Assembly (NCBI GenBank): GCA_041750915.1
Contig: JBGSYJ010000290.1
Coordinates: forward strand, 1-54,436
DNA length: 54,436 bases
Direction of reading: 5' to 3'
Source of the DNA: Thermoanaerobaculia bacterium
GTDB lineage: Bacteria > Acidobacteriota > Thermoanaerobaculia > Gp7-AA8
In this document: positions 1 through 54,436 of the stretch, piece after piece
Numbering within the stretch: the first letter of the stretch is position 1
Layout of the letters: the number at the start of each line of letters is the position of its first letter
Made by a program: the position numbers and the translations under genes
Notes under the pieces: model-generated
Databases searched by the model: none
Told to the model about the DNA's origin: nothing
What the model saw: only the letters and a program-made list of their open reading frames with translations

Positions 1-129
1 CCAAAGATCGTTCACGCATGGGTCTGAACCATCTCGTAGTGAATCCATGGCACGAAGAGCCGGATGCGGGAATCCTGCAAGTCCGGATCTGTGGGGGGCC
101 GGGAGGAGCAATCCTCCGGCCTACCCGAC
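1..129 (+). mobile_element. 3' end of a group II intron: RT/maturase C-terminus (1..27, PKIVHAWV*), domain V (~54-90) and domain VI ending ...CTACCCGAC
   Basis: GAAGAGCCGGATGCGGGAATCCTGCAAGTCCGGATCTG is a domain V with AGC triad, followed by a domain VI hairpin GGGCCGGGAGGAGCAATCCTCCGGCCTACCC and terminal AC. The PxIxH C-terminus is typical of intron RTs lacking an En domain. Confidence 0.9.
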
Positions 130-164
130 CCCCTCCCGCCCACCCGCGCTTGCTCGGGATGACA
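130..164. repeat. Family B palindromic repeat, right arm only (the intron's 3' exon)
   Basis: 130..172 is identical to 36259..36301 and ends in GCTCGGGATGACA like the full copies. Confidence 0.9.
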
Positions 165-211
165 AATCCTGCGGGGAGCTGCCCAAACTTTCCGGGAGGT
201 TCGTTCGCCGC

Positions 212-811
212 CTAACTCATACGGAGGCCACCGGGTTGTGACTCCGGAGGTGTCGGCTCGGGTTCCGGCGGTGCCTCTACAGGTGGAGGCGACGGTGGTG
301 GTTCTTCAATCGGCGTTTGGGTCGGTGAAGGTGTAGCAGCCGGCGTCGGTGATGGAACGAGAGTCGGCGCAGGGGTGGGAGTTGGCGTGGAGGTCCGGCG
401 CGGCGTGGGTGCCGGCGTGCTCGCAGGACGCTCGACCGAAGGGTTCGTCGTTCTCACGGGAGTCGCCCGAGGATCGGCCGCGGGAGGTTGTGCCACAGTC
501 CCGACTGTCGTCGGATCGAAGCCGCCGGGATCTGCCGTTGTCACGCTCGGATCGAGAATCGTGAAGGCTGTCGTCATGTCGAGGTTCGTTGCGGTCAATT
601 CGGGTGTCGGTGCGCTGATGGGAACCAGATCGCCGGGAGCGTGAATGGTCGAAGTCACTCCGCTGACGGAACCTTCATCGATCACCTGATACTGCTCGGT
701 CTGGCGGGCGAGTCCGTCCTCGGGCGCGCCGCAGCCCACCAGAGTGCAGATTCCGATGATCATCGGGATCAAACTGCGATGGCTGAGAGATTTACTGCCG
801 GTTTCTGACAT
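212..811 (-). CDS. Pro/Thr-rich putative lipoprotein, hypothetical
   Basis: Hydrophobic N-terminus with LVGC lipobox; PT-rich low-complexity C-terminal half. Confidence 0.7.
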   Translation of the reverse strand: MSETGSKSLSHRSLIPMIIGICTLVGCGAPEDGLARQTEQYQVIDEGSVSGVTSTIHAPGDLVPISAPTPELTATNLDMTTAFTILDPSVTTADPGGFDPTTVGTVAQPPAADPRATPVRTTNPSVERPASTPAPTPRRTSTPTPTPAPTLVPSPTPAATPSPTQTPIEEPPPSPPPVEAPPEPEPTPPESQPGGLRMS

Positions 812-824
812 GGCTTGGGGGGTG

Positions 825-839
825 GCAGTATCTATGCCA
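825..839 (-). promoter_or_regulatory. Putative sigma54 (-24/-12) promoter
   Basis: TGGCAT-N5-CTGC on the minus strand, 13 nt upstream of the ATG at 811; no Shine-Dalgarno. Confidence 0.55.
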
Positions 840-855
840 GAGGCGACACTGGCAC

Positions 856-945
856 AGTGTCATCCTGAGCGCAGCGAAGGATCCCCTGCCTACTCGCTGT
901 ATCGCAAGGATTGAGGAGATCCTTCGCTTCGCTCAGGATGACACT
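856..945. repeat. Family A palindromic (REP/MITE-like) element
   Basis: GTCATCCTGAGCGCAGCGAAGGATC...GATCCTTCGCTTCGCTCAGGATGAC; other copies at 15669, 19376 (half) and 20620. Confidence 0.9.
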
Positions 946-1062
946 TAGGGCCTTGAGTTGACGCCATTGTTCCGAGTCCCGGATGCAGTTTCGTAACCGC
1001 CTGCTGAAACGAAATCGTTACGTAGCTTGAGGACGAGCTCGACCGCGGTCTATCGTGTCCCA

Positions 1063-2376
1063 ATGCGCTTCGCTTTCCGGGCTGTTCTGCTGACGACGCT
1101 TCTCGGTGGTTGCGCGCTCTATTCGGACGTTGCGATCACGCCGCTGTTCGTCACCGGACTGAAGATCGATCGCGGCTCCACTCTCTATGAGATGGTCGAG
1201 CTCGGAGATTTCGGCCGGGCCTCGGCACACGCGAGGTTCGTCGATCGGAACGAAGGGAGTAGCGCGCGCGAGCTGGCCACACTCGGCCGGGCGGAGCTGG
1301 CCTCCGGACGTTTCGACCCGGCGCGCAGACATCTTCGCCAGGCGCTCGATCTCAAGCCCGCGAGAGAAGAGCGAGCCGCGATAGCGTGGGACCTCTCGCA
1401 GACCGAGTACCTCGCAAACAACTTCGCTTCTTCACGCGAGTGGGCCGAAGAAGCCTCGCGAGACGGCATGCGTATCAAACCGTGGCACCTGGACTACCTC
1501 GAGTCTCTGTCCGAGATCGAGGTCTATCGGATGACTTCGGCCGGCGAGGAACGCGTCGAAATGAAATTCGGCGAGCCGGACATTCCCCGAATTCATGTGG
1601 ACGTCAACGACCGTTCGCCCGCTACGGCGGTGATTGATTCCGGAGCGGTGCTTTCGATCGTGTCGGAGCAGTTCGCCGGAATTGCAGGGGTGAAGTCTCT
1701 CGGAAGTTTCAAGGGAACTTTTTACGGTCTGCTTGGCGAGCCGATCTCCGTGACGTTCGGGCTGATCGATTCGATGACTTTCGGAGGCCTTCGTGTCGAG
1801 AACATTCCGGTCGCAATCATGCCGGACTCCAAGCTTCACTTCTTCGTACACAAAGATGAGCCTTTCAGGATGGATCTGCTTCTCGGGGCGAACCTGCTGA
1901 AGGAGTTCCGGATCGAGTTCGACTTTCGAGGATCGTGGCTCGGCCTTACGCCGCTCACTCCTGCGATGCGACGACCAGCGGAAGATCAGAACCTCTTTTT
2001 CGTGGGATTCCGCCCGCTGGTTCAGGCGTCGATCAACCGGCGAGGGTGGTACCTGTTCCTTCTGGATACGGGCTCCGAGGTGACCTTTCTCAACGGCACG
2101 ATGCTGGAGCGGACGAACGTGCGCAACTTGCCTAAGATCCATGGCGCGCTCATGCAGGGTCTCGGCGGAGCGCAGCAGCGGGGCTCGAAGATCGAGAATG
2201 TCGACATCGGTGTGGATCGCTGGGCCGGGGCTTTCAAGACGCTGCCTCTTTACGGCAGTGAATCGAACGATGCGCTGGGGATACTTGGCCAGAACTACCT
2301 GAAAAACTTCCGCGTCATCCTGGACTTCGGACGGATGCGTCTCGATCTCGAGCCACCGCGCGGATTTCTGCGGTGA
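1063..2376 (+). CDS. Lipoprotein with TPR-like region and two retropepsin-like aspartyl protease domains
   Basis: LGGC lipobox; VIDSGA...LLGANLL and LLDTGS...GILGQNYL motifs; ATG at 1063 preferred to TTG at 1027. Confidence 0.85.
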   Translation: MRFAFRAVLLTTLLGGCALYSDVAITPLFVTGLKIDRGSTLYEMVELGDFGRASAHARFVDRNEGSSARELATLGRAELASGRFDPARRHLRQALDLKPAREERAAIAWDLSQTEYLANNFASSREWAEEASRDGMRIKPWHLDYLESLSEIEVYRMTSAGEERVEMKFGEPDIPRIHVDVNDRSPATAVIDSGAVLSIVSEQFAGIAGVKSLGSFKGTFYGLLGEPISVTFGLIDSMTFGGLRVENIPVAIMPDSKLHFFVHKDEPFRMDLLLGANLLKEFRIEFDFRGSWLGLTPLTPAMRRPAEDQNLFFVGFRPLVQASINRRGWYLFLLDTGSEVTFLNGTMLERTNVRNLPKIHGALMQGLGGAQQRGSKIENVDIGVDRWAGAFKTLPLYGSESNDALGILGQNYLKNFRVILDFGRMRLDLEPPRGFLR

Positions 2377-2406
2377 GTCTCTAGATCAACGGAGATCTGG
2401 CGGACT

Positions 2407-2579
2407 TGTCATCCCGAGCAAGCGTGGGTGTGTGGGAGGGGCGAGGGAACTCCGGCGGTAGTACATAGTTCATACGTCACGGGGGCGGGTCGAAATGCGG
2501 GCGTCTCCTCGAGGCAATTATGTACCATCGCGAGAGGTCCCTCGCCCCTCCCGCACACCCGACCAAGCTCGGGATGACA
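2407..2579. repeat. Family B palindromic element (~170 bp), full copy
   Basis: TGTCATCCCGAGC..GGGAGGGGCGAGGGA..GTACATA / TATGTAC..TCCCTCGCCCCTCC..GCTCGGGATGACA; lies between convergent genes. Confidence 0.9.
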
Positions 2580-2617
2580 CTGGTTCATCCGCGCGCAGAC
2601 GAAGGACCTGTCCATCT

Positions 2618-4495
2618 TCACGCCGGTTCAATGCTCGCGCGTTCCCCCGCCTGACCGAGATCGCCGAACACTTCGATCGCCAGATCGACGCGGCCCAGCG
2701 GGGCCGACACCTGCACTCCGGCGACCTGGCCGCGAACTCTCGCCAGAGTTTCTCTCGCGATCGCCACTCCCTCGCGAAGTCCGTGCTCCCTGCTCTTCTC
2801 TGAAGCGACGCGCATCCGTTCGAGAACGTGGTCCGGTACGGAGACTCCCGGGACCTCGTTGTTCATGAACAGTGCGTTCCGATACGACAGAAGCGGCCAG
2901 ATTCCGGCGACGATCGGGATGCGGTGCCCGCCTACCCGATGAAGAAAGAGCTCGAGTTGATCGGCGTCGAATACAGGCTGCGTGATTGCGTACTCCGCTC
3001 CGGCGTCGATCTTCCACGCAAATCTCGACAGCTCGTATTCGAGATCGAGGTGACCGGGATTGACTCCCACGCCCACGGTGAACTCAGTGGGTTGTCCGAA
3101 CGGGTTTCCTCCGAGGTCGAGGCCGCGGTTCATTAGATGGACCATGTTCGTCAGGCCGATCGAGTCGATGTCGAACACCGCTGTGGCGTCGGGGTAAGGA
3201 CCCATTTTGGGAGGATCGCCCGTGATGAGCAGCAGGTTGTGCAGGCCGAGCGCCGCGCACCCAAGAAGGTCCGAGTGCATGCCGAGAAGATTGCGATCGC
3301 GGCAGCAGTAGTGAAGGATGGCTTCAATTCCGACACGCTGCTGAATCAGCACGGCCACGGCGATCGCACCCATCCTGTTCTGGGCGCGTGGTCCGTCCGG
3401 AACGTTCACGCCGTCGATTCCAGCATCACGGATCTTCTGCACGCCTTCGAGCATCGCCTCGGCATTCGGGCCCTTGGGCGGCGTGATCTCGATCGTCGTC
3501 ACGAACTCACCGGCGGCGATTTTGGCTCCCCAGCGTGAGCGCGACGCGAAGGGCACCGGCTCGGTTCCTTCGGGCTCGGTCTTTTCATTCCTGCGCTCGA
3601 GCACGACGAACTGACGGCGCGGTGATAGTGGCCGGACCGCGTCCGCCATCATCTTGATGTGCTCTGGAGTCGTGCCGCAGCAACCTCCGATGAACTTCAC
3701 CCCCTTGTGAATCAGGCGGCGGGCGTATTTGCTCATGTACTCGGGCGAAGCCATGTACATCTGCCTGCCGTGCACATCGCGTGGCTGCCCTGCGTTCGGC
3801 TGGCAGGAGATTTTGCGGGCCGTAGCGTCTGCCAGTTCCTCAACGGCGTCGAGCATGACATCGGGTCCCACCGAGCAGTTGAGCCCGATAACGTCAGCGC
3901 CGGCGGATTCGAGCCTCCGCGCGATCGTCGTCACCGAGTCTCCGAAGATGGTCTGCCGGTCGGTGCCGATGGTCATCTGCGCGACGATCGGCAGGGAACA
4001 GAGATCGCGAATTGCGCGGATGGCCTGCTCGATCTCCGCGATGTTCGAGAAGGTTTCGAGAGTGAACAGATCGACATCGCCTTCCAGCAGCGCGGCTGCC
4101 TGTTCGGCGAACACCTCACGCGCTTCGTCGAGTGACGTCGGCCCGTACGGCTCGATGCGAATTCCCAGCGGTCCGATCGCTCCCGCAACGTAAATCGAGT
4201 CGCCCGCCGCCTCGTGCGCGAGCCGGGCAGCCCGCGCATTGATGTCGAGAAGCTGCTCCTCCAGGCCAAAGCCGCGAAGCTTGATCCGATTCGCACCGTA
4301 CGTATTGGTCTCCAGAATCTCGGCGCCGGCCTTCACATAGCTGCGGTGCACATCGAGCACGAGCTCGGGGTTCTGGAGGTTCAGCTCGTCATAGCACTTG
4401 TTGATGAAGACGCCCTTCGAGTAGAGCATCGTTCCCATCGCGCCATCGAACAGATAGACGTGGGAGTCGGCGATAGCCTGAACGAAGTCCTTCAT
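2618..4495 (-). CDS. yitJ: Bifunctional homocysteine S-methyltransferase / methylenetetrahydrofolate reductase
   Basis: DGAMGT, GLNC, PNAG and GGCCGTTPEHI motifs, then an MTHFR domain (HYCCRDRN, ITGDPP, TQPVFD); start at MKDF with AGGA upstream. Confidence 0.93.
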   Translation of the reverse strand: MKDFVQAIADSHVYLFDGAMGTMLYSKGVFINKCYDELNLQNPELVLDVHRSYVKAGAEILETNTYGANRIKLRGFGLEEQLLDINARAARLAHEAAGDSIYVAGAIGPLGIRIEPYGPTSLDEAREVFAEQAAALLEGDVDLFTLETFSNIAEIEQAIRAIRDLCSLPIVAQMTIGTDRQTIFGDSVTTIARRLESAGADVIGLNCSVGPDVMLDAVEELADATARKISCQPNAGQPRDVHGRQMYMASPEYMSKYARRLIHKGVKFIGGCCGTTPEHIKMMADAVRPLSPRRQFVVLERRNEKTEPEGTEPVPFASRSRWGAKIAAGEFVTTIEITPPKGPNAEAMLEGVQKIRDAGIDGVNVPDGPRAQNRMGAIAVAVLIQQRVGIEAILHYCCRDRNLLGMHSDLLGCAALGLHNLLLITGDPPKMGPYPDATAVFDIDSIGLTNMVHLMNRGLDLGGNPFGQPTEFTVGVGVNPGHLDLEYELSRFAWKIDAGAEYAITQPVFDADQLELFLHRVGGHRIPIVAGIWPLLSYRNALFMNNEVPGVSVPDHVLERMRVASEKSREHGLREGVAIARETLARVRGQVAGVQVSAPLGRVDLAIEVFGDLGQAGERASIEPA

Positions 4496-4515
4496 GATCC
4501 TGTGTCCTGAAACGC

Positions 4516-4542
4516 AAAAAGCCCCACACACTCGTGCGGGGC
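4516..4542 (-). terminator. Intrinsic terminator in the yitJ leader (riboswitch expression platform)
   Basis: Minus strand GCCCCGCAC-loop-GTGTGGGGC followed by TTTTT. Confidence 0.75.
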
Positions 4543-4571
4543 CAACAATGAAACCTCGATTGTTGCGGCGA

Positions 4572-4620
4572 CTTTAGCTTTTTTTAGGCTGGTAGCAATC
4601 GGCCCCAAATTCTTCCAGCA
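4572..4620 (-). ncRNA. SAM-II class riboswitch
   Basis: Minus strand GCTGG-aag-ATTT-gggg-CCG-a-TTGC-ta-CCAGC-A-rich linker-GCTAAAG matches the SAM-II pseudoknot pattern; upstream of a methionine gene. Confidence 0.8.
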
Positions 4621-4678
4621 GAGATGACTGTAAGCCTGCCGGGGCAGACTGTCAAATCATGAGAGAACCGTTGCCGAT

Positions 4679-6841
4679 TCACTCCTCGCCGCTGACGCGC
4701 TTCCACCATCGCTCGATCTTTTCGATCCGATCCTCAGTGCGCTGCCGCTCCTGGTCGATCTCCGCTGCCCAACGGCGGAACTTGTCGAACGTGATCGCGG
4801 CAGGCTCGTCGAACGACTCGTCCTCGAAGAGGACATCGCGCGCGATCTTTCCGAAGAAGCCGCGGGGACACCGGCGCGTCGGCGCGGTGCCGTTGAGAAA
4901 TACTTCGCGGACCGGACCGGGACACCCTTCCGCCCAGAGATAGCCGCTCTCGGGATCGATCTGTTTCTCGGTCAGGCCGTCCGGCGCGGCGATCGTCTTC
5001 TTTCCAGCCGGTATCTCGCGCATGTAGCTTCCCCATATGGGCAGCGCAGCCTCGGCCGATGACAGTCGCAAAGGCGTGCCGCGGTCGTAGCCGACCCAGA
5101 CCGCCGTGACCAGTTCCGGCGTGTAACCGACGAACCACGCATCACGATAGTCGTTCGTGGTGCCGGTCTTCCCGGCGGCGTGGCTTAGACCATAGCGTCG
5201 GAGCCGGCTTGCTGTTCCCTGGCGGACGACGCCGCGAAGCAGAGAGTGCATGATGTACGCGGGAGCCGCGTCGATGACCGGCGTGATCTCCGGGTCCTGC
5301 CGGAAGAGCTCTTTCCCGTCCCTGTCTCTGACCTCTGTGAGAAGAAACGGCTTCGCCTGTCTTCCGAGATTCGGAAAGATCGTGTAAGCACCTGAGAGCT
5401 CGCGAAGAGACACCTCCCCGACGCCGAGAGGAAGGGCGGGGATGTCGGGAAAGTCGGAGAAGCCGACGTCTCTTGCCGTACGAAGCACGCGGCGGTTTCC
5501 GATCTCTGAAGTCATACGGATCGTCGGTACATTCAGCGATTTTTCAAAAGCCTCCCTCACGGTGACACGTCCCCGGAACTTCTCGTCGTAGTTGCGAGGC
5601 TCCCACGATTCGCTGCCCGCGAGGTCGACCCTGAGCGGCGTGTCGAGCAGAAAGCTCGCAGGCGTGTACTTGCGTGAACTGATCGCGGCGAGGTACGCAA
5701 AGGTCTTGAACGCTGAGCCGGGTTGCCGCTTCATCTGGAGAGTGCGGTCGAAGCCCGGAGCGGCAGGATTCGATCCGCCGATCAGCGCGCGGACTCCCCC
5801 GCTTGCGGGATCGACCGAGAGCAGCGCGACCTGGAGCGGCTCATTCTTCGACTGGCGGCGCAGCCAGGAGTAACGGGAGCTGAGCGAGCGAAGTCCGGCC
5901 CGCGTTGCCTCTTCGGCATGCGTCTGCATCGCCGGATCGATCTCCGCCACGATCTCGAGCCCGCTTTTCCGCAGAGTCTTACGGCCGGTCTCACGCACGA
6001 TCTCAGCGCGGAGCGCGGCGAGATAGAACGGGTACGGCTGACGGGGAAGCTGTCCGGCGCGAAGCTGCAACGGCCGGCGGCTTGCACGGCGATACTCGTC
6101 TTCCGTGATCCAGTTGTGAACCTGCATGGTGCGAAGGATTGCGTCACGGCGCGCGCGCGCGAGCTCGGGACGCTTGTCGGGAGTGTCTCGGTTCGGAGCT
6201 CGGATGATTCCGGCGAGCAGCGCCGCTTCGTCGACACGCAACTGCGCCGGAGTTCGGTTGAAAAACAGACGGGCGGCCTCGTCGACGCCGAGGATCGGCC
6301 TTCCTGCGTGATGTCCGAGATAGACGTCGTTCAGGTAGGCCTCGAGCACTTCTTCCTTCGAGAATCGGAAATCGAGGCTGATGGCGAGAAAGATCTCGAG
6401 AAGCTTGCGGCGGTACGTTCGCTCCGCGGTCAGGTACTTCGCTTTGATCAGCTGCTGATTGATCGTACTGCCGCCCTGCTCAATGGTTCCTGCACGTACG
6501 TTTGCGAACAGAGCGCGAATGATTCCAACGGGATCGATTCCGAAATGCTTACGGAACCTGACGTCCTCTGCCGCGATGAATGCATTGACTACGTGAGGCG
6601 GCATGTCTTCGATCTTGATCGGAGTCGTCACGCGCCAGTCGGCGCCGTAGACTTCTGCGACGAGTTTCCCGGTCGGCTTGCTGACGATACGCGTTGGCTC
6701 GCGCCACGGGCGATCGCGCATCTCGCGAGACACCTGTCTGTCGAGTACGAATAGATAAGCGGACGACGCGACGAGCACCAGAAAGATCGGTATCGCGATC
6801 AAGATAAGCACTGCGTTGAGAAGTTTGCGCATGGCGGTCAT
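4679..6841 (-). CDS. Class A penicillin-binding protein (transglycosylase/transpeptidase)
   Basis: EDVRFRKHFG, QGGSTINQQL, QPGSAFK, SLN and KTGT motifs; N-terminal TM helix. Confidence 0.95.
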   Translation of the reverse strand: MTAMRKLLNAVLILIAIPIFLVLVASSAYLFVLDRQVSREMRDRPWREPTRIVSKPTGKLVAEVYGADWRVTTPIKIEDMPPHVVNAFIAAEDVRFRKHFGIDPVGIIRALFANVRAGTIEQGGSTINQQLIKAKYLTAERTYRRKLLEIFLAISLDFRFSKEEVLEAYLNDVYLGHHAGRPILGVDEAARLFFNRTPAQLRVDEAALLAGIIRAPNRDTPDKRPELARARRDAILRTMQVHNWITEDEYRRASRRPLQLRAGQLPRQPYPFYLAALRAEIVRETGRKTLRKSGLEIVAEIDPAMQTHAEEATRAGLRSLSSRYSWLRRQSKNEPLQVALLSVDPASGGVRALIGGSNPAAPGFDRTLQMKRQPGSAFKTFAYLAAISSRKYTPASFLLDTPLRVDLAGSESWEPRNYDEKFRGRVTVREAFEKSLNVPTIRMTSEIGNRRVLRTARDVGFSDFPDIPALPLGVGEVSLRELSGAYTIFPNLGRQAKPFLLTEVRDRDGKELFRQDPEITPVIDAAPAYIMHSLLRGVVRQGTASRLRRYGLSHAAGKTGTTNDYRDAWFVGYTPELVTAVWVGYDRGTPLRLSSAEAALPIWGSYMREIPAGKKTIAAPDGLTEKQIDPESGYLWAEGCPGPVREVFLNGTAPTRRCPRGFFGKIARDVLFEDESFDEPAAITFDKFRRWAAEIDQERQRTEDRIEKIERWWKRVSGEE

Positions 6842-7045
6842 CTATCAATACGTGCTGCGCAACACGGAGTTCAACACCTGATCAGTAGTTGCAGCTGCGT
6901 CGAACCTGTGATGGAAAGTGAGTTTCATGCGTGACATTCTTCGCGCGTTCGTCTACATTAGTCGTGCAACGGATTTGCCACGTGGCACGATTTCCGTTTC
7001 AAAAGGTACGGCTCCCCAGCAGACTTTTGAAAAGGAGAAATCAAA

Positions 7046-7615
7046 ATGGCGACATCCAAGAAGAGCTCTTCCAAAAAAGGCGGAGCAAAGAAGTCCTCTG
7101 CAAAGCGTCCCGCAGCGCGTAAGTCTTCCGCAAAGAAGGCTGGTGCAAAGCGTCCGGCAGCTCGCAAAGGCGGCGCGAAGAAGGCTACTGCTCGCAAGAG
7201 CGGCGCGAAGAAGGCCACTGCTCGCAAGGGCGGCGCAAAGAAGGCCACTGCTCGCAAGAGCGGCGCGAAGAAGGCCACCGCTCGCAAGGGCGGCGCGAAG
7301 AAGTCCGCACGCAAAGCTGGTGCGAAGAAGGCCTCCAGAAAGTCCGGAGCTAAAAAATCTGGCTCTAAAAAGGCCTCAAAGGCCTCTGGCAGAAGTAGCG
7401 CCCGGTCCAGGGGAGGCGGCAAGTCAGCCGCCAAGGCTCCGAAGAAGCCTGCTGCCCCGAAGAAGGCTGCTGCCCCGAAGAAGAAGGCAGCTGCTCGTCC
7501 GAAGCGCAAGTCAGTGGCCAAACGCGCAGTCGATGCAGTCAAGGAGACGGCCAGTTCCATCACCGACTCCATCAGCTCCATGATGAAACCAGCACCGGAA
7601 GGCGCCAGTTCCTGA
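7046..7615 (+). CDS. Histone H1-like Lys/Ala-rich DNA-binding protein
   Basis: AAGGAG RBS; repeated KKATARK(S/G)GA units; terminator downstream. Confidence 0.8.
   Translation: MATSKKSSSKKGGAKKSSAKRPAARKSSAKKAGAKRPAARKGGAKKATARKSGAKKATARKGGAKKATARKSGAKKATARKGGAKKSARKAGAKKASRKSGAKKSGSKKASKASGRSSARSRGGGKSAAKAPKKPAAPKKAAAPKKKAAARPKRKSVAKRAVDAVKETASSITDSISSMMKPAPEGASS
7160..7303 (+). repeat. 30-bp coding tandem repeat (~5 copies)
   Basis: GCTCGCAAG(A/G)GCGGCGCGAAGAAGGCCACT units at 7160, 7190, 7220, 7250 and 7280. Confidence 0.9.
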
Positions 7616-7640
7616 CTGACCCTTCGAACACGCTTCAACG

Positions 7641-7675
7641 AAAAAGACTCCGGCATCGCCGGAGTCTTTTTTTTT
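7641..7675 (+). terminator. Intrinsic (probably bidirectional) terminator
   Basis: AAAAAGACTCCGGC-atc-GCCGGAGTC followed by T9. Confidence 0.9.
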
Positions 7676-7707
7676 GTTCTGAGTTGTGAGTTGTGAGTTG
7701 TGAGTTG
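7676..7707. repeat. Heptamer tandem repeat GTT(C/G)TGA x4
   Basis: Directly visible in the sequence. Confidence 0.85.
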
Positions 7708-7730
7708 CTAACAGAGAACGAATGCGTGCC

Positions 7731-7942
7731 TCGCGCCGGAGGCGCGTCAGAGGGTAGCCGGTGGCAAGTGAAGCGCAGCCACCGGTACGCAGTGCGCGAA
7801 AACTCTCCGCCCCGGACGGGGCGGCAGAACAAAGTCGGATCTAGCACCCCTGCCGGGGTGCGTGTAGAAGAAGGGCAATCCTTTCCGGTGGCTACGCTGC
7901 GCTTGCCACCGGCTACCCTCTCGGCGCACCTCCGGTGCGCGA
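7731..7942. repeat. Family D palindromic element (~210 bp)
   Basis: GAGGGTAGCCGGTGGCAAG..GCAGCCACCGG / CCGGTGGCTAC..CTTGCCACCGGCTACCCTC with internal CCCCTGCCGGGG; half copy at 42004. Confidence 0.85.
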
Positions 7943-8031
7943 TTCATCAACAGTGTCAAGACATGTCGCAATTCGGCGCGCGATTCATCAACATCAGCCA
8001 TGGCACGTCGGCCCCGCGACGCGATTGTGCG

Positions 8032-9117
8032 CTAACGAACGTCGACGAAGAACCGTCGAATGCGGGGGGAGAAGTACTCCGGAGACAGCACGGTCATTCC
8101 ATTCAGCCTTGCCTGCCGGAACGCGTTCTCGGAAGCCTGGCGCATGGCGTTGTTGCGCTCTCCATCGATGTAGTACTCGGAATAGCGCGACGCTCCGAGG
8201 AATGCCCAGAGGAAACCGTTGCTCGGATTCTCACGGGTGAGACTGATCAGCTGCGCTGAGGCTTCCGCGTATCGCCCGCCGTAATACGAATCGAGGGCGG
8301 CACGGACGCGGCGTTTCATTTCTTCCTGAGGGTCGCCGGCGGGTATCACCTCGAACTGAAGGCGCGCTCCCTCCGCTGCATCCGATACGCGTCCCCAGTC
8401 AGCGGCAGATCTTGCTCTTTGCTGGAGTGATCGCGCAAGCTGGAGTTGCTTGGTGCCATTGTCCAGAAGCTGGCGCGCCTGAGGTGTTCGCGCCCGCCCG
8501 TCGGCTGCCACTCTGGCGGCCTCCGCTCGAGCGAGGAGTTCTCGCGCCTGCTCTGCGGCCAGCCGTGCAGACGTGCCATCCGGTGTCGGTGTGGCGCGCG
8601 TCGGAGAAATGACGACCAGAGGCGTCGGTGTGGCGCGCGTCGGAGAAATGACGACCAAAGGCGTCGGTGTGGCGCGTGTAGGCGTCGGCGTCAATGGCGG
8701 CCGCGTCGGAGTCGGAGTCGGAGTTGGTGTCGGAGGCGCCTGTGTCGGGGTGGGAGGCGGAGTGGCCGCCTCGATCTTCCGAAGATAGGAGTCGACCGAT
8801 CCGAGAGGCAGTGCACCCGGACCCTGTGTGCGATTGAGATCGCTCTTTGCGGCGGCGAAGTTCCCGCGCTCGAAGTGGGCGACGCCCCGGTAGTAGTAGG
8901 GACGGTAGACAACAAAGATATTCCCGTAGGATCGTTCGCGTCCCTCGCTGTTCTTCTGTCGGAGCGCGGCGTCCATCCTTGTGATGACCGTATCCCAGTC
9001 GTTGCGCTTCGCTGCCGCGATGCCGGCGTCATAGTCGTCATACCAGGCGGCGGATGCCGATGACGCGGTGAACAGTAGACAGGCTGTGAACGCGATCGCC
9101 TTCAGCGAAGCTCTCAT
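8032..9117 (-). CDS. Secreted TPR-like protein with Pro/Thr-rich linker
   Basis: Signal peptide, TPR-like helices (PYYYRGVAHFERG), PTPT linker; overlaps the kinase stop codon. Confidence 0.75.
   Translation of the reverse strand: MRASLKAIAFTACLLFTASSASAAWYDDYDAGIAAAKRNDWDTVITRMDAALRQKNSEGRERSYGNIFVVYRPYYYRGVAHFERGNFAAAKSDLNRTQGPGALPLGSVDSYLRKIEAATPPPTPTQAPPTPTPTPTPTRPPLTPTPTRATPTPLVVISPTRATPTPLVVISPTRATPTPDGTSARLAAEQARELLARAEAARVAADGRARTPQARQLLDNGTKQLQLARSLQQRARSAADWGRVSDAAEGARLQFEVIPAGDPQEEMKRRVRAALDSYYGGRYAEASAQLISLTRENPSNGFLWAFLGASRYSEYYIDGERNNAMRQASENAFRQARLNGMTVLSPEYFSPRIRRFFVDVR
8585..8676 (-). repeat. 39-bp coding tandem repeat (TPTPLVVISPTRA x2+)
   Basis: Units begin at 8585, 8624 and 8663. 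Confidence 0.85.
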
Positions 9118-10847
9118 GGTTTGAGGATCGTCTCCGAGAGCTCATCGAGGTCTACCGTGTGATTGAAGGCGACATCCACGCGGCGATTGGCTTCCCCTGC
9201 CGCGAGAGACACCGCAACCTGCTTCCGCTCGTCTCCATGCGTGAGAACGATCTCGTAATTGCCCGCGGGCAGCTCGAGGCGAAGCGGCGTGCTCTCGTCT
9301 TCGTGGCCGCTGTCGAACGGCTGGCGTGTATCGGCGTTGATGATCTCCTCGAGCGCTCCGTGCGGGTTGGCGCTCAGCAGAATGCGTCCTTCTCCAGGTT
9401 TAAGGGGTAACGCATCTGTGGAGATGGGTGGCTTCGGATCCGTTTCCGTCGGAGCGTCCGGCCGGGTGACGAAATAGACGGCCACCGATACCAGAAGGAG
9501 CACGGCGGCCGCAATTGCCGCGATCGCGCCGGTCTTGCGCTTTGCCGGAACGTCGGCAATGGCCGTTGCAGACCGTTCCATGACAGTCGCCTCGGCTTCC
9601 GTCGACGATACGGTCCGTTTGCGTTCGACGACCGTCGCAGCGGCCTGCGATTCGAGTGTTCCCGCGATCGTTGGCTCGCTGCCCGAGATCGTGGTCGCGC
9701 CCGACGTAGTGGTCTGGCCGCTGAACGTGGCGGAGCCACCGGTCGTTGCACCGCCCGCTGTCAGTCGCGTTCCTGCACGCGTCGGACCGGTGGTGCTCGA
9801 TCTGCGGTCGGTGGGTCGGCGATCGCCCCCTGTTCGATCGAGCGCCTCCGCCGAGTCGCCCAATCCGTACTTCTCATCGGGAGGCACATGATCGCGGAGG
9901 TCTTCGAGGTCGGCCGCGAAGTCGGCTCCCGTCGGATGACGTCGCTCGCGGTCCTTCTCCAGAGCGATGAAGACCTGCTCTTCAAGTTGAGGCGGGATAT
10001 CCGCCTCGGGGTTCACCTGGGAGATCGGAACAGGCCTTTCGGTCGCATGTTTGAGAATGTAGCCCTGCGGATTGGTGGCGACGAACGGCGCGCGGCCGGC
10101 CAGCATCTCGTAGAAGACGACACCGAAAGAATAGAGATCGCTACGGGCGTCGAGATGCTCGCCTTCCTTGAGGAAGCCGGCCTGCTCGGGAGAGGCGTAC
10201 TTGAGCTTCCCGAGGAACATCCCGGTCTGCGTCAGTCCCTGGCCGCTGCCTCCATCGGACAGCTGCTTCGCGATGCCGAAGTCGATGACCTTGACGAGTA
10301 GTCTTCCCTGATAGTCCTGAGACAGCATGATGTTCTCTGGCGAGACGTCACGGTGAATCAGTCCCATCTGGTGAAGGTGCTCGAGACCATGCAGAGTCTG
10401 GATGGCGATCTCCATCGCGAGCCGCGCGGGCATTGCACCGTTCGAGGCCATCCACTTTTGAATATTGGTTCCCTCGATGTACTCCCAGACCATGTAGTAG
10501 GAGCCATCGTCGAGAGTCGAGAAGTCATAGAGCATCGCGAGGTTGCGATGCTTGATCATCGTCGACGTGCGGGCTTCCGCGAGGAATCTTTGCAGTGCCT
10601 GATCGTCTGAGGCGATGTTCGCGCGCATGATCTTGATCACGCGCTCCTCTTTCAGGTGGATGTGGCGGACTTTGAAAATCTCGCCCATGCCACCCATCCC
10701 GAGCCGCTCGAGAATCTGATACTTCCCGTCGATCAGACGAGTCGAATAGCTGCGCTGGAAGGTCGTGACCTTCTCACCACATGCGGGGCAGGCCTCGTCG
10801 GTTTCACCGACAGGCTTCTTGCAGCGTAGACAATTGACGGCACTCAT
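9114..10847 (-). CDS. Membrane Hanks-type Ser/Thr protein kinase with N-terminal zinc ribbon
   Basis: CxxC..CxxC; GMGGMG, HRDVSPEN, DFG and SPE motifs; TM helix; PEGA-like tail. Confidence 0.93.
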   Translation of the reverse strand: MSAVNCLRCKKPVGETDEACPACGEKVTTFQRSYSTRLIDGKYQILERLGMGGMGEIFKVRHIHLKEERVIKIMRANIASDDQALQRFLAEARTSTMIKHRNLAMLYDFSTLDDGSYYMVWEYIEGTNIQKWMASNGAMPARLAMEIAIQTLHGLEHLHQMGLIHRDVSPENIMLSQDYQGRLLVKVIDFGIAKQLSDGGSGQGLTQTGMFLGKLKYASPEQAGFLKEGEHLDARSDLYSFGVVFYEMLAGRAPFVATNPQGYILKHATERPVPISQVNPEADIPPQLEEQVFIALEKDRERRHPTGADFAADLEDLRDHVPPDEKYGLGDSAEALDRTGGDRRPTDRRSSTTGPTRAGTRLTAGGATTGGSATFSGQTTTSGATTISGSEPTIAGTLESQAAATVVERKRTVSSTEAEATVMERSATAIADVPAKRKTGAIAAIAAAVLLLVSVAVYFVTRPDAPTETDPKPPISTDALPLKPGEGRILLSANPHGALEEIINADTRQPFDSGHEDESTPLRLELPAGNYEIVLTHGDERKQVAVSLAAGEANRRVDVAFNHTVDLDELSETILKP

Positions 10848-10941
10848 TCGATTTTTCTCAGACTGGACCCGGCTATCTTAACCCGTAAACGCCTCTCAGA
10901 TTCCAACCTGAAGGCCCGCCGAGCTCAGTCCGAATCGAGGT

Positions 10942-12162
10942 TCAGGCAGATTGGCTCACCAGAAAGCTGCAGTTGGGGTCTGCCCCGAACCGGATCACGT
11001 CTCCCGGTTTGAGATCAGCGTGCTGGACGCGGACGTTATTGACGAACGTCCCATTTGCAGACTTCAGGTCCTCGAGTTTCAGAAGTAAACCCGAGAGAGT
11101 GATTTTCGCATGACGGCGTGAAACCGCGGGGTGGCTGATTACAATCGAGCAACTCCGGTCCCTCCCCACGGTCACGGCTTCACCTTCCACCGCATGAGTC
11201 TCCTGACTTCCCTCGGAGCGACGGGAGACGAGTTCCCATCGAACGTGTCCCCGCGGTTCGCGCATCGTCGCCTCGTTCGGATCGACTTCGGGCACGCGCT
11301 CCCGTTTCCGCGGCGTCGTGATGTAGTTCGCGAGGGCCTCGAGGAAATCGACGGCGCTCTCGTAGCGGACATTCTGATCGGTAGCCATCGCCTTGAGCAC
11401 GATCGAGTCGATGTCCGGATCGAGATCGGGGCGGATCGCACTGGGGGGTTTGAGTCCGCCTCGATAGATAGCGTCGATCAGCCTTCTCAGTGAGTTCGCG
11501 CTATAGGGCAGCGTACCGGTGAGCATTTCGTAGAGCAGGACGCCGGTAGAGTAGACGTCGCTCTTTGCGCCCGCGTCTTTCGGCTCACGAATCTGCTCGG
11601 GCGACATGTAATGGGGAGTTCCGAGCAGGAGTCCCGACTTGGTCAGCGCCGTATCGCCGCCTGAACCGCCCTCTTTGATCTTCGCAATTCCGAAGTCGGT
11701 GACCTTCACGTTTCCTGAAGCCTCGCAGATGAGGTTTGCGGGCTTGATGTCACGATGGACGATGCCCTTTGCGTGGGCGTAGACGAGGGCGTCGAGCAGA
11801 TGAGAGACGATCCTCGTTGCGTCGGCGATATCGAGTGCGCCCTTCTGCGCAATCATCTGGTCCAGCGGCTGACCTTCTACGAACTCCATGATGAGAACGG
11901 CGCCGGTCGGCCTGGGGATGAACTCATAGAAGCGTGTGATGTTCCGGTGGCGGAGGCGCGAGAGGATGTAGGCCTCCTTCTCGAAACGCTTCCTGGCGGT
12001 TTCCTCTCCGACCAGTTCATCCGACATGACCTTCAGTACGACTGTGAACCCGGCGGGAAGAACATCCGTAACCTGAGTTGTCGAGCCGATGTAGACGTGG
12101 CTCATCCCTCCCTCAGAGAGCTCCCGTTCAATCTTGTAGCTGCCGATCACGGTGCCGATCAT
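10942..12162 (-). CDS. Cytoplasmic Ser/Thr kinase with C-terminal FHA domain
   Basis: HRDIKPAN, DFG, GTPHYMSPE; FHA motifs GR..VSRRHA..SANGTFVN. Confidence 0.93.
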   Translation of the reverse strand: MIGTVIGSYKIERELSEGGMSHVYIGSTTQVTDVLPAGFTVVLKVMSDELVGEETARKRFEKEAYILSRLRHRNITRFYEFIPRPTGAVLIMEFVEGQPLDQMIAQKGALDIADATRIVSHLLDALVYAHAKGIVHRDIKPANLICEASGNVKVTDFGIAKIKEGGSGGDTALTKSGLLLGTPHYMSPEQIREPKDAGAKSDVYSTGVLLYEMLTGTLPYSANSLRRLIDAIYRGGLKPPSAIRPDLDPDIDSIVLKAMATDQNVRYESAVDFLEALANYITTPRKRERVPEVDPNEATMREPRGHVRWELVSRRSEGSQETHAVEGEAVTVGRDRSCSIVISHPAVSRRHAKITLSGLLLKLEDLKSANGTFVNNVRVQHADLKPGDVIRFGADPNCSFLVSQSA

Positions 12163-12794
12163 TTCAATAGTCCTTCATCTTCCCAGTAAAGGCCGTCGCG
12201 GCAGAGCGGCATGAAGATATACCGCTGCGTTCCGAATCGAAGAATGTCTTCTGCGATCAGGTCGCTCCTCGACTGAATTTCTTCTTCATTGATGAAGGTT
12301 CCGTTCGTCGAGTTGGCGTCCATGAGGATATAGCGGCGCTCGTCCGGCCGGAACACCAGATCCGCATGATGCGCTGACACCTGATCATCGTCGATGTACA
12401 CCTCGGCTTTGCGATCGCGTCCGATGACGTTTCGCCCGATTCGAATGGGAAACGATTCTCCCCTCGCTTTGCCGTTGAGGGCGACGAGCCAGCCGACCAC
12501 GTAACGCGGGCCGGAAGCGCTCATCTTCGCAAGCACGGCCGTGCGAAGCCCCGTGTTGATCCTCGACGGCAACGGCGTCCGCTCCTGCCGGGCTGTCGGC
12601 GCCGGGGCTGGTGCGGAGGATTGGGCCGCGGATGGCGCGGGGGATTGTGCTGGCGCCGGCGGCTCCAGCGGAACGGCCAGCGTTCGCGGACGCACAACGG
12701 AGAAGGCCGGCGGACTTTCGATCACGGGACAGAAGGGACACAGATCCCAGCTTGCGTCGATCGTATGGCCGTTGATGCATTGCTTTTCTGCCAT
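12159..12794 (-). CDS. FHA domain protein with N-terminal Cys/His (Zn-ribbon-like) motif
   Basis: Start MAEKQCINGH with GAGG upstream; CPFC; VVGWLV..IGR..VSAHHA..STNGT. Confidence 0.85.
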   Translation of the reverse strand: MAEKQCINGHTIDASWDLCPFCPVIESPPAFSVVRPRTLAVPLEPPAPAQSPAPSAAQSSAPAPAPTARQERTPLPSRINTGLRTAVLAKMSASGPRYVVGWLVALNGKARGESFPIRIGRNVIGRDRKAEVYIDDDQVSAHHADLVFRPDERRYILMDANSTNGTFINEEEIQSRSDLIAEDILRFGTQRYIFMPLCRDGLYWEDEGLLK

Positions 12795-12801
12795 CTCTGC
12801 C

Positions 12802-14487
12802 TCACACATGGAACGCAACTGCCACAGCGTTCCGGCCTCCGAAATAGATGATGTCTCCATCCACGAGATTGTGTCGTTCGATCTTCCTGTCGTTGACGAA
12901 CGTTCCGTTTGAAGAGTTGCGGTCGATGAGAAGCACTCTGCCATCGAGAACGACGATCTCGGCGTGGAGCCTCGAGACCTTCGGATTCGTGAAGACAATC
13001 TCGCACATGCTGGACTCACGGCCGATCCGGATGCCCGACCCGCCAAGGCCGAGCTTCTCGCCCGCCCGCTCGCCATTCAGGATTGTCAGCTTTCCGAGCA
13101 GCGAATCGATCCCTTCTCCCAGCGGAATTGCTTCGGTGATCCCCCCTGCATTGCGGGACGCAGGATTCACGCGCATCGCGGGCTCCGAATTGCTGAAGAT
13201 GGGTGACCTTCCCGGACGGGCGCGGCGCCGAAGCAGAAGCAGGGTGATCGCAGGGAGAATGACGACGGCAACGGCTGCCGCTGCAACTCCCGGATGCGCC
13301 CAGAGCGGCCGGGAACGCCCCGCGCGCTCCGCCTCACTTCGGAAACGGAGCAGATCGGGCGAGCCCTGGAAGAACACGGATGCCGCTCCGATCTCACGCT
13401 GCGCGCTCGCCCACGAGCCCTTGCTCGCTTCTTCGAGCGCCTGTCGATAGCTTCGGTCGAAGCTGCCCGGTTCGTTCAGTTGCACCTTCGCTTTCGCCAG
13501 CAGTTCCCCCGCGACGTTGACGGGCACGAGGAATCGAATCTGTTCCGCATTTGTGTGCCCCCATGTGGAAACTGCAATCACGCGGCCCTCCTGGTCGACC
13601 ACGGGCCCGCCCGAGTTTCCCTGATAGATGGCGACGTTGCTCTGAAAGACGGGCGTGTTCGCCGCGTTCCGCTTGATCGCCGTGATCGTGCCCGGGTTGA
13701 TGGTTGCTTCGAGATCGCTCTCTTTTGAAAGCCACCCTCCGATGATGTCGTCGGTGCTGCTTGCGACAGCCGGATATCCGACGGCCCAGACGGACGAGCC
13801 GACCTGAACGCGGTCTGAATCACCCACGACGAGAGTCGGAAGATTCTCGCGACGAATCGAGAGGATCGCGAGGTCGTTTCCTTTCTGGTGCAGTGGCGGC
13901 GAGTAGCTGATGATGGTGAACGGATGACGCTCGCCGTTGGAGAGCTCGATCTCGTTGGTGATCTCCCACCCCGCGAGGGATCCCTTCGCGGCAACTTCGC
14001 TTACGAGGCCGGCGAGTTTGCCTTCCCTTTGAAGACTCCGAAGAGTTTCGACGGGAAAGTGCTGCATCAGCGTGGCGATGGCACCATTCGCGAGCAGGTC
14101 CCTCTGAACCGACTCCCGGTCACGAGTCGGTGCGACGACGTGAGCGCTGGTTAGGATCGTTCCTTCGTGATGAATGATGAATCCACTTCCCGATCCACCG
14201 GATCCCGTCTTCAAAGAACCTCTCCCGTTCACCACGCTCTGGAGGTTTGAGGCAGGCGTGTCCACGGCTGTGGCGATCTCCGTGATCGCGGAGAACGGGT
14301 AGGCGAACTCCGCTGTCGCCAGAGCGTTCACACGTACAACAGCGGGCTTGACCGCATACGCCATCCGTTGAACTCCCTCGAGGTTCCCATCGTCGCTTCT
14401 GCACCCTGCAGAAATCAGCCATGCGGCCAGAAATGCTGGAGCGAACGTGAACCGGTGGCCTGAACGAATCGAGGTCCAGCTGCGCAT
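12802..14487 (-). CDS. Trypsin-like serine protease - TM - FHA fusion
   Basis: LTSAHVV, NDLAIL and GNSGGP catalytic triad; TM segment; FHA motifs IGR..VSRLHA..SSNGTFVN. Confidence 0.9.
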   Translation of the reverse strand: MRSWTSIRSGHRFTFAPAFLAAWLISAGCRSDDGNLEGVQRMAYAVKPAVVRVNALATAEFAYPFSAITEIATAVDTPASNLQSVVNGRGSLKTGSGGSGSGFIIHHEGTILTSAHVVAPTRDRESVQRDLLANGAIATLMQHFPVETLRSLQREGKLAGLVSEVAAKGSLAGWEITNEIELSNGERHPFTIISYSPPLHQKGNDLAILSIRRENLPTLVVGDSDRVQVGSSVWAVGYPAVASSTDDIIGGWLSKESDLEATINPGTITAIKRNAANTPVFQSNVAIYQGNSGGPVVDQEGRVIAVSTWGHTNAEQIRFLVPVNVAGELLAKAKVQLNEPGSFDRSYRQALEEASKGSWASAQREIGAASVFFQGSPDLLRFRSEAERAGRSRPLWAHPGVAAAAVAVVILPAITLLLLRRRARPGRSPIFSNSEPAMRVNPASRNAGGITEAIPLGEGIDSLLGKLTILNGERAGEKLGLGGSGIRIGRESSMCEIVFTNPKVSRLHAEIVVLDGRVLLIDRNSSNGTFVNDRKIERHNLVDGDIIYFGGRNAVAVAFHV

Positions 14488-14497
14488 TGCGCCGCTC

Positions 14498-15547
14498 CTA
14501 GGGCTGTGTCGGAGGATTGGCGGCCGCCGGTGGCGGAGGCGCGGCGTCCCGTCCCCAGTAGACGACAGCTGCAGCCGTCAGGGCGATCGCAAGGGCTGCG
14601 ATGATCACCCACAGGAACACCCCGCTCCGGCGGGCTGCGGGCTGCGCCACATGTTGGGCTCCGGCGACAGGCTGGGTCTCGTCTGCAGTCGGGGGCATGA
14701 ACGGGATCGATTGATGCGGATCAGTCTGGTCGATGTCGTCCGGCCCGGGCCCGCTCTCCACTTTGACGACGATTACGGTGACATTGTCCGGCGCTCCGCG
14801 CTGGATCGCCCTTTGAACGAACTCGGTGGTGGCAGAATCGATGTCCATGCGCGCGACTTCCCGCATCTCCGGTTCCTTGACCAGCCCATGCAATCCGTCG
14901 CTGCAAAGGATGAATGTGTCTCCCGGCTCGACTGCCAGCGCGGACGAAACGTCGATCTCCACATTCTCGATCACGCCCATCGAGCGCTGGAGAACGTTTC
15001 TTCTTGGATGCACGTCGGCCTCGTCTTTGGTCAGAAGGCCCTCACGAACCATCGATGCAACCAGAGAATGGTCCTGCGTCAACTGGTGAATCTCCTCGCC
15101 GCGGATCAGGTAGATCCGGGAATCACCGACGTGAGCGAAGTGTGCGACTCCTCTGCGAACGACGAGAGCCGAACAGGTCGTGCCCATGCCGCGAAGCTCG
15201 GGGTTGGTCTGCGCAGCTGCGTAGATCTGAGCGTTCGCGCTCTCGAGAGCGTGCTTGAGCGTAGTTGGCGGATCGATGAACTCATTGTTCAGGTATTCGG
15301 TCTTGATGATGGTGGCTGCCATCTTCGAGGCGGTCGCACCGCCACGATGACCGCCCATACCGTCGGCGACCACCATGAGGCTTCCCCGATCAGCGGCCAG
15401 TCGTTCCTCTTCAGGAGTCGACAGGATCGAGAAGTCCTGATTCTCGCTCCGAACCAGGCCGACGTCGGTCTTCTGAGCGACCCTGACATGCAGCCGGTTG
15501 GGACGATCGATCGCGGCGAGAGGCGCCGCTCCATCCTCGGTCATCAA
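14498..15547 (-). CDS. PP2C (Stp1/IreP-type) Ser/Thr phosphatase with C-terminal TM
   Basis: NQD, VADGMGGH, GDSR, CSDGL and DNVT motifs. Confidence 0.93.
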   Translation of the reverse strand: MMTEDGAAPLAAIDRPNRLHVRVAQKTDVGLVRSENQDFSILSTPEEERLAADRGSLMVVADGMGGHRGGATASKMAATIIKTEYLNNEFIDPPTTLKHALESANAQIYAAAQTNPELRGMGTTCSALVVRRGVAHFAHVGDSRIYLIRGEEIHQLTQDHSLVASMVREGLLTKDEADVHPRRNVLQRSMGVIENVEIDVSSALAVEPGDTFILCSDGLHGLVKEPEMREVARMDIDSATTEFVQRAIQRGAPDNVTVIVVKVESGPGPDDIDQTDPHQSIPFMPPTADETQPVAGAQHVAQPAARRSGVFLWVIIAALAIALTAAAVVYWGRDAAPPPPAAANPPTQP

Positions 15548-15668
15548 TTAACCCTTATGTATGGTGATAGTGGACCATTATACAGAATCCATCAGATCGA
15601 GCATTGATCTTCAGACCTGTGAGCCGGATCACACTTCTATGAACCGTTACAGGGCGGCAGTCTTCGGG

Positions 15669-15754
15669 TGTCATCCTGAGCGCAGCGAAGGATCCCCCCA
15701 AGGCTTGCGATTCAGCCAGAAGCAAGGGGATCCTTCGCTGCGCTCAGGATGACA
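15669..15754. repeat. Family A palindromic element
   Basis: Same arms as 856..945 with a different loop. Confidence 0.9.
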
Positions 15755-15842
15755 TTTGCTGCGCGCACCTCGAGCTGAAGCACCTACTGACGCTCGGAGT
15801 CTCGCACTCGCTCGCGCCCGCGCTATAATCCGATCCGTTCCG

Positions 15843-17474
15843 ATGGCTACCCTACAACTTGTTCAGTCCAACGCTGGCGTCCTCCGACAAACCGAGGTTC
15901 GCGAGGGGACTACGATCGGGCGCACCGAGGGGAACCAGCTGGTCATCGATCATCCCTCGGTTTCCCGCCGGCACGCCGTCATCGAACTGCGCAGCGGCGA
16001 CTGGTGGATTGTCGATCTGCAGTCGACCAACGGCGTGAAGGTCAACGGCACTCAGGTGTCCGAAGCCAGGATTGCGTCAGGGGATGTCCTCGCGATCGGG
16101 TCGGTCGACATTCAAGTCAAGGCGGTCGTGCCTGTCGAGTTTCCGGACCAGTCGATGTTCGAGTCGGGAACTGTCATGCGCCGCATCTCGGACTTCAACG
16201 AGGAGTTCGGGCTCGATGCGGCGCTTCCTCCGCGGAAGACTACGGGACCGGGGGTTGGTCCCGTCAGTCGCGAGAAAATTTTTGCCGTGCTGGTGCAGGT
16301 CGCGAAGGTTCTGCTCCAGTCCGAAGAGCTGAACTCGGTTCTCAACACGGTCATGGACATCATCTTCAAGTACCTCCCGGTCCAGCGCGGCCTCCTGATT
16401 CTTTTCGACGATGATGGCACGCCGGTTCCGAAGCTAGCTCGATTCAAGGATGGCTCGGAGAAGGAAGTGATTCCGATTTCCCGGACCATTCTGAAGATGG
16501 TCGCCGAGCAGCAGGTATCTCTTCTGACTTCGAATGCGCTCGAGGATTCCCGTCTGGCGGGCGGCGAGTCGATCATCATGCACGGAATCCGATCGGCGAT
16601 GTGCGTACCTCTCTGGAATCGCGGCCGCGTCATCGGGGCCATCCAGGTCGACTCCCCGATTCACGTCGGCCATTTCACCGGCGAGGATCTCGATCTGCTG
16701 ACTGCTCTGGCGAACTTCGCTGCCGTGGCGGTCGAACGGGCGCAGCTCGCGGAGAAGATCGAGCATGAGAAGAAGATCCGCGAGAAGCTCGAGCGCTATC
16801 ACTCTCCCGGCGTCGTCGACGAGATCGTGCGCGGCGCGATCACCACCGATGCCGAGGCGGTCCGGACCGCCGACGTGTCGATTCTCTTCGCTGACATTTC
16901 CGGATTCACCACGATCTCGGAGACCAAGGATCCGGAAGAAGTCTCGGAGTTTCTCTCTCACTTCTTCTCGTGCGCAGTGGATGCAATCTTCGCGAACGGC
17001 GGAACGCTGGACAAGTTCATCGGCGACGCGGTGATGGCATTCTTCGGCGCGCCGATCGCTCAGGAAAACCACGCCCTGCGCGCGGTGCGTGCCGGCCTGG
17101 AGATGAGGCGTCTGGTCGATATCTGGAACGCCAAGCGCGCAACGCAGGGCCTTCCCGAGGTGAAGATTCGCGTCGGCATCAACACCGGACCCGCCGTCGT
17201 CGGCAATGTCGGCACCGAGAAGCGCGTCGACTACACCGTGCTCGGCACCTCCGTAAACATCGCATCCCGGATCGAAAGCGGTGTCGCGAAACCCGGACAG
17301 GTCGTCATCACGCAAAACACGCTCGACCGCGTGGAAGGACGATTCCTCACCGATCCCCTCGGCGAGTTTCCGCTCAAGGGGCTGCAGCAGAAAATGCCGG
17401 CCCATCACGTGCTCAGTGAAACCGATGCCTCGGCAGCCTCTTTCACCGCGCCCCAAGCGCGCGCGAGTTCATGA
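15843..17474 (+). CDS. FHA-GAF-class III adenylate/guanylate cyclase
   Basis: FHA motifs; GAF (IRSAMCVPL); [25 protein letters not shown]; TATAAT 13 nt upstream of ATG 15843. Confidence 0.92.
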
Positions 17475-18268
17475 ATCGCCCATCGGTGCTGACGATCGCC
17501 GGAAGTGACTCCGGTGGCGGCGCCGGAATCCAGGCGGACCTCAGGACTTTCCAGGCATTCGGCGTTCATGGAGCCAGCGCGATCACCGCCGTCACCGCGC
17601 AGGACAGCCGAACCGTCAGCGGTGTTCTGACCCTCCCTGACGACATCGTCGAGGCGCAGATCGATATGGTCATGAACGATCTGGCGCCGGGCGTCGTCAA
17701 GCTCGGCATGCTGGGGAATGCGCGCATGGTCGAGCTCGTCGCGCGAAAGCTCGATCAGTGGAAGCCCGCGAAGGTCGTACTCGATCCCGTGATGATCGCA
17801 TCGAGCGGGGACTCTCTGCTGGAGGAAGACGCCATCGAAGCGGTCCGGACGCTTCTGCTTCCCAGGGCAACGGTAGTCACTCCCAACTGGCATGAGGCGG
17901 GGGCGCTGATCAACGCATTTCCGCGAGGAGCTCAGGACATCGAGCGGATTGTGATCTCGCTCCAGCGACTTGGCGCCACCTCGATTCTCATCAAGGGCGG
18001 CCATCTGGAAGGAGATCCGGTCGTCGACACGTTATACGAGGATGGCGAGTACACCGAGTTCCGCCATCCCCGGATCGTCGATGCGGACGGGCACGGAACC
18101 GGATGTGCGCTCGCTTCAGCCGTCGCGGCAGGGCTGGCACTCGGGCGGAACCTCAGGGACGCCTGCGCAGACGCGACGGATTTCGTGCATAAGGCACTCG
18201 TGGAACGATATGCGACAGGCAATTCCAGACAGGTTTACCTCGAGCTCCGGAACGTTCCGAGCGGTTGA
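17471..18268 (+). CDS. thiD: Hydroxymethylpyrimidine/phosphomethylpyrimidine kinase
   Basis: [24 protein letters not shown] and HGTGC motifs. Confidence 0.96.
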
Positions 18269-18286
18269 TTCGTCAACCGGACTGAG

Positions 18287-18886
18287 ATGAACGACGTGAA
18301 TTCAATCCTGCGAGCCATCCTTCAGCCGGTCCTCATTGCGGTGATCGCCGCCCTGCTGCTCCGAGGAGCCGTCCAGACCTACTCGATTCCGTCCGAATCG
18401 ATGAGTCCGACTCTTCAGACCGGGGATCACATTCTCGTCACCCCTTACGGGAACTACTTTCATCGCAACGCGCCGCGGCGGGGTGACGTGATCGTCTTCC
18501 GCTCGCCATTTTCTCCGGATGAATCGTTCGTCAAGCGGGTCGTGGCTCTGCCCGGCGACGAGCTCGAGTTGCGCGACGACGAAATCCGCGTCAACGGACG
18601 TTTGCTTTCCGAGCCGTGGATCGGAAGAACGTCAGGCAACGGTCTGCGCGCCCCGGAGATTCTTCCCGACGGTCATTACTTCGTGATGGGTGACGCGCGC
18701 GGCAACTCGGTGGACAGCCGCACCTTCGGCGCGGTCCGCCGCAGCCAGATCATCGGCAGGGCCCGACTCATCTTCTGGTCATCAGGCTCCGAGCTCTCCG
18801 AGACGGCGAGCGCCTCGGTCTTCGCCTCCGGCTCCGCCCGCGACTCGGGGCTGCGCCGAGGCCGGATCATGACGGTAATCCGGTAA
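18287..18886 (+). CDS. lepB: Signal peptidase I
   Basis: SESMSPTL, GDVIVF, VKRVVALPGD, GD..NSVDSR motifs. Confidence 0.93.
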   Translation: MNDVNSILRAILQPVLIAVIAALLLRGAVQTYSIPSESMSPTLQTGDHILVTPYGNYFHRNAPRRGDVIVFRSPFSPDESFVKRVVALPGDELELRDDEIRVNGRLLSEPWIGRTSGNGLRAPEILPDGHYFVMGDARGNSVDSRTFGAVRRSQIIGRARLIFWSSGSELSETASASVFASGSARDSGLRRGRIMTVIR

Positions 18887-18976
18887 TTCTCCGGCTGCGC
18901 CTCTCGCCGCATTGACTTCGTATCCAGGGATTCTCTAACCTGTTGGGAATCAGTCCGTTCCAGATCTGGAGGCAGC

Positions 18977-19339
18977 ATGCGAATGAGCAGGCGCGAGCGT
19001 GGCGAAGGCCAACTCGGTTGCATTATCGGTTTGATCATCATGGCCGCGGCCATTTACGCTGCTTTCAAACTCGTGCCGGTGAAAGTTGCCGCCGCTGATC
19101 TGCGGAGAACGATCGTCGACGAGGCCCGTTCTGCCGGCGGCTCGCAGGACGACCGGATCCGGGCGTCGATCATGAGCAAGGCCGAGATTCTCAACATCCC
19201 GCTCGACACGAAAGATCTGGAGATCACCCGGCAGAGGGGCACGATCAGAATCGAAGCGGAGTATGTCGTGCCGGTCGAGTTTCCGGGTTACACCTTCAAC
19301 TGGAAACACAAACACACCGCCGAGAATCCGCTGTTCTGA
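18977..19339 (+). CDS. DUF4845-like membrane-anchored protein
   Basis: GGAGG RBS; pilin-like N-terminus RERGEG followed by a TM helix; usual lepB neighbour. Confidence 0.65.
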   Translation: MRMSRRERGEGQLGCIIGLIIMAAAIYAAFKLVPVKVAAADLRRTIVDEARSAGGSQDDRIRASIMSKAEILNIPLDTKDLEITRQRGTIRIEAEYVVPVEFPGYTFNWKHKHTAENPLF

Positions 19340-19375
19340 TCGGGAGGGGGTTTCCGCGGGGATTGGTATGAGCGC

Positions 19376-19400
19376 GTCATCCTGAGCGCAGCGAAGGATC
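19376..19400. repeat. Family A element, left arm only
   Basis: GTCATCCTGAGCGCAGCGAAGGATC. Confidence 0.85.
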
Positions 19401-19446
19401 ATCTTGCGACGCTCGATCCCCTGCCCTGGCGGAGATCTGGAGAACT

Positions 19447-19619
19447 TGTCATCCCGAGCTTGGTCGTGCGGGCGGGAGGGGCGAGGGAACTCCGGCGGTA
19501 GTACATAGTTTATTCGTCACGGGAAAGAGTCGCCGTACGGACCTCTCCTCAAGGCAACTATGTACCATCGCGCGAGGTCCCTCGCCCCTCCCGCACGCCC
19601 ACGCTTGCTCGGGATGACA
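19447..19619. repeat. Family B palindromic element, full copy
   Basis: Same architecture as 2407..2579, including the upstream GGAGATCTGG..ACTT. Confidence 0.9.
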
Positions 19620-19701
19620 GTTGCCCCATCTGCGGTCACATCCGGCGAGCACGACTATTGCACCAGCTCTCAACTCATCATCACAAATCGAGGGGGACAC
19701 A

Positions 19702-19911
19702 TTGACCATTTCAATCAAAGTCACACCGAACGGTCCGCTCATTGTCCAGGGAGACTTCAAGCTCATGGACGAGAACGGCAATGAAGTCGAGCCGATGAAG
19801 AAAGCGCTCTGCCGGTGCGGCGGTTCGGTGATCAAGCCTTACTGTGACGGGACACACTCGAAGATCGGGTTCCAGGGGGCGAAGGCTGCCGTCGAGCAGA
19901 GCGGCGAGTAG
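19702..19911 (+). CDS. CDGSH iron-sulfur domain protein
   Basis: NGPL, LCRCGGS..KPYCDGTH; TTG start after GAGGGG. Confidence 0.9.
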   Translation: MTISIKVTPNGPLIVQGDFKLMDENGNEVEPMKKALCRCGGSVIKPYCDGTHSKIGFQGAKAAVEQSGE

Positions 19912-19923
19912 AAGAAATACCAT

Positions 19924-20598
19924 TCACTTCCAGATCACGACGTCTTCCGTAGGCTTTCGCCGGATATCGGGCACCCGGCACTCTTTCGCGGGATACCCCA
20001 CCGGTATGAGGAGGAACGGCTTTTCGTTGCTCGGCCGTTCGAGAATTTCGCGCAGAAATCCCATCGGGCTCGGTGTATGGGTCAGCGTTGCGAGACCTGC
20101 ATCGTGGAGAGCGGCCAGCAGAAAACCGCATGCGATGCCTACTGACTCTGCGACGTAATAGTTGTGGAGTTTTCGTCCGTCGTCCTCACGATAGTCTTCC
20201 CGGAAAACGACGATGAGCGCGGGTGCGATCTCGAGGAACTCCTTCCTCCAGTCCGTCTGCAGCGGTGCGAGCGCCTCGAGCCATTCTTTCGGCATGCGGC
20301 CCGAGTAGTTTTCCTTCTCTTCCTCTTCCGCTGCCTCTCGGATCCTCGATTTCAGTGATGGCTCCGTGACGACCACGAACTTCCACGGCTGAAGATTGGC
20401 GCCCGATGGCGCTGAGGCCGCGGCTGCGATTGCGTGCAGGAGCACCTCGCGCGGGATCGCGTCCGACGAGAAATCGCGAACCGACCTGCGAGTCGCGGCG
20501 ATCGATGCGAACCTTGCGGCGCGATCGATCATCTCGTGCTCAGACATCACCGCAGGCTGGTAAGGAACTGTAGGGAATTCGTTCGGTGATTTCGGCAT
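19924..20598 (-). CDS. Nitroreductase family, iodotyrosine deiodinase-like
   Basis: RRSVRDFS, APSGANLQPW, AEEEEKENY, ESVGIACG and LTHTPSPM motifs. Confidence 0.88.
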   Translation of the reverse strand: MPKSPNEFPTVPYQPAVMSEHEMIDRAARFASIAATRRSVRDFSSDAIPREVLLHAIAAAASAPSGANLQPWKFVVVTEPSLKSRIREAAEEEEKENYSGRMPKEWLEALAPLQTDWRKEFLEIAPALIVVFREDYREDDGRKLHNYYVAESVGIACGFLLAALHDAGLATLTHTPSPMGFLREILERPSNEKPFLLIPVGYPAKECRVPDIRRKPTEDVVIWK

Positions 20599-20619
20599 GC
20601 CTGATTGTCGCAGCGTTAC

Positions 20620-20723
20620 GGCGATAGTGTCATCCTGAGCGCAGCGAAGGATCCCCTGGGAGTGTTTCGATACTGCTTGAAAGGAAGGGGATCCTTCGCT
20701 GCGCTCAGGATGACACTATCGCC
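20620..20723. repeat. Family A palindromic element with extended perfect stem
   Basis: GGCGATAGTGTCATCC...GGATGACACTATCGCC. Confidence 0.9.
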
Positions 20724-20755
20724 CCTGCGCGGACCTCGAGTCGACCCACTGCGGG

Positions 20756-21793
20756 CTACGAAACGGCGCTTTCCGATCCCTGCTGAGTGTGAGTCTGCTC
20801 CCAGGTCTCGATCTCCGGAGAAAAGAGGGCCAGCCGCACGCGCTTCAGTTCCCGCGTCGGGTAGAGCGCGCTCCGCTCCTGATAGCCGGTCTCCTGTGCA
20901 ATCTCCTCGAGAACCGCGTCACATTCATCGACCGAGCGCCCGTGAACCGTGGTGAAGACGTTGTAGGGCCAGTCGGGATATGTGGGACGGAGGTAGCAGT
21001 GCGAAACGGCCTTGAACCCTGCCATCCGTGCACCGAAGTCGTCGGTCCGGTCCGGCGGGACGACCCAGACACCCATGGTCGTCGCGGAAAAGCTCGGTTT
21101 CCGGTTGTCTACGAGAGCGGAGAGCTTGCGCATCCGGCCGCTCTTCAGAAAACTGCGTGCCGCCTCCATCAACTCGTCACCCGAGGCGCCGATTGTTGAT
21201 GCGAGTGTGTCGAAAGGCCGTGGCTGAAGCGGAAGGTCGCGCTGGAGGAGGCGGATGAACTCCACTTCGCGTTTGTCCGGCGTAGCCGGTTCCTCCTGCG
21301 ATTCTTCGCTGCCGAGGTCGTTCGGCGGCTGATCGACGCCTTCGGCACTGCTGCTCTTGAGCAGCTTGAGCGTCGGCAGTAGGCGGAGTGTCCGGCACTG
21401 CGCTTCACGCCCGAGAATCTCGACCGTGTTCTCGAGTCCCAGCTTTGAATCCGGAGGGATTGAAATCGTGAACCAGAGATTGAAATCGTGGTTGCGAAGG
21501 TAATTCTGCGTTACGCCCGGATGAAGATTGATGATCGCGGCGCTGCGTTCGACGTCGTCGGCATCCACCTTCGCGGCGACAAGGCAGGACTGATATCCGA
21601 GTGAGCGGGGGATGAAGCCGGCCGAAATGCGGCGGACGACTCCCTCGCGCTTGAGCCGCTCAGTGCGCTTGATCACTTCCTTCTCGGACATGTCGAGCGA
21701 CTGGCCGATCAACGCGTATGGAGTGGACGCTAGAGGTACTTCGGACTGCAGAGCATTGACCAGGTCACGGTCACGGGCATCCATTTCAAGCAT
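20756..21793 (-). CDS. Fused siroheme decarboxylase AhbA/AhbB (NirDL/GH-like, tandem Lrp/AsnC folds)
   Basis: HPGVTQNYLR..FNLWFT and VSHCYLRP..WPYNVFT motifs; GGAGG before ATG 21793. Confidence 0.85.
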   Translation of the reverse strand: MLEMDARDRDLVNALQSEVPLASTPYALIGQSLDMSEKEVIKRTERLKREGVVRRISAGFIPRSLGYQSCLVAAKVDADDVERSAAIINLHPGVTQNYLRNHDFNLWFTISIPPDSKLGLENTVEILGREAQCRTLRLLPTLKLLKSSSAEGVDQPPNDLGSEESQEEPATPDKREVEFIRLLQRDLPLQPRPFDTLASTIGASGDELMEAARSFLKSGRMRKLSALVDNRKPSFSATTMGVWVVPPDRTDDFGARMAGFKAVSHCYLRPTYPDWPYNVFTTVHGRSVDECDAVLEEIAQETGYQERSALYPTRELKRVRLALFSPEIETWEQTHTQQGSESAVS

Positions 21794-21885
21794 AGTAACC
21801 CTCCGCAAAATCCCCATGTGTCGTCGCGTAGAACGGGGATTGTATGTGATCTGGTGCGGAGGTCAAAATCGGAGTTACAGGCCGG

Positions 21886-22317
21886 CTACCACGGCTCTCC
21901 CCGCGGAATCTGCGAGCTCCAGTCGGGCCGGAGCGAGAGACTCGGAGGGGCGGGCGAAAGGTCCGTTTGCCGGTCCCGCGCTCCCGCCTCCAGCGAGTCC
22001 GCGGTGAGCCCGCGGGCGATGGCGGCCTCGCGTCGCGCAGCCTCCAGTTCGACTCCGCAAAAGACAGAAGGAAAGGCGTCGAGCCGTCCGAGAGCCGCGT
22101 CGAACAGCCTCAGCGCGCCCGAGTAGTTCGACCGTCCCATGTGAAGGTACGCCGCAGCCAGCTGAATCAGGCCCTGCAGGAACTGACGGATCTCCGAGCT
22201 GGAAACGAGCCAGAGAACCTCCCACGACTCGTGAGCCTCCCAGTACTTCCCCGCATTGAAGTGCTCAACCCCCTCCGCGAAGTGAAATTCAAACGGCGGA
22301 AGCTCTTCACTCTTCAC
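21886..22317 (-). CDS. DUF309 family protein
   Basis: FNAGKYWEAHESWEVLW..LQGLIQLAAA. Confidence 0.9.
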   Translation of the reverse strand: MKSEELPPFEFHFAEGVEHFNAGKYWEAHESWEVLWLVSSSEIRQFLQGLIQLAAAYLHMGRSNYSGALRLFDAALGRLDAFPSVFCGVELEAARREAAIARGLTADSLEAGARDRQTDLSPAPPSLSLRPDWSSQIPRGEPW

Positions 22318-23320
22318 TCTTCTGTATCTCGCTGATCAGCGCGCTCGTGAACGTGGTCGTCGATGCTGTGCCGCCCAGATCGCGCGTACGCACCTCGCCT
22401 CTCTCGAGCACCGTGAGCAGCGCCTTGAAGATACGGTCGGCCGCTTTCTCTTCTTCGATATGCCGGAGCATCAGAATGCCCGACTGAAGAAGCGCCATCG
22501 GGTTCGCGCGGTTCTGGCCCGCGATGTCAGGGGCGCTTCCGTGCACCGCTTCGAACACCGCTCCGTTCTGTCCATGGTTTGCGCCGGCGACGACTCCAAG
22601 ACCGCCGACGAGTCCTGCGCAGAGGTCGGAGACGATATCTCCGTAGAGGTTCTCGAGGAGAAGCACATCGTATTCCTGCGGTCGGACCACGAGCTGCATG
22701 CAGAGGTTGTCGACGATCTTGTCGTCCGCTTCGATCTCCGGATAGTGGACGGCCATGTCGCGGAAACAGCGCAGAAAGAGCCCGTCCGAGAGTTTCATGA
22801 TGTTTGCCTTGTGCACCGCCGTCACTCTCTTGCGGCCATGCAGACGGGCGTACTCGAAGGCAAATTTCGCGATGCGCGTCGACGCCTTCTCCGTGATGAT
22901 CTTCAGCGACTCGACCACACCCGGAACGACCTCGTGCTCGAGCCCGCTGTAGAGGTCCTCGGTGTTTTCACGGACCACGATCAGGTCGACGTTCTTGAAA
23001 CAGGTTTCGATGCTCGGCAGATTGCTGACCGGACGGAGGTTCGCGTAAAGGTCGAGGATCTTCCGAAGCCGGACATTGATCGAAGTGAACCCCTCTCCAA
23101 TCGGCGTCGTCACTGGGCCTTTCAGCGCGACCTTGTTCTTCAAAATCGAGTCGATCACTTCCTGCGGCAGCGGGTCGCCATGAAGAGCCAGCGCCTCGGC
23201 TCCCACGACGTACGTTTCCCACTCGATCTCCACTCCAGTGGACTCGATGATTGCAACGACAGCGGCTGTGACTTCGGGTCCGATTCCATCTCCGGGAAGA
23301 AGCGTAATGGTGTGCTTCAA
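22307..23320 (-). CDS. Isocitrate/isopropylmalate dehydrogenase family (NAD-IDH-like)
   Basis: GDGIGPEV, RENTEDLY, HKANIMK, NLYGDIVSD and EAVHGSAPDIAG motifs. Confidence 0.92.
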   Translation of the reverse strand: MKHTITLLPGDGIGPEVTAAVVAIIESTGVEIEWETYVVGAEALALHGDPLPQEVIDSILKNKVALKGPVTTPIGEGFTSINVRLRKILDLYANLRPVSNLPSIETCFKNVDLIVVRENTEDLYSGLEHEVVPGVVESLKIITEKASTRIAKFAFEYARLHGRKRVTAVHKANIMKLSDGLFLRCFRDMAVHYPEIEADDKIVDNLCMQLVVRPQEYDVLLLENLYGDIVSDLCAGLVGGLGVVAGANHGQNGAVFEAVHGSAPDIAGQNRANPMALLQSGILMLRHIEEEKAADRIFKALLTVLERGEVRTRDLGGTASTTTFTSALISEIQKSEE

Positions 23321-23398
23321 GATGTCTCCTCGCTTGTGTAACGCATGCGAATGAATGGCGAAGACGAAGGTCTGCTCCGAAGCTTCAGTCTTCGCCCT

Positions 23399-24349
23399 TC
23401 ATTCGCGGTCAAATTTCATCGGAAAGCCTTCGAGCTTGACTCCGTATTCCGGCAGCGCCTCGAGACAACGCTCGATCGTACGGAGGGTCGACGGAATGAA
23501 GTCGAGATAGTGGTCGCGTCCGCGCGTCAGTGCCTGTCGCGCGAACGTACCCAGGATCTTGAGGGAGCGCTGCAGGAGAGTTTCGAAATATCTGTTCGTA
23601 ATCGAGCTATCTGCCGCGCTCTGTCGCCGGTAATAATCGAGAAGCTCCATCTCGGATTCCCGGCCCAGGATCTCGCCGACGCCGCGGTCGCGGAGGAGGG
23701 AGGCGAGGTCATACGTGTCAGGACCCATTCTGAGGTCCTGATAATCGATTATAAAAAGATCATTATTAACAGTGTGAATATTCTGTCCATGGTAATCGCG
23801 ATGGCATAGAACATATGGATGATGTGTAATATTATTGCAGATCTCGTTCATGGCGGAGACGAGTGAGGGTCCTGCCGCGCTGCCCATCAGCCCCTGAACG
23901 TAGAACTCGAGAGTCATCTCCAGCTCGAGTGCAAACGTGGAAGCGTCGAAAGGCGGATTGAGCTCCCGCGCAGCCTGCGGCGACTTCTGAAAGCTCACGA
24001 GAAGGTCGATGGCTTCGTGGTAGAGCCGCAGTCCCTGCTCCCTGTCGCGGTGAAGGATGTCGAACAGAGTCTCGTCGCCGACATCCCTCTGGAGCACGGC
24101 AATATCGCAGTGATGGATGACTTCCGGGATGCGGGCGTTCGCGGCGATGGCGTCGTGTGCTCCCAGGAACCGGCGCAGCTGATTCCGGACCTCTTCGGGA
24201 TAGTAGGCGAGCATGTAGCGCTCATCTCCCGAAAGAATTCTGTAATACGCGCGCACCGATGCGTCGCCCCTCAGTGGATTGACGGACCAGCCGGTGCCAA
24301 GCCACTCGGAGACGAAATCGGAGGCGTCCTGAGGGAGATGCGAGGTCAT
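23399..24349 (-). CDS. APH-family phosphotransferase, AmgK-like (MurNAc/GlcNAc anomeric kinase)
   Basis: GDASVRAYYR, HRDYHGQN, IDYQD, YDLASLLRD and QRSLKILGTF motifs. Confidence 0.85.
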   Translation of the reverse strand: MTSHLPQDASDFVSEWLGTGWSVNPLRGDASVRAYYRILSGDERYMLAYYPEEVRNQLRRFLGAHDAIAANARIPEVIHHCDIAVLQRDVGDETLFDILHRDREQGLRLYHEAIDLLVSFQKSPQAARELNPPFDASTFALELEMTLEFYVQGLMGSAAGPSLVSAMNEICNNITHHPYVLCHRDYHGQNIHTVNNDLFIIDYQDLRMGPDTYDLASLLRDRGVGEILGRESEMELLDYYRRQSAADSSITNRYFETLLQRSLKILGTFARQALTRGRDHYLDFIPSTLRTIERCLEALPEYGVKLEGFPMKFDRE

Positions 24350-24376
24350 GACGAGTGACGAGTGACGAGTGACGAG
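24349..24376. repeat. Heptamer tandem repeat TGACGAG x4
   Basis: Directly abuts the start codon of the amgK-like gene. Confidence 0.85.
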
Positions 24377-24431
24377 CAGGACTGCCGGCCAGCAGCGTCG
24401 CCGCTGACCGGCAGTGGATCGAGGGGCGGCT

Positions 24432-25121
24432 CTATGGCGTCGCCGTGCCGAGCTCGGCGGGAGTGCCTTCGCGAACCACTGCACGATCGATCGCGACGGG
24501 ATCGTTCGGCCGGTCGTTCGCTCCCTTCGGTGCGGAGACGATCTGGTCGGCGACGTCCATGCCGCTCAGCACCTCACCGAACACGGTGTAGTTGTTGTCG
24601 AGAAATCCCGAGTCCGCGACGACGATGAAGAACTGCGACGATGCGCTGTTCGGATCGTTCGATCGCGCCATCGAGAGAATGCCGCGGCGGTGCGGAGTCG
24701 GATTGAACTCAGCTGCGACGTTCTTCCCCGAGCCGCCGGTGCCCCAGCGTGAGGTGTCGGCTTCCTTCGTGAGCGGGTCCCCTCCCTGAATCATGAATCC
24801 GGGGATCACCCGATGAAACTTCGTTCCGTTGTAGAACCCCGTCTCCGCGAGGTCGACGAAATTGCGCACATGATTCGGCGCCCGGTCCGGGAACGTCCGG
24901 ACGGTGATGACCCCTTTGCCAGTGTGAAGTTCTACGACCTTGTTTGCGTATTCGCTCATTGGCTTCTCCTGTGGTGCAGCCGCCGGAGTGACCGCCGCTA
25001 TCGGTGTGGACTGTACTGTAGGCGTTGGTTCAGGGATCGTACTTTCCGCCTGATCGGACCCCGGCGCCGAACATGCGCACACGACCAGAAGCGGAACCAG
25101 TGCATGAAAAAGCTTCTTCAT
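24432..25121 (-). CDS. Cyclophilin-type peptidyl-prolyl isomerase, lipoprotein
   Basis: FHRVIPGFMIQGGDP, LSMAR, SQFFI and YTVFG motifs; GGAGG RBS; lipobox-like Cys. Confidence 0.95.
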   Translation of the reverse strand: MKKLFHALVPLLVVCACSAPGSDQAESTIPEPTPTVQSTPIAAVTPAAAPQEKPMSEYANKVVELHTGKGVITVRTFPDRAPNHVRNFVDLAETGFYNGTKFHRVIPGFMIQGGDPLTKEADTSRWGTGGSGKNVAAEFNPTPHRRGILSMARSNDPNSASSQFFIVVADSGFLDNNYTVFGEVLSGMDVADQIVSAPKGANDRPNDPVAIDRAVVREGTPAELGTATP

Positions 25122-25180
25122 GAATCCTCCAAGATGATTTTGCCGTGCAGGTTCGCCCGGCCGCGCTATTTAAGCACAAT

Positions 25181-25576
25181 CCCTGCCCCCTCCCGACCAG
25201 TTCTGAGTTCTGAGTTCTGAGTTCTGAGTTCCCACCCTGCCCCCGCCCGACCAGTTCTGAGTTCTGAGTTCTGAGTTCTGAGTTCTGAGTTCTGAGTTCT
25301 GAGTTCTGAGTTCTGAGTTCCCGCCCAGCCCCCCTCCCGACCAGTTCTGAGTTCTGAGTTGTGAGTTCTGAGTTCCCACCCTTCTCCCCTCCGCCGGTTC
25401 TGAGATGTGAGTTGTGGGTTCTGAGTTCCCACCCACCCCTCCGGGCGTCCGCAGGATTTGTGAGACAAGTGGGCGGGGGAACTAAGAACTTAACCACTCG
25501 GACCCGGGCGGAAGTGCGAAGGGCGGGTGGGAACTCAGAACTCAGAACTCACAACTCAGAACCGGCGGGAGGGCGG
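25181..25576. repeat. Higher-order heptamer array: four AGTTCTG blocks (x4, x9, x4, x4 degenerate) with C-rich spacers, plus one inverted block
   Basis: Blocks at 25199, 25253, 25343 and 25396; inverted block at ~25522-25576. Confidence 0.92.
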
Positions 25577-25582
25577 TAGGCC

Positions 25583-27220
25583 TCACTGCCGCGGGGGCAA
25601 CACCACCATCTGCGGCGTGTTCTCCGAGCGGACGTGCACGTTGCCGTCCTCGGCCATGAGCGTCACCTTCTGTCCGCCGCCGTTGAACTTCCCGACGCCG
25701 CGGATTCTGGTCCGGCCTCCAACCTGATCGCGAATGATCGACAGCCCAGGGAGCTGTGACTGGATCCGGTTCGCGACGTCCGAAGAGGTGATGATCGTGA
25801 TGTCGACGTCTGCTGCGAATCCGGGCGGCACGTTCAGCACGATATTGCCGTCAACGCTCCTGAGGTTCACGGTCTGCGACCGCACCGTGCGATCGAGCGT
25901 CAGGCTGATGTCGCCCGACTTGGTTTCCGCGTTGACTCGCGACGTGGCGTTCTGAAGGATGATGTCGCCTCCCCCGGAGTGCAGTGTGATCGGGCCTCCC
26001 GCGTGAACGACATGTACGTTTCCGCCATCCGTGGAGATGCTCCCGCCTTTCCTGGCTGCGCGGACATGAACGTGTCCAGCCGCAGTGCTGGCCGTGAGCA
26101 CGCCGTGGATGTCACCGAGGTTCAGCGGGCCGCCGAGCGAACTTACGTCGCAGCTTCCTCCGACGCGGCCGATCACGATCTCGCCTGCGCGCGTCGTGAT
26201 GTCTGCATTGCCGCGAACCTCGCCCAGAAAGACGTTCCCGAGGGATGTTTCAAACTTGTAATTGCCATTGATCAGGTTCCGCTGTGCAACGAACGAGCTC
26301 GCTGTCGGCGGCTGGACGAGGAGAGTATCGGAGACCCTCTGGAGCGACGGAGTCACGTCTTCCTGAGGCATCGCACTGCCCGGCCTTCCCTGAGTCGATG
26401 CCAGCAGCGACTGCATCGGCAGACCCTCGGCTCCGACCGACACACGCCCCGTCATCGTCACCGTCTGTAGAATCGGCGAGGTGCCGCCGTTAACGCTTGC
26501 ACGGTAGACGGTGGCGCCGGGGTGCCGGCTGAAGCCGCCGCGAAGAGGCAGCGATGTCAGGAAATCTCCCTTGAGCGTCTCCGCATGCCAGGTGAAGGAA
26601 GCATCACTCGGCGTCGTGACCTGGATGTGGCCGTTGACCGTCGACAGAATCGCGTTCACGGTAGGCGGCAGCTTGTACGTCGCGTAGATGTCTCCGTTCA
26701 CGCTGTCTGCCCGGATCAGCCCGATGACCGAATTCAGATGAATCGGTCCCGTCATGTTCCGGACGTTCACGTTGCCGGAGATCCTCGAGATGCTGATTCC
26801 TTCACTGCTTCTGCTCACGACGTTGACGTGAACGCTGCGGGGCACCTTGATGAAGTAGGAAACGGACACGCTCCAGCTCTGATCGCGCGATGGCTGGACG
26901 ATGACCGAGCGCAGAAGGCGATTCTCGGGAGTGCCTCCCAGGTAGATCTGGGTCTGCCGCCGTCCCTCCGCGATCGCGGCGTCGTCGACACCGGTGACGA
27001 CCCAGTTGGCCGTGATGTCGAGAACGCTTTCGGACGTTCCCTCGACGTTCACGGCTCCGAGTGGATTCTCGATGACGAGAGTTCCCCTGGGGTCGAACGC
27101 AACCTGCTTGTTGAGTTTCTGCGCGAAGCTCCGCCGCTGCTGCGCTTCGGCCGCGGTGTTCGCGAGGCCGAGCACTACGAGCGCCAGAAGCGCCGGGTGC
27201 AGTAGATGCTTCGGTTTCAT
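25583..27220 (-). CDS. Secreted DUF4097-type beta-strand repeat protein (two repeat domains)
   Basis: Signal peptide; recurring (S/T)xxGxI repeats. Confidence 0.8.
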   Translation of the reverse strand: MKPKHLLHPALLALVVLGLANTAAEAQQRRSFAQKLNKQVAFDPRGTLVIENPLGAVNVEGTSESVLDITANWVVTGVDDAAIAEGRRQTQIYLGGTPENRLLRSVIVQPSRDQSWSVSVSYFIKVPRSVHVNVVSRSSEGISISRISGNVNVRNMTGPIHLNSVIGLIRADSVNGDIYATYKLPPTVNAILSTVNGHIQVTTPSDASFTWHAETLKGDFLTSLPLRGGFSRHPGATVYRASVNGGTSPILQTVTMTGRVSVGAEGLPMQSLLASTQGRPGSAMPQEDVTPSLQRVSDTLLVQPPTASSFVAQRNLINGNYKFETSLGNVFLGEVRGNADITTRAGEIVIGRVGGSCDVSSLGGPLNLGDIHGVLTASTAAGHVHVRAARKGGSISTDGGNVHVVHAGGPITLHSGGGDIILQNATSRVNAETKSGDISLTLDRTVRSQTVNLRSVDGNIVLNVPPGFAADVDITIITSSDVANRIQSQLPGLSIIRDQVGGRTRIRGVGKFNGGGQKVTLMAEDGNVHVRSENTPQMVVLPPRQ

Positions 27221-28227
27221 CAGAGGTTGATCTGGCTCAGCGCTTCCGCAGCTTTGACCCGCACATAGAGATTCTCGTCGGGTTGCGAGGCCTTCTCACG
27301 CAGCATGTCGACCGTGGCGGGATCGTACGAATCACCCGATTTCGCGAGATTCGCCAGAGCTTCGATCGCCTTGATGCGAACGGCCGGATTCGGATCGTTT
27401 CTCAGCGCTTCGATCAGCGCGAGACGGGCTTCCGGAGCAGATGCCGGCGGAATGTCATTGAGCGTTTCCACGGCCTTGATGCGCACGCCTTCATGCGTAT
27501 CGTTCTTGAGCACATTCGCGAGGGCTTTCACGATGGCCGGATCGGCCACACCGCGGCTTCCGTACGTTTCACGGACCCACTCGATCGTGTCCGATCGCGA
27601 CAGGTTCGGGTTGTCGTGGTTCTGCAGAACGTAAGACAGGAGACTGACGAGACTCTTGTCCTCCGGCTTCCCGGTGACCGTTACGTGAGAGGTGACGTCG
27701 AAAGCGATTCCGACATCGCCCGAGCCGCTCTTGGCCTCGAGGAATCGAACGTTCTGGATCTGGGGACGCCCCTGGATCTCGGGCGACACATCGGATGCGG
27801 GCAGGACTCTCGTCTCCGCGATCGAGAAGGGAAGACTCGACACGCCGTCGATGCTCGCGGCCGTCTGGTATTCCGGAACGCTGGTCCGCTGCCCCAGGAA
27901 GAATGATCCGCCCACGAGCACGACCACGGCGGCGGCCTGGCTGAGCCAGCGCGCGATGGGACGGTGGCGGAATGCGACCACCGGCGCAACGGGTGCAACC
28001 GGCGAGAGCTTCTCGATCTCCGCGGCAAACCGGGCCTTTGCCCGTGCGGGAACGGCGACTTCCGGCAGCTCTCCCAGGATGCGCCATGTGTCGCGGTAGG
28101 CGATCCATTCGAGCTGGCAGCTTTCGCAGTCCTCGATATGACGGTGCGTTTCTTCACGGCCTGCCTTGTCGATCGTCTCGGTGAGCAGATCGGGCAGCCG
28201 TTCCTTCAGTGCAGTGCAGTCAACCAT
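27220..28227 (-). CDS. Zinc-finger (HxxxCxxC) anti-sigma factor with TM and HEAT repeats
   Basis: HIEDCESC; TM helix; NDTHEGVRIKAV / NDPNPAVRIKAI repeats. Confidence 0.85.
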   Translation of the reverse strand: MVDCTALKERLPDLLTETIDKAGREETHRHIEDCESCQLEWIAYRDTWRILGELPEVAVPARAKARFAAEIEKLSPVAPVAPVVAFRHRPIARWLSQAAAVVVLVGGSFFLGQRTSVPEYQTAASIDGVSSLPFSIAETRVLPASDVSPEIQGRPQIQNVRFLEAKSGSGDVGIAFDVTSHVTVTGKPEDKSLVSLLSYVLQNHDNPNLSRSDTIEWVRETYGSRGVADPAIVKALANVLKNDTHEGVRIKAVETLNDIPPASAPEARLALIEALRNDPNPAVRIKAIEALANLAKSGDSYDPATVDMLREKASQPDENLYVRVKAAEALSQINL

Positions 28228-28787
28228 CGGGTCCCTCCGCCCGCGTCACTTGCGAGCGTTTTCTTCAGTGTTTCCATCGCGCGGAAGACTCGGGTCTTCA
28301 CGGCGCCTTCCGAACATCCGGAAATTTCGGCAATCTCGGCATACGACAAGCCCTGGTATCGGGAGAGGAGGATGGCCTCGCGCTGCTCGGGAGTCAGGGC
28401 GGCAAGCGCGTTCTGCACCCGGATCTCGTCCTCACGCCGTTCCAGGTTTCGATCAGGGCCATGTTCCCTCGGGGAGGGAAGCATGATCAGCGTCTCCTCG
28501 GATTCCTTCGCTTTGTTGTCGGCCTTCCTCAGATAGTCACGGCAATGATTGGCAGTGATGGAAAACAGCCACGTGGAGAGCTTTGCGTCCCCATGAAACT
28601 GTTTTGCATGCTTGAGCATCTTCACAAACACTTCCTGCGTGGCATCTTCGGCAGCTTCGCTGTTCTTGAGGAACCGGTACGCGAAGTTGTAGATCCGCCC
28701 GCTGTAACGGTCAAAAATCTCGGCTGCCGGGGAGAAGTCGCCACTCTGAACGAGCTTCATCAAATCCTGGTCGCTCAGGTGCTTCAT
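28206..28787 (-). CDS. ECF RNA polymerase sigma factor
   Basis: AEDATQEVF, STWLFSITAN, LSYAEIAE and AVKTRVFRA motifs. Confidence 0.93.
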   Translation of the reverse strand: MKHLSDQDLMKLVQSGDFSPAAEIFDRYSGRIYNFAYRFLKNSEAAEDATQEVFVKMLKHAKQFHGDAKLSTWLFSITANHCRDYLRKADNKAKESEETLIMLPSPREHGPDRNLERREDEIRVQNALAALTPEQREAILLSRYQGLSYAEIAEISGCSEGAVKTRVFRAMETLKKTLASDAGGGTRWLTALH

Positions 28788-28927
28788 CCCTGCCGTTCTC
28801 TCTGCTTGGACGGATTCATGTCGGAAAAGTTACGTCCCTGACACCGGAAAGGTTGGCGGTTGGAGGGCGTTAGCCCCAAAGAAACAACGAAGCAGCCATA
28901 TCCATTGCCCGGCGGGCGAGCTGCATT

Positions 28928-29089
28928 CCCCTCTCCCCGTGTGAACGGGGAGAGGGGCAAGGGGTGAGGGGCCGTGCATGGAACTCGTATGCAGGCGATC
29001 GCCCGAGAAGCGGCAAGCCCTCAACGCCCCTCTCCCGGCGCGCGAGCATCTCGCAAGTCACTGACATCAGAGCGGATGCCGCGCGCCAC
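28928..29089. repeat. Family E element (CCCTCTCCC..GGGAGAGGG type), left end plus internal segment; right end missing
   Basis: First 32 nt are identical to 54259; 29027..29089 matches 51567..51629 at 56/63. Confidence 0.85.
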
Positions 29090-29102
29090 GATGCCACCGT
29101 TC

Positions 29103-29236
29103 GTAGCGGGACATTCCGATGTCCCGTACCCGAGGGAGTGACTCGGCACGAAGGTTGGAGCATTCATACCGCGCCTTAGCGCCATATCGTGGCACTCTCA
29201 CGATCCCGAAATAGGGCGGATCGGAATCCGCCGCTA
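29103..29236. repeat. Family F REPIN-like element (GTAG-headed REP pair)
   Basis: GTAGCGGGACATTCCGATGTCCCG ... GGCGGATCGGAATCCGCCGCTA; direct copy at 30333. Confidence 0.85.
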
Positions 29237-29243
29237 GGACGCC

Positions 29244-30245
29244 TCAGCGCCAGCGGAAGTCGACGACCACGGGCCGGTGTGAAGATAGCGCGACAGAAAG
29301 ATCCGGCGAGATTCCGAGCGATTCGAGCAGGACCGGGTCGAGGACTTCCGCGTCGAACACCTGCGCCTGCAACACGACGAGTCCGTCCGAGTGCAACAGG
29401 TAGTCGAGCCGGCTCGAGGGATACGGAGTGCCGCGTCCGTCCCAGGTCCAGATCGCATCGCTGCCCCGATGCCTGGCTTCGACAACGGCGAGCGAGAACC
29501 GCTGCGTCGCGCCGCGCTGCATGATGGTGATCGGCGCGTCGCCGCCCGCAGTATTGAAGTCACCGCCGCTCAGAACTGCATCCACATTCCACTCACTTGC
29601 GGTGACGTCGATTGCATCGCGGATCGCGCGCGACTCGAACTGCCTGCGGTCCTCTGCGGGACTGTTCGCGCCATCACCACAGCATTGCAGATCAAGGCCG
29701 ACCACCAGCAGTCGCCGGCCGTTCAGTTCGATGACGCCAGCCACGACGGCGACTCCAGATTCGAGTTCCTCGCGCGCGCGCTGCCGGCGATCGGGGGGCA
29801 CCGACGTTAACCAGCTTTCAATGCGCTCAGGCGGATATCCGAAACGATCGAATTCTGGAATGCGCGTCATCGGTACACGCGCAGCGATCGATGCTCGCTG
29901 GTTCGGTCCACCGCCCGTGCCGTAGAGCACCTGCCACCGATCTCCATCCGCTGGCAGGCCGGCTGCGATGGCAGCGGCGGTGAGGCCGGGCGCCATTTCA
30001 TCGAGAATGAGCAGATCCGCATCCGCTGCGCGCAGCACCTGCTGGAACCCGGCGTTCCTCTCGAGAAACGCGCGATCGATGTTCCATACGAGAACCCGCA
30101 GCGTAGTGCCGGGATGTCGCGCGAGCCATTCACGATCTGCCGGCGCACCGTCCGTAATGGTGATGCACGACGTGCACAGCAGGGCCAGCGCAATCGCGAG
30201 AGCCGAAAGATGACGCAGCGGAGAGAATCGGGACGTGCTCCACAT
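29244..30245 (-). CDS. Endonuclease/exonuclease/phosphatase (EEP) family lipoprotein
   Basis: VWNI, LDE, GGDFN, RLDYLL and SSHRPV motifs; start uncertain. Confidence 0.85.
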   Translation of the reverse strand: MWSTSRFSPLRHLSALAIALALLCTSCITITDGAPADREWLARHPGTTLRVLVWNIDRAFLERNAGFQQVLRAADADLLILDEMAPGLTAAAIAAGLPADGDRWQVLYGTGGGPNQRASIAARVPMTRIPEFDRFGYPPERIESWLTSVPPDRRQRAREELESGVAVVAGVIELNGRRLLVVGLDLQCCGDGANSPAEDRRQFESRAIRDAIDVTASEWNVDAVLSGGDFNTAGGDAPITIMQRGATQRFSLAVVEARHRGSDAIWTWDGRGTPYPSSRLDYLLHSDGLVVLQAQVFDAEVLDPVLLESLGISPDLSVALSSHRPVVVDFRWR

Positions 30246-30332
30246 CGAGTGAACTGCTGTCTGTTGTTCCACCGCCGCACAGTAGACGAACCCGAGACCC
30301 GCGGCAACACACCTGCGACGCCGCCGCTGGCA

Positions 30333-30467
30333 ATAGCGGGACATTCCGATGTCCCGTATCCGAGGCAGTGAAGCGGTACGACGGTTGGAGCATTCATCCC
30401 GCGCCGATGCCCCATACCGCTGCAGCTCTCACGTTTCCGAAACACGGCGGATCGGAATCCGCTGTCA
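30333..30467. repeat. Family F REPIN-like element, second direct copy
   Basis: TAGCGGGACATTCCGATGTCCCGTA..GGTTGGAGCATTCAT..GGCGGATCGGAATCCGC. Confidence 0.85.
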
Positions 30468-30473
30468 GACGAA

Positions 30474-31868
30474 TCAGCCTGGCTCGACGTTCTGATTGTT
30501 CCGGAACAGATTGGACGGGTCGTACTTCTGTTTGATCTCGGCCAGCCGCGCGTAATTTTCTCCGTACGCGGAGTGCGATCCGTCCGGCTCATCGCCATCC
30601 AATAGATTCACGTAGACGCCCCCAGTTGCATGAGGTGCCATCTCACGGTGAAACGTGCGAGCCCAGTCCATCATCGCATCGTCATCCGCAGGATCCGTCC
30701 ATCCGGGAAAGATGTGAATCGCAAACGGTGCCTTCCTGTGTGGGAACGCGGTGGCCGCTGAATCGACGCGGCCGACCGCCCCTCCCTGCGCGTCGAGATA
30801 CACCATGGTGAATGCGCCGGGAAGCTGTGCAGTGTGAGCCAGAATCGTATCGATCGCCTCATCGGAAACTTCGGCGAGATAGTGGGCCTTCGAGTACCAG
30901 CGGTTTCCGGCGGGCGTGCCGGCGTCGAAAGCCTGCTGAAGTTCGACGTACGGCTGGCGGGCGACTCCGTCGAGTATCGGAGTGCCGAGGCTGCGCAGCG
31001 GCGCGATCGCAGCATCGGCATCGGCCGGGTCTCCGGAGTGAGCGACGACGAGATCGATCGCTACCTGTCCGTGAAACTCCTCAGGGAAAACGTCGATCGG
31101 CGGTATGCGAATAAGAAACGCGTAGCACTGAATCTCGTCCGGCGCTTCCGCCATGAATGTCCGGTAGAAACTCAGCACCTCGGCCGCCTGCTCAAAGGGA
31201 TAGATGATCTGTCCTGCGAGGACTTCCGGACCGACTTCATGGAGTCGGAACTCGAATGAAGTCACGACTCCGAAGTTTCCGCTTCCTCCCCGCAGAGCCC
31301 AGAACAGATCGGAGTTCTCTCTCTCGCTCGCGACCACGAGCTCGCCACCCGCTGTCACCACCTCGGCGGACAGAAGGTTATCGATGGCGAGTCCATGTTT
31401 CCTCACCAGATGCCCGCTTCCCCCTCCGAGGGTGAATCCCGCCACGCCAACGGTGGAGACGGTTCCCCCAGTGGTCGCGAGCCCGAAGACCTGGGTTGCT
31501 TTGTCAACATCCCGCCATCGAGCGCCCGGCTGCACCCTGACGGTTCTGGAGCCGGCATCCACCTCGACGTCTCTCATTGCAGAGACGTCGATTACGAGGC
31601 CGCCATCACAGATCGACCTGCCGGAGTAGTCATGTCCGCCGCTCCTGACCGACACGAGGAGATGATTCTGGCGGGCCATGTTCACAGCGGCGATCACATC
31701 GCGCGAGCCGGTGCAGCGAGCGATGGCCGTTGGCCGCCGGTCGAACCGTCCATTCCAGATTTTTCGCGCCTCGTCGTAGCCGTGACTCACACTGGTTAGC
31801 ACCGCTCCGCGCAGAATCTCGCGAAGAGACATCACCATCGAATCGTCCATCGGGGCTCGATCAGTCAT
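30474..31868 (-). CDS. FAD-binding oxidoreductase (berberine-bridge/6-HDNO-like)
   Basis: RSGGHD, GFTLGGG, LFWALRGG, YVN and KYDPSNLF motifs; AAGGAG RBS before ATG 31868. Confidence 0.93.
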   Translation of the reverse strand: MTDRAPMDDSMVMSLREILRGAVLTSVSHGYDEARKIWNGRFDRRPTAIARCTGSRDVIAAVNMARQNHLLVSVRSGGHDYSGRSICDGGLVIDVSAMRDVEVDAGSRTVRVQPGARWRDVDKATQVFGLATTGGTVSTVGVAGFTLGGGSGHLVRKHGLAIDNLLSAEVVTAGGELVVASERENSDLFWALRGGSGNFGVVTSFEFRLHEVGPEVLAGQIIYPFEQAAEVLSFYRTFMAEAPDEIQCYAFLIRIPPIDVFPEEFHGQVAIDLVVAHSGDPADADAAIAPLRSLGTPILDGVARQPYVELQQAFDAGTPAGNRWYSKAHYLAEVSDEAIDTILAHTAQLPGAFTMVYLDAQGGAVGRVDSAATAFPHRKAPFAIHIFPGWTDPADDDAMMDWARTFHREMAPHATGGVYVNLLDGDEPDGSHSAYGENYARLAEIKQKYDPSNLFRNNQNVEPG

Positions 31869-32082
31869 CAAAACTCTCCTTTCAGCCGCGCCTCCCGCTG
31901 CCAGGCAAATTTTCGTCACCACGTACGCCATTGGGGTCGGACGCGTTTTTCCAAGTGACTTATTTGCTCACGCAGCCGAGCCAGCAGCGCTGCGAAAGAT
32001 TCGTCATGCGCCGCGTGCTTATGTGACCCAACTTACCGCAGATTGCGCGGCATGTGACGCACGCTCCGAGGGTAGAGATTGA

Positions 32083-32301
32083 TCAGGCGTAAAGAAGCCG
32101 GCCTTTCGGCTCCGGAATCTCCCGCCCCAGGTCTCTGGCCGTTTCAATCCATTCTGCGATCACGACGCGCGCGTTTGCCAGGGCTTGCTCGTAGGTGGCG
32201 CCATCCGCGGCGCATCCAGGAAGCTCGGGAACTTCGGCAATGTACGCCTCATCCTCGTCGCTCCAGTACAGAATCACCTCATAACGCGGCTCAGCTTTCA
32301 T
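32083..32301 (-). CDS. hicB: HicB family antitoxin
   Basis: YWSDEDEAYIAEVPELPGCAADG..WIETA..IPEP. Confidence 0.9.
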   Translation of the reverse strand: MKAEPRYEVILYWSDEDEAYIAEVPELPGCAADGATYEQALANARVVIAEWIETARDLGREIPEPKGRLLYA

Positions 32302-32552
32302 CTTCGTCTCTCACCAGTTTATTCGACACGATTACGTTTCCTGTTTCACCTGATAGGCCTTCGCCTTTCCTCCGGCGAGCGGCTGCACGTTCAGAATCTC
32401 AGCACTCCGTCTCTCGTAAAGATGTGGTGACTGCCGCGGATCCTTTCTACGAATCCCAAGGCGCGCAATAGCTCACACAAACCTCCGAACGCAATGTTCG
32501 CATCAGACCTTCCTGAAAGGATCTGCGCCAGCAGTTTGGCCCGAGAGGTCAT
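32291..32552 (-). pseudogene. hicA: HicA toxin pseudogene (two frameshifts)
   Basis: MTSRAKLLAQILSGRSDANIAF..LGFVERIRGSHHIFTRDG / EILNVQP..KAKAYQVKQ / NVIVSNKL lie in three separate frame segments. Confidence 0.85.
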
Positions 32553-32692
32553 GACCTCGAACGATCCACGCCGAGCGTGGAAGGGATCTCGTACCGCTCG
32601 CCCAGGCGGGTGCCGGGGGCGAGAAAGAGGATCGCGGACTGTCGCGGCCCGCTGTCGGGCTCGACGGTCTCGGTCTGCCGACCTTCAGTCAT
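32549..32692 (-). pseudogene. N-terminal remnant of a Ser/Thr kinase (47 aa)
   Basis: MTEGRQTETV..LAPGTRLGERYEIPSTLG breaks off where the Gly-rich loop should begin. Confidence 0.6.
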
Positions 32693-32889
32693 GGTGTTCT
32701 CTGGAAGGTGTGATCTTAGCTCGGAGTGTCTTACTGGCGCAAAAGGGAAGGGTGGTTGAGTGGCACTTGATGCTCAGCGGCCGGATGACAGAAACAGGGT
32801 CTGTGATTTTCTACATTGCGGTGGAGGCGAAAGTAGATCTTGCCAACCTGGCTCCTGCCATTCTCGGCATTTGTACAATGTAGAGAGCA

Positions 32890-33642
32890 ATGGATTTCAT
32901 GCTCGATGATCAATCTCCCGGTTCCTCAGTCAGAGCAAGTTTCGACAACTGGCGCGCGACTAATCGAGGAGAAGGCAGTTGGAACCTTGCCTGGTTCCTC
33001 GCCAATGAGTTCTGCGAACGCTTTTATTCTTCTCATGGCATCGCGCCGCAGGTGATCCACAAAGAGGGCCTGGGATATTACGGAATCGAACTTGCGCGAG
33101 TTGCCTGCCCGGTCAATGGAACTAACGCTTCACCTCTGGGCCGCCTCACGATGTTCGGTAATGTCGAGAACTGGCGCAGCGGCGGCCCCGGTGACCACGG
33201 CCTCGAGACAATCGCTCTGTGCGACGGTGGCGTAAGCACCGACGAGATCGTTGAACGGGCAATCCAACACATGGATCTGCCGCCAGTGCCCGAGAAAACA
33301 CACGCGCGATGCCGCCACAAACGCCGGGGCGCGTCGTACGAATTGATCTTCAGGATTGCCACGATGGTCGCCCTTCCTGGGAATTCGATTGCAATCTGGA
33401 ATCATCCGCAGAGTGTCTATCGACGTATCGCTCAGAAAGATCCGCAGGCCGGCGCTCCGGAGCATCCGGGAGCTTTCGCCTTCGAGAAGGGAGATCGGGA
33501 GTTTCTGGTAGCCGGAGACGGACGCGTGCTTGGAGCGAAGTCGGACAATCTTTGGTTCGAATACATGCGTGGCAAGAGCCTCGGCTCACTTGTTGGGTCT
33601 ATTGAGAAGGCACTTGATGCGCAGGTGACGGGTGATCGATGA
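32890..33642 (+). CDS. Hypothetical protein (loose resemblance to TY-Chap2-type chaperones, unverified)
   Basis: 250-aa ORF, protein-like composition, visibly lower GC; TACAAT upstream. Confidence 0.65.
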   Translation: MDFMLDDQSPGSSVRASFDNWRATNRGEGSWNLAWFLANEFCERFYSSHGIAPQVIHKEGLGYYGIELARVACPVNGTNASPLGRLTMFGNVENWRSGGPGDHGLETIALCDGGVSTDEIVERAIQHMDLPPVPEKTHARCRHKRRGASYELIFRIATMVALPGNSIAIWNHPQSVYRRIAQKDPQAGAPEHPGAFAFEKGDREFLVAGDGRVLGAKSDNLWFEYMRGKSLGSLVGSIEKALDAQVTGDR

Positions 33643-33815
33643 CTTTTGAAGTGACGCTTGCACCTCGTTACGCGCTCACTTACGACTGTCCTCCTGCGGA
33701 TGTCATTCAACTCGTGAAGAAACAGGATGACTTTGCGACGCGTGACAACGTTGAAATTATCGCGCCTGATAGCGTCCTCGATGCCGAGTACTTCACCGAC
33801 TCTGTCGCTCCGTAA
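33639..33815 (+). CDS. 58-aa ORF translationally coupled to the upstream gene (possibly a truncated gene)
   Basis: ATGA overlap; MTFEVTLAPRYALTYDCPPADVIQLVKKQDDFATRDNVEIIAPDSVLDAEYFTDSVAP*. Confidence 0.45.
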   Translation: MTFEVTLAPRYALTYDCPPADVIQLVKKQDDFATRDNVEIIAPDSVLDAEYFTDSVAP

Positions 33816-33893
33816 AACTCGTTGTCTTCGGAGAGAGGGCATGCGTTCGGACCCGCGAAATGAACATTTCATCGTCTGTGATGGGTGCTCAGC

Positions 33894-33957
33894 CTCCAGG
33901 TGTCGTACATCGTTACTGCTCGCGAAGGCAGGGCCTCGGAGGGCCCTGCCACATGGG
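33894..33957. repeat. Family C REPIN-like element, right half
   Basis: TGTCGTACATC..TACTGCTCG..GGCAGGGCCTCGGAGGGCCCTGCCACATGG. Confidence 0.88.
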
Positions 33958-34017
33958 AATTCTTTGTGGGTAATGCCCACTTTACAACATCAGCCACACG
34001 GGCTACATTGAATCTCC

Positions 34018-34323
34018 ATGAAGACATCCTCCCGCTCCACTCCTGCCCTCAAGCTCATCGCACGCGATGTCCGGCCCGACAGCAGGCGTAGGGTTGCACT
34101 CGGTCGCGCTCTCGACGAGCTGGGCGACGCGAGCTTCAATGTCTACCGCGATTCCGACGGGCGCATCATTCTCGATCCGCAGGTCTCGATCCCCGCATCC
34201 GAGGCCTGGCTGTTCAGGAACCGGAAGGCGATTGACTCGATACGGCGCGGCCTCGAGGAAGCAGCCGAAGGGAAGGCGGAGCCAGCCGGTTCGTTCGCGC
34301 GCTTCACCGCCGATGATGAATGA
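34018..34323 (+). CDS. Putative type II antitoxin (AbrB-like N-terminus)
   Basis: DSRRRVALG..GRIILDP..SEAWLF..SIRRGLEEAAEG; ATGA overlap with the toxin-like gene. Confidence 0.7.
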   Translation: MKTSSRSTPALKLIARDVRPDSRRRVALGRALDELGDASFNVYRDSDGRIILDPQVSIPASEAWLFRNRKAIDSIRRGLEEAAEGKAEPAGSFARFTADDE

Positions 34324-34637
34324 ACCGGGAACTGCGGCTCACACCTGAAGCCCGGCGTAATCTCGCGGAGCTGGAAGGCGCCTCGGGGAAACGCGCCGTC
34401 CTCGCACAGGTACGAAAGACTCTCGGTTTCCTCGAAACAAACTTGCGGCATCCGTCGCTGAACACGCATCGATTCCTCTCGCTTCACGGCCCGAACGACG
34501 AGGAGGTTTTCGTCGCCTATGCTCAGAACAAGACCCCGGGTGCGTACCGCGTGTTCTTCTACTACGGACCCGATCGAACCGAAGGGAAGAAGCGGGTCTC
34601 CGTTTTGACGATCATCGCGATCACACCTCATCCATGA
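34320..34637 (+). CDS. Putative RelE/ParE-superfamily toxin
   Basis: LETNLRHPSLNTH..AYRVFFYY..IIAITPHP. Confidence 0.7.
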   Translation: MNRELRLTPEARRNLAELEGASGKRAVLAQVRKTLGFLETNLRHPSLNTHRFLSLHGPNDEEVFVAYAQNKTPGAYRVFFYYGPDRTEGKKRVSVLTIIAITPHP

Positions 34638-34689
34638 TTCCCCTCAAGGATTGATAGCCTCTCCGATCGGACGGACAGATGCGATGTCG

Positions 34690-34839
34690 CCCATGTGGCA
34701 GGGCCTTCCCAGGCCCTGCCTCTTCCGGATCGTGACGATGTACGAGATCTGGAGCGTTGTCCGTGACGGTGCTGGTCCCAGGTGTCGTACGTCTTTACTG
34801 CTCGAAGAGGCAGGGCCTGGGAAGGCCCTGCCACATGGG
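34690..34839. repeat. Family C REPIN-like element, full copy
   Basis: Inverted GTGG-headed REPs CCCATGTGGCAGGGCCTTCCCAGGCCCTGCC around a semi-complementary spacer. Confidence 0.92.
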
Positions 34840-34862
34840 AGCCGCCGGCGCTGTGGACTAGA

Positions 34863-35837
34863 TCATGGCTCCATCGTGATCACCACATTGCCACGCTTCC
34901 GTCCCGTATCGACGTAGCGATGTGCCTCGATGATCTGGTCGAACGGGTAGCGACGATCGATCACCGGCCTGAACTCGCCGGCTTCCGCCAGTTCGGCGAG
35001 GATTCGCAGATCCTCGGGCCGCTCGCTGGCCGGCCCGGCGATGATCTTTCTGCTTCCCCTCATCGACACCAGCGGCGCGCGCAGCGTCTGCGCGAGGTTG
35101 CCGAGGATCACCAGGAGTCGCCCTCCTTCCGCGAGCGAGTTTCTGACCCGGGAGAACGGAGCTGTGCCCGCCACATCGGCGATCACGTCCCACGTTTCGG
35201 CGTCGCGGGTGAAATCTTCTGTTGTGTAGTCGATCACGCGCGACGCACCGACCGATCCCGCCAGTTCGGCGTTTGCGCTGCTGCACACCGCGGTGACCTC
35301 GGCGCCGAAATGTTTTGCCAGCTGCACGGCCGCCGTCCCGACTCCGCCGGACGCGCCATTGATGAGAACGCGTTCGCCACGCTTGAGCTTTGCTCTCCGG
35401 AAGAAGTCGAGGGCCGTCGTTCCGCCGAACGAAATCGCGGCCGCTTCATCGAAGCTCAGGTTGGAAGGCTTGAGCGCGATCGCGCCATCTTCGTGCATGC
35501 ACTTGTATTCGGCATGACACCCCATCTTCGCCCCGGTGAAGATGAAAACGTGATCGCCGGGCTTGAACTTGCGCACGTTTCTGCCCACGGATTCGATTTC
35601 GCCGGAGAGCTCGGTTCCCAGGATCTTCTGCCGCGGTCCGGTGATTCCCAGAGCCAGGCGGGCCAGCAGTTCGAAGCCGACGGGCACATTCATGCTCCGC
35701 ACTCTCCAGTCTCCGGAGGTGACGGTGGTGGCCCGCGTGCGAATCAATACTTCGTTGTCTTGGGGGGTGGGCTTTTCGATGTCGGTCAGCTGCACGACGT
35801 CGGGAGGGCCGTAGTGATGGTAGAGGGCTGCTTTCAT
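34863..35837 (-). CDS. NAD(P)-dependent MDR-family oxidoreductase (quinone reductase/alcohol dehydrogenase-like)
   Basis: YGPPDV, VLINGASGGVGTAAVQLAK, IDYT and PVIDRRYP motifs. Confidence 0.93.
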   Translation of the reverse strand: MKAALYHHYGPPDVVQLTDIEKPTPQDNEVLIRTRATTVTSGDWRVRSMNVPVGFELLARLALGITGPRQKILGTELSGEIESVGRNVRKFKPGDHVFIFTGAKMGCHAEYKCMHEDGAIALKPSNLSFDEAAAISFGGTTALDFFRRAKLKRGERVLINGASGGVGTAAVQLAKHFGAEVTAVCSSANAELAGSVGASRVIDYTTEDFTRDAETWDVIADVAGTAPFSRVRNSLAEGGRLLVILGNLAQTLRAPLVSMRGSRKIIAGPASERPEDLRILAELAEAGEFRPVIDRRYPFDQIIEAHRYVDTGRKRGNVVITMEP

Positions 35838-35956
35838 GGTGTTGCGCATGGTCCGTGTTTACGAGGGTGGCGATTCGAAGGTTTATGCACTTGCTGGATC
35901 GCGAGGAGTTTGTGAAGAGATACGGATTGCTGGAGCATCGTTTGTTTACGGTGGAG

Positions 35957-36000
35957 CTCCAGGTGTCTTACATCTTTACTGCTCGCAAAGCCAGGGCCTC
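35957..36000. repeat. Family C element, degenerate right-half fragment
   Basis: CTCCAGGTGTCTTACATCTTTACTGCTCGCAAAGCCAGGGCCTC. Confidence 0.75.
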
Positions 36001-36043
36001 GTCCCGCAATTAAGGAAGCGAGAGACTGGTAGAATGGGATCCA

Positions 36044-36199
36044 ATGACCGAGATCATATTTCTCGTGGAAGAAGCCGCCGAGGGTGGGTTCACCGCGCGT
36101 GCGCTTGGCGAATCGATCTATACGGAAGGTGATGATGCGGCGGCACTCGAAGAGAATGTTCGCGATGCCGTGCGTTGCCACTTCGACCTTGCGGACTGA
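36044..36199 (+). pseudogene. C-terminally truncated HicB-like antitoxin, no partner toxin
   Basis: MTEIIFLVEEAAEGGFTARALGESIYTEGDD..VRDAVRCHFD; lacks the usual IRLHFV tail; TAGAAT upstream. Confidence 0.7.
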
Positions 36200-36223
36200 C
36201 TCCGCCACCACCCTGTCCCATCA

Positions 36224-36293
36224 GCAATTACGAATGTACCATCGCGTGAGATCCCTCGCCCCTCCCGCCCACCCGCGCTTGCTCGGGATGACA
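36224..36293. repeat. Family B element, right half
   Basis: ATGTACCATCGCGTGAGATCCCTCGCCCCTCCCGCCCACCCGCGCTTGCTCGGGATGACA. Confidence 0.88.
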
Positions 36294-36338
36294 AATCCTG
36301 CCAAAGAAATTGCCCCAGGATTCATTCGGAACTCAGGT

Positions 36339-37109
36339 TCATTCGCGGAAGCGGATGCCGCGGCTTTCGAGCATGGATCGCACATCTCTCGATAGCCTCT
36401 CCGACCGGAACGCAATCCACTCCTTCTGTAGTCCTCGCCGGTGGATCACATCTCGGAAACGGCGGTATCTTCCGCGCCCGTGAAGCGCGTCTTCGAGGTC
36501 TCGCGATGCGGCGGGGCCTGCGTTCCGCGCAAAACGCCGCATGATGTCGTAGTCGTCGATGTCGAGACGGCCGAGAAGCCTCTCCCAGTCAGCGTTGGCT
36601 GCCATCTCGCGCCCCTCCGCCATCGCGTCAAGGCGCCATTGAGGCTCATCAGGGTCGTCTTCATCATCGAGGTCATTCGCGTCGTCATCCGAAATGTATT
36701 CGTGTTCGATCACCCTGACCTCACCGGTGGTCCGGTTTACATAGAGTGAGGAGTCATTGGTGATGGCGTCGATCTCGTTCAGGATTGCTCCGATCGAAAG
36801 TGGCGCTGCGGGGTCATACGCGACGGTCTCGTCCTCGTTCGGTTCGCTTCGCGCAGGCAGGCTATCGCGGACCGCCTGGAGACTTCTGGCGAGATCTGCC
36901 ACCAACTCGCGCGCCGCCTCGCCAACGTCCTCGATGCTGATGAGCCCGCGGGCTACCGCCCCGGAAACGACAAAAGGCAGATCTTGATTTCTGGCCTCGA
37001 GGTAATGAACGTCGCGATCTTCACGACTCATCTCACGATCGAGCTGGTGAGCCCGCTGCGCCGCCTCGCGGAGAGCGCGCTTCTCTGCTTTGGTCAGGTT
37101 GTGGAACAT
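36339..37109 (-). CDS. UPF0158 family protein with N-terminal extension
   Basis: YVNRTTGEV, DYDIMRRF, ALHGRGRYRRFRD..W motifs. Confidence 0.8.
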   Translation of the reverse strand: MFHNLTKAEKRALREAAQRAHQLDREMSREDRDVHYLEARNQDLPFVVSGAVARGLISIEDVGEAARELVADLARSLQAVRDSLPARSEPNEDETVAYDPAAPLSIGAILNEIDAITNDSSLYVNRTTGEVRVIEHEYISDDDANDLDDEDDPDEPQWRLDAMAEGREMAANADWERLLGRLDIDDYDIMRRFARNAGPAASRDLEDALHGRGRYRRFRDVIHRRGLQKEWIAFRSERLSRDVRSMLESRGIRFRE

Positions 37110-37156
37110 CAGTCAAGTCCTCCTCGCGATAATCTCACGGGCACATGCGATGTCGC

Positions 37157-37306
37157 CCATGTGGCTGGGCCCTCCGAGGCCCTGCCTCTTCCGGATCGTG
37201 AAGATGTACGACAATTGGAGCTTTGTCCGTGATGGTGCAAGCGCTCCTTGTGTCGTACATCTTTACTGCTCGAAAAGGCAGGGCCTCGGAGGGCCCTGCC
37301 ACATGG
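37157..37306. repeat. Family C REPIN-like element, full copy
   Basis: Same arms and spacer as 34690..34839, including the upstream ATGCGATGTCGC. Confidence 0.92.
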
Positions 37307-37575
37307 TGTCGTACTTCTTCATTGCCAAAGCAACGGCGGCGACGCCGAGCTCGCTTTGGACAGCGAGAGATTCCGTTATTTCCCGCTCTGCACTGCTCTG
37401 CACGTACAATCTCTCCATCGCGACCAAACGTAGAAAAAGGGCAGCGGCGCTGAGGGGACACGACGGCTGCAACGACCCGAGGTCGGAACGATCGCGGGAG
37501 AGCTTTGCGCGATCGGCCGGCGCGCCACGACGTGGCCTTCCGCGCATTCCGTTTCTCCTCGGGCTTGCCTTCGTG

Positions 37576-40479
37576 ATGGTCATCCTCTTCGCGCCGGGCT
37601 CGGTCTGGCCCCAGGCGACGGACATCGGCGACCCGGGACAGGCGCTCACCCAGTACAGAATCGACCGTTGGCAGACCGAGCAGGGCCTGCCGTTGAACGC
37701 GGTGCACGTTTTTCATCAGACTCGTGACGGCTATCTCTGGGTCGGCACCGGCGGCGGGCTCGCCCGGTTCGACGGCGTTCGCTTCACCACCTTCGAACGG
37801 AGTCAGGTCCCCGAGCTCGCTTCGCTTCCGATCTTCGGACTGATGCAGGATTCCAAAGGGAACCTCTGGATCGGCTATTCGGGCGGCGCTGTGCTCTATC
37901 GGGACGGAGTCTTCAAACGAATCTTCGGCCGCGAGGTGACCGACCGCCGCGTCTGGGCCTTCGCGGAAGCATCGGACGGCACAATCTGGATCGCAACCGA
38001 GGGCGGACTCATTCAGTGGAAGGGAGAAGTGAGACGGATCTATCGAACCGAGGACGGCCTCCCCACCAACAGGTTACGCACGCTCGCCTTCGATCGCGAT
38101 GGGACTTTATGGATCGGCACGACCGGCGGCGGACTCGTATCCATGCGTGGCGATCGCTTCGAGATCATGGATCCGGCCAGCGGCTTCCCCCACGCTGAAG
38201 TGCGTTTCGTGCTCCCGGATCCCGCGGGCGGGATCTGGGCAGCAACAGCCGGCAGTGGGCTCGTGCATGTAAATAGAGGAGAGCTTCGGCACTACACCGA
38301 GGAGGACGGTCTACCTTCGGATCAGCTCACCTCGCTCGCCCGCGACCCCCAGGGCTCGCTCTGGATCGGAACGTGGGGAGAGGGTCTCGCACGGATGCGC
38401 GACGGCCGTTTCACTTCCATATCGACCGAAGGGGGCCTTGCAGGGGCGCAGATCTGGTCCGTTTACACCGATCGCGAAGGGAGCGTCTGGGTCGGCACCT
38501 GGGTCGGTGGGATGAACCGGCTGAGGAACCGCGACTTCGTCGTACTCGGCGCGCCCGAGGGGCTCTCGGGCGACAACGTCCGCTCGGTTCTGCATGCGAA
38601 GAATGGCGTCACATGGGTGACGACGGCGGGTGGAGGGCTGAACCGCCTGGAGAATGGCGTGCTCACGTCGATCACGACTGCCGACGGCCTCCCGAGCGAT
38701 GAGGCGTCCACCCTTTTCGAAGATCCCGACGGATCGATCTGGGTGGGAACCTACACGGGAGGAATCGCCCGCCTGCGCGGGGAAGAGATCGAGACGTGGG
38801 GCGTGGCCGAGGGGCTTCCGCACGTCGATGTCCGGGTGATTCATCGGGACCGGAAGGGGACCTTATGGGTGGGGACCGTCGAGGCGCTTGCTCGCCTTGT
38901 GGGAGATCGCTTCGAGCCGGTCAGCGAGCCGGGAGCGCCTCTCGAGGGCGTGACCGTGATTCTTGAAGACCGCAATGGCACGCTCTGGTTCGGAGCCTCG
39001 GGCGATGGACTGATCCGCTATCGCGACGGTGTTTTCGTCGAAGCTCTGACTCGCGAGGACGGCCTCGTCTCGAACTGGATCATGTCTCTCTACGAGGATG
39101 ATCGCGGAAGCCTCTGGATCGGCACCAACGGAGAGGGGATGAATCGCCTGCGGGACGGGCGGATGACGAGCTTCCGTCCCTCAGACGGCTTGTGGGACGG
39201 GGCCGTGCAGACTCTTCTCCCGGATCGCAAAGGGAACCTCTGGATCACCACCAACCGCGGTTTTTTCAGCGTTTCGCTTCAGGAGCTAGACGCATTCGCC
39301 GAAGGAAAGATTTCGAGAATCACTTCGACCGGATACGGCCCGGGTGACGCGCTTCGAAGCACGACGTTCGCCGGCGCGCATCAGCCGGCGGGAGCCATCG
39401 ACCCGGCCGGACATCTCTGGCTTCCCAGCTTCAGCGGCCTGGTCATCGTCGATCCCGAAAACCTTCCCGGTTCGAGCGGGCCTCCGCGCGTGCACCTCGA
39501 AGAAGTGGTGATCAACGGCGCCGAGAGTCCGGCCGGCGAGGCGATCACGCTTCCGCCCGGTTCCTCGCCGCTCGTGATCCGATACACCGCGTCGACGCTT
39601 CTTCACGCCGACCGTGTGCGCTTCCGCTACCGGATGGAAGGAGCGACTGAAGGGTGGGTGGATGCGGGGCGAAGCCGCGAAGCTTTCTTCCCGGCACTCC
39701 CCCATGGAAAGTACCGATTCCACGTGGCCGCCTCGACCGACGGACAGAGCTGGCGCGAGACGGGAGCTCCCCTGTCGATCACGGTCATGCCGCGCTTTTT
39801 TCAGACGCGATGGTTCATCGCGCTCGCGGTGCTCGGGCTCCTGGCTCTGACGTTCATGATCATGGGGCTGCGCACTCGAGGTCTCCGCCGGCAGAAGGTG
39901 GAGATGGAGCGGTTGGTGGCGGAGAAGACCGAGGAGCTGAGGCTGGCGAACGACTACCTCGCGCGGCTCTCGTACGTCGATGCGCTGACCGGTCTGGCGA
40001 ACCGGCGCGAGTTCGACCAGGCGCTCGACCGGGAATGGCGACGCGCGTTCCGTTTCGGAACCTCCGTCGCCGTCGTGGTTGCCGACGTCGACCTCTTCAA
40101 GGCTTACAACGACACGCTGGGCCATCCCGAAGGGGACCGCTGCCTGAAGGCGGTGGCGGACGTGTTCAGCAGATCGGGCCGGAGGGCGGGAGATGTCGTG
40201 GCCCGCTATGGCGGAGAGGAGTTCGTGGTCCTGATTCCGGGCGCGGACCCGGAGACGGCCAAAGCCCTCGCCGAGAGCCTCCGGGCGGCGTGTGAGGCGG
40301 AGGCGATCCCGCACCCCGCCTCCACGGTGGCGCCGGTGGTGACGATCAGCCTCGGCGTCGCGGCCGGCGTTCCATCGGAAGAGAACTCGAGCGCGAAGCT
40401 GATGGCGGACGCCGACGCGGCGCTCTACCGCGCGAAGCGTGAAGGGCGGAACCGTGTCGTGCTCGCCGACGACCTTTAG
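37576..40479 (+). CDS. Diguanylate cyclase with periplasmic beta-propeller (Reg_prop) and Y_Y_Y sensor
   Basis: Repeated DxxGxLWIGT..GL units; TM helix; DALTGLANRR, ARYGGEEF, ADAALYRAK; start uncertain (37303-37576). Confidence 0.92.
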   Translation: MVILFAPGSVWPQATDIGDPGQALTQYRIDRWQTEQGLPLNAVHVFHQTRDGYLWVGTGGGLARFDGVRFTTFERSQVPELASLPIFGLMQDSKGNLWIGYSGGAVLYRDGVFKRIFGREVTDRRVWAFAEASDGTIWIATEGGLIQWKGEVRRIYRTEDGLPTNRLRTLAFDRDGTLWIGTTGGGLVSMRGDRFEIMDPASGFPHAEVRFVLPDPAGGIWAATAGSGLVHVNRGELRHYTEEDGLPSDQLTSLARDPQGSLWIGTWGEGLARMRDGRFTSISTEGGLAGAQIWSVYTDREGSVWVGTWVGGMNRLRNRDFVVLGAPEGLSGDNVRSVLHAKNGVTWVTTAGGGLNRLENGVLTSITTADGLPSDEASTLFEDPDGSIWVGTYTGGIARLRGEEIETWGVAEGLPHVDVRVIHRDRKGTLWVGTVEALARLVGDRFEPVSEPGAPLEGVTVILEDRNGTLWFGASGDGLIRYRDGVFVEALTREDGLVSNWIMSLYEDDRGSLWIGTNGEGMNRLRDGRMTSFRPSDGLWDGAVQTLLPDRKGNLWITTNRGFFSVSLQELDAFAEGKISRITSTGYGPGDALRSTTFAGAHQPAGAIDPAGHLWLPSFSGLVIVDPENLPGSSGPPRVHLEEVVINGAESPAGEAITLPPGSSPLVIRYTASTLLHADRVRFRYRMEGATEGWVDAGRSREAFFPALPHGKYRFHVAASTDGQSWRETGAPLSITVMPRFFQTRWFIALAVLGLLALTFMIMGLRTRGLRRQKVEMERLVAEKTEELRLANDYLARLSYVDALTGLANRREFDQALDREWRRAFRFGTSVAVVVADVDLFKAYNDTLGHPEGDRCLKAVADVFSRSGRRAGDVVARYGGEEFVVLIPGADPETAKALAESLRAACEAEAIPHPASTVAPVVTISLGVAAGVPSEENSSAKLMADADAALYRAKREGRNRVVLADDL

Positions 40480-40511
40480 CCCATGTGGCAGGGCCTTCCC
40501 AGGCCCTGCCT
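40480..40511. repeat. Family C REP, left arm only
   Basis: Begins immediately after the diguanylate cyclase stop codon. Confidence 0.88.
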
Positions 40512-40608
40512 ATTCCAAATAGTGAATGCAGTGGGCGTTCACCAAACTGTGTGAACCCTGCGGCGCGTTTCGCCGTACGCTGCATGCATGCGCACATTGC
40601 CAGGATTA

Positions 40609-40657
40609 AAGAGTGAAGAGTGAAGAGTGAAGAGTGAAGAGTGAAGAGTGAAGAGTG
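40609..40657. repeat. Heptamer tandem repeat AAGAGTG x7
   Basis: Perfect copies immediately upstream of a start codon. Confidence 0.92.
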
Positions 40658-40668
40658 AAAGGGAAAAC

Positions 40669-41043
40669 ATGAGAAACCGGACAGCTGCAATTGTTCTGCT
40701 CATCACACTCGCCGTTGCAGGAGTGTTCGCCGAAGAAGAAAAGAAGGTGACGCTTGCCGGCGAGGTTGTCGACATGCACTGCTACCTGATCCGCCACGGT
40801 GGAGAAGGTCGGGGCGCCGGGCACGCCGGCTGTGCGAATGCGTGTATCGGCCGGGGTGTTTCAGCGGGCTTCGTGGCCGATGAGGGAACGCTCTACGTGC
40901 TCTTCGACGAGAAAATGGGTTCGCCGAAAGAGCGGATCGCAGGCCTCGCCGGGAAGCCGGTAACTGTGACGGGGGTAGTCGTGGAGCGCGATGGAGTGAA
41001 GGCGTTGAGGCTCCTGTCGATTGAGGAAGTGGCCGGGAGCTGA
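40669..41043 (+). CDS. Small secreted Cys/His-motif protein
   Basis: Signal peptide; GEVVDMHCY and HAGCANAC motifs. Confidence 0.75.
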   Translation: MRNRTAAIVLLITLAVAGVFAEEEKKVTLAGEVVDMHCYLIRHGGEGRGAGHAGCANACIGRGVSAGFVADEGTLYVLFDEKMGSPKERIAGLAGKPVTVTGVVVERDGVKALRLLSIEEVAGS

Positions 41044-41085
41044 CGGGCGATGGCGGCACGGCGATGTGGCCGTCAGTTTTCAGGT

Positions 41086-41652
41086 TCAGCAGCGGGGATT
41101 CTCGGACGTAGCAGGCTTGCATCTGCAATCGAGACATCCGTGATCGGCGCAGGTTCCACACGATGCTTTGACCTGCTTCCGCAGCGCGTCGCGCGCGCGG
41201 AACACGCGCACGGCGGCGTTGTTCGAGGAGATGCCCGCCTCTGCCGCGTAGTCCTGAACGGCGACTCCATCGAGTTCGATGCGTCGAATTGCCTCGGCGT
41301 ACTCCGGTTTCAGCGTCGCAGCAAGACGCGATACGCAGCCGCAGATCGCCGCTTCGATGTCCGGAGGCGGCTCCACCGCACCCTCGATCTCTCGCGCGAA
41401 GGACTCCAGCGCTCTGTTCCGCGCGCCGCTGCGGCGGTATTGGTCGACGACTGAATTCCGGAGCATCCGATAGAACCAGGCGATCGAGGAGGTCTGGTCG
41501 CGGAGCTCCTCGCCCTTTTCCAGGGTTTTCACGAATGCATCCTGCAGGATGTCTTCGGCAATGGCGCGATCGCCGACTCGCCTTTCCAGAAATCCGAGAA
41601 ATGAGCGGTGATTCTCGACGAGCTGCGCGGTGAGTTCGGCGGACATTTGCAT
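41086..41652 (-). CDS. CorE-like metal-responsive ECF sigma factor
   Basis: sigma2/sigma4 motifs, CxC (ICGCV) between them, C-terminal CGTCADHGCLDCRC. Confidence 0.85.
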   Translation of the reverse strand: MQMSAELTAQLVENHRSFLGFLERRVGDRAIAEDILQDAFVKTLEKGEELRDQTSSIAWFYRMLRNSVVDQYRRSGARNRALESFAREIEGAVEPPPDIEAAICGCVSRLAATLKPEYAEAIRRIELDGVAVQDYAAEAGISSNNAAVRVFRARDALRKQVKASCGTCADHGCLDCRCKPATSENPRC

Positions 41653-41778
41653 GGGAACTTTAGCGCGATTGTCTCGGGAAGGGGGAGTCACCATTCACTC
41701 GCTCTGATCACACGCCTGGAAGTCGGGTCATTCGTGATTGGACGCCACGCGTTGCCTGACACCTATGACGGGTGAATA

Positions 41779-41980
41779 ATGCGTCCGAGGTGTCCGGCGG
41801 TGATGCTCGTCTGGAGTCTCGCCCCGGACTACGTTCCGGTGGCATTCGCAGCGGTCGTCGGAGCGCACTTTCTGCCGTTTCAGTGGGTGTATCGAACGCC
41901 GCTCTATGGGATTCTCGGCGTTGTGGTTGCCGTGGGTCCATACGTTCTGGCTGCCTTCGTCGGGGAAGATTCGCTAGCAT
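41779..41980 (+). pseudogene. C-terminal fragment of a membrane protein (DUF7010/DUF6609-like)
   Basis: AAVVGAHFLPFQWVYRTPLY motif; no N-terminal half. Confidence 0.5.
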
Positions 41981-42003
41981 GGCGGGTTCACGCTTGCCCC
42001 GCT

Positions 42004-42101
42004 CTGGCGCCCCTGCCGGGGTGCGGATAACGGAAGGATGTGCTTTTCCGGTGGCTGCGCTTCGCTTGCCACCGGCTACCGTCTGCAGCCCCTTCGGGGC
42101 T
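42004..42101. repeat. Family D element, right half
   Basis: CCCCTGCCGGGGTGCG..TTTCCGGTGGCTGCGCTTCGCTTGCCACCGGCTACC matches 7846-7917. Confidence 0.85.
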
Positions 42102-42132
42102 GGGCATACGCACGACGGCGACGGGTGCCACC

Positions 42133-42163
42133 ACTCAGAACTCAGAACTCACAACTCAGAACT
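42133..42163. repeat. Heptamer tandem repeat ACTCA(G/C)A x4
   Basis: Same family as the arrays at 7676 and 25199. Confidence 0.85.
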
Positions 42164-42168
42164 TCCTC

Positions 42169-43938
42169 TCAGGGTCCCGCGAGTTTTGCGAGCTCGCGCT
42201 TGATTTCGTCGTGGAGGTCTTTGGGGGCGCCGTAGAAGATTTTTACGATGCGGCCCTGCGAATCGGCGAGGAAGAGGGTGGGGACGGCGGGGGGGCCGTT
42301 GAAGGCTTTTCTCAGTTCATCGGTGCCGAGGACGATGCGGGCGTTTGGCTTGTATTTGTCGATGACTTTGTCGATGTCGGGGCGTTCCGATTCGATCGCG
42401 ACGGCGACCATCGTGGCGGATGAGGAGTCCATTCCTTTCATCCATTCGAGCGTGTCGATGCAGTAGGGACACCAGGTTGCCCAGAACTCGACGAGAACGG
42501 GCTTTCCTTTCAGATCGGAAAAGCGGAACGTCGCGCCGTTGAGGTCGGTCATCGCGAAATCGGGAAGGGTGAGATTTGCGGAGCCTTGCACCGCCGGCGT
42601 CTGCGAGTCCGCGACGGCGCCGCCGGAGAGCCGGATGTCGAGCATCTTCTTCAGGTCGGACTGAAACTTCCGGCGGTTCTCGAGGTCGGTCCACGGTATG
42701 TACTTGCCATTGCCCGGACCACCCCACGCGAAGAAGTCTTCAGGTCGCGCCACGAGCGCATCATCGACGAAGATCGCAGGGTATTTGTCCACGCCATACC
42801 CTTCGGCGAGAGGGGAAGCGCCGAGGTCTTCGACGACGAAGCGCGCGCGAGTGCCGTACTGCTGAACCACTTCCTTTGCCAGCAAACTTGCCGGGTCGGA
42901 GAGGCTTCACGTGTAAGGCCAGCGCACGAGCGTGACGGTCACGAGCGATGGAGCTGAAGGTGAGGCCTTCCGGTCGAGGGCAAGCGAGTCGTACAGCGGG
43001 ATGAGATCGTTGCGCACGACTGTGGCGAGCGGCGCCTCTTCGGTGTCGAGCATCGCAACGAGCATCGAACGGACTCCATCTGAGCTCGCAGGATGACCTT
43101 CCTCTGCGGGAGTGATGCCCGCGTCTCGCACACCGGGACGCGTGCTGAGCGCGAGCCTCGATTCGATGAGCAGGATCGCGGAACCTTCGAGAAGGCCGGC
43201 GCCGAAGAGCTCACGCGCTTCCTTGAGACGGACGCTGACGGGAATCATCGAGTTCGCGCCAGGATCGTCGCCGAACACTTTCACTGTTTCGTCTTCGAGC
43301 GCGTCGATGGCAAGGCCGAGAGATTCGCGGTTGATCTGCGCTCCCGTTTTGTGAGCCGGCAGATCGAGCGACGCGACGAAGTCGCGGAACTTCAGATTTC
43401 CATGGGCCTCGGCAAGGTAATAAAGGCCGCTCGACGGAGAGTCGATCTTCGCGTAGGCGATGCTTGCGCGATACAGCTTCTCCGCGCGATTTCCGGCAGC
43501 CTGCACGAGGCCGCGCTGCAGAGAGTGTGTTGCATCATCGGGAATCGATGTTTCGAATCGGGCTTCTGACGACTTCCAGAGCCGTTCGAAGCTCTCGAGA
43601 TCGGCAGAGGCGTCCGCGTTCGCTGCGATGAATGAGAAGGTCTCGAATGCGGTGAACGGGTCTCGAAGCCGGTAGAGTCGAAGTACATCCGACGATGCTG
43701 CCTTCGGTCTGTCGAGAGACGTCGCAGCCGGTTTCGGGACGCCTTTCAACACGCCGGGCAGCTCGGCGCTTTCGTGCTCGACGACAAGACCGTCGAGCCG
43801 TGCGATCTCAGCATCGAGCTGGGAGGTGAGACTGCGCGGCGGCTGAATTGCTGGAGCGCTGCACGAGATGGCGCCAAGCAGGATGGACGCGTACACGACG
43901 CATGCGGGGGCGACGTCTTTCAGATTCTTGCGTTTCAT
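42169..43938 (-). CDS. Putative selenoprotein (589 aa, Sec at codon 344): lipoprotein helical domain + thioredoxin-like UxxS domain + TlpA-like CxxC domain
   Basis: ORFs 42907..43938 and 42169..42885 are in one frame separated by a single TGA: VTVTLVRWPYT-U-SLSDPASLLAKEV; WATWCPYC downstream. Confidence 0.75.
42868..42906 (-). promoter_or_regulatory. Bacterial SECIS-like hairpin
   Basis: TCC..CCGGCA-AGTT-TGCTGG..GGA; apical loop follows the TGA after 18 nt and has G at loop position 2. Confidence 0.6.
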
Positions 43939-44011
43939 CGGAACAAGCCAACGCTACTGCAGCGAGCGCGGATGGGGAAGGGCGTTGTTCGAGAGTTCGG
44001 GGATCTGTGAC

Positions 44012-44056
44012 AGTGAAGAGTGAAGAGTGAAGAGTGAAGGGTGAAGAGTGAAGAGT
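44012..44056. repeat. Heptamer tandem repeat AGTGAAG x6
   Basis: Runs directly into a family B element. Confidence 0.88.
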
Positions 44057-44214
44057 TGTCATCCCGAGCCTGGTTGTGCGAGCGGGCGGGGCGAGGGATC
44101 TCCGGCGATGGTACATATTTGCCTATCGGCCGCGGTCATTACGTCGATAAAGAATCACGAATGTACTATCGCCGGAGATCCCGCCCGCACACCCGCGCTT
44201 GCTCGGGATGACAA
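44056..44214. repeat. Family B palindromic element (small deletion in right arm)
   Basis: TTGTCATCCCGAGC...GCTCGGGATGACAA. Confidence 0.88.
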
Positions 44215-44226
44215 GCACGAGTGTCC

Positions 44227-44385
44227 TCACCTGGGACGGTTCTTCGTCTTCTCTCCCGAGTTTCGCGGTTGATCGGATTTCCGTCCGCCGAAGACGGTCT
44301 GCTGCGGGATCAGGTCGGTGAGCCGGATCGGCTTTTCGGAATCCTCAGCCGGCGGTTTGGCGGGCGGACCTTTCCTCGACACCAT
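44227..44385 (-). CDS. 52-aa peptide with double-glycine-like leader (putative PCAT substrate)
   Basis: ..KPIRLTDLIPQQTVFGG|RKSDQPRNSGEKTKNRPR; last gene behind the C39 transporter operon. Confidence 0.6.
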   Translation of the reverse strand: MVSRKGPPAKPPAEDSEKPIRLTDLIPQQTVFGGRKSDQPRNSGEKTKNRPR

Positions 44386-44398
44386 GAGCGCGACTGTA

Positions 44399-44413
44399 AC
44401 AGGATCAGTGCCA
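44399..44413 (-). promoter_or_regulatory. Possible variant sigma54 promoter for the peptide gene
   Basis: TGGCAC-N5-CTGT (GC changed to GT at -12), 13 nt upstream of ATG 44385. Confidence 0.35.
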
Positions 44414-44851
44414 TCTCGCGATGAGGAGCTGTAAATCATTCGCATCCGACGGGATGAGGATGCATGCAGCGTTCGCGGACGGTGGCGGGCGGCACCGTCG
44501 CGAACCGCGCGCGGCTTTAGAAAAGAACAGCGGAGGCTCTATCCCGGAGCCGCTCCGGAGAGATGGCGGGCGAGCGGTGAATGCGCCGCGCTCATGTCCG
44601 AACAGCTGGCTCTCGAGCAGGGTGTCGCTCATCGCAGATGCGTTGAATGAGATGAACGGCCCGGTCGAGCGGGCAGACGAGTTGTGAATCGCCTGCGCGA
44701 GGAGCGTCTTGCCCGTGCCGGTTCGCCCGAGGATGAGGACGGGGATGTCGGTGCGAGCGGCGAGCGTGGCGAGCTGAAGGCAACGCTGCATCGCCGCGTT
44801 GTTCGAAGTGAGCTCCTCGACCCGGAATCTGGAGAGCCGGTGCTCGGTCAT
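44405..44851 (-). pseudogene. Truncated sigma54-dependent activator (AAA+ N-terminal part only)
   Basis: GRTGTGKT, ESQLFGHERGAFT, then homology ends at ~44577; no Walker B or HTH. Confidence 0.85.
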
Positions 44852-46035
44852 GACTTCAGGTTCTCCCGGATCTTGCGGAGTGGCTCGAACGCGTACTCGA
44901 TCAGCGAGCGGCGGCCGACGGTGATGCGTGCCTCGCCCTGCATCCCGGCGCGCAGCGGATACGTCTTGTCGCCTGATCTGATCTCCGCTCGCTCGAGCGA
45001 TGCCCGCGCGACGAAGGCAGAACCGCCGCTGCGTGAAACGGCGGCCGGACTGATCCAGTCGATCGCGCCTGTGAGCACACCGTAGCGCTGATAAGGGAAC
45101 GCGTCGAAGAAGAGCCGTACCGTCTGCTTCGGCTGGAGTTGCGAAAGCCCGCTCTCAGGGAGCTCGAGCCTCGCTTCGAGCCGTCCGCTGACGGGACTCA
45201 ACTGGCAGAGCTCTTCACCCGGCGCGACGACGCTTCCGGCATTCTGTCGTGTGACTGCGATACAGACGGCATCGTACGGCGCGCGGATCTCCAGCAGCCC
45301 GTTCGAGCTCGCCGTGAGCGGTGCGTCGAGCGCGGCGATTCGAATCGAGAGATCATCCATCGCAGAACGCTCTTCGATCCGCTGCCTTCCCCGTGTGATG
45401 TCGAGCGACTCCCGCTCCAGCTGCCGTTGGGCGAGGTCTTTCCGCGCGAGCTCGAGATCTTTTTCCGACTGTTCGAGACTCAGACGGTGCGCTGCAAGCT
45501 CGATGTCCGAGATGAACCCGGTGGCCGCAAGCTTCTGCACGCGGGCCCAGAGGTCGCGCATCGTCTCGAGATGCCGCGTCCTGAAGGTCATCTCGCGTCG
45601 CGCCTGTTCGATCTCGCTGTCTTTGATGCGCAGCGCCGACGCGTGCGACTCCTCGAGCTTCCGGGCTGTCTGCTGAAGCGAGCCGAGGGACTGTCGCCGC
45701 GCCTCTGTGTCGGTGGTCCAGTCGCGCACATCGTCGACACGCATGATGAAGAGCGGATCACCCTTCTTCACTTCCTGTCCGACCTTCAGGTTCACCCGTT
45801 CGAGCACAGCCTGTCGAGGTGAGGCGATCGGATCAGCGCCTCCGTCAGTGACGAGAACGAAGCGGGCGTCCACCGTTTCGGAAACTCTGACGACGATGGA
45901 AGCGATCACGACGACGGCGAACAGCGTGATGATGAGCCAGGCGAGTGCGCGCACAAACCACGGCGGCGGCTCGCTCGCGACAAGCGGCGCGTCCTCTTCC
46001 CACCTGGAACCCTGGTTGAAATTTGCCGGACTCAT
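44848..46035 (-). CDS. HlyD family membrane fusion protein
   Basis: N-terminal TM, coiled coil, IRAPYD, DAFPYQRYG..G, LRAGM and LIEYAFEPL motifs. Confidence 0.92.
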   Translation of the reverse strand: MSPANFNQGSRWEEDAPLVASEPPPWFVRALAWLIITLFAVVVIASIVVRVSETVDARFVLVTDGGADPIASPRQAVLERVNLKVGQEVKKGDPLFIMRVDDVRDWTTDTEARRQSLGSLQQTARKLEESHASALRIKDSEIEQARREMTFRTRHLETMRDLWARVQKLAATGFISDIELAAHRLSLEQSEKDLELARKDLAQRQLERESLDITRGRQRIEERSAMDDLSIRIAALDAPLTASSNGLLEIRAPYDAVCIAVTRQNAGSVVAPGEELCQLSPVSGRLEARLELPESGLSQLQPKQTVRLFFDAFPYQRYGVLTGAIDWISPAAVSRSGGSAFVARASLERAEIRSGDKTYPLRAGMQGEARITVGRRSLIEYAFEPLRKIRENLKS

Positions 46036-46037
46036 GA

Positions 46038-49000
46038 TCAGATTCCCAGCTGCTGGCTCGAGAGATAGAAGTACAGCCCTCTCGCGCTCATCAGTTCATC
46101 GTGCGTACCCGTCTCGGCAATCTCACCCCTCTCGAGCACTACGATTCTGTCGGCATCGCGGATGGTACTGAGGCGGTGCGCGATGATCACAGCCGTGCGG
46201 CCCGACATGAGCCGCGTGAGGTTCTGCTGGATCGCACGCTCCGACTCCGAGTCGAGTGCGCTCGTCGCCTCATCGAAGATGAGAATCGGCGGATCGTTGT
46301 AGACCGCGCGCGCGATCGAGATGCGCTGTTTCTGGCCGCCGGATATCGCGAGTCCCGACTCGCCGATCCGCGTCTCGTATCCGAGTGGTAGCCGCATGAT
46401 GAAGTCGTGTGCGTTCGCGAGCTGCGCGGCCCAGAGCGCGCGATCAAAATCCGGCTCGATATCGCCGAATGCGATGTTCCGGAGAATCGTCTCGTCGAAC
46501 ATGTGATTTTCCTGAAGCACCAGCCCGATCTGCTTCCGCAGATCGCGATGATTCAGCGTCCTCATGTCTACGCGGTCGAACAGGATCGTGCCTTCGGTCG
46601 GCTCGAGCAGTCCCGCAAGCAACTTGACGAGCGTCGTCTTTCCGCATCCGCTCCGTCCGACGAGGGCGACCGTCTTCCCCGGCGCGATCTCGAGGTCGAT
46701 CCCGCTGAGAATCGTCGGCGACTCCGGCCCGCCGTATCGAAACCCCGCCTTCCTCATCTCGATCCGTCCTTCGAGCGAGGAGACAGGAACGAGCGCCGAG
46801 CGGTCGTGCCCCTGTTCGGGCTCCTGCTCGAAGACGTCATCGAGGCGTCCCAGCATCACGACTGCCCGCTGGTACTCGTCCCAGATTCCGAGGGCTCGCA
46901 TGATCGCCCCGAATGCCATGAGCGTCAGGGCGTTGAATGCCACGAAGACGCCGATGGTGATCTCCCCCGCGATGACCATCCGCGCGCCAACCCAGAGAAA
47001 CAGAGCCGTCGCGAGCATTCCGACGACCTGGATCATGCTCTCGTACGTCATCACGACGAAGCTTCCCCGGAACATCTTCTTCGCGACTCTGAGGAATTCG
47101 TTGAGCATTGCGTCGCGGAACGTCTGCTCGGCGGAGGCAGCTTTGACCGCTTCGATCCCTTTGATTGCGTCGATCTGATGGGAGCTGTATCGCCCCCAGC
47201 TTTCTTCGATGTCCGCGAAGAGAGGACGGAGGAGGCGGACCGAGAAGTACATCAGCGCAGCGTAGAACGGCACCGTGAGGAGAAAGACGCCTGCAAGCTT
47301 CGCGCTGTAGAACGCCATCAGCACGAGAGCGCCCAGCAGACTGATGATCGAGAGAACGCCTCCGATGCCCTGCTGAACCGCGAACTGCCTGACCTCACGG
47401 GCACCGTCGAGCCTTCTCTGGATGTCGCCGGTCCTGCGGCTGTTGAAGTACGACAATGGCAGAGCGAGCAGTTTCCGCGTGAGAAAATCGAGAATCCCCG
47501 AGTCGATGCGAACGGCCGCGAAGGCGAGCAGATACTGCTGCGCGAGGTTCGACAGCACCATGAACACGAGCGCGATCACCATGCCGATCACGATGATGTT
47601 GAGCATGCCGACGTCGTTCTCGACGATCACCCGGTCGACCACCATCTGCGTGAAGATCGGAAAGATCAGCTGCAACAGGGTGACGATTCCGGCGAGGAGA
47701 AAGACCTGAAGAAAGAGTGTCTGATAGCCGGAGAAGAAAGGCTTCAGCCAGGCGACTCCTCCTGTGCCTTCAGGCGTTTCCGCGAACTTGTCCGTGTAGT
47801 CGAAGAGCGCTGCATAGCCGGACCACCGCTGCTCGAATTCGGCGCGCGGAATCTTCCTGATACCGCTTGCCGGATCGGCGACGCGGACATACTTCGGACC
47901 GACGTCGAACACCACGAGCCAGTGGTTGCCCTCCCAGTGAGCGATCGCCGGCATCGGCATCAGCGGCAGGTTCCGCGGAGTCACCTTGAGCGCGCGCGCG
48001 GCGAGCCCCAGCTCGGTCGCCGCGCTGCAGAGGGCTTTCAGGCTCGTGCCGTCTGTCGAGGTGAAACAGAGCTTTCGGATGCGGGCGAGGCTGACCTTCC
48101 GTCCGAAGTGGCGACAGATCATTCCAAGCGCCGCGGCGCCGCAGTCCATCTCGTCGATCTGGCTGACGAAGGGGAACTTGCGAATGCGTTTGCCCCTCCG
48201 CGGCTCGTCTTTTTCGTCATCGAGATCAGAGCCGTCGGTCTGGTCGAGGCCGACTTTCGAGCTGACGCTCGCTTCCGCCGGCAACATCTCGCGCGCGAAA
48301 TCGAGCGGGACGCGCGCTTCTGCATTTACGTTGTATTGCGCCAAGCGCTCGGCGAGCAGCTTCTCGAACTCGGGGAACCTGCTCCGGAGCTCGAGCACCG
48401 TCTCGGGAGGCAGCGCGAGGAGCGTGCAGTCTGTTACGGCGTCGACAGATGCTGCACGCGTCGAGCCGTTGAGGATCGACAGCTCTCCGAAGAAATCTCC
48501 TTCCCGGTAAAACGCAAGGAGCTTCGGCTGTCCGTTGTCGCTGTCGAACGCGCGCACTTTTCCTGACTGCACGACGTACATCGGACCTGCAGCATCGCCC
48601 TTGCTCAGGATCCTCGAGCCCGCGGGATACGTTTCGGGAGTGAGCCGCTGAATCAGCTCGTTGAGCGCCGGCTCAGGAAGTCTGCCGAAATTGCTGAACT
48701 CGTATAGAAAGCCGTGGAGGGTGCGGTAGCGCTGCGTCGCCTCCAGGTATCCCCGCAGCTCGGGATACTGTGTGATGAGGCGGTCGAAATCGTCGCGTGA
48801 AAGACGAAGCGCCTCCACGAGACTCGAGCAGCGAACGCTCGCCGTCCGCACCTCTTTCGTCAGAAGCGCCGATTCGCCGAACTCGCTTCCCGGCCGGAGC
48901 ACGTTGAGGGCGATCTCGTCACCCCGCTCGGTTGTCTTGATGACCCGCGCACGCCCCGCCGTCAGAATGTAAAACGCGTCCGCGGGATCGCCCTGACGCA

Positions 49001-49118
49001 CGATCACGTCGCCAAAGTCGTACTGGACCTTGTGGAAGAGACCGCGCACCCGTTCCTGATGTTCCGGAGGAAAGAACCGGAAGAGGGATGACTGGCTGAG
49101 AAAAGGCTCGGTGCTCAT
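46038..49118 (-). CDS. Peptidase-containing ABC transporter (2x cNMP-binding + C39 + TMD + NBD)
   Basis: FGESALL / FFGELSIL cNMP motifs; QIDEMDCGAAAL, HW..NHW; GRSGCGKT, SGGQKQR, DEATSALD. Confidence 0.95.
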   Translation of the reverse strand: MSTEPFLSQSSLFRFFPPEHQERVRGLFHKVQYDFGDVIVRQGDPADAFYILTAGRARVIKTTERGDEIALNVLRPGSEFGESALLTKEVRTASVRCSSLVEALRLSRDDFDRLITQYPELRGYLEATQRYRTLHGFLYEFSNFGRLPEPALNELIQRLTPETYPAGSRILSKGDAAGPMYVVQSGKVRAFDSDNGQPKLLAFYREGDFFGELSILNGSTRAASVDAVTDCTLLALPPETVLELRSRFPEFEKLLAERLAQYNVNAEARVPLDFAREMLPAEASVSSKVGLDQTDGSDLDDEKDEPRRGKRIRKFPFVSQIDEMDCGAAALGMICRHFGRKVSLARIRKLCFTSTDGTSLKALCSAATELGLAARALKVTPRNLPLMPMPAIAHWEGNHWLVVFDVGPKYVRVADPASGIRKIPRAEFEQRWSGYAALFDYTDKFAETPEGTGGVAWLKPFFSGYQTLFLQVFLLAGIVTLLQLIFPIFTQMVVDRVIVENDVGMLNIIVIGMVIALVFMVLSNLAQQYLLAFAAVRIDSGILDFLTRKLLALPLSYFNSRRTGDIQRRLDGAREVRQFAVQQGIGGVLSIISLLGALVLMAFYSAKLAGVFLLTVPFYAALMYFSVRLLRPLFADIEESWGRYSSHQIDAIKGIEAVKAASAEQTFRDAMLNEFLRVAKKMFRGSFVVMTYESMIQVVGMLATALFLWVGARMVIAGEITIGVFVAFNALTLMAFGAIMRALGIWDEYQRAVVMLGRLDDVFEQEPEQGHDRSALVPVSSLEGRIEMRKAGFRYGGPESPTILSGIDLEIAPGKTVALVGRSGCGKTTLVKLLAGLLEPTEGTILFDRVDMRTLNHRDLRKQIGLVLQENHMFDETILRNIAFGDIEPDFDRALWAAQLANAHDFIMRLPLGYETRIGESGLAISGGQKQRISIARAVYNDPPILIFDEATSALDSESERAIQQNLTRLMSGRTAVIIAHRLSTIRDADRIVVLERGEIAETGTHDELMSARGLYFYLSSQQLGI

Positions 49119-50206
49119 CTCACCACGCGAATCGCATTTGACGGCTGGATGTGACGGCTGCAGAGGTCTGCGAACGTCTCATCGAGAACAACCCGATCGA
49201 TCCTCTCGACTACGGCGGGATCGGAGAGAGAAGGGTCGAGCTTTCTGATGAGCTGGTAGACGCGGAATCCGTCATCCACACTGACGGGTGCGAGCGCCTC
49301 TCCCACTTCGGCGCAGAACAGCCGCTGCGCGAGCCCCGGCTCGACTCCTTCGAGCCAGACCTCTGTCTCCTCGGAGATGTACCCGCTCTCTTCCGCCACT
49401 TTCTCGAGCGTCGTGCCGTCTTCCCGCACGCACAGAACCGCTTCTTTCGCTGCGGCCTCTGAGTCGAGGTCGAGCGTCCGGATCGCGACGCGTTCGAGAG
49501 CTGTTCCGAGCGCGTGAAGGTGCCGCTGCCTCGCCTCGGCTGTCAGCGCCTTTGATCGGATGGCTTCGTAGGCGGCTTCGAGCCGGAGCATCTCGTCGAG
49601 CCACGCCTGCGCGCGTTGCGTGTTCTCGAGCCATTCGGCGATGCCGGATATGTCCAGTTGGTGGCGAGCAAAAAACGCCTCGCGCGCCCTTGTGATGTCG
49701 ATCAATTCTTTACTTTGTTCGATCTCGAGCGCACTCGCGACACGTCGCTGCAGCGCGTCGTCGAGAGCATCCATGCGGTCTGACATCCAGAGGTGCACAG
49801 CCAGTCGGCGGTTGAGGTCTTCGAGCTCCCCGGCAGGCGGTGCGTCCGGCAGCTCAGTTCTGCATACTCGCGCAGCGATCCAGGCGCCGAATTCATCGGT
49901 GGTCAGCCCGCGAGCCCGAATCCATTCTTCCGTCTCTCCTGCGGTGATGAGATCGCGGGCGTAACGGTATCTGTCTGAAAACGCCTGGAGGTCTTCGGAA
50001 TCGGGTTCGTGACCCCGCTCCTCTGCGAGCTCCTCCGCACCTGCCAGCTCGAGCGTTTCGCGGATCGCGTCGTGGAGTTCATTGCGAAAGACCGCTGCGG
50101 CGAGGGCGTCGTCGACGGTCCAGGACTTTCCACCAGCGACGAACAGCACGATCCCGCTGAGCGCCGTGCTCAGATCCCTCGCCAGCAATCGTTCCGAAGC
50201 GGGCAT
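49115..50206 (-). CDS. Parvulin/PpiC-like chaperone typically encoded with cNMP-PCAT operons
   Basis: FSDRYRYARDLITA..WIRARGLT; AAKEAVLCVREDG..VAEE; ATGA overlap with the transporter. Confidence 0.65.
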   Translation of the reverse strand: MPASERLLARDLSTALSGIVLFVAGGKSWTVDDALAAAVFRNELHDAIRETLELAGAEELAEERGHEPDSEDLQAFSDRYRYARDLITAGETEEWIRARGLTTDEFGAWIAARVCRTELPDAPPAGELEDLNRRLAVHLWMSDRMDALDDALQRRVASALEIEQSKELIDITRAREAFFARHQLDISGIAEWLENTQRAQAWLDEMLRLEAAYEAIRSKALTAEARQRHLHALGTALERVAIRTLDLDSEAAAKEAVLCVREDGTTLEKVAEESGYISEETEVWLEGVEPGLAQRLFCAEVGEALAPVSVDDGFRVYQLIRKLDPSLSDPAVVERIDRVVLDETFADLCSRHIQPSNAIRVVR

Positions 50207-50320
50207 CGATCACTCTCCAGACAGCCTGCCCGGTCCATACCGGAGGCGGGCAGGCTGTACAACCGGGACATTGGAAAGAGGCGACTAGTATCCCCTAACA
50301 CTGGCAAAACAGGGGAGCCT

Positions 50321-50465
50321 CATGTGGCAGGGCCCTCCGAGGCCCTGCCTTTCCATATCGTCGAGACGTACTGCACCTGGACCTTTCATCACGGGTCGTC
50401 GCTCCAGGCGTCGTACAACTTCACGGCTCGGAAGAGGCAGGGCCTCGGAGGGCCCTGCCAGGTGG
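50321..50465. repeat. Family C REPIN-like element, full copy (diverged spacer)
   Basis: CATGTGGCAGGGCCCTCCGAGGCCCTGCC...GGCAGGGCCTCGGAGGGCCCTGCCA. Confidence 0.88.
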
Positions 50466-50521
50466 GAACGGGGCCGGAATCAGCTACGATATGTCCCGTT
50501 CCCAACTGATGCGAGGTCCCG

Positions 50522-51566
50522 GTGAACATTCAGAGCCGCGTCCGGCGGATCTATGAGCGTCGTCCCTATCCGCCTCCGGAACTGCGAAGAAAAGGGGAGC
50601 GGTGGTCGTTGCCGCCGCTCGAGTGGATTCTTGCAGTATCCGACCCGGAGGCACCTCCGGTCCGCACGATTCTCGTTGCGGGATGCGGTGTCGGAAGCGA
50701 GGCATTCGCGTGCGCCCGGCGCTTCCCGACGGCGGACGTTGTCGGAGTCGATTTCAGCCCACGCTCGATAGAGACGGCGCGGCGGCTTCAGCGTGGGGTG
50801 CCCGAAAAGGGATCGAATCCGATTCGAAGTAGCCGACCTCACCGACTCGAGGCTGCCGGAGATTACCGGTGGGGAATTTGATCTCGTCTCGTGTCATGGG
50901 GTGCTCTCGTACATTCCCGATCCAGGGGAGACGCTCCGCTATTTCGTGAAGGCAATGTCGAAATGGGGCACGCTCGTACTGGGAGTGAACGGGGCGATTC
51001 ATCCGAGTCTCCAGATCCGCGTTCGCTCCCGCTGTTCGGAGTGAATCCTGATGAGTTTCACGACACGAAGAGAAGTCGGGCGGTGCTTGCGATTCACGAT
51101 TCGATCATGGTTCATCCGTCGGTGAATCTTACCGACGAGACGCCTGAGTACATCGCGAGCGATATCTTCGGTCCGCTGAATCAGTCGTTGCCGCTGCGGG
51201 AGTGGAGCCGTATGTGCCGTGACGCGGGGCTGCATCTGCGTTCGAACTTCTACGCGAACATTTCGCTGCGGGAGGTTCTGAACCGCGGACAGCAGCCGCT
51301 GCTGATGCCGCGCTCGAGGGCGGAGGTCAGCGAGCTGTTCGACGTGATCCAGCCGGGAACCTTCTACCGCGCGGTTTACTCGCGCCGGCGGCCGAAGGAA
51401 CCAGACTGGGCGGATGGCAGATCGCTCCTCGACTGGAAGCCGGTCATCTCGTCCCTGTTCAAGTTCGAATGGCCCGCCGCCGGCGGCGCGTGGCACAACC
51501 TCAAACAGTGAGCGAGCAGCTGTACATTCTTCACCAGCTGGCGGTGATCAATCTGCTGCCTCGTTC
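50522..51566 (+). pseudogene. Class I SAM-dependent methyltransferase, frameshifted
   Basis: VRRIYERRPYP, ILVAGCGVG, VDFS / FDLVSCHGVL / later segments lie in different frames (breaks near 50800, 51030 and 51505). Confidence 0.8.
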
Positions 51567-51656
51567 CCCCTCTCCCCGCGCGCGACGATCTCGCAAGTCC
51601 TCGACATCAGCGCGGATGCCGCGCGCCACCCTCTCCCCGACTTCGCCGGGAGAGGG
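51567..51656. repeat. Family E element, internal segment plus right end; left end missing
   Basis: Direct repeat of 29027..29089, then CCCTCTCCC..GGGAGAGGG. Confidence 0.85.
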
Positions 51657-52878
51657 AGAGCACGGGCGCTGCCGCATTCCTTGTCCCTTCGGAGCTATCG
51701 GAGCGTGCCGTGCCGTGCGTCACGAGTGAAAAAACCAGGAGTGTGGTGAAGAGAACTTCGCTGTCTCCGAAGTTGTACTCGAATGCTCCTGCCACTGTAA
51801 GCGCGACCGCGACTGCAATTCCGATGTCGGCCCAGACGCGCGTCTGCGAGTTTTCATGTCGCCGGGAAATGCATTCTTTGAGAAAGATTGCGATCAACAG
51901 GGCGTAGCCGATCAGGGCGAACAGGCCTCGCTCGGCCCAGATCTGCACGACATTGTTGTGCAGGTGTGGAACAACGAAGCGCGGCGCGTCGGCGCTTCTG
52001 TACAGTGGATAGACTTCTTCGACGTTCGTCGGACCGACGCCGAAGAGCGGATAGTCGGCGATGATTGCCATGCCCGCCTGCACCATGCGGATTCGGTCGA
52101 GGTTCGACGCCTGCTCGACGTCGAAGGTTGAAACGAGGCGTGAAAAAAGAGCCAGCGGACTGAATGTCACCGCCAGGATGATGACGGGGACGAGGTATAG
52201 CAGCCAGCGCGCGCGGCGTCTGAGCATGATGACGGCGAGGCCGGCTCCCCAGCCGATCCACGCTCCCCGCGTGAATGTCAGGATGAGAGCCAGCGACGTC
52301 AGCGCAGCGGCTGCGGACGTGAGACGATCCCGCCGCCGGAAAGCCAGCAGGATGAGCAGCAGCGACATCGCGACCATCATTCCGGAGAAGGTCATGACGT
52401 GCGAGAGGGAAGCGGTGATCCTTCTCTCGAGCTCTTTCTCGTGGTAGCCGAGGATGAAGTACTGTACGAGCCCGTAGCTCGAGAGGAAGAGGGCGACTGC
52501 GATCAGCGCGCCGATGCTGCGCTCGAAGAGGTTGCGTACAGCTCCGAGTAAAGTGATCCCGAGTGGAAATGCGAGAAAGTAGAACCAATCGCTCGTCTCT
52601 AGTCCGCCCTCCCACCGGTTCGGTCGCAGAATGTGAGAAATCGTCGAGGCGATGAGGTAGACAAGAAGGGGAAGATAGAGGGGATGGAAAGGGACCGTGA
52701 GCTGCCTTCGGCGGAGTGCGATGCCGGCTGCGATGATCGATAGCGCGAGGAAGCCCTGCGCGGTGGCGTTCCATCCGAGGCAGAGGATGTGCGCGAGGTA
52801 GAAGAGGGCGGCGTAGCGGACAGCGGGGGGAAGGTCGGAAGGGAGTCCGAGCCGGCTGGCGAACGCCGCTGAGCTCAG
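51607..52878 (-). CDS. O-antigen ligase / Wzy_C family membrane protein
   Basis: Multiple TMs; TFTRGAWIG, PLFGVG, HLHN..Q..AERG; start uncertain, with a CTG overlapping the upstream stop preferred. Confidence 0.88.
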   Translation of the reverse strand: MSSAAFASRLGLPSDLPPAVRYAALFYLAHILCLGWNATAQGFLALSIIAAGIALRRRQLTVPFHPLYLPLLVYLIASTISHILRPNRWEGGLETSDWFYFLAFPLGITLLGAVRNLFERSIGALIAVALFLSSYGLVQYFILGYHEKELERRITASLSHVMTFSGMMVAMSLLLILLAFRRRDRLTSAAAALTSLALILTFTRGAWIGWGAGLAVIMLRRRARWLLYLVPVIILAVTFSPLALFSRLVSTFDVEQASNLDRIRMVQAGMAIIADYPLFGVGPTNVEEVYPLYRSADAPRFVVPHLHNNVVQIWAERGLFALIGYALLIAIFLKECISRRHENSQTRVWADIGIAVAVALTVAGAFEYNFGDSEVLFTTLLVFSLVTHGTARSDSSEGTRNAAAPVLSLSRRSRGEGGARHPR

Positions 52879-53114
52879 GGCTGTTCGATCGCTTCGTCGA
52901 TGAGCATCACCGGGATGTCGCTCACGATCGGATAGATCCGATGGCATTTCACGCATTGCAGACCATCTTCCACTACCGGCTCTTCATCCCGGAACTTGTC
53001 GCGGTAGCGATCTTTTACAGTGGTCCGGGTGTGCTCCGGTAGAGACAGGAGCTTGACCTCCTCCTTACAGAGGGGACAGGCGAGAATTTCGAGCAATCCT
53101 GCGTCAACGGCCAT
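52875..53114 (-). CDS. Trm112 family protein
   Basis: LLEILACPLCK..C..C.RIYPI..DIPVML. Confidence 0.92.
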   Translation of the reverse strand: MAVDAGLLEILACPLCKEEVKLLSLPEHTRTTVKDRYRDKFRDEEPVVEDGLQCVKCHRIYPIVSDIPVMLIDEAIEQP

Positions 53115-53174
53115 GCGGGCGGTAGTGTAGCATTTTTAATCCGGAACCGGCTTTCACGCTTCGAGGGGACACAA

Positions 53175-54254
53175 CTGAGAGTTCTGCATCTCGCATCATT
53201 CCACGAATGGACCGGCGCAGCCGCGGTCGCTTTCAGCGAGGTTCTTGCCCTGCGCAGCCGCGGGATCGATGCGCGCTTCGCCTATGTCGGAGGGGGTCTG
53301 CTCGAAGAGAAGATTGGCGGGCACGACTTCACCTACGGCATCATTTCGAAGCAGCAGAATCCGTGGACGATCTACCGGAACGGCTCGGCGATTCGACGAC
53401 TCGTGCACCGGGAGTCGATCGATCTGATCCACGCGCATCTGACGTTCGATCACTGGCTGGCCCGGCTCGCCGCGCGGGGAACGGGAAAGATCGTCCGGAC
53501 TTTCCATGCGCGGCGTCCCCTGCGTAACGACCTTCCGACCCGTGACCTGCTCAAATCGACCGATGGGATCGCCGTAGTCAACCACATGCTCGCCAGCGAA
53601 AGGCCGATCCGCGACCGGAAAGTCTGGTTCACTCCGCCTCCGGTGGATCTCAGTGAGTTCAGACCGGGAATCCGGAGTGCGCGGCCGGCACTCGGTCTGC
53701 CGGTCGACACGCCGCTGTTCGGTGTCATCGGAAAGATCGCGCCGCAGCGAGGCTTTGAAGAAGCTCTCGAGGCGTTTGCCCTGATCCTGACCGCCATTCC
53801 ATCCGCAAAACTGCTGATCCTGGGCGAAGGGCCGCACCGGCCGCATCTCGAAGGGCTTGCGCGCGATCTTCGCATCGACGGGACGCTGGTATGGGCCGGC
53901 TATCACGAAGACGATCTGGCTTCGTACTACACCGGGATGGACGTGATGCTTTTCACTGCCGCGGGCTCCGATGAAGGGCACCGCGCCGTGATCGAAGCGA
54001 TGGCGTGCGGGACACCTGTGGTCAGCCGTCCGATTGATGGAATCGAGAGCGTTCTCGGGTCGCTTGCGGCTTCCCTGATCAGCCCGGGCATGGATGCGGC
54101 CTCCCAGGCCTCGATCGCGTCGACTCTGTTCCTCAGCGGTAACGCGAGGACCGTTGGAGCGGCATGCGCGTCCGAAGCGCAGAGGTTCGGCTTCGAGCCT
54201 GCCGCGACGCGTCTCGAGCAGTTGTACGCCGAGGTGAGGGGCGGCGGGGGGTAG
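53175..54254 (+). CDS. Glycosyltransferase family 4
   Basis: CTG start after GAGGGG gives (M)RVLHLAS; RTFH, GEGP, EAMACGTPVV motifs. Confidence 0.9.
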   Translation: MRVLHLASFHEWTGAAAVAFSEVLALRSRGIDARFAYVGGGLLEEKIGGHDFTYGIISKQQNPWTIYRNGSAIRRLVHRESIDLIHAHLTFDHWLARLAARGTGKIVRTFHARRPLRNDLPTRDLLKSTDGIAVVNHMLASERPIRDRKVWFTPPPVDLSEFRPGIRSARPALGLPVDTPLFGVIGKIAPQRGFEEALEAFALILTAIPSAKLLILGEGPHRPHLEGLARDLRIDGTLVWAGYHEDDLASYYTGMDVMLFTAAGSDEGHRAVIEAMACGTPVVSRPIDGIESVLGSLAASLISPGMDAASQASIASTLFLSGNARTVGAACASEAQRFGFEPAATRLEQLYAEVRGGGG

Positions 54255-54258
54255 TTTT

Positions 54259-54295
54259 CCCCTCTCCCCGTGTGAACGGGGAGAGGGGCAGGGGG
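54259..54295. repeat. Family E element, left arm
   Basis: CCCCTCTCCCCGTGTGAACGGGGAGAGGGGCA is identical to 28928. Confidence 0.85.
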
Positions 54296-54336
54296 CATAT
54301 GCACTAACTTTGACGCTCGAACCGGGCCAGGAGACC

Positions 54337-54431
54337 GAATGTTGAATGTTGAAATTGTGAATGGTGAATGTTGAATTGGGCACCGGGTCTTCATTCAACA
54401 TTCAAAATTCACAATTTCAACATTCAACATT
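54337..54431. repeat. Inverted pair of AT-rich heptamer arrays (GAATGTT / AACATTC) forming a long hairpin
   Basis: Left arm 54337-54376, right arm 54392-54431. Confidence 0.85.
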
Positions 54432-54436
54432 GCAGT

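Follow-up and report, generated by a model that had tools for sequence, protein, structure and literature searches.

A lineage-specific insertion between conserved genes

The window, a 54,436-nucleotide stretch of contig JBGSYJ010000290.1 from a Thermoanaerobaculia bacterium (GCA_041750915.1), holds accessory genes with conserved flanks on both sides, a locus that we compared across 27 order-level relatives. The window's own assembly is referred to as G000, and the sole same-genus genome, a sister species, as G001. Pfam identified the flanking genes as follows.

25583-27220, minus strand: DUF4097 gene, left conserved flank
27220-28227, minus strand: HEAT-repeat gene, left conserved flank
28206-28787, minus strand: ECF sigma factor gene, left conserved flank
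51607-52956, minus strand: Wzy_C-type O-antigen ligase/polymerase gene, right conserved flank

The Wzy-type ligase gene adjoins the ECF-sigma/HEAT/DUF4097 genes in 25 of the 27 relatives (G001, G003-G019 and G021-G027; G002 and G020 are uninformative), with the Wzy and DUF4097 matches on one contig and 1.64-2.48 kb apart, against 24.4 kb here. Because these genes are adjacent in 25 of 27 relatives, the ~22.75-kb segment that parts them (28928-51678) is a lineage-specific insertion into a Wzy/sigma spacer of ~170 bp. Positions 5785 to 5979 of G001 contig C129 are the counterpart of the step from 51731 to 28835 in the window, and the left flank (25583-28787) is collinear with the same contig. 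Background synteny is high, positions 4400-24399 of the window being collinear with one G001 contig.

Gene content of the island

The island carries the following genes and remnants.

29244-30344, minus strand: endonuclease/exonuclease/phosphatase (EEP) family gene (Pfam)
30474-31931, minus strand: FAD-binding/BBE oxidoreductase (Pfam)
32086-32310, minus strand: HicB antitoxin, with a weak HicA remnant at 32394-32684
34863-35849, minus strand: zinc-type dehydrogenase/quinone oxidoreductase (MDR; Pfam)
36339-37109, minus strand: 256-aa protein, no family hit
37320-40479, plus strand: diguanylate cyclase (DGC) with Reg_prop/Y_Y_Y sensor repeats and GGDEF (Pfam)
41086-41694, minus strand: second ECF sigma factor, SigZ-like
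41776-42027, plus strand: DUF7010 fragment, a gene remnant (profile positions 90-153 of 172)
42172-43938, minus strand: two ORFs that share a frame, with one TGA (42907-42909) between them
44225-44851, minus strand: sigma-54 activator remnant, lacking a ~690-bp internal stretch present in G001
44848-50206, minus strand: PCAT operon (Pfam)
44848-46035, minus strand: HlyD-type adaptor of the PCAT operon
46038-49118, minus strand: cNMP-binding, C39 peptidase and ABC exporter gene of the PCAT operon
49115-50206, minus strand: PpiC-related peptide-maturation protein of the PCAT operon
50510-51511, plus strand: methyltransferase split over two frames (50510-50878 and 50772-51041)

Three of the island's genes have almost no counterpart in relatives, which gives them accessory status: the EEP gene, the 256-aa gene and a 343-aa ORF possibly belonging to the candidate selenoprotein described below. 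None of the three was found in the one same-genus genome, and each is matched in 1 of 25 relatives, weakly for the EEP and 256-aa genes. The UPF0158 label that a reading of the sequence alone had attached to 36339-37109 is not confirmed, as neither Pfam nor NCBIfam gave a hit. The DGC has no DNA match in G001; its longest ORF begins at 37090, inside and before a hairpin element, and the start at 37320 is tentative. Read through its TGA, 42172-43938 may encode a selenoprotein made of a pair of thioredoxin-like parts, of which the second has a WCPYC motif; selB scores above its cut-off in the genome, and the SECIS-like fold at this site is not significant.

Several genes are decayed: the HicA remnant, the DUF7010 fragment, the sigma-54 activator, the methyltransferase and the ORF at 50891-51511, which is shorter by ~145 bp than its G001 counterpart. 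Pfam searches of 35 long ORFs (E<=1e-3) and of 140 stop-to-stop frames from unassigned stretches (E<=0.01) found no integrase, transposase or recombinase domain, in agreement with the sequence-only reading on the first two, and the island contains no tRNA.

Mosaic composition from native-looking DNA

Counterparts of the island in G001 are scattered over contigs C146, C116, C74 and C83, or are lacking. Four pieces could be traced, each to a different contig: the 7.3-kb PCAT block, whose operon is collinear with C146 at 78% identity; the MDR block (34869-35990; 90% identical to C116); the FAD/BBE gene (ortholog on C74 at 75.5% nucleotide identity, with other neighbours there); and the HicB piece (32076-32328; 94% identical to C83). 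An overlapping stretch, 31923-32227, has a 98% identical match on contig C49 of the same assembly. The island is thus a mosaic of native-looking accessory DNA from several sources. Its GC content is 0.618 against 0.609 in the flank, its tetranucleotide distance lies at the 56th-88th percentile, and it contains repeat families that also occur in G001, two of these in orthologous positions. Such ordinary composition and shared repeats fit an origin of the DNA in the same lineage or in a near relative.

These properties bear on one alternative, that the island arrived ready-made from an unsampled close relative by a double crossover in the flanking Wzy and sigma/DUF4097 genes. The lack of mobility genes and the ordinary composition favour it; PMC5635113 describes such a route for hotspots without mobile elements and, for E. 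coli, names the O-antigen (rfb) region among hotspot flanks prone to recombination. We nevertheless consider this origin unlikely. None of the 25 informative relatives has an insert here, so that no filled donor is known; flank identity to G001 (75-83% at the nucleotide level) shows no obvious step; and the blocks' 75-94% identity to G001 is in keeping with vertical inheritance inside the genus. A ready-made arrival would shift the island's first assembly to another lineage.

REP/REPIN-like hairpins within the island

The island is interspersed with short structured repeats; those after the first two have no assigned strand.

29103-29236, plus strand: R5 element copy 1, 134 nt, hairpin at each end
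30334-30462, plus strand: R5 element copy 2
33894-33958: R6 half element, a single REP-like arm
34681-34848: R6 full element, REPIN-like, 149 nt folding as a near-perfect hairpin (dG -62.6 kcal/mol, z -13.6)
35910-36001: degenerate R6 half, also beside the MDR ortholog in G001
36199-36303: partial R2 element
37147-37318: R6 full element
40479-40526: R6 half element, abutting the DGC stop codon
42001-42170: partial R3 element, then a heptamer-repeat piece
44012-44219: heptamer array, then an R2 element, with the left edge of the PCAT block 2-6 bp beyond
50313-50470: R6 full element, also at the orthologous place in G001 C146

R6 is REPIN-like, a ~150-nt hairpin of two inverted REP-like arms that lies outside genes. 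Four R6 copies surround a Y1_Tnp gene on contig C181 (a candidate RAYT, outside the island), R5 hairpins surround another on C136, and the ends of R5 are consistent (60 of 83 hits start and 57 of 83 end at the positions of copy 1). At least two internal hairpin families are thus REP/REPIN-like, as the sequence-only reading had supposed, with copies flanking Y1-transposase (RAYT-type) genes elsewhere in the genome. That reading also placed every copy of its families C and F in the window inside the island. Taking R6 as the probable C and R5 as the probable F, we find the same; genome-wide the two families have 147 and 94 loci. The degenerate R6 half stands beside the MDR gene in both species and therefore predates their split. 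R1-R3 elements are present or absent at orthologous sites of G000 and G001 and have therefore moved since.

The proposed packing of hairpins against genes is likewise real, at ~0-15 bp from gene ends: R5 ends at 29236 and 30462 face the EEP and FAD/BBE stops at 29244 and 30474, an R6 end at 34848 faces the MDR stop at 34863, and the DGC stop and an R6 half share position 40479. REP elements ordinarily sit near stop codons and gene ends. R6 is clustered here, with 6 loci against 0.68 expected (Poisson 8e-5; none of 299 other windows reaches 6), making the island the densest R6 cluster on long contigs. Short repeats, counted as those with at least five other copies, number 13 loci against a mean of 7 in 299 other 22.8-kb windows. 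Repeat density as a whole is raised (7.9% of island bases against 5.3% for the genome) but not unique, as 2.3% of those windows reach it.

The sequence-only reading saw in these hairpins an integron-like REP/REPIN platform for gene capture and loss; in such a model, RAYT-type enzymes would move genes as hairpin-bounded cassettes. The clustering of R6 and its candidate RAYT gene speak for such a system, as do the alternation of single genes with R6 copies over 33.9-40.5 kb and the MDR gene with its R6 half, which keep the hairpin in both species in different contexts. Yet capture and loss implies repeated use of the spot, which in the 25 informative relatives is without exception unoccupied. 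Genes also lie in both orientations and include regulators (the second ECF sigma factor and the sigma-54 activator remnant), unlike cassettes; the traceable PCAT block is multigene with an R6 copy inside; and hairpins at gene ends are the norm for REPs. No credible excision joint emerged: every candidate circular or deletion joint in Logan contigs matched over fewer than 31 letters on one side and looks like another repeat copy. No case of RAYT gene mobilisation appears in the titles and abstracts of the 12 of 138 literature matches listed, and nothing supports integron-like cassette traffic. We regard this explanation as highly improbable.

A dispersed element, E, at both borders

Both borders of the island are formed by parts of a single repeat.

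28923-29089, plus strand: left E copy, running from GCATT through the left hairpin and the middle to the 63-bp core (E positions 1-168); right hairpin arm missing
29027-29089, plus strand: left 63-bp repeat, the E core with its GGCGCGCG...CGCGCGCC stem
51567-51681, plus strand: right E copy, short form, E positions 106-220 (core, right hairpin and tail)

The 63-bp direct repeat described from the sequence (29027-29089 and 51567-51629, 56 of 63 positions identical, enclosing ~22.5 kb) is real, and both copies belong to E, a dispersed element of ~220 bp for which the 4.72-Mb assembly has 132 loci after merging (69 of 135 BLAST hits full length). E has two unlike end hairpins, and no RAYT gene lies beside E in the assembly. 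Positions 1-168 against 106-220 bear out the view that the left copy holds only the left end of E and the right copy only the right; the latter contains the right 63-bp repeat, lacks the left hairpin and middle, and has its GCATT end at 51674-51678. The outer ends are canonical E termini, as judged from 64 full copies: GCATT before the left hairpin on one side, and the right hairpin plus GAGAGCACG...GCATT on the other. Among 101 copies the two cores are nearest neighbours, alone sharing ACATCAG (2 of 101) and having in common two substitutions absent from all other copies.

The two shapes have different standing. That of the left copy is unique in the assembly (1 of 135 hits), whereas that of the right is a recurrent short form (9 non-edge hits, itself counted, start at E positions 80-106). 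In G001 C146 the same 5'-truncated E lies directly behind the ortholog of ORF 50891-51511, with homology ending just past the E tail; the right copy is thus ancestral to the PCAT block. The proposed attL/attR-like split therefore stands in part: the edges are E ends and the cores closest kin, but the right copy is a recurrent short form, already present behind the orthologous block on another contig in G001, and not one half of a split target. Similarly, the predicted empty site exists in 25 of 27 relatives, but in G001, where one intact E was expected, the 171-bp spacer is without any E. The left junction has 13 untraced nt (29090-29102) and no clear microhomology, which weighs against the recombination route favoured below. 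At the right, E supplies the last ~33 codons of the Wzy_C gene: residues 417-449 match only other E copies, and the G001 alignment ends at residue 416.

The borders could also mean that the 22.75-kb segment moved as one oversized E, perhaps by a Y1 transposase. The inserted DNA starts and stops exactly at canonical E termini in an otherwise conserved empty site, the inner E ends are absent and the cores are sister sequences; the genome has 8 Y1_Tnp loci, and its R1-R3 repeats have moved since the species split. Still, none of the 8 loci is flanked by E and no transposase is tied to E; the unit has no second copy, and no other left-only E occurs; and in G001 the right copy and PCAT block have no E left part in the 8.2 kb upstream, the contig's limit. 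An ordinary E insertion, later filled from inside, accounts for the borders equally well. Moreover, single-strand 'peel and paste' transposition drops steeply as element length grows. Movement as one unit thus seems quite unlikely.

Assembly support

The module order is that of the original assembly alone, and a chimera would place sigma, E and Wzy in direct succession, the 22 kb with its E parts lying elsewhere and having been joined by a wrong path through E hairpins. The draft genome comprises 483 contigs, with contamination at 4%; copies of E hardly differ in their hairpins, E stands at the ends of many contigs, and Logan contigs from four runs of one study break at every repeat, none bridging a junction. 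Against this, the path regains the correct ancestral neighbour in the correct orientation after 22 kb, which would require two matched errors among roughly 100 alternatives, and the longest exact matches between E copies are ~40-54 nt. Depth is even over all unique island pieces in each of the four runs (~29, 8, 5.5 and 5), and 96% and 89% of sampled left-junction 31-mers occur in two runs that may include the source sample. We therefore judge a chimera very unlikely.

Proposed origin by repeat-aided recombination

The origin we favour, which we hold to be an evenly balanced proposition, is repeat-aided recombination without a site-specific enzyme, the dispersed repeats acting as portable homology. 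A role for REPs as recombination sites has been proposed (Loper et al. 2012, PMC3390384). The conserved right arm of the short-form E behind the PCAT block would have recombined with an E or E-like target in the Wzy/sigma spacer, while the other end of the incoming DNA would have joined the core/right-arm boundary of a full-type E copy, either illegitimately or with the right arm of that copy being lost afterwards. The segment may have been built in one or a few steps of this sort, with relaxed selection then allowing genes to decay; the REP/REPIN hairpins would be ordinary intergenic passengers and the 63-bp direct repeat a by-product.

The insertion with its borders, the mosaic make-up, the lack of mobility genes, the REPIN character of R6 and the descent of the right copy are all shown by the data; we infer both the route and the number of events, and found no recombination intermediate, donor site or reciprocal product. 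An E at the target before the event is assumed, and the same-genus site has none. A simple crossover of unrelated E copies does not predict sister cores, so an added duplication or gene conversion would be needed. Block borders fall at repeats in 4 of 4 cases in G000, a coincidence that weighs little because repeats fill a large share of spacers. Recombination across the 63-bp repeat would remove the island, leaving one intact E.

Comparison with known systems

Like integron cassette arrays, the island has single genes parted by structured repeats over 6.6 kb; unlike them, it lacks IntI, attI and a common promoter, has genes in both orientations as well as regulatory genes, and carries genome-wide REP-type elements rather than attC sites. 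With classical genomic islands and integrative elements it shares a large lineage-specific insert whose direct-repeat flanks permit clean removal. It differs in having no integrase, tRNA or tmRNA and no odd composition; its 'att' repeats are two of ~130 E loci, and the empty site has no such repeat.

Bertels and Rainey reportedly described REP/REPIN elements and RAYT transposases in 2011. This genome resembles such systems in its several families, 147 R6 loci and 8 Y1 loci, whereas E departs from them in its two different end hairpins and the lack of an adjacent RAYT; gene-carrying REPINs are not known. Recently acquired islands in Pseudomonas are termed 'REP deserts' in PMC3390384, in contrast to the lineage-specific island here, the densest R6 cluster on long contigs.

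Paired miniature inverted-repeat elements bracket DNA and may move what lies between them, and homology-facilitated illegitimate recombination is known. The island resembles the former in that two non-autonomous repeat copies bracket cargo, and the latter in that a short repeat could be the single homologous anchor. Unlike such pairs, the E copies are complementary truncations overlapping by 63 bp, and a target duplication would be indistinguishable from E's own GCATT ends.

According to Oliveira, Touchon, Cury and Rocha 2017 (PMC5635113), mobility genes are missing from many transfer hotspots, which are attributed to homologous recombination. Like them, the island is an accessory block between core genes without integrase, transposase or tRNA, and one flank is a surface-polysaccharide gene. 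A hotspot, however, implies turnover in many genomes, whereas this spot is filled in one lineage, its borders are dispersed-repeat ends and its content is native-looking, not foreign. The island looks like one of a known kind with a curious border rather than a new cassette-capture system.

An insert without an integrase at an order-conserved site

The island, ~22.75 kb of DNA (28928-51678) lying between a cluster of ECF sigma factor, HEAT and DUF4097 genes on its left and a Wzy-type ligase gene on its right, is a real insert that lacks an integrase, is bordered by repeats and has a REPIN-rich, mosaic interior. Its genome (G000) is a draft of 483 contigs and 4.72 Mb, 90% complete and 4% contaminated, of which the window is the whole of contig C290. 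We searched the ligase and DUF4097 proteins in 40 relatives, 27 of them from the same order. Both matches lay on one contig, 1.64-2.48 kb apart, in 25 of these 27 genomes, a gap with room just for the sigma factor and HEAT genes, versus a distance of 24.4 kb in G000. The informative genomes were G001 (the sister species and only same-genus genome), G003-G019 and G021-G027. G002 was uninformative owing to a contig edge, and G020, which is 78% complete, because DUF4097 had no match there. In a search for a closer strain, the Wzy protein matched 22 loci in metagenome contigs, none above 57% identity, so that intermediate states are lacking, and the DUF4097 protein gave one unrelated match at 28% in genome contigs.

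In G001, 171 bp separate the ligase stop from the sigma factor start, and BLAST aligns 5785->5979 of its contig C129 with window positions 51731->28835. Flank homology reaches the GCATT before the left hairpin of E, the ~220-bp dispersed repeat found at both island borders, and restarts ~50 bp past the E tail; the inserted DNA therefore starts and ends with canonical E termini. A sequence-only reading of this DNA had foreseen an empty site holding one intact E. The empty site exists, but no E sequence was found in the 171-bp G001 spacer.

Two complementary E copies form the borders

E begins with GCATT, a left hairpin (CCCCTCTCCCCGTGTGAACGGGGAGAGGGG) and a middle part, continues into a 63-bp core with the stem GGCGCGCG...CGCGCGCC, and ends in a right hairpin (CCCTCTCCCCGACTTCGCGGGGAGAGGG) and a tail (GAGAGCACG...GCATT). 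The G000 assembly holds 132 E loci after merging, and 69 of 135 BLAST hits are full-length. As the sequence-only reading had it, the cores bracket the region as a 63-bp direct repeat (29027-29089 and 51567-51629, 56/63 identical), with only the left end of E on one side and only its right end on the other:

28923-29089, left E copy, E positions 1-168
51567-51681, right E copy, E positions 106-220

The shape of the left copy, ending at position 168, is unique among E hits. That of the right copy, which consists of core and right arm, recurs as a short form: nine non-edge hits, its own among them, start at E positions 80-106; one of these, on contig C376, has GCATT in front, as full elements do. 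The motif CCCCTCTCCC occurs three times within E (positions 6, 106 and 169): the right copy starts at the second occurrence, and the left copy stops just short of the third. Among 101 core-bearing copies, the closest kin of the left core is the right core (rank 1/100; reverse rank, 22/100). ACATCAG is carried only by the two border cores, the commonest form being ACGTCTG (25/37 pattern-parsable cores), and a pattern search allowing two mismatches found the two border copies alone in G000 and none in G001. GCATT stands at both outer island ends (28923-28927 and 51674-51678), where a target-site duplication of the whole unit would lie, but is also part of the consensus ends of single E copies.

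An E copy with the same truncation also lies on G001 contig C146, directly behind the ortholog of ORF 50891-51511, and homology with the island ends just past its tail. The right E copy thus moved with the PCAT block, the peptide-export operon block in the right part of the island, and is older than the species split. Sister cores and this ancestry of the right copy are not fully reconciled, and a core duplication or gene conversion has to be added to any recombination model. The proposed split att-like site is accordingly a partial description: the cores are sisters sharing ACATCAG and the left shape is unique, but the empty site lacks E and the right copy is an older, recurrent short form. 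We rejected a core-internal crossover as the sole source of the 63-bp repeat, which would yield complementary hybrid cores, but the cores are sisters. Also set aside was the repeat R5 as a left-hand homology anchor: it begins at 29103, 13 nt past the E part, and R5 interrupts none of the other E copies.

A further possible reading is transposition of the whole 22.75-kb unit into a conserved spacer: it would be one oversized E, a non-autonomous two-hairpin repeat that had lost its inner ends, and its mobilizing enzyme would have treated the genes as cargo. Such a move is compatible with island ends that are exactly canonical E termini at a site otherwise empty, with the complementary truncations, which are unique, and with the sister relation of the 63-bp cores. 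We nevertheless hold this to be distinctly unlikely: in G001, the right copy and PCAT block have no left partner in the 8.2 kb upstream (to the contig end), the matching blocks are dispersed, and neither a second copy of the unit nor a cognate transposase was found.

E also contributes coding sequence. It encodes the final ~33 codons of the Wzy-type ligase ORF (51607-51705, minus strand); residues 417-449 match only other E copies, which translate to the same tail, and the G001 ortholog aligns just to residue 416 and ends differently. Just right of the flank, at 54255-54433, lies a member of a further repeat family, R7 (128 loci), which has an E-like left hairpin start and a 39-nt AT-rich inverted repeat end.

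The interior is partly traceable to dispersed sister-species loci

The 20 kb left of the island (4400-24399) are collinear with a single G001 contig at 75-78% identity, interrupted only at extra copies of the dispersed repeats R1-R3. Within the island, 44225-51505 is collinear with G001 C146:8273-16239 (78-87%), 34869-35990 and 32568-32707 match C116 (90-94%), 30481-31847 matches C74 (75.5%) and 32076-32328 matches C83 (94%); the remaining island DNA has no DNA match in G001. A 305-bp stretch covering hicB (31923-32227) is 98% identical to C49:2902-3206 of G000 itself, a level that no other island segment approaches in comparison with the rest of the genome, indicating a recent local duplication or conversion; every other gene of the island occurs once in the assembly. 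By protein search, the EEP gene, a 343-aa ORF and a 256-aa gene were each matched in 0/1 same-genus genomes and in 1/25 relatives, at 30-36% identity; in G030, an unpublished genome among those 25, none of the three had a match.

Pfam and NCBIfam assign to the island an EEP-family protein, an FAD/BBE oxidase, HicB with a weak HicA piece, an MDR dehydrogenase, a sensor diguanylate cyclase, a second ECF sigma factor, a thioredoxin-fold pair and a PCAT peptide-export operon with an HlyD-type adaptor and a PpiC-related maturation protein. Decay is seen in a sigma-54 activator lacking ~690 internal bp, a methyltransferase split across two frames, an ORF short of ~145 bp and a DUF7010 fragment. Pfam searches of 35 ORFs and of 140 stop-to-stop frames from unassigned parts found no integrase, transposase or recombinase domain, in agreement with the sequence-only reading; the window contains no tRNA, and Rfam at gathering scores gave no match within the island. 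Composition is ordinary for G000 (GC 0.618 vs 0.609 in the flank; tetranucleotide distance at the 56th-88th percentile of 924 genome windows).

On the minus strand at 42172-43938, the 343-aa ORF and a redoxin ORF share one frame, parted by a single TGA (42907-42909) that follows a strand-like VTVTLVRWPYT stretch and precedes a helix-like segment. The pair may encode a selenoprotein of 593 aa whose second thioredoxin-like domain carries WCPYC. G000 has a selB match above its cut-off; the hairpin downstream of the TGA is not significant (z 0.13).

Logan contigs leave the module order unbridged and uncontradicted

We compared Logan contigs from four runs of one study with 32001-52000. These contigs stop at every repeat, so that the module order is neither bridged nor contradicted, and an assembly chimera joined through the near-invariant E hairpins keeps a small probability. 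Such a chimera is very unlikely, given that the path comes back to the correct ancestral neighbour and that all unique island pieces have even depth within each of the four runs; the lower depth of run X3 at 40.7-42.0 kb does not exceed noise at ~5x.

The sequence-only reading saw in the island a REP/REPIN platform for cassette capture and loss, integron-like in effect. We regard this as highly improbable: the spot is empty in all 25 informative relatives, gene orientation is mixed, the traceable block is multigene and credible excision joints are lacking. On one side, the listed joints (for example, 33957->34691, 34720->37252 and 37318->50431) match over fewer than 31 letters, and they were read as other copies of R6 or R2 rather than as excisions. 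Block borders do coincide with repeats, as that reading anticipated, all four G000 block borders lying within 25 bp of a repeat or inside one, yet this is little proof because repeats occupy much of the spacers and because two species at 79% identity no longer align in their non-coding DNA.

Two hairpin families flank Y1 transposase genes

R6, which is probably family C of the sequence-only reading, has a copy at 34690-34838 that forms a 149-nt near-perfect hairpin (dG -62.6 kcal/mol, z -13.6) from two inverted REP arms, and R5 is a sharply bounded 134-nt element. Eight G000 loci carry the Y1 transposase domain PF01797 above the Pfam cut-off. Around one of them, a candidate RAYT-type gene (C181:10675-10923), lie R6 copies at 9323-9469, 10130-10276, 10950-11094 and 13099-13187, and another, on C136, is surrounded by the R5 end hairpin (stretch 3404-4302). 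With both main REPIN/RAYT features present, hairpin fold and flanked Y1 gene, the REP/REPIN label that the internal hairpins had received is fair for R6 and R5, and G000 probably runs several REPIN/RAYT pairs side by side. E lies within 2.5 kb of PF01797 at 0/8 loci, in an assembly that is 90% complete and may miss a gene.

Repeats occupy 7.9% of island bases (13 loci), compared with 5.3% genome-wide and a mean of 4.3% (7 loci) in 299 other 22.8-kb windows. The density is thus raised over the genome average, as the sequence-only reading would have it, but 2.3% of these windows reach the island's values. R6 supplies most of the excess, with 6 island loci against 0.68 expected (Poisson 8e-5) and a maximum of 3 in any of the 299 windows, a clustering figure subject to the caveat that R6 is depleted on long contigs because contigs tend to break at it. 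R6 richness and ordinary composition point to an origin within the lineage or in a close relative rather than to a recent foreign import.

R3, R1 and R2 elements at 7700-8030, 15661-15781, 19370-19634 and 20619-20754 are missing or far shorter in G001 at the orthologous positions (in one case, 333 bp in G000 vs 6 bp in G001 C36), indicating that R1-R3 have moved since the two species split. Other repeats in the window include arrays of 7-base units (GTTCTGA, complement-type AGTGAAG) at 25181-25576, 40609-40662, 44012-44050 and 7676-7707, which partly form long inverted repeats and adjoin other repeat families. A 30-bp tandem repeat at 7136-7336, within ORF 6918-7583 (plus strand) or 6958-7656 (minus strand), would encode a lysine/alanine-rich, histone-H1-like repeat protein. 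The sole Rfam match in the window, Intron_gpII at 55-129 (plus strand; 47.1 bits, gathering score 40), falls within sequence that has more than 80 further copies in the genome; the end of a group II intron may therefore be the origin of one dispersed repeat family.

Discussion

The most likely route to the island, we infer, is recombination between repeats, with dispersed copies serving as portable homology. An E at the spacer would pair with the well-conserved right arm of the short E that follows the PCAT block; the opposite end of the incoming DNA would be joined at the core/right-arm boundary of the spacer E, or the right arm of the left copy would be lost later. One or a few such events would suffice, and the many remnants suggest that relaxed selection followed. 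Crossovers in the flanking genes could alternatively have brought in a ready-made island, which we consider unlikely. Recombination across the 63-bp repeat would excise the island, leaving behind a single intact E; the borders are att-like in this respect alone. The earlier observation is confirmed and its interpretation partly supported: the island is of a known kind with an unusual border, and a new capture system is not demonstrated.

Like a classical genomic island, the insert is missing from the homologous site of relatives. Classical islands, however, have an integrase or recombinase gene within or next to them, a tRNA, tmRNA or other defined att target, a single repeat in the empty site and atypical composition, whereas this one has ordinary composition and none of the other three. 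An integron has IntI, attI and a common promoter serving co-oriented promoterless cassettes that end in attC; here, both strands carry genes, among them sigma factors and the remnant of a sigma-54 activator, and the repeats are genome-wide families. In REPIN/RAYT terms, R6 has both the inverted-arm hairpin and the flanked Y1 gene, whereas E lacks the latter. Neither a unit at a second site nor a cognate transposase, the marks of a composite or MITE-bracketed transposon, was found.

Hotspots of horizontal transfer, as defined by Oliveira et al. (PMC5635113), hold different accessory genes in many genomes of a clade; the present spot, filled in just a single lineage, therefore does not qualify as a recurrent one. 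Their work reports such islands as common: half of the hotspots in the data set are without mobile elements and 27% without any mobility protein, and homologous recombination is the proposed route. Among the many accessory-gene islands that have no recognisable mobility gene, the present locus is a clean case: an exactly defined insert in an order-conserved gene cluster, bordered by dispersed-repeat ends, with content partly traceable to sister-species loci. If the repeats act as portable homology or transposon ends, repeat-rich genomes such as G000 could reshuffle native genes without integrases; were the oversized-E reading true, dispersed REP/MITE-like repeats would offer Acidobacteriota-type genomes a means of relocating genes without an integrase. 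Regions of recent acquisition in Pseudomonas are described as REP deserts (PMC3390384); the island is the opposite, a repeat-rich region that runs contrary to the rule there that lineage-specific regions are REP-poor.
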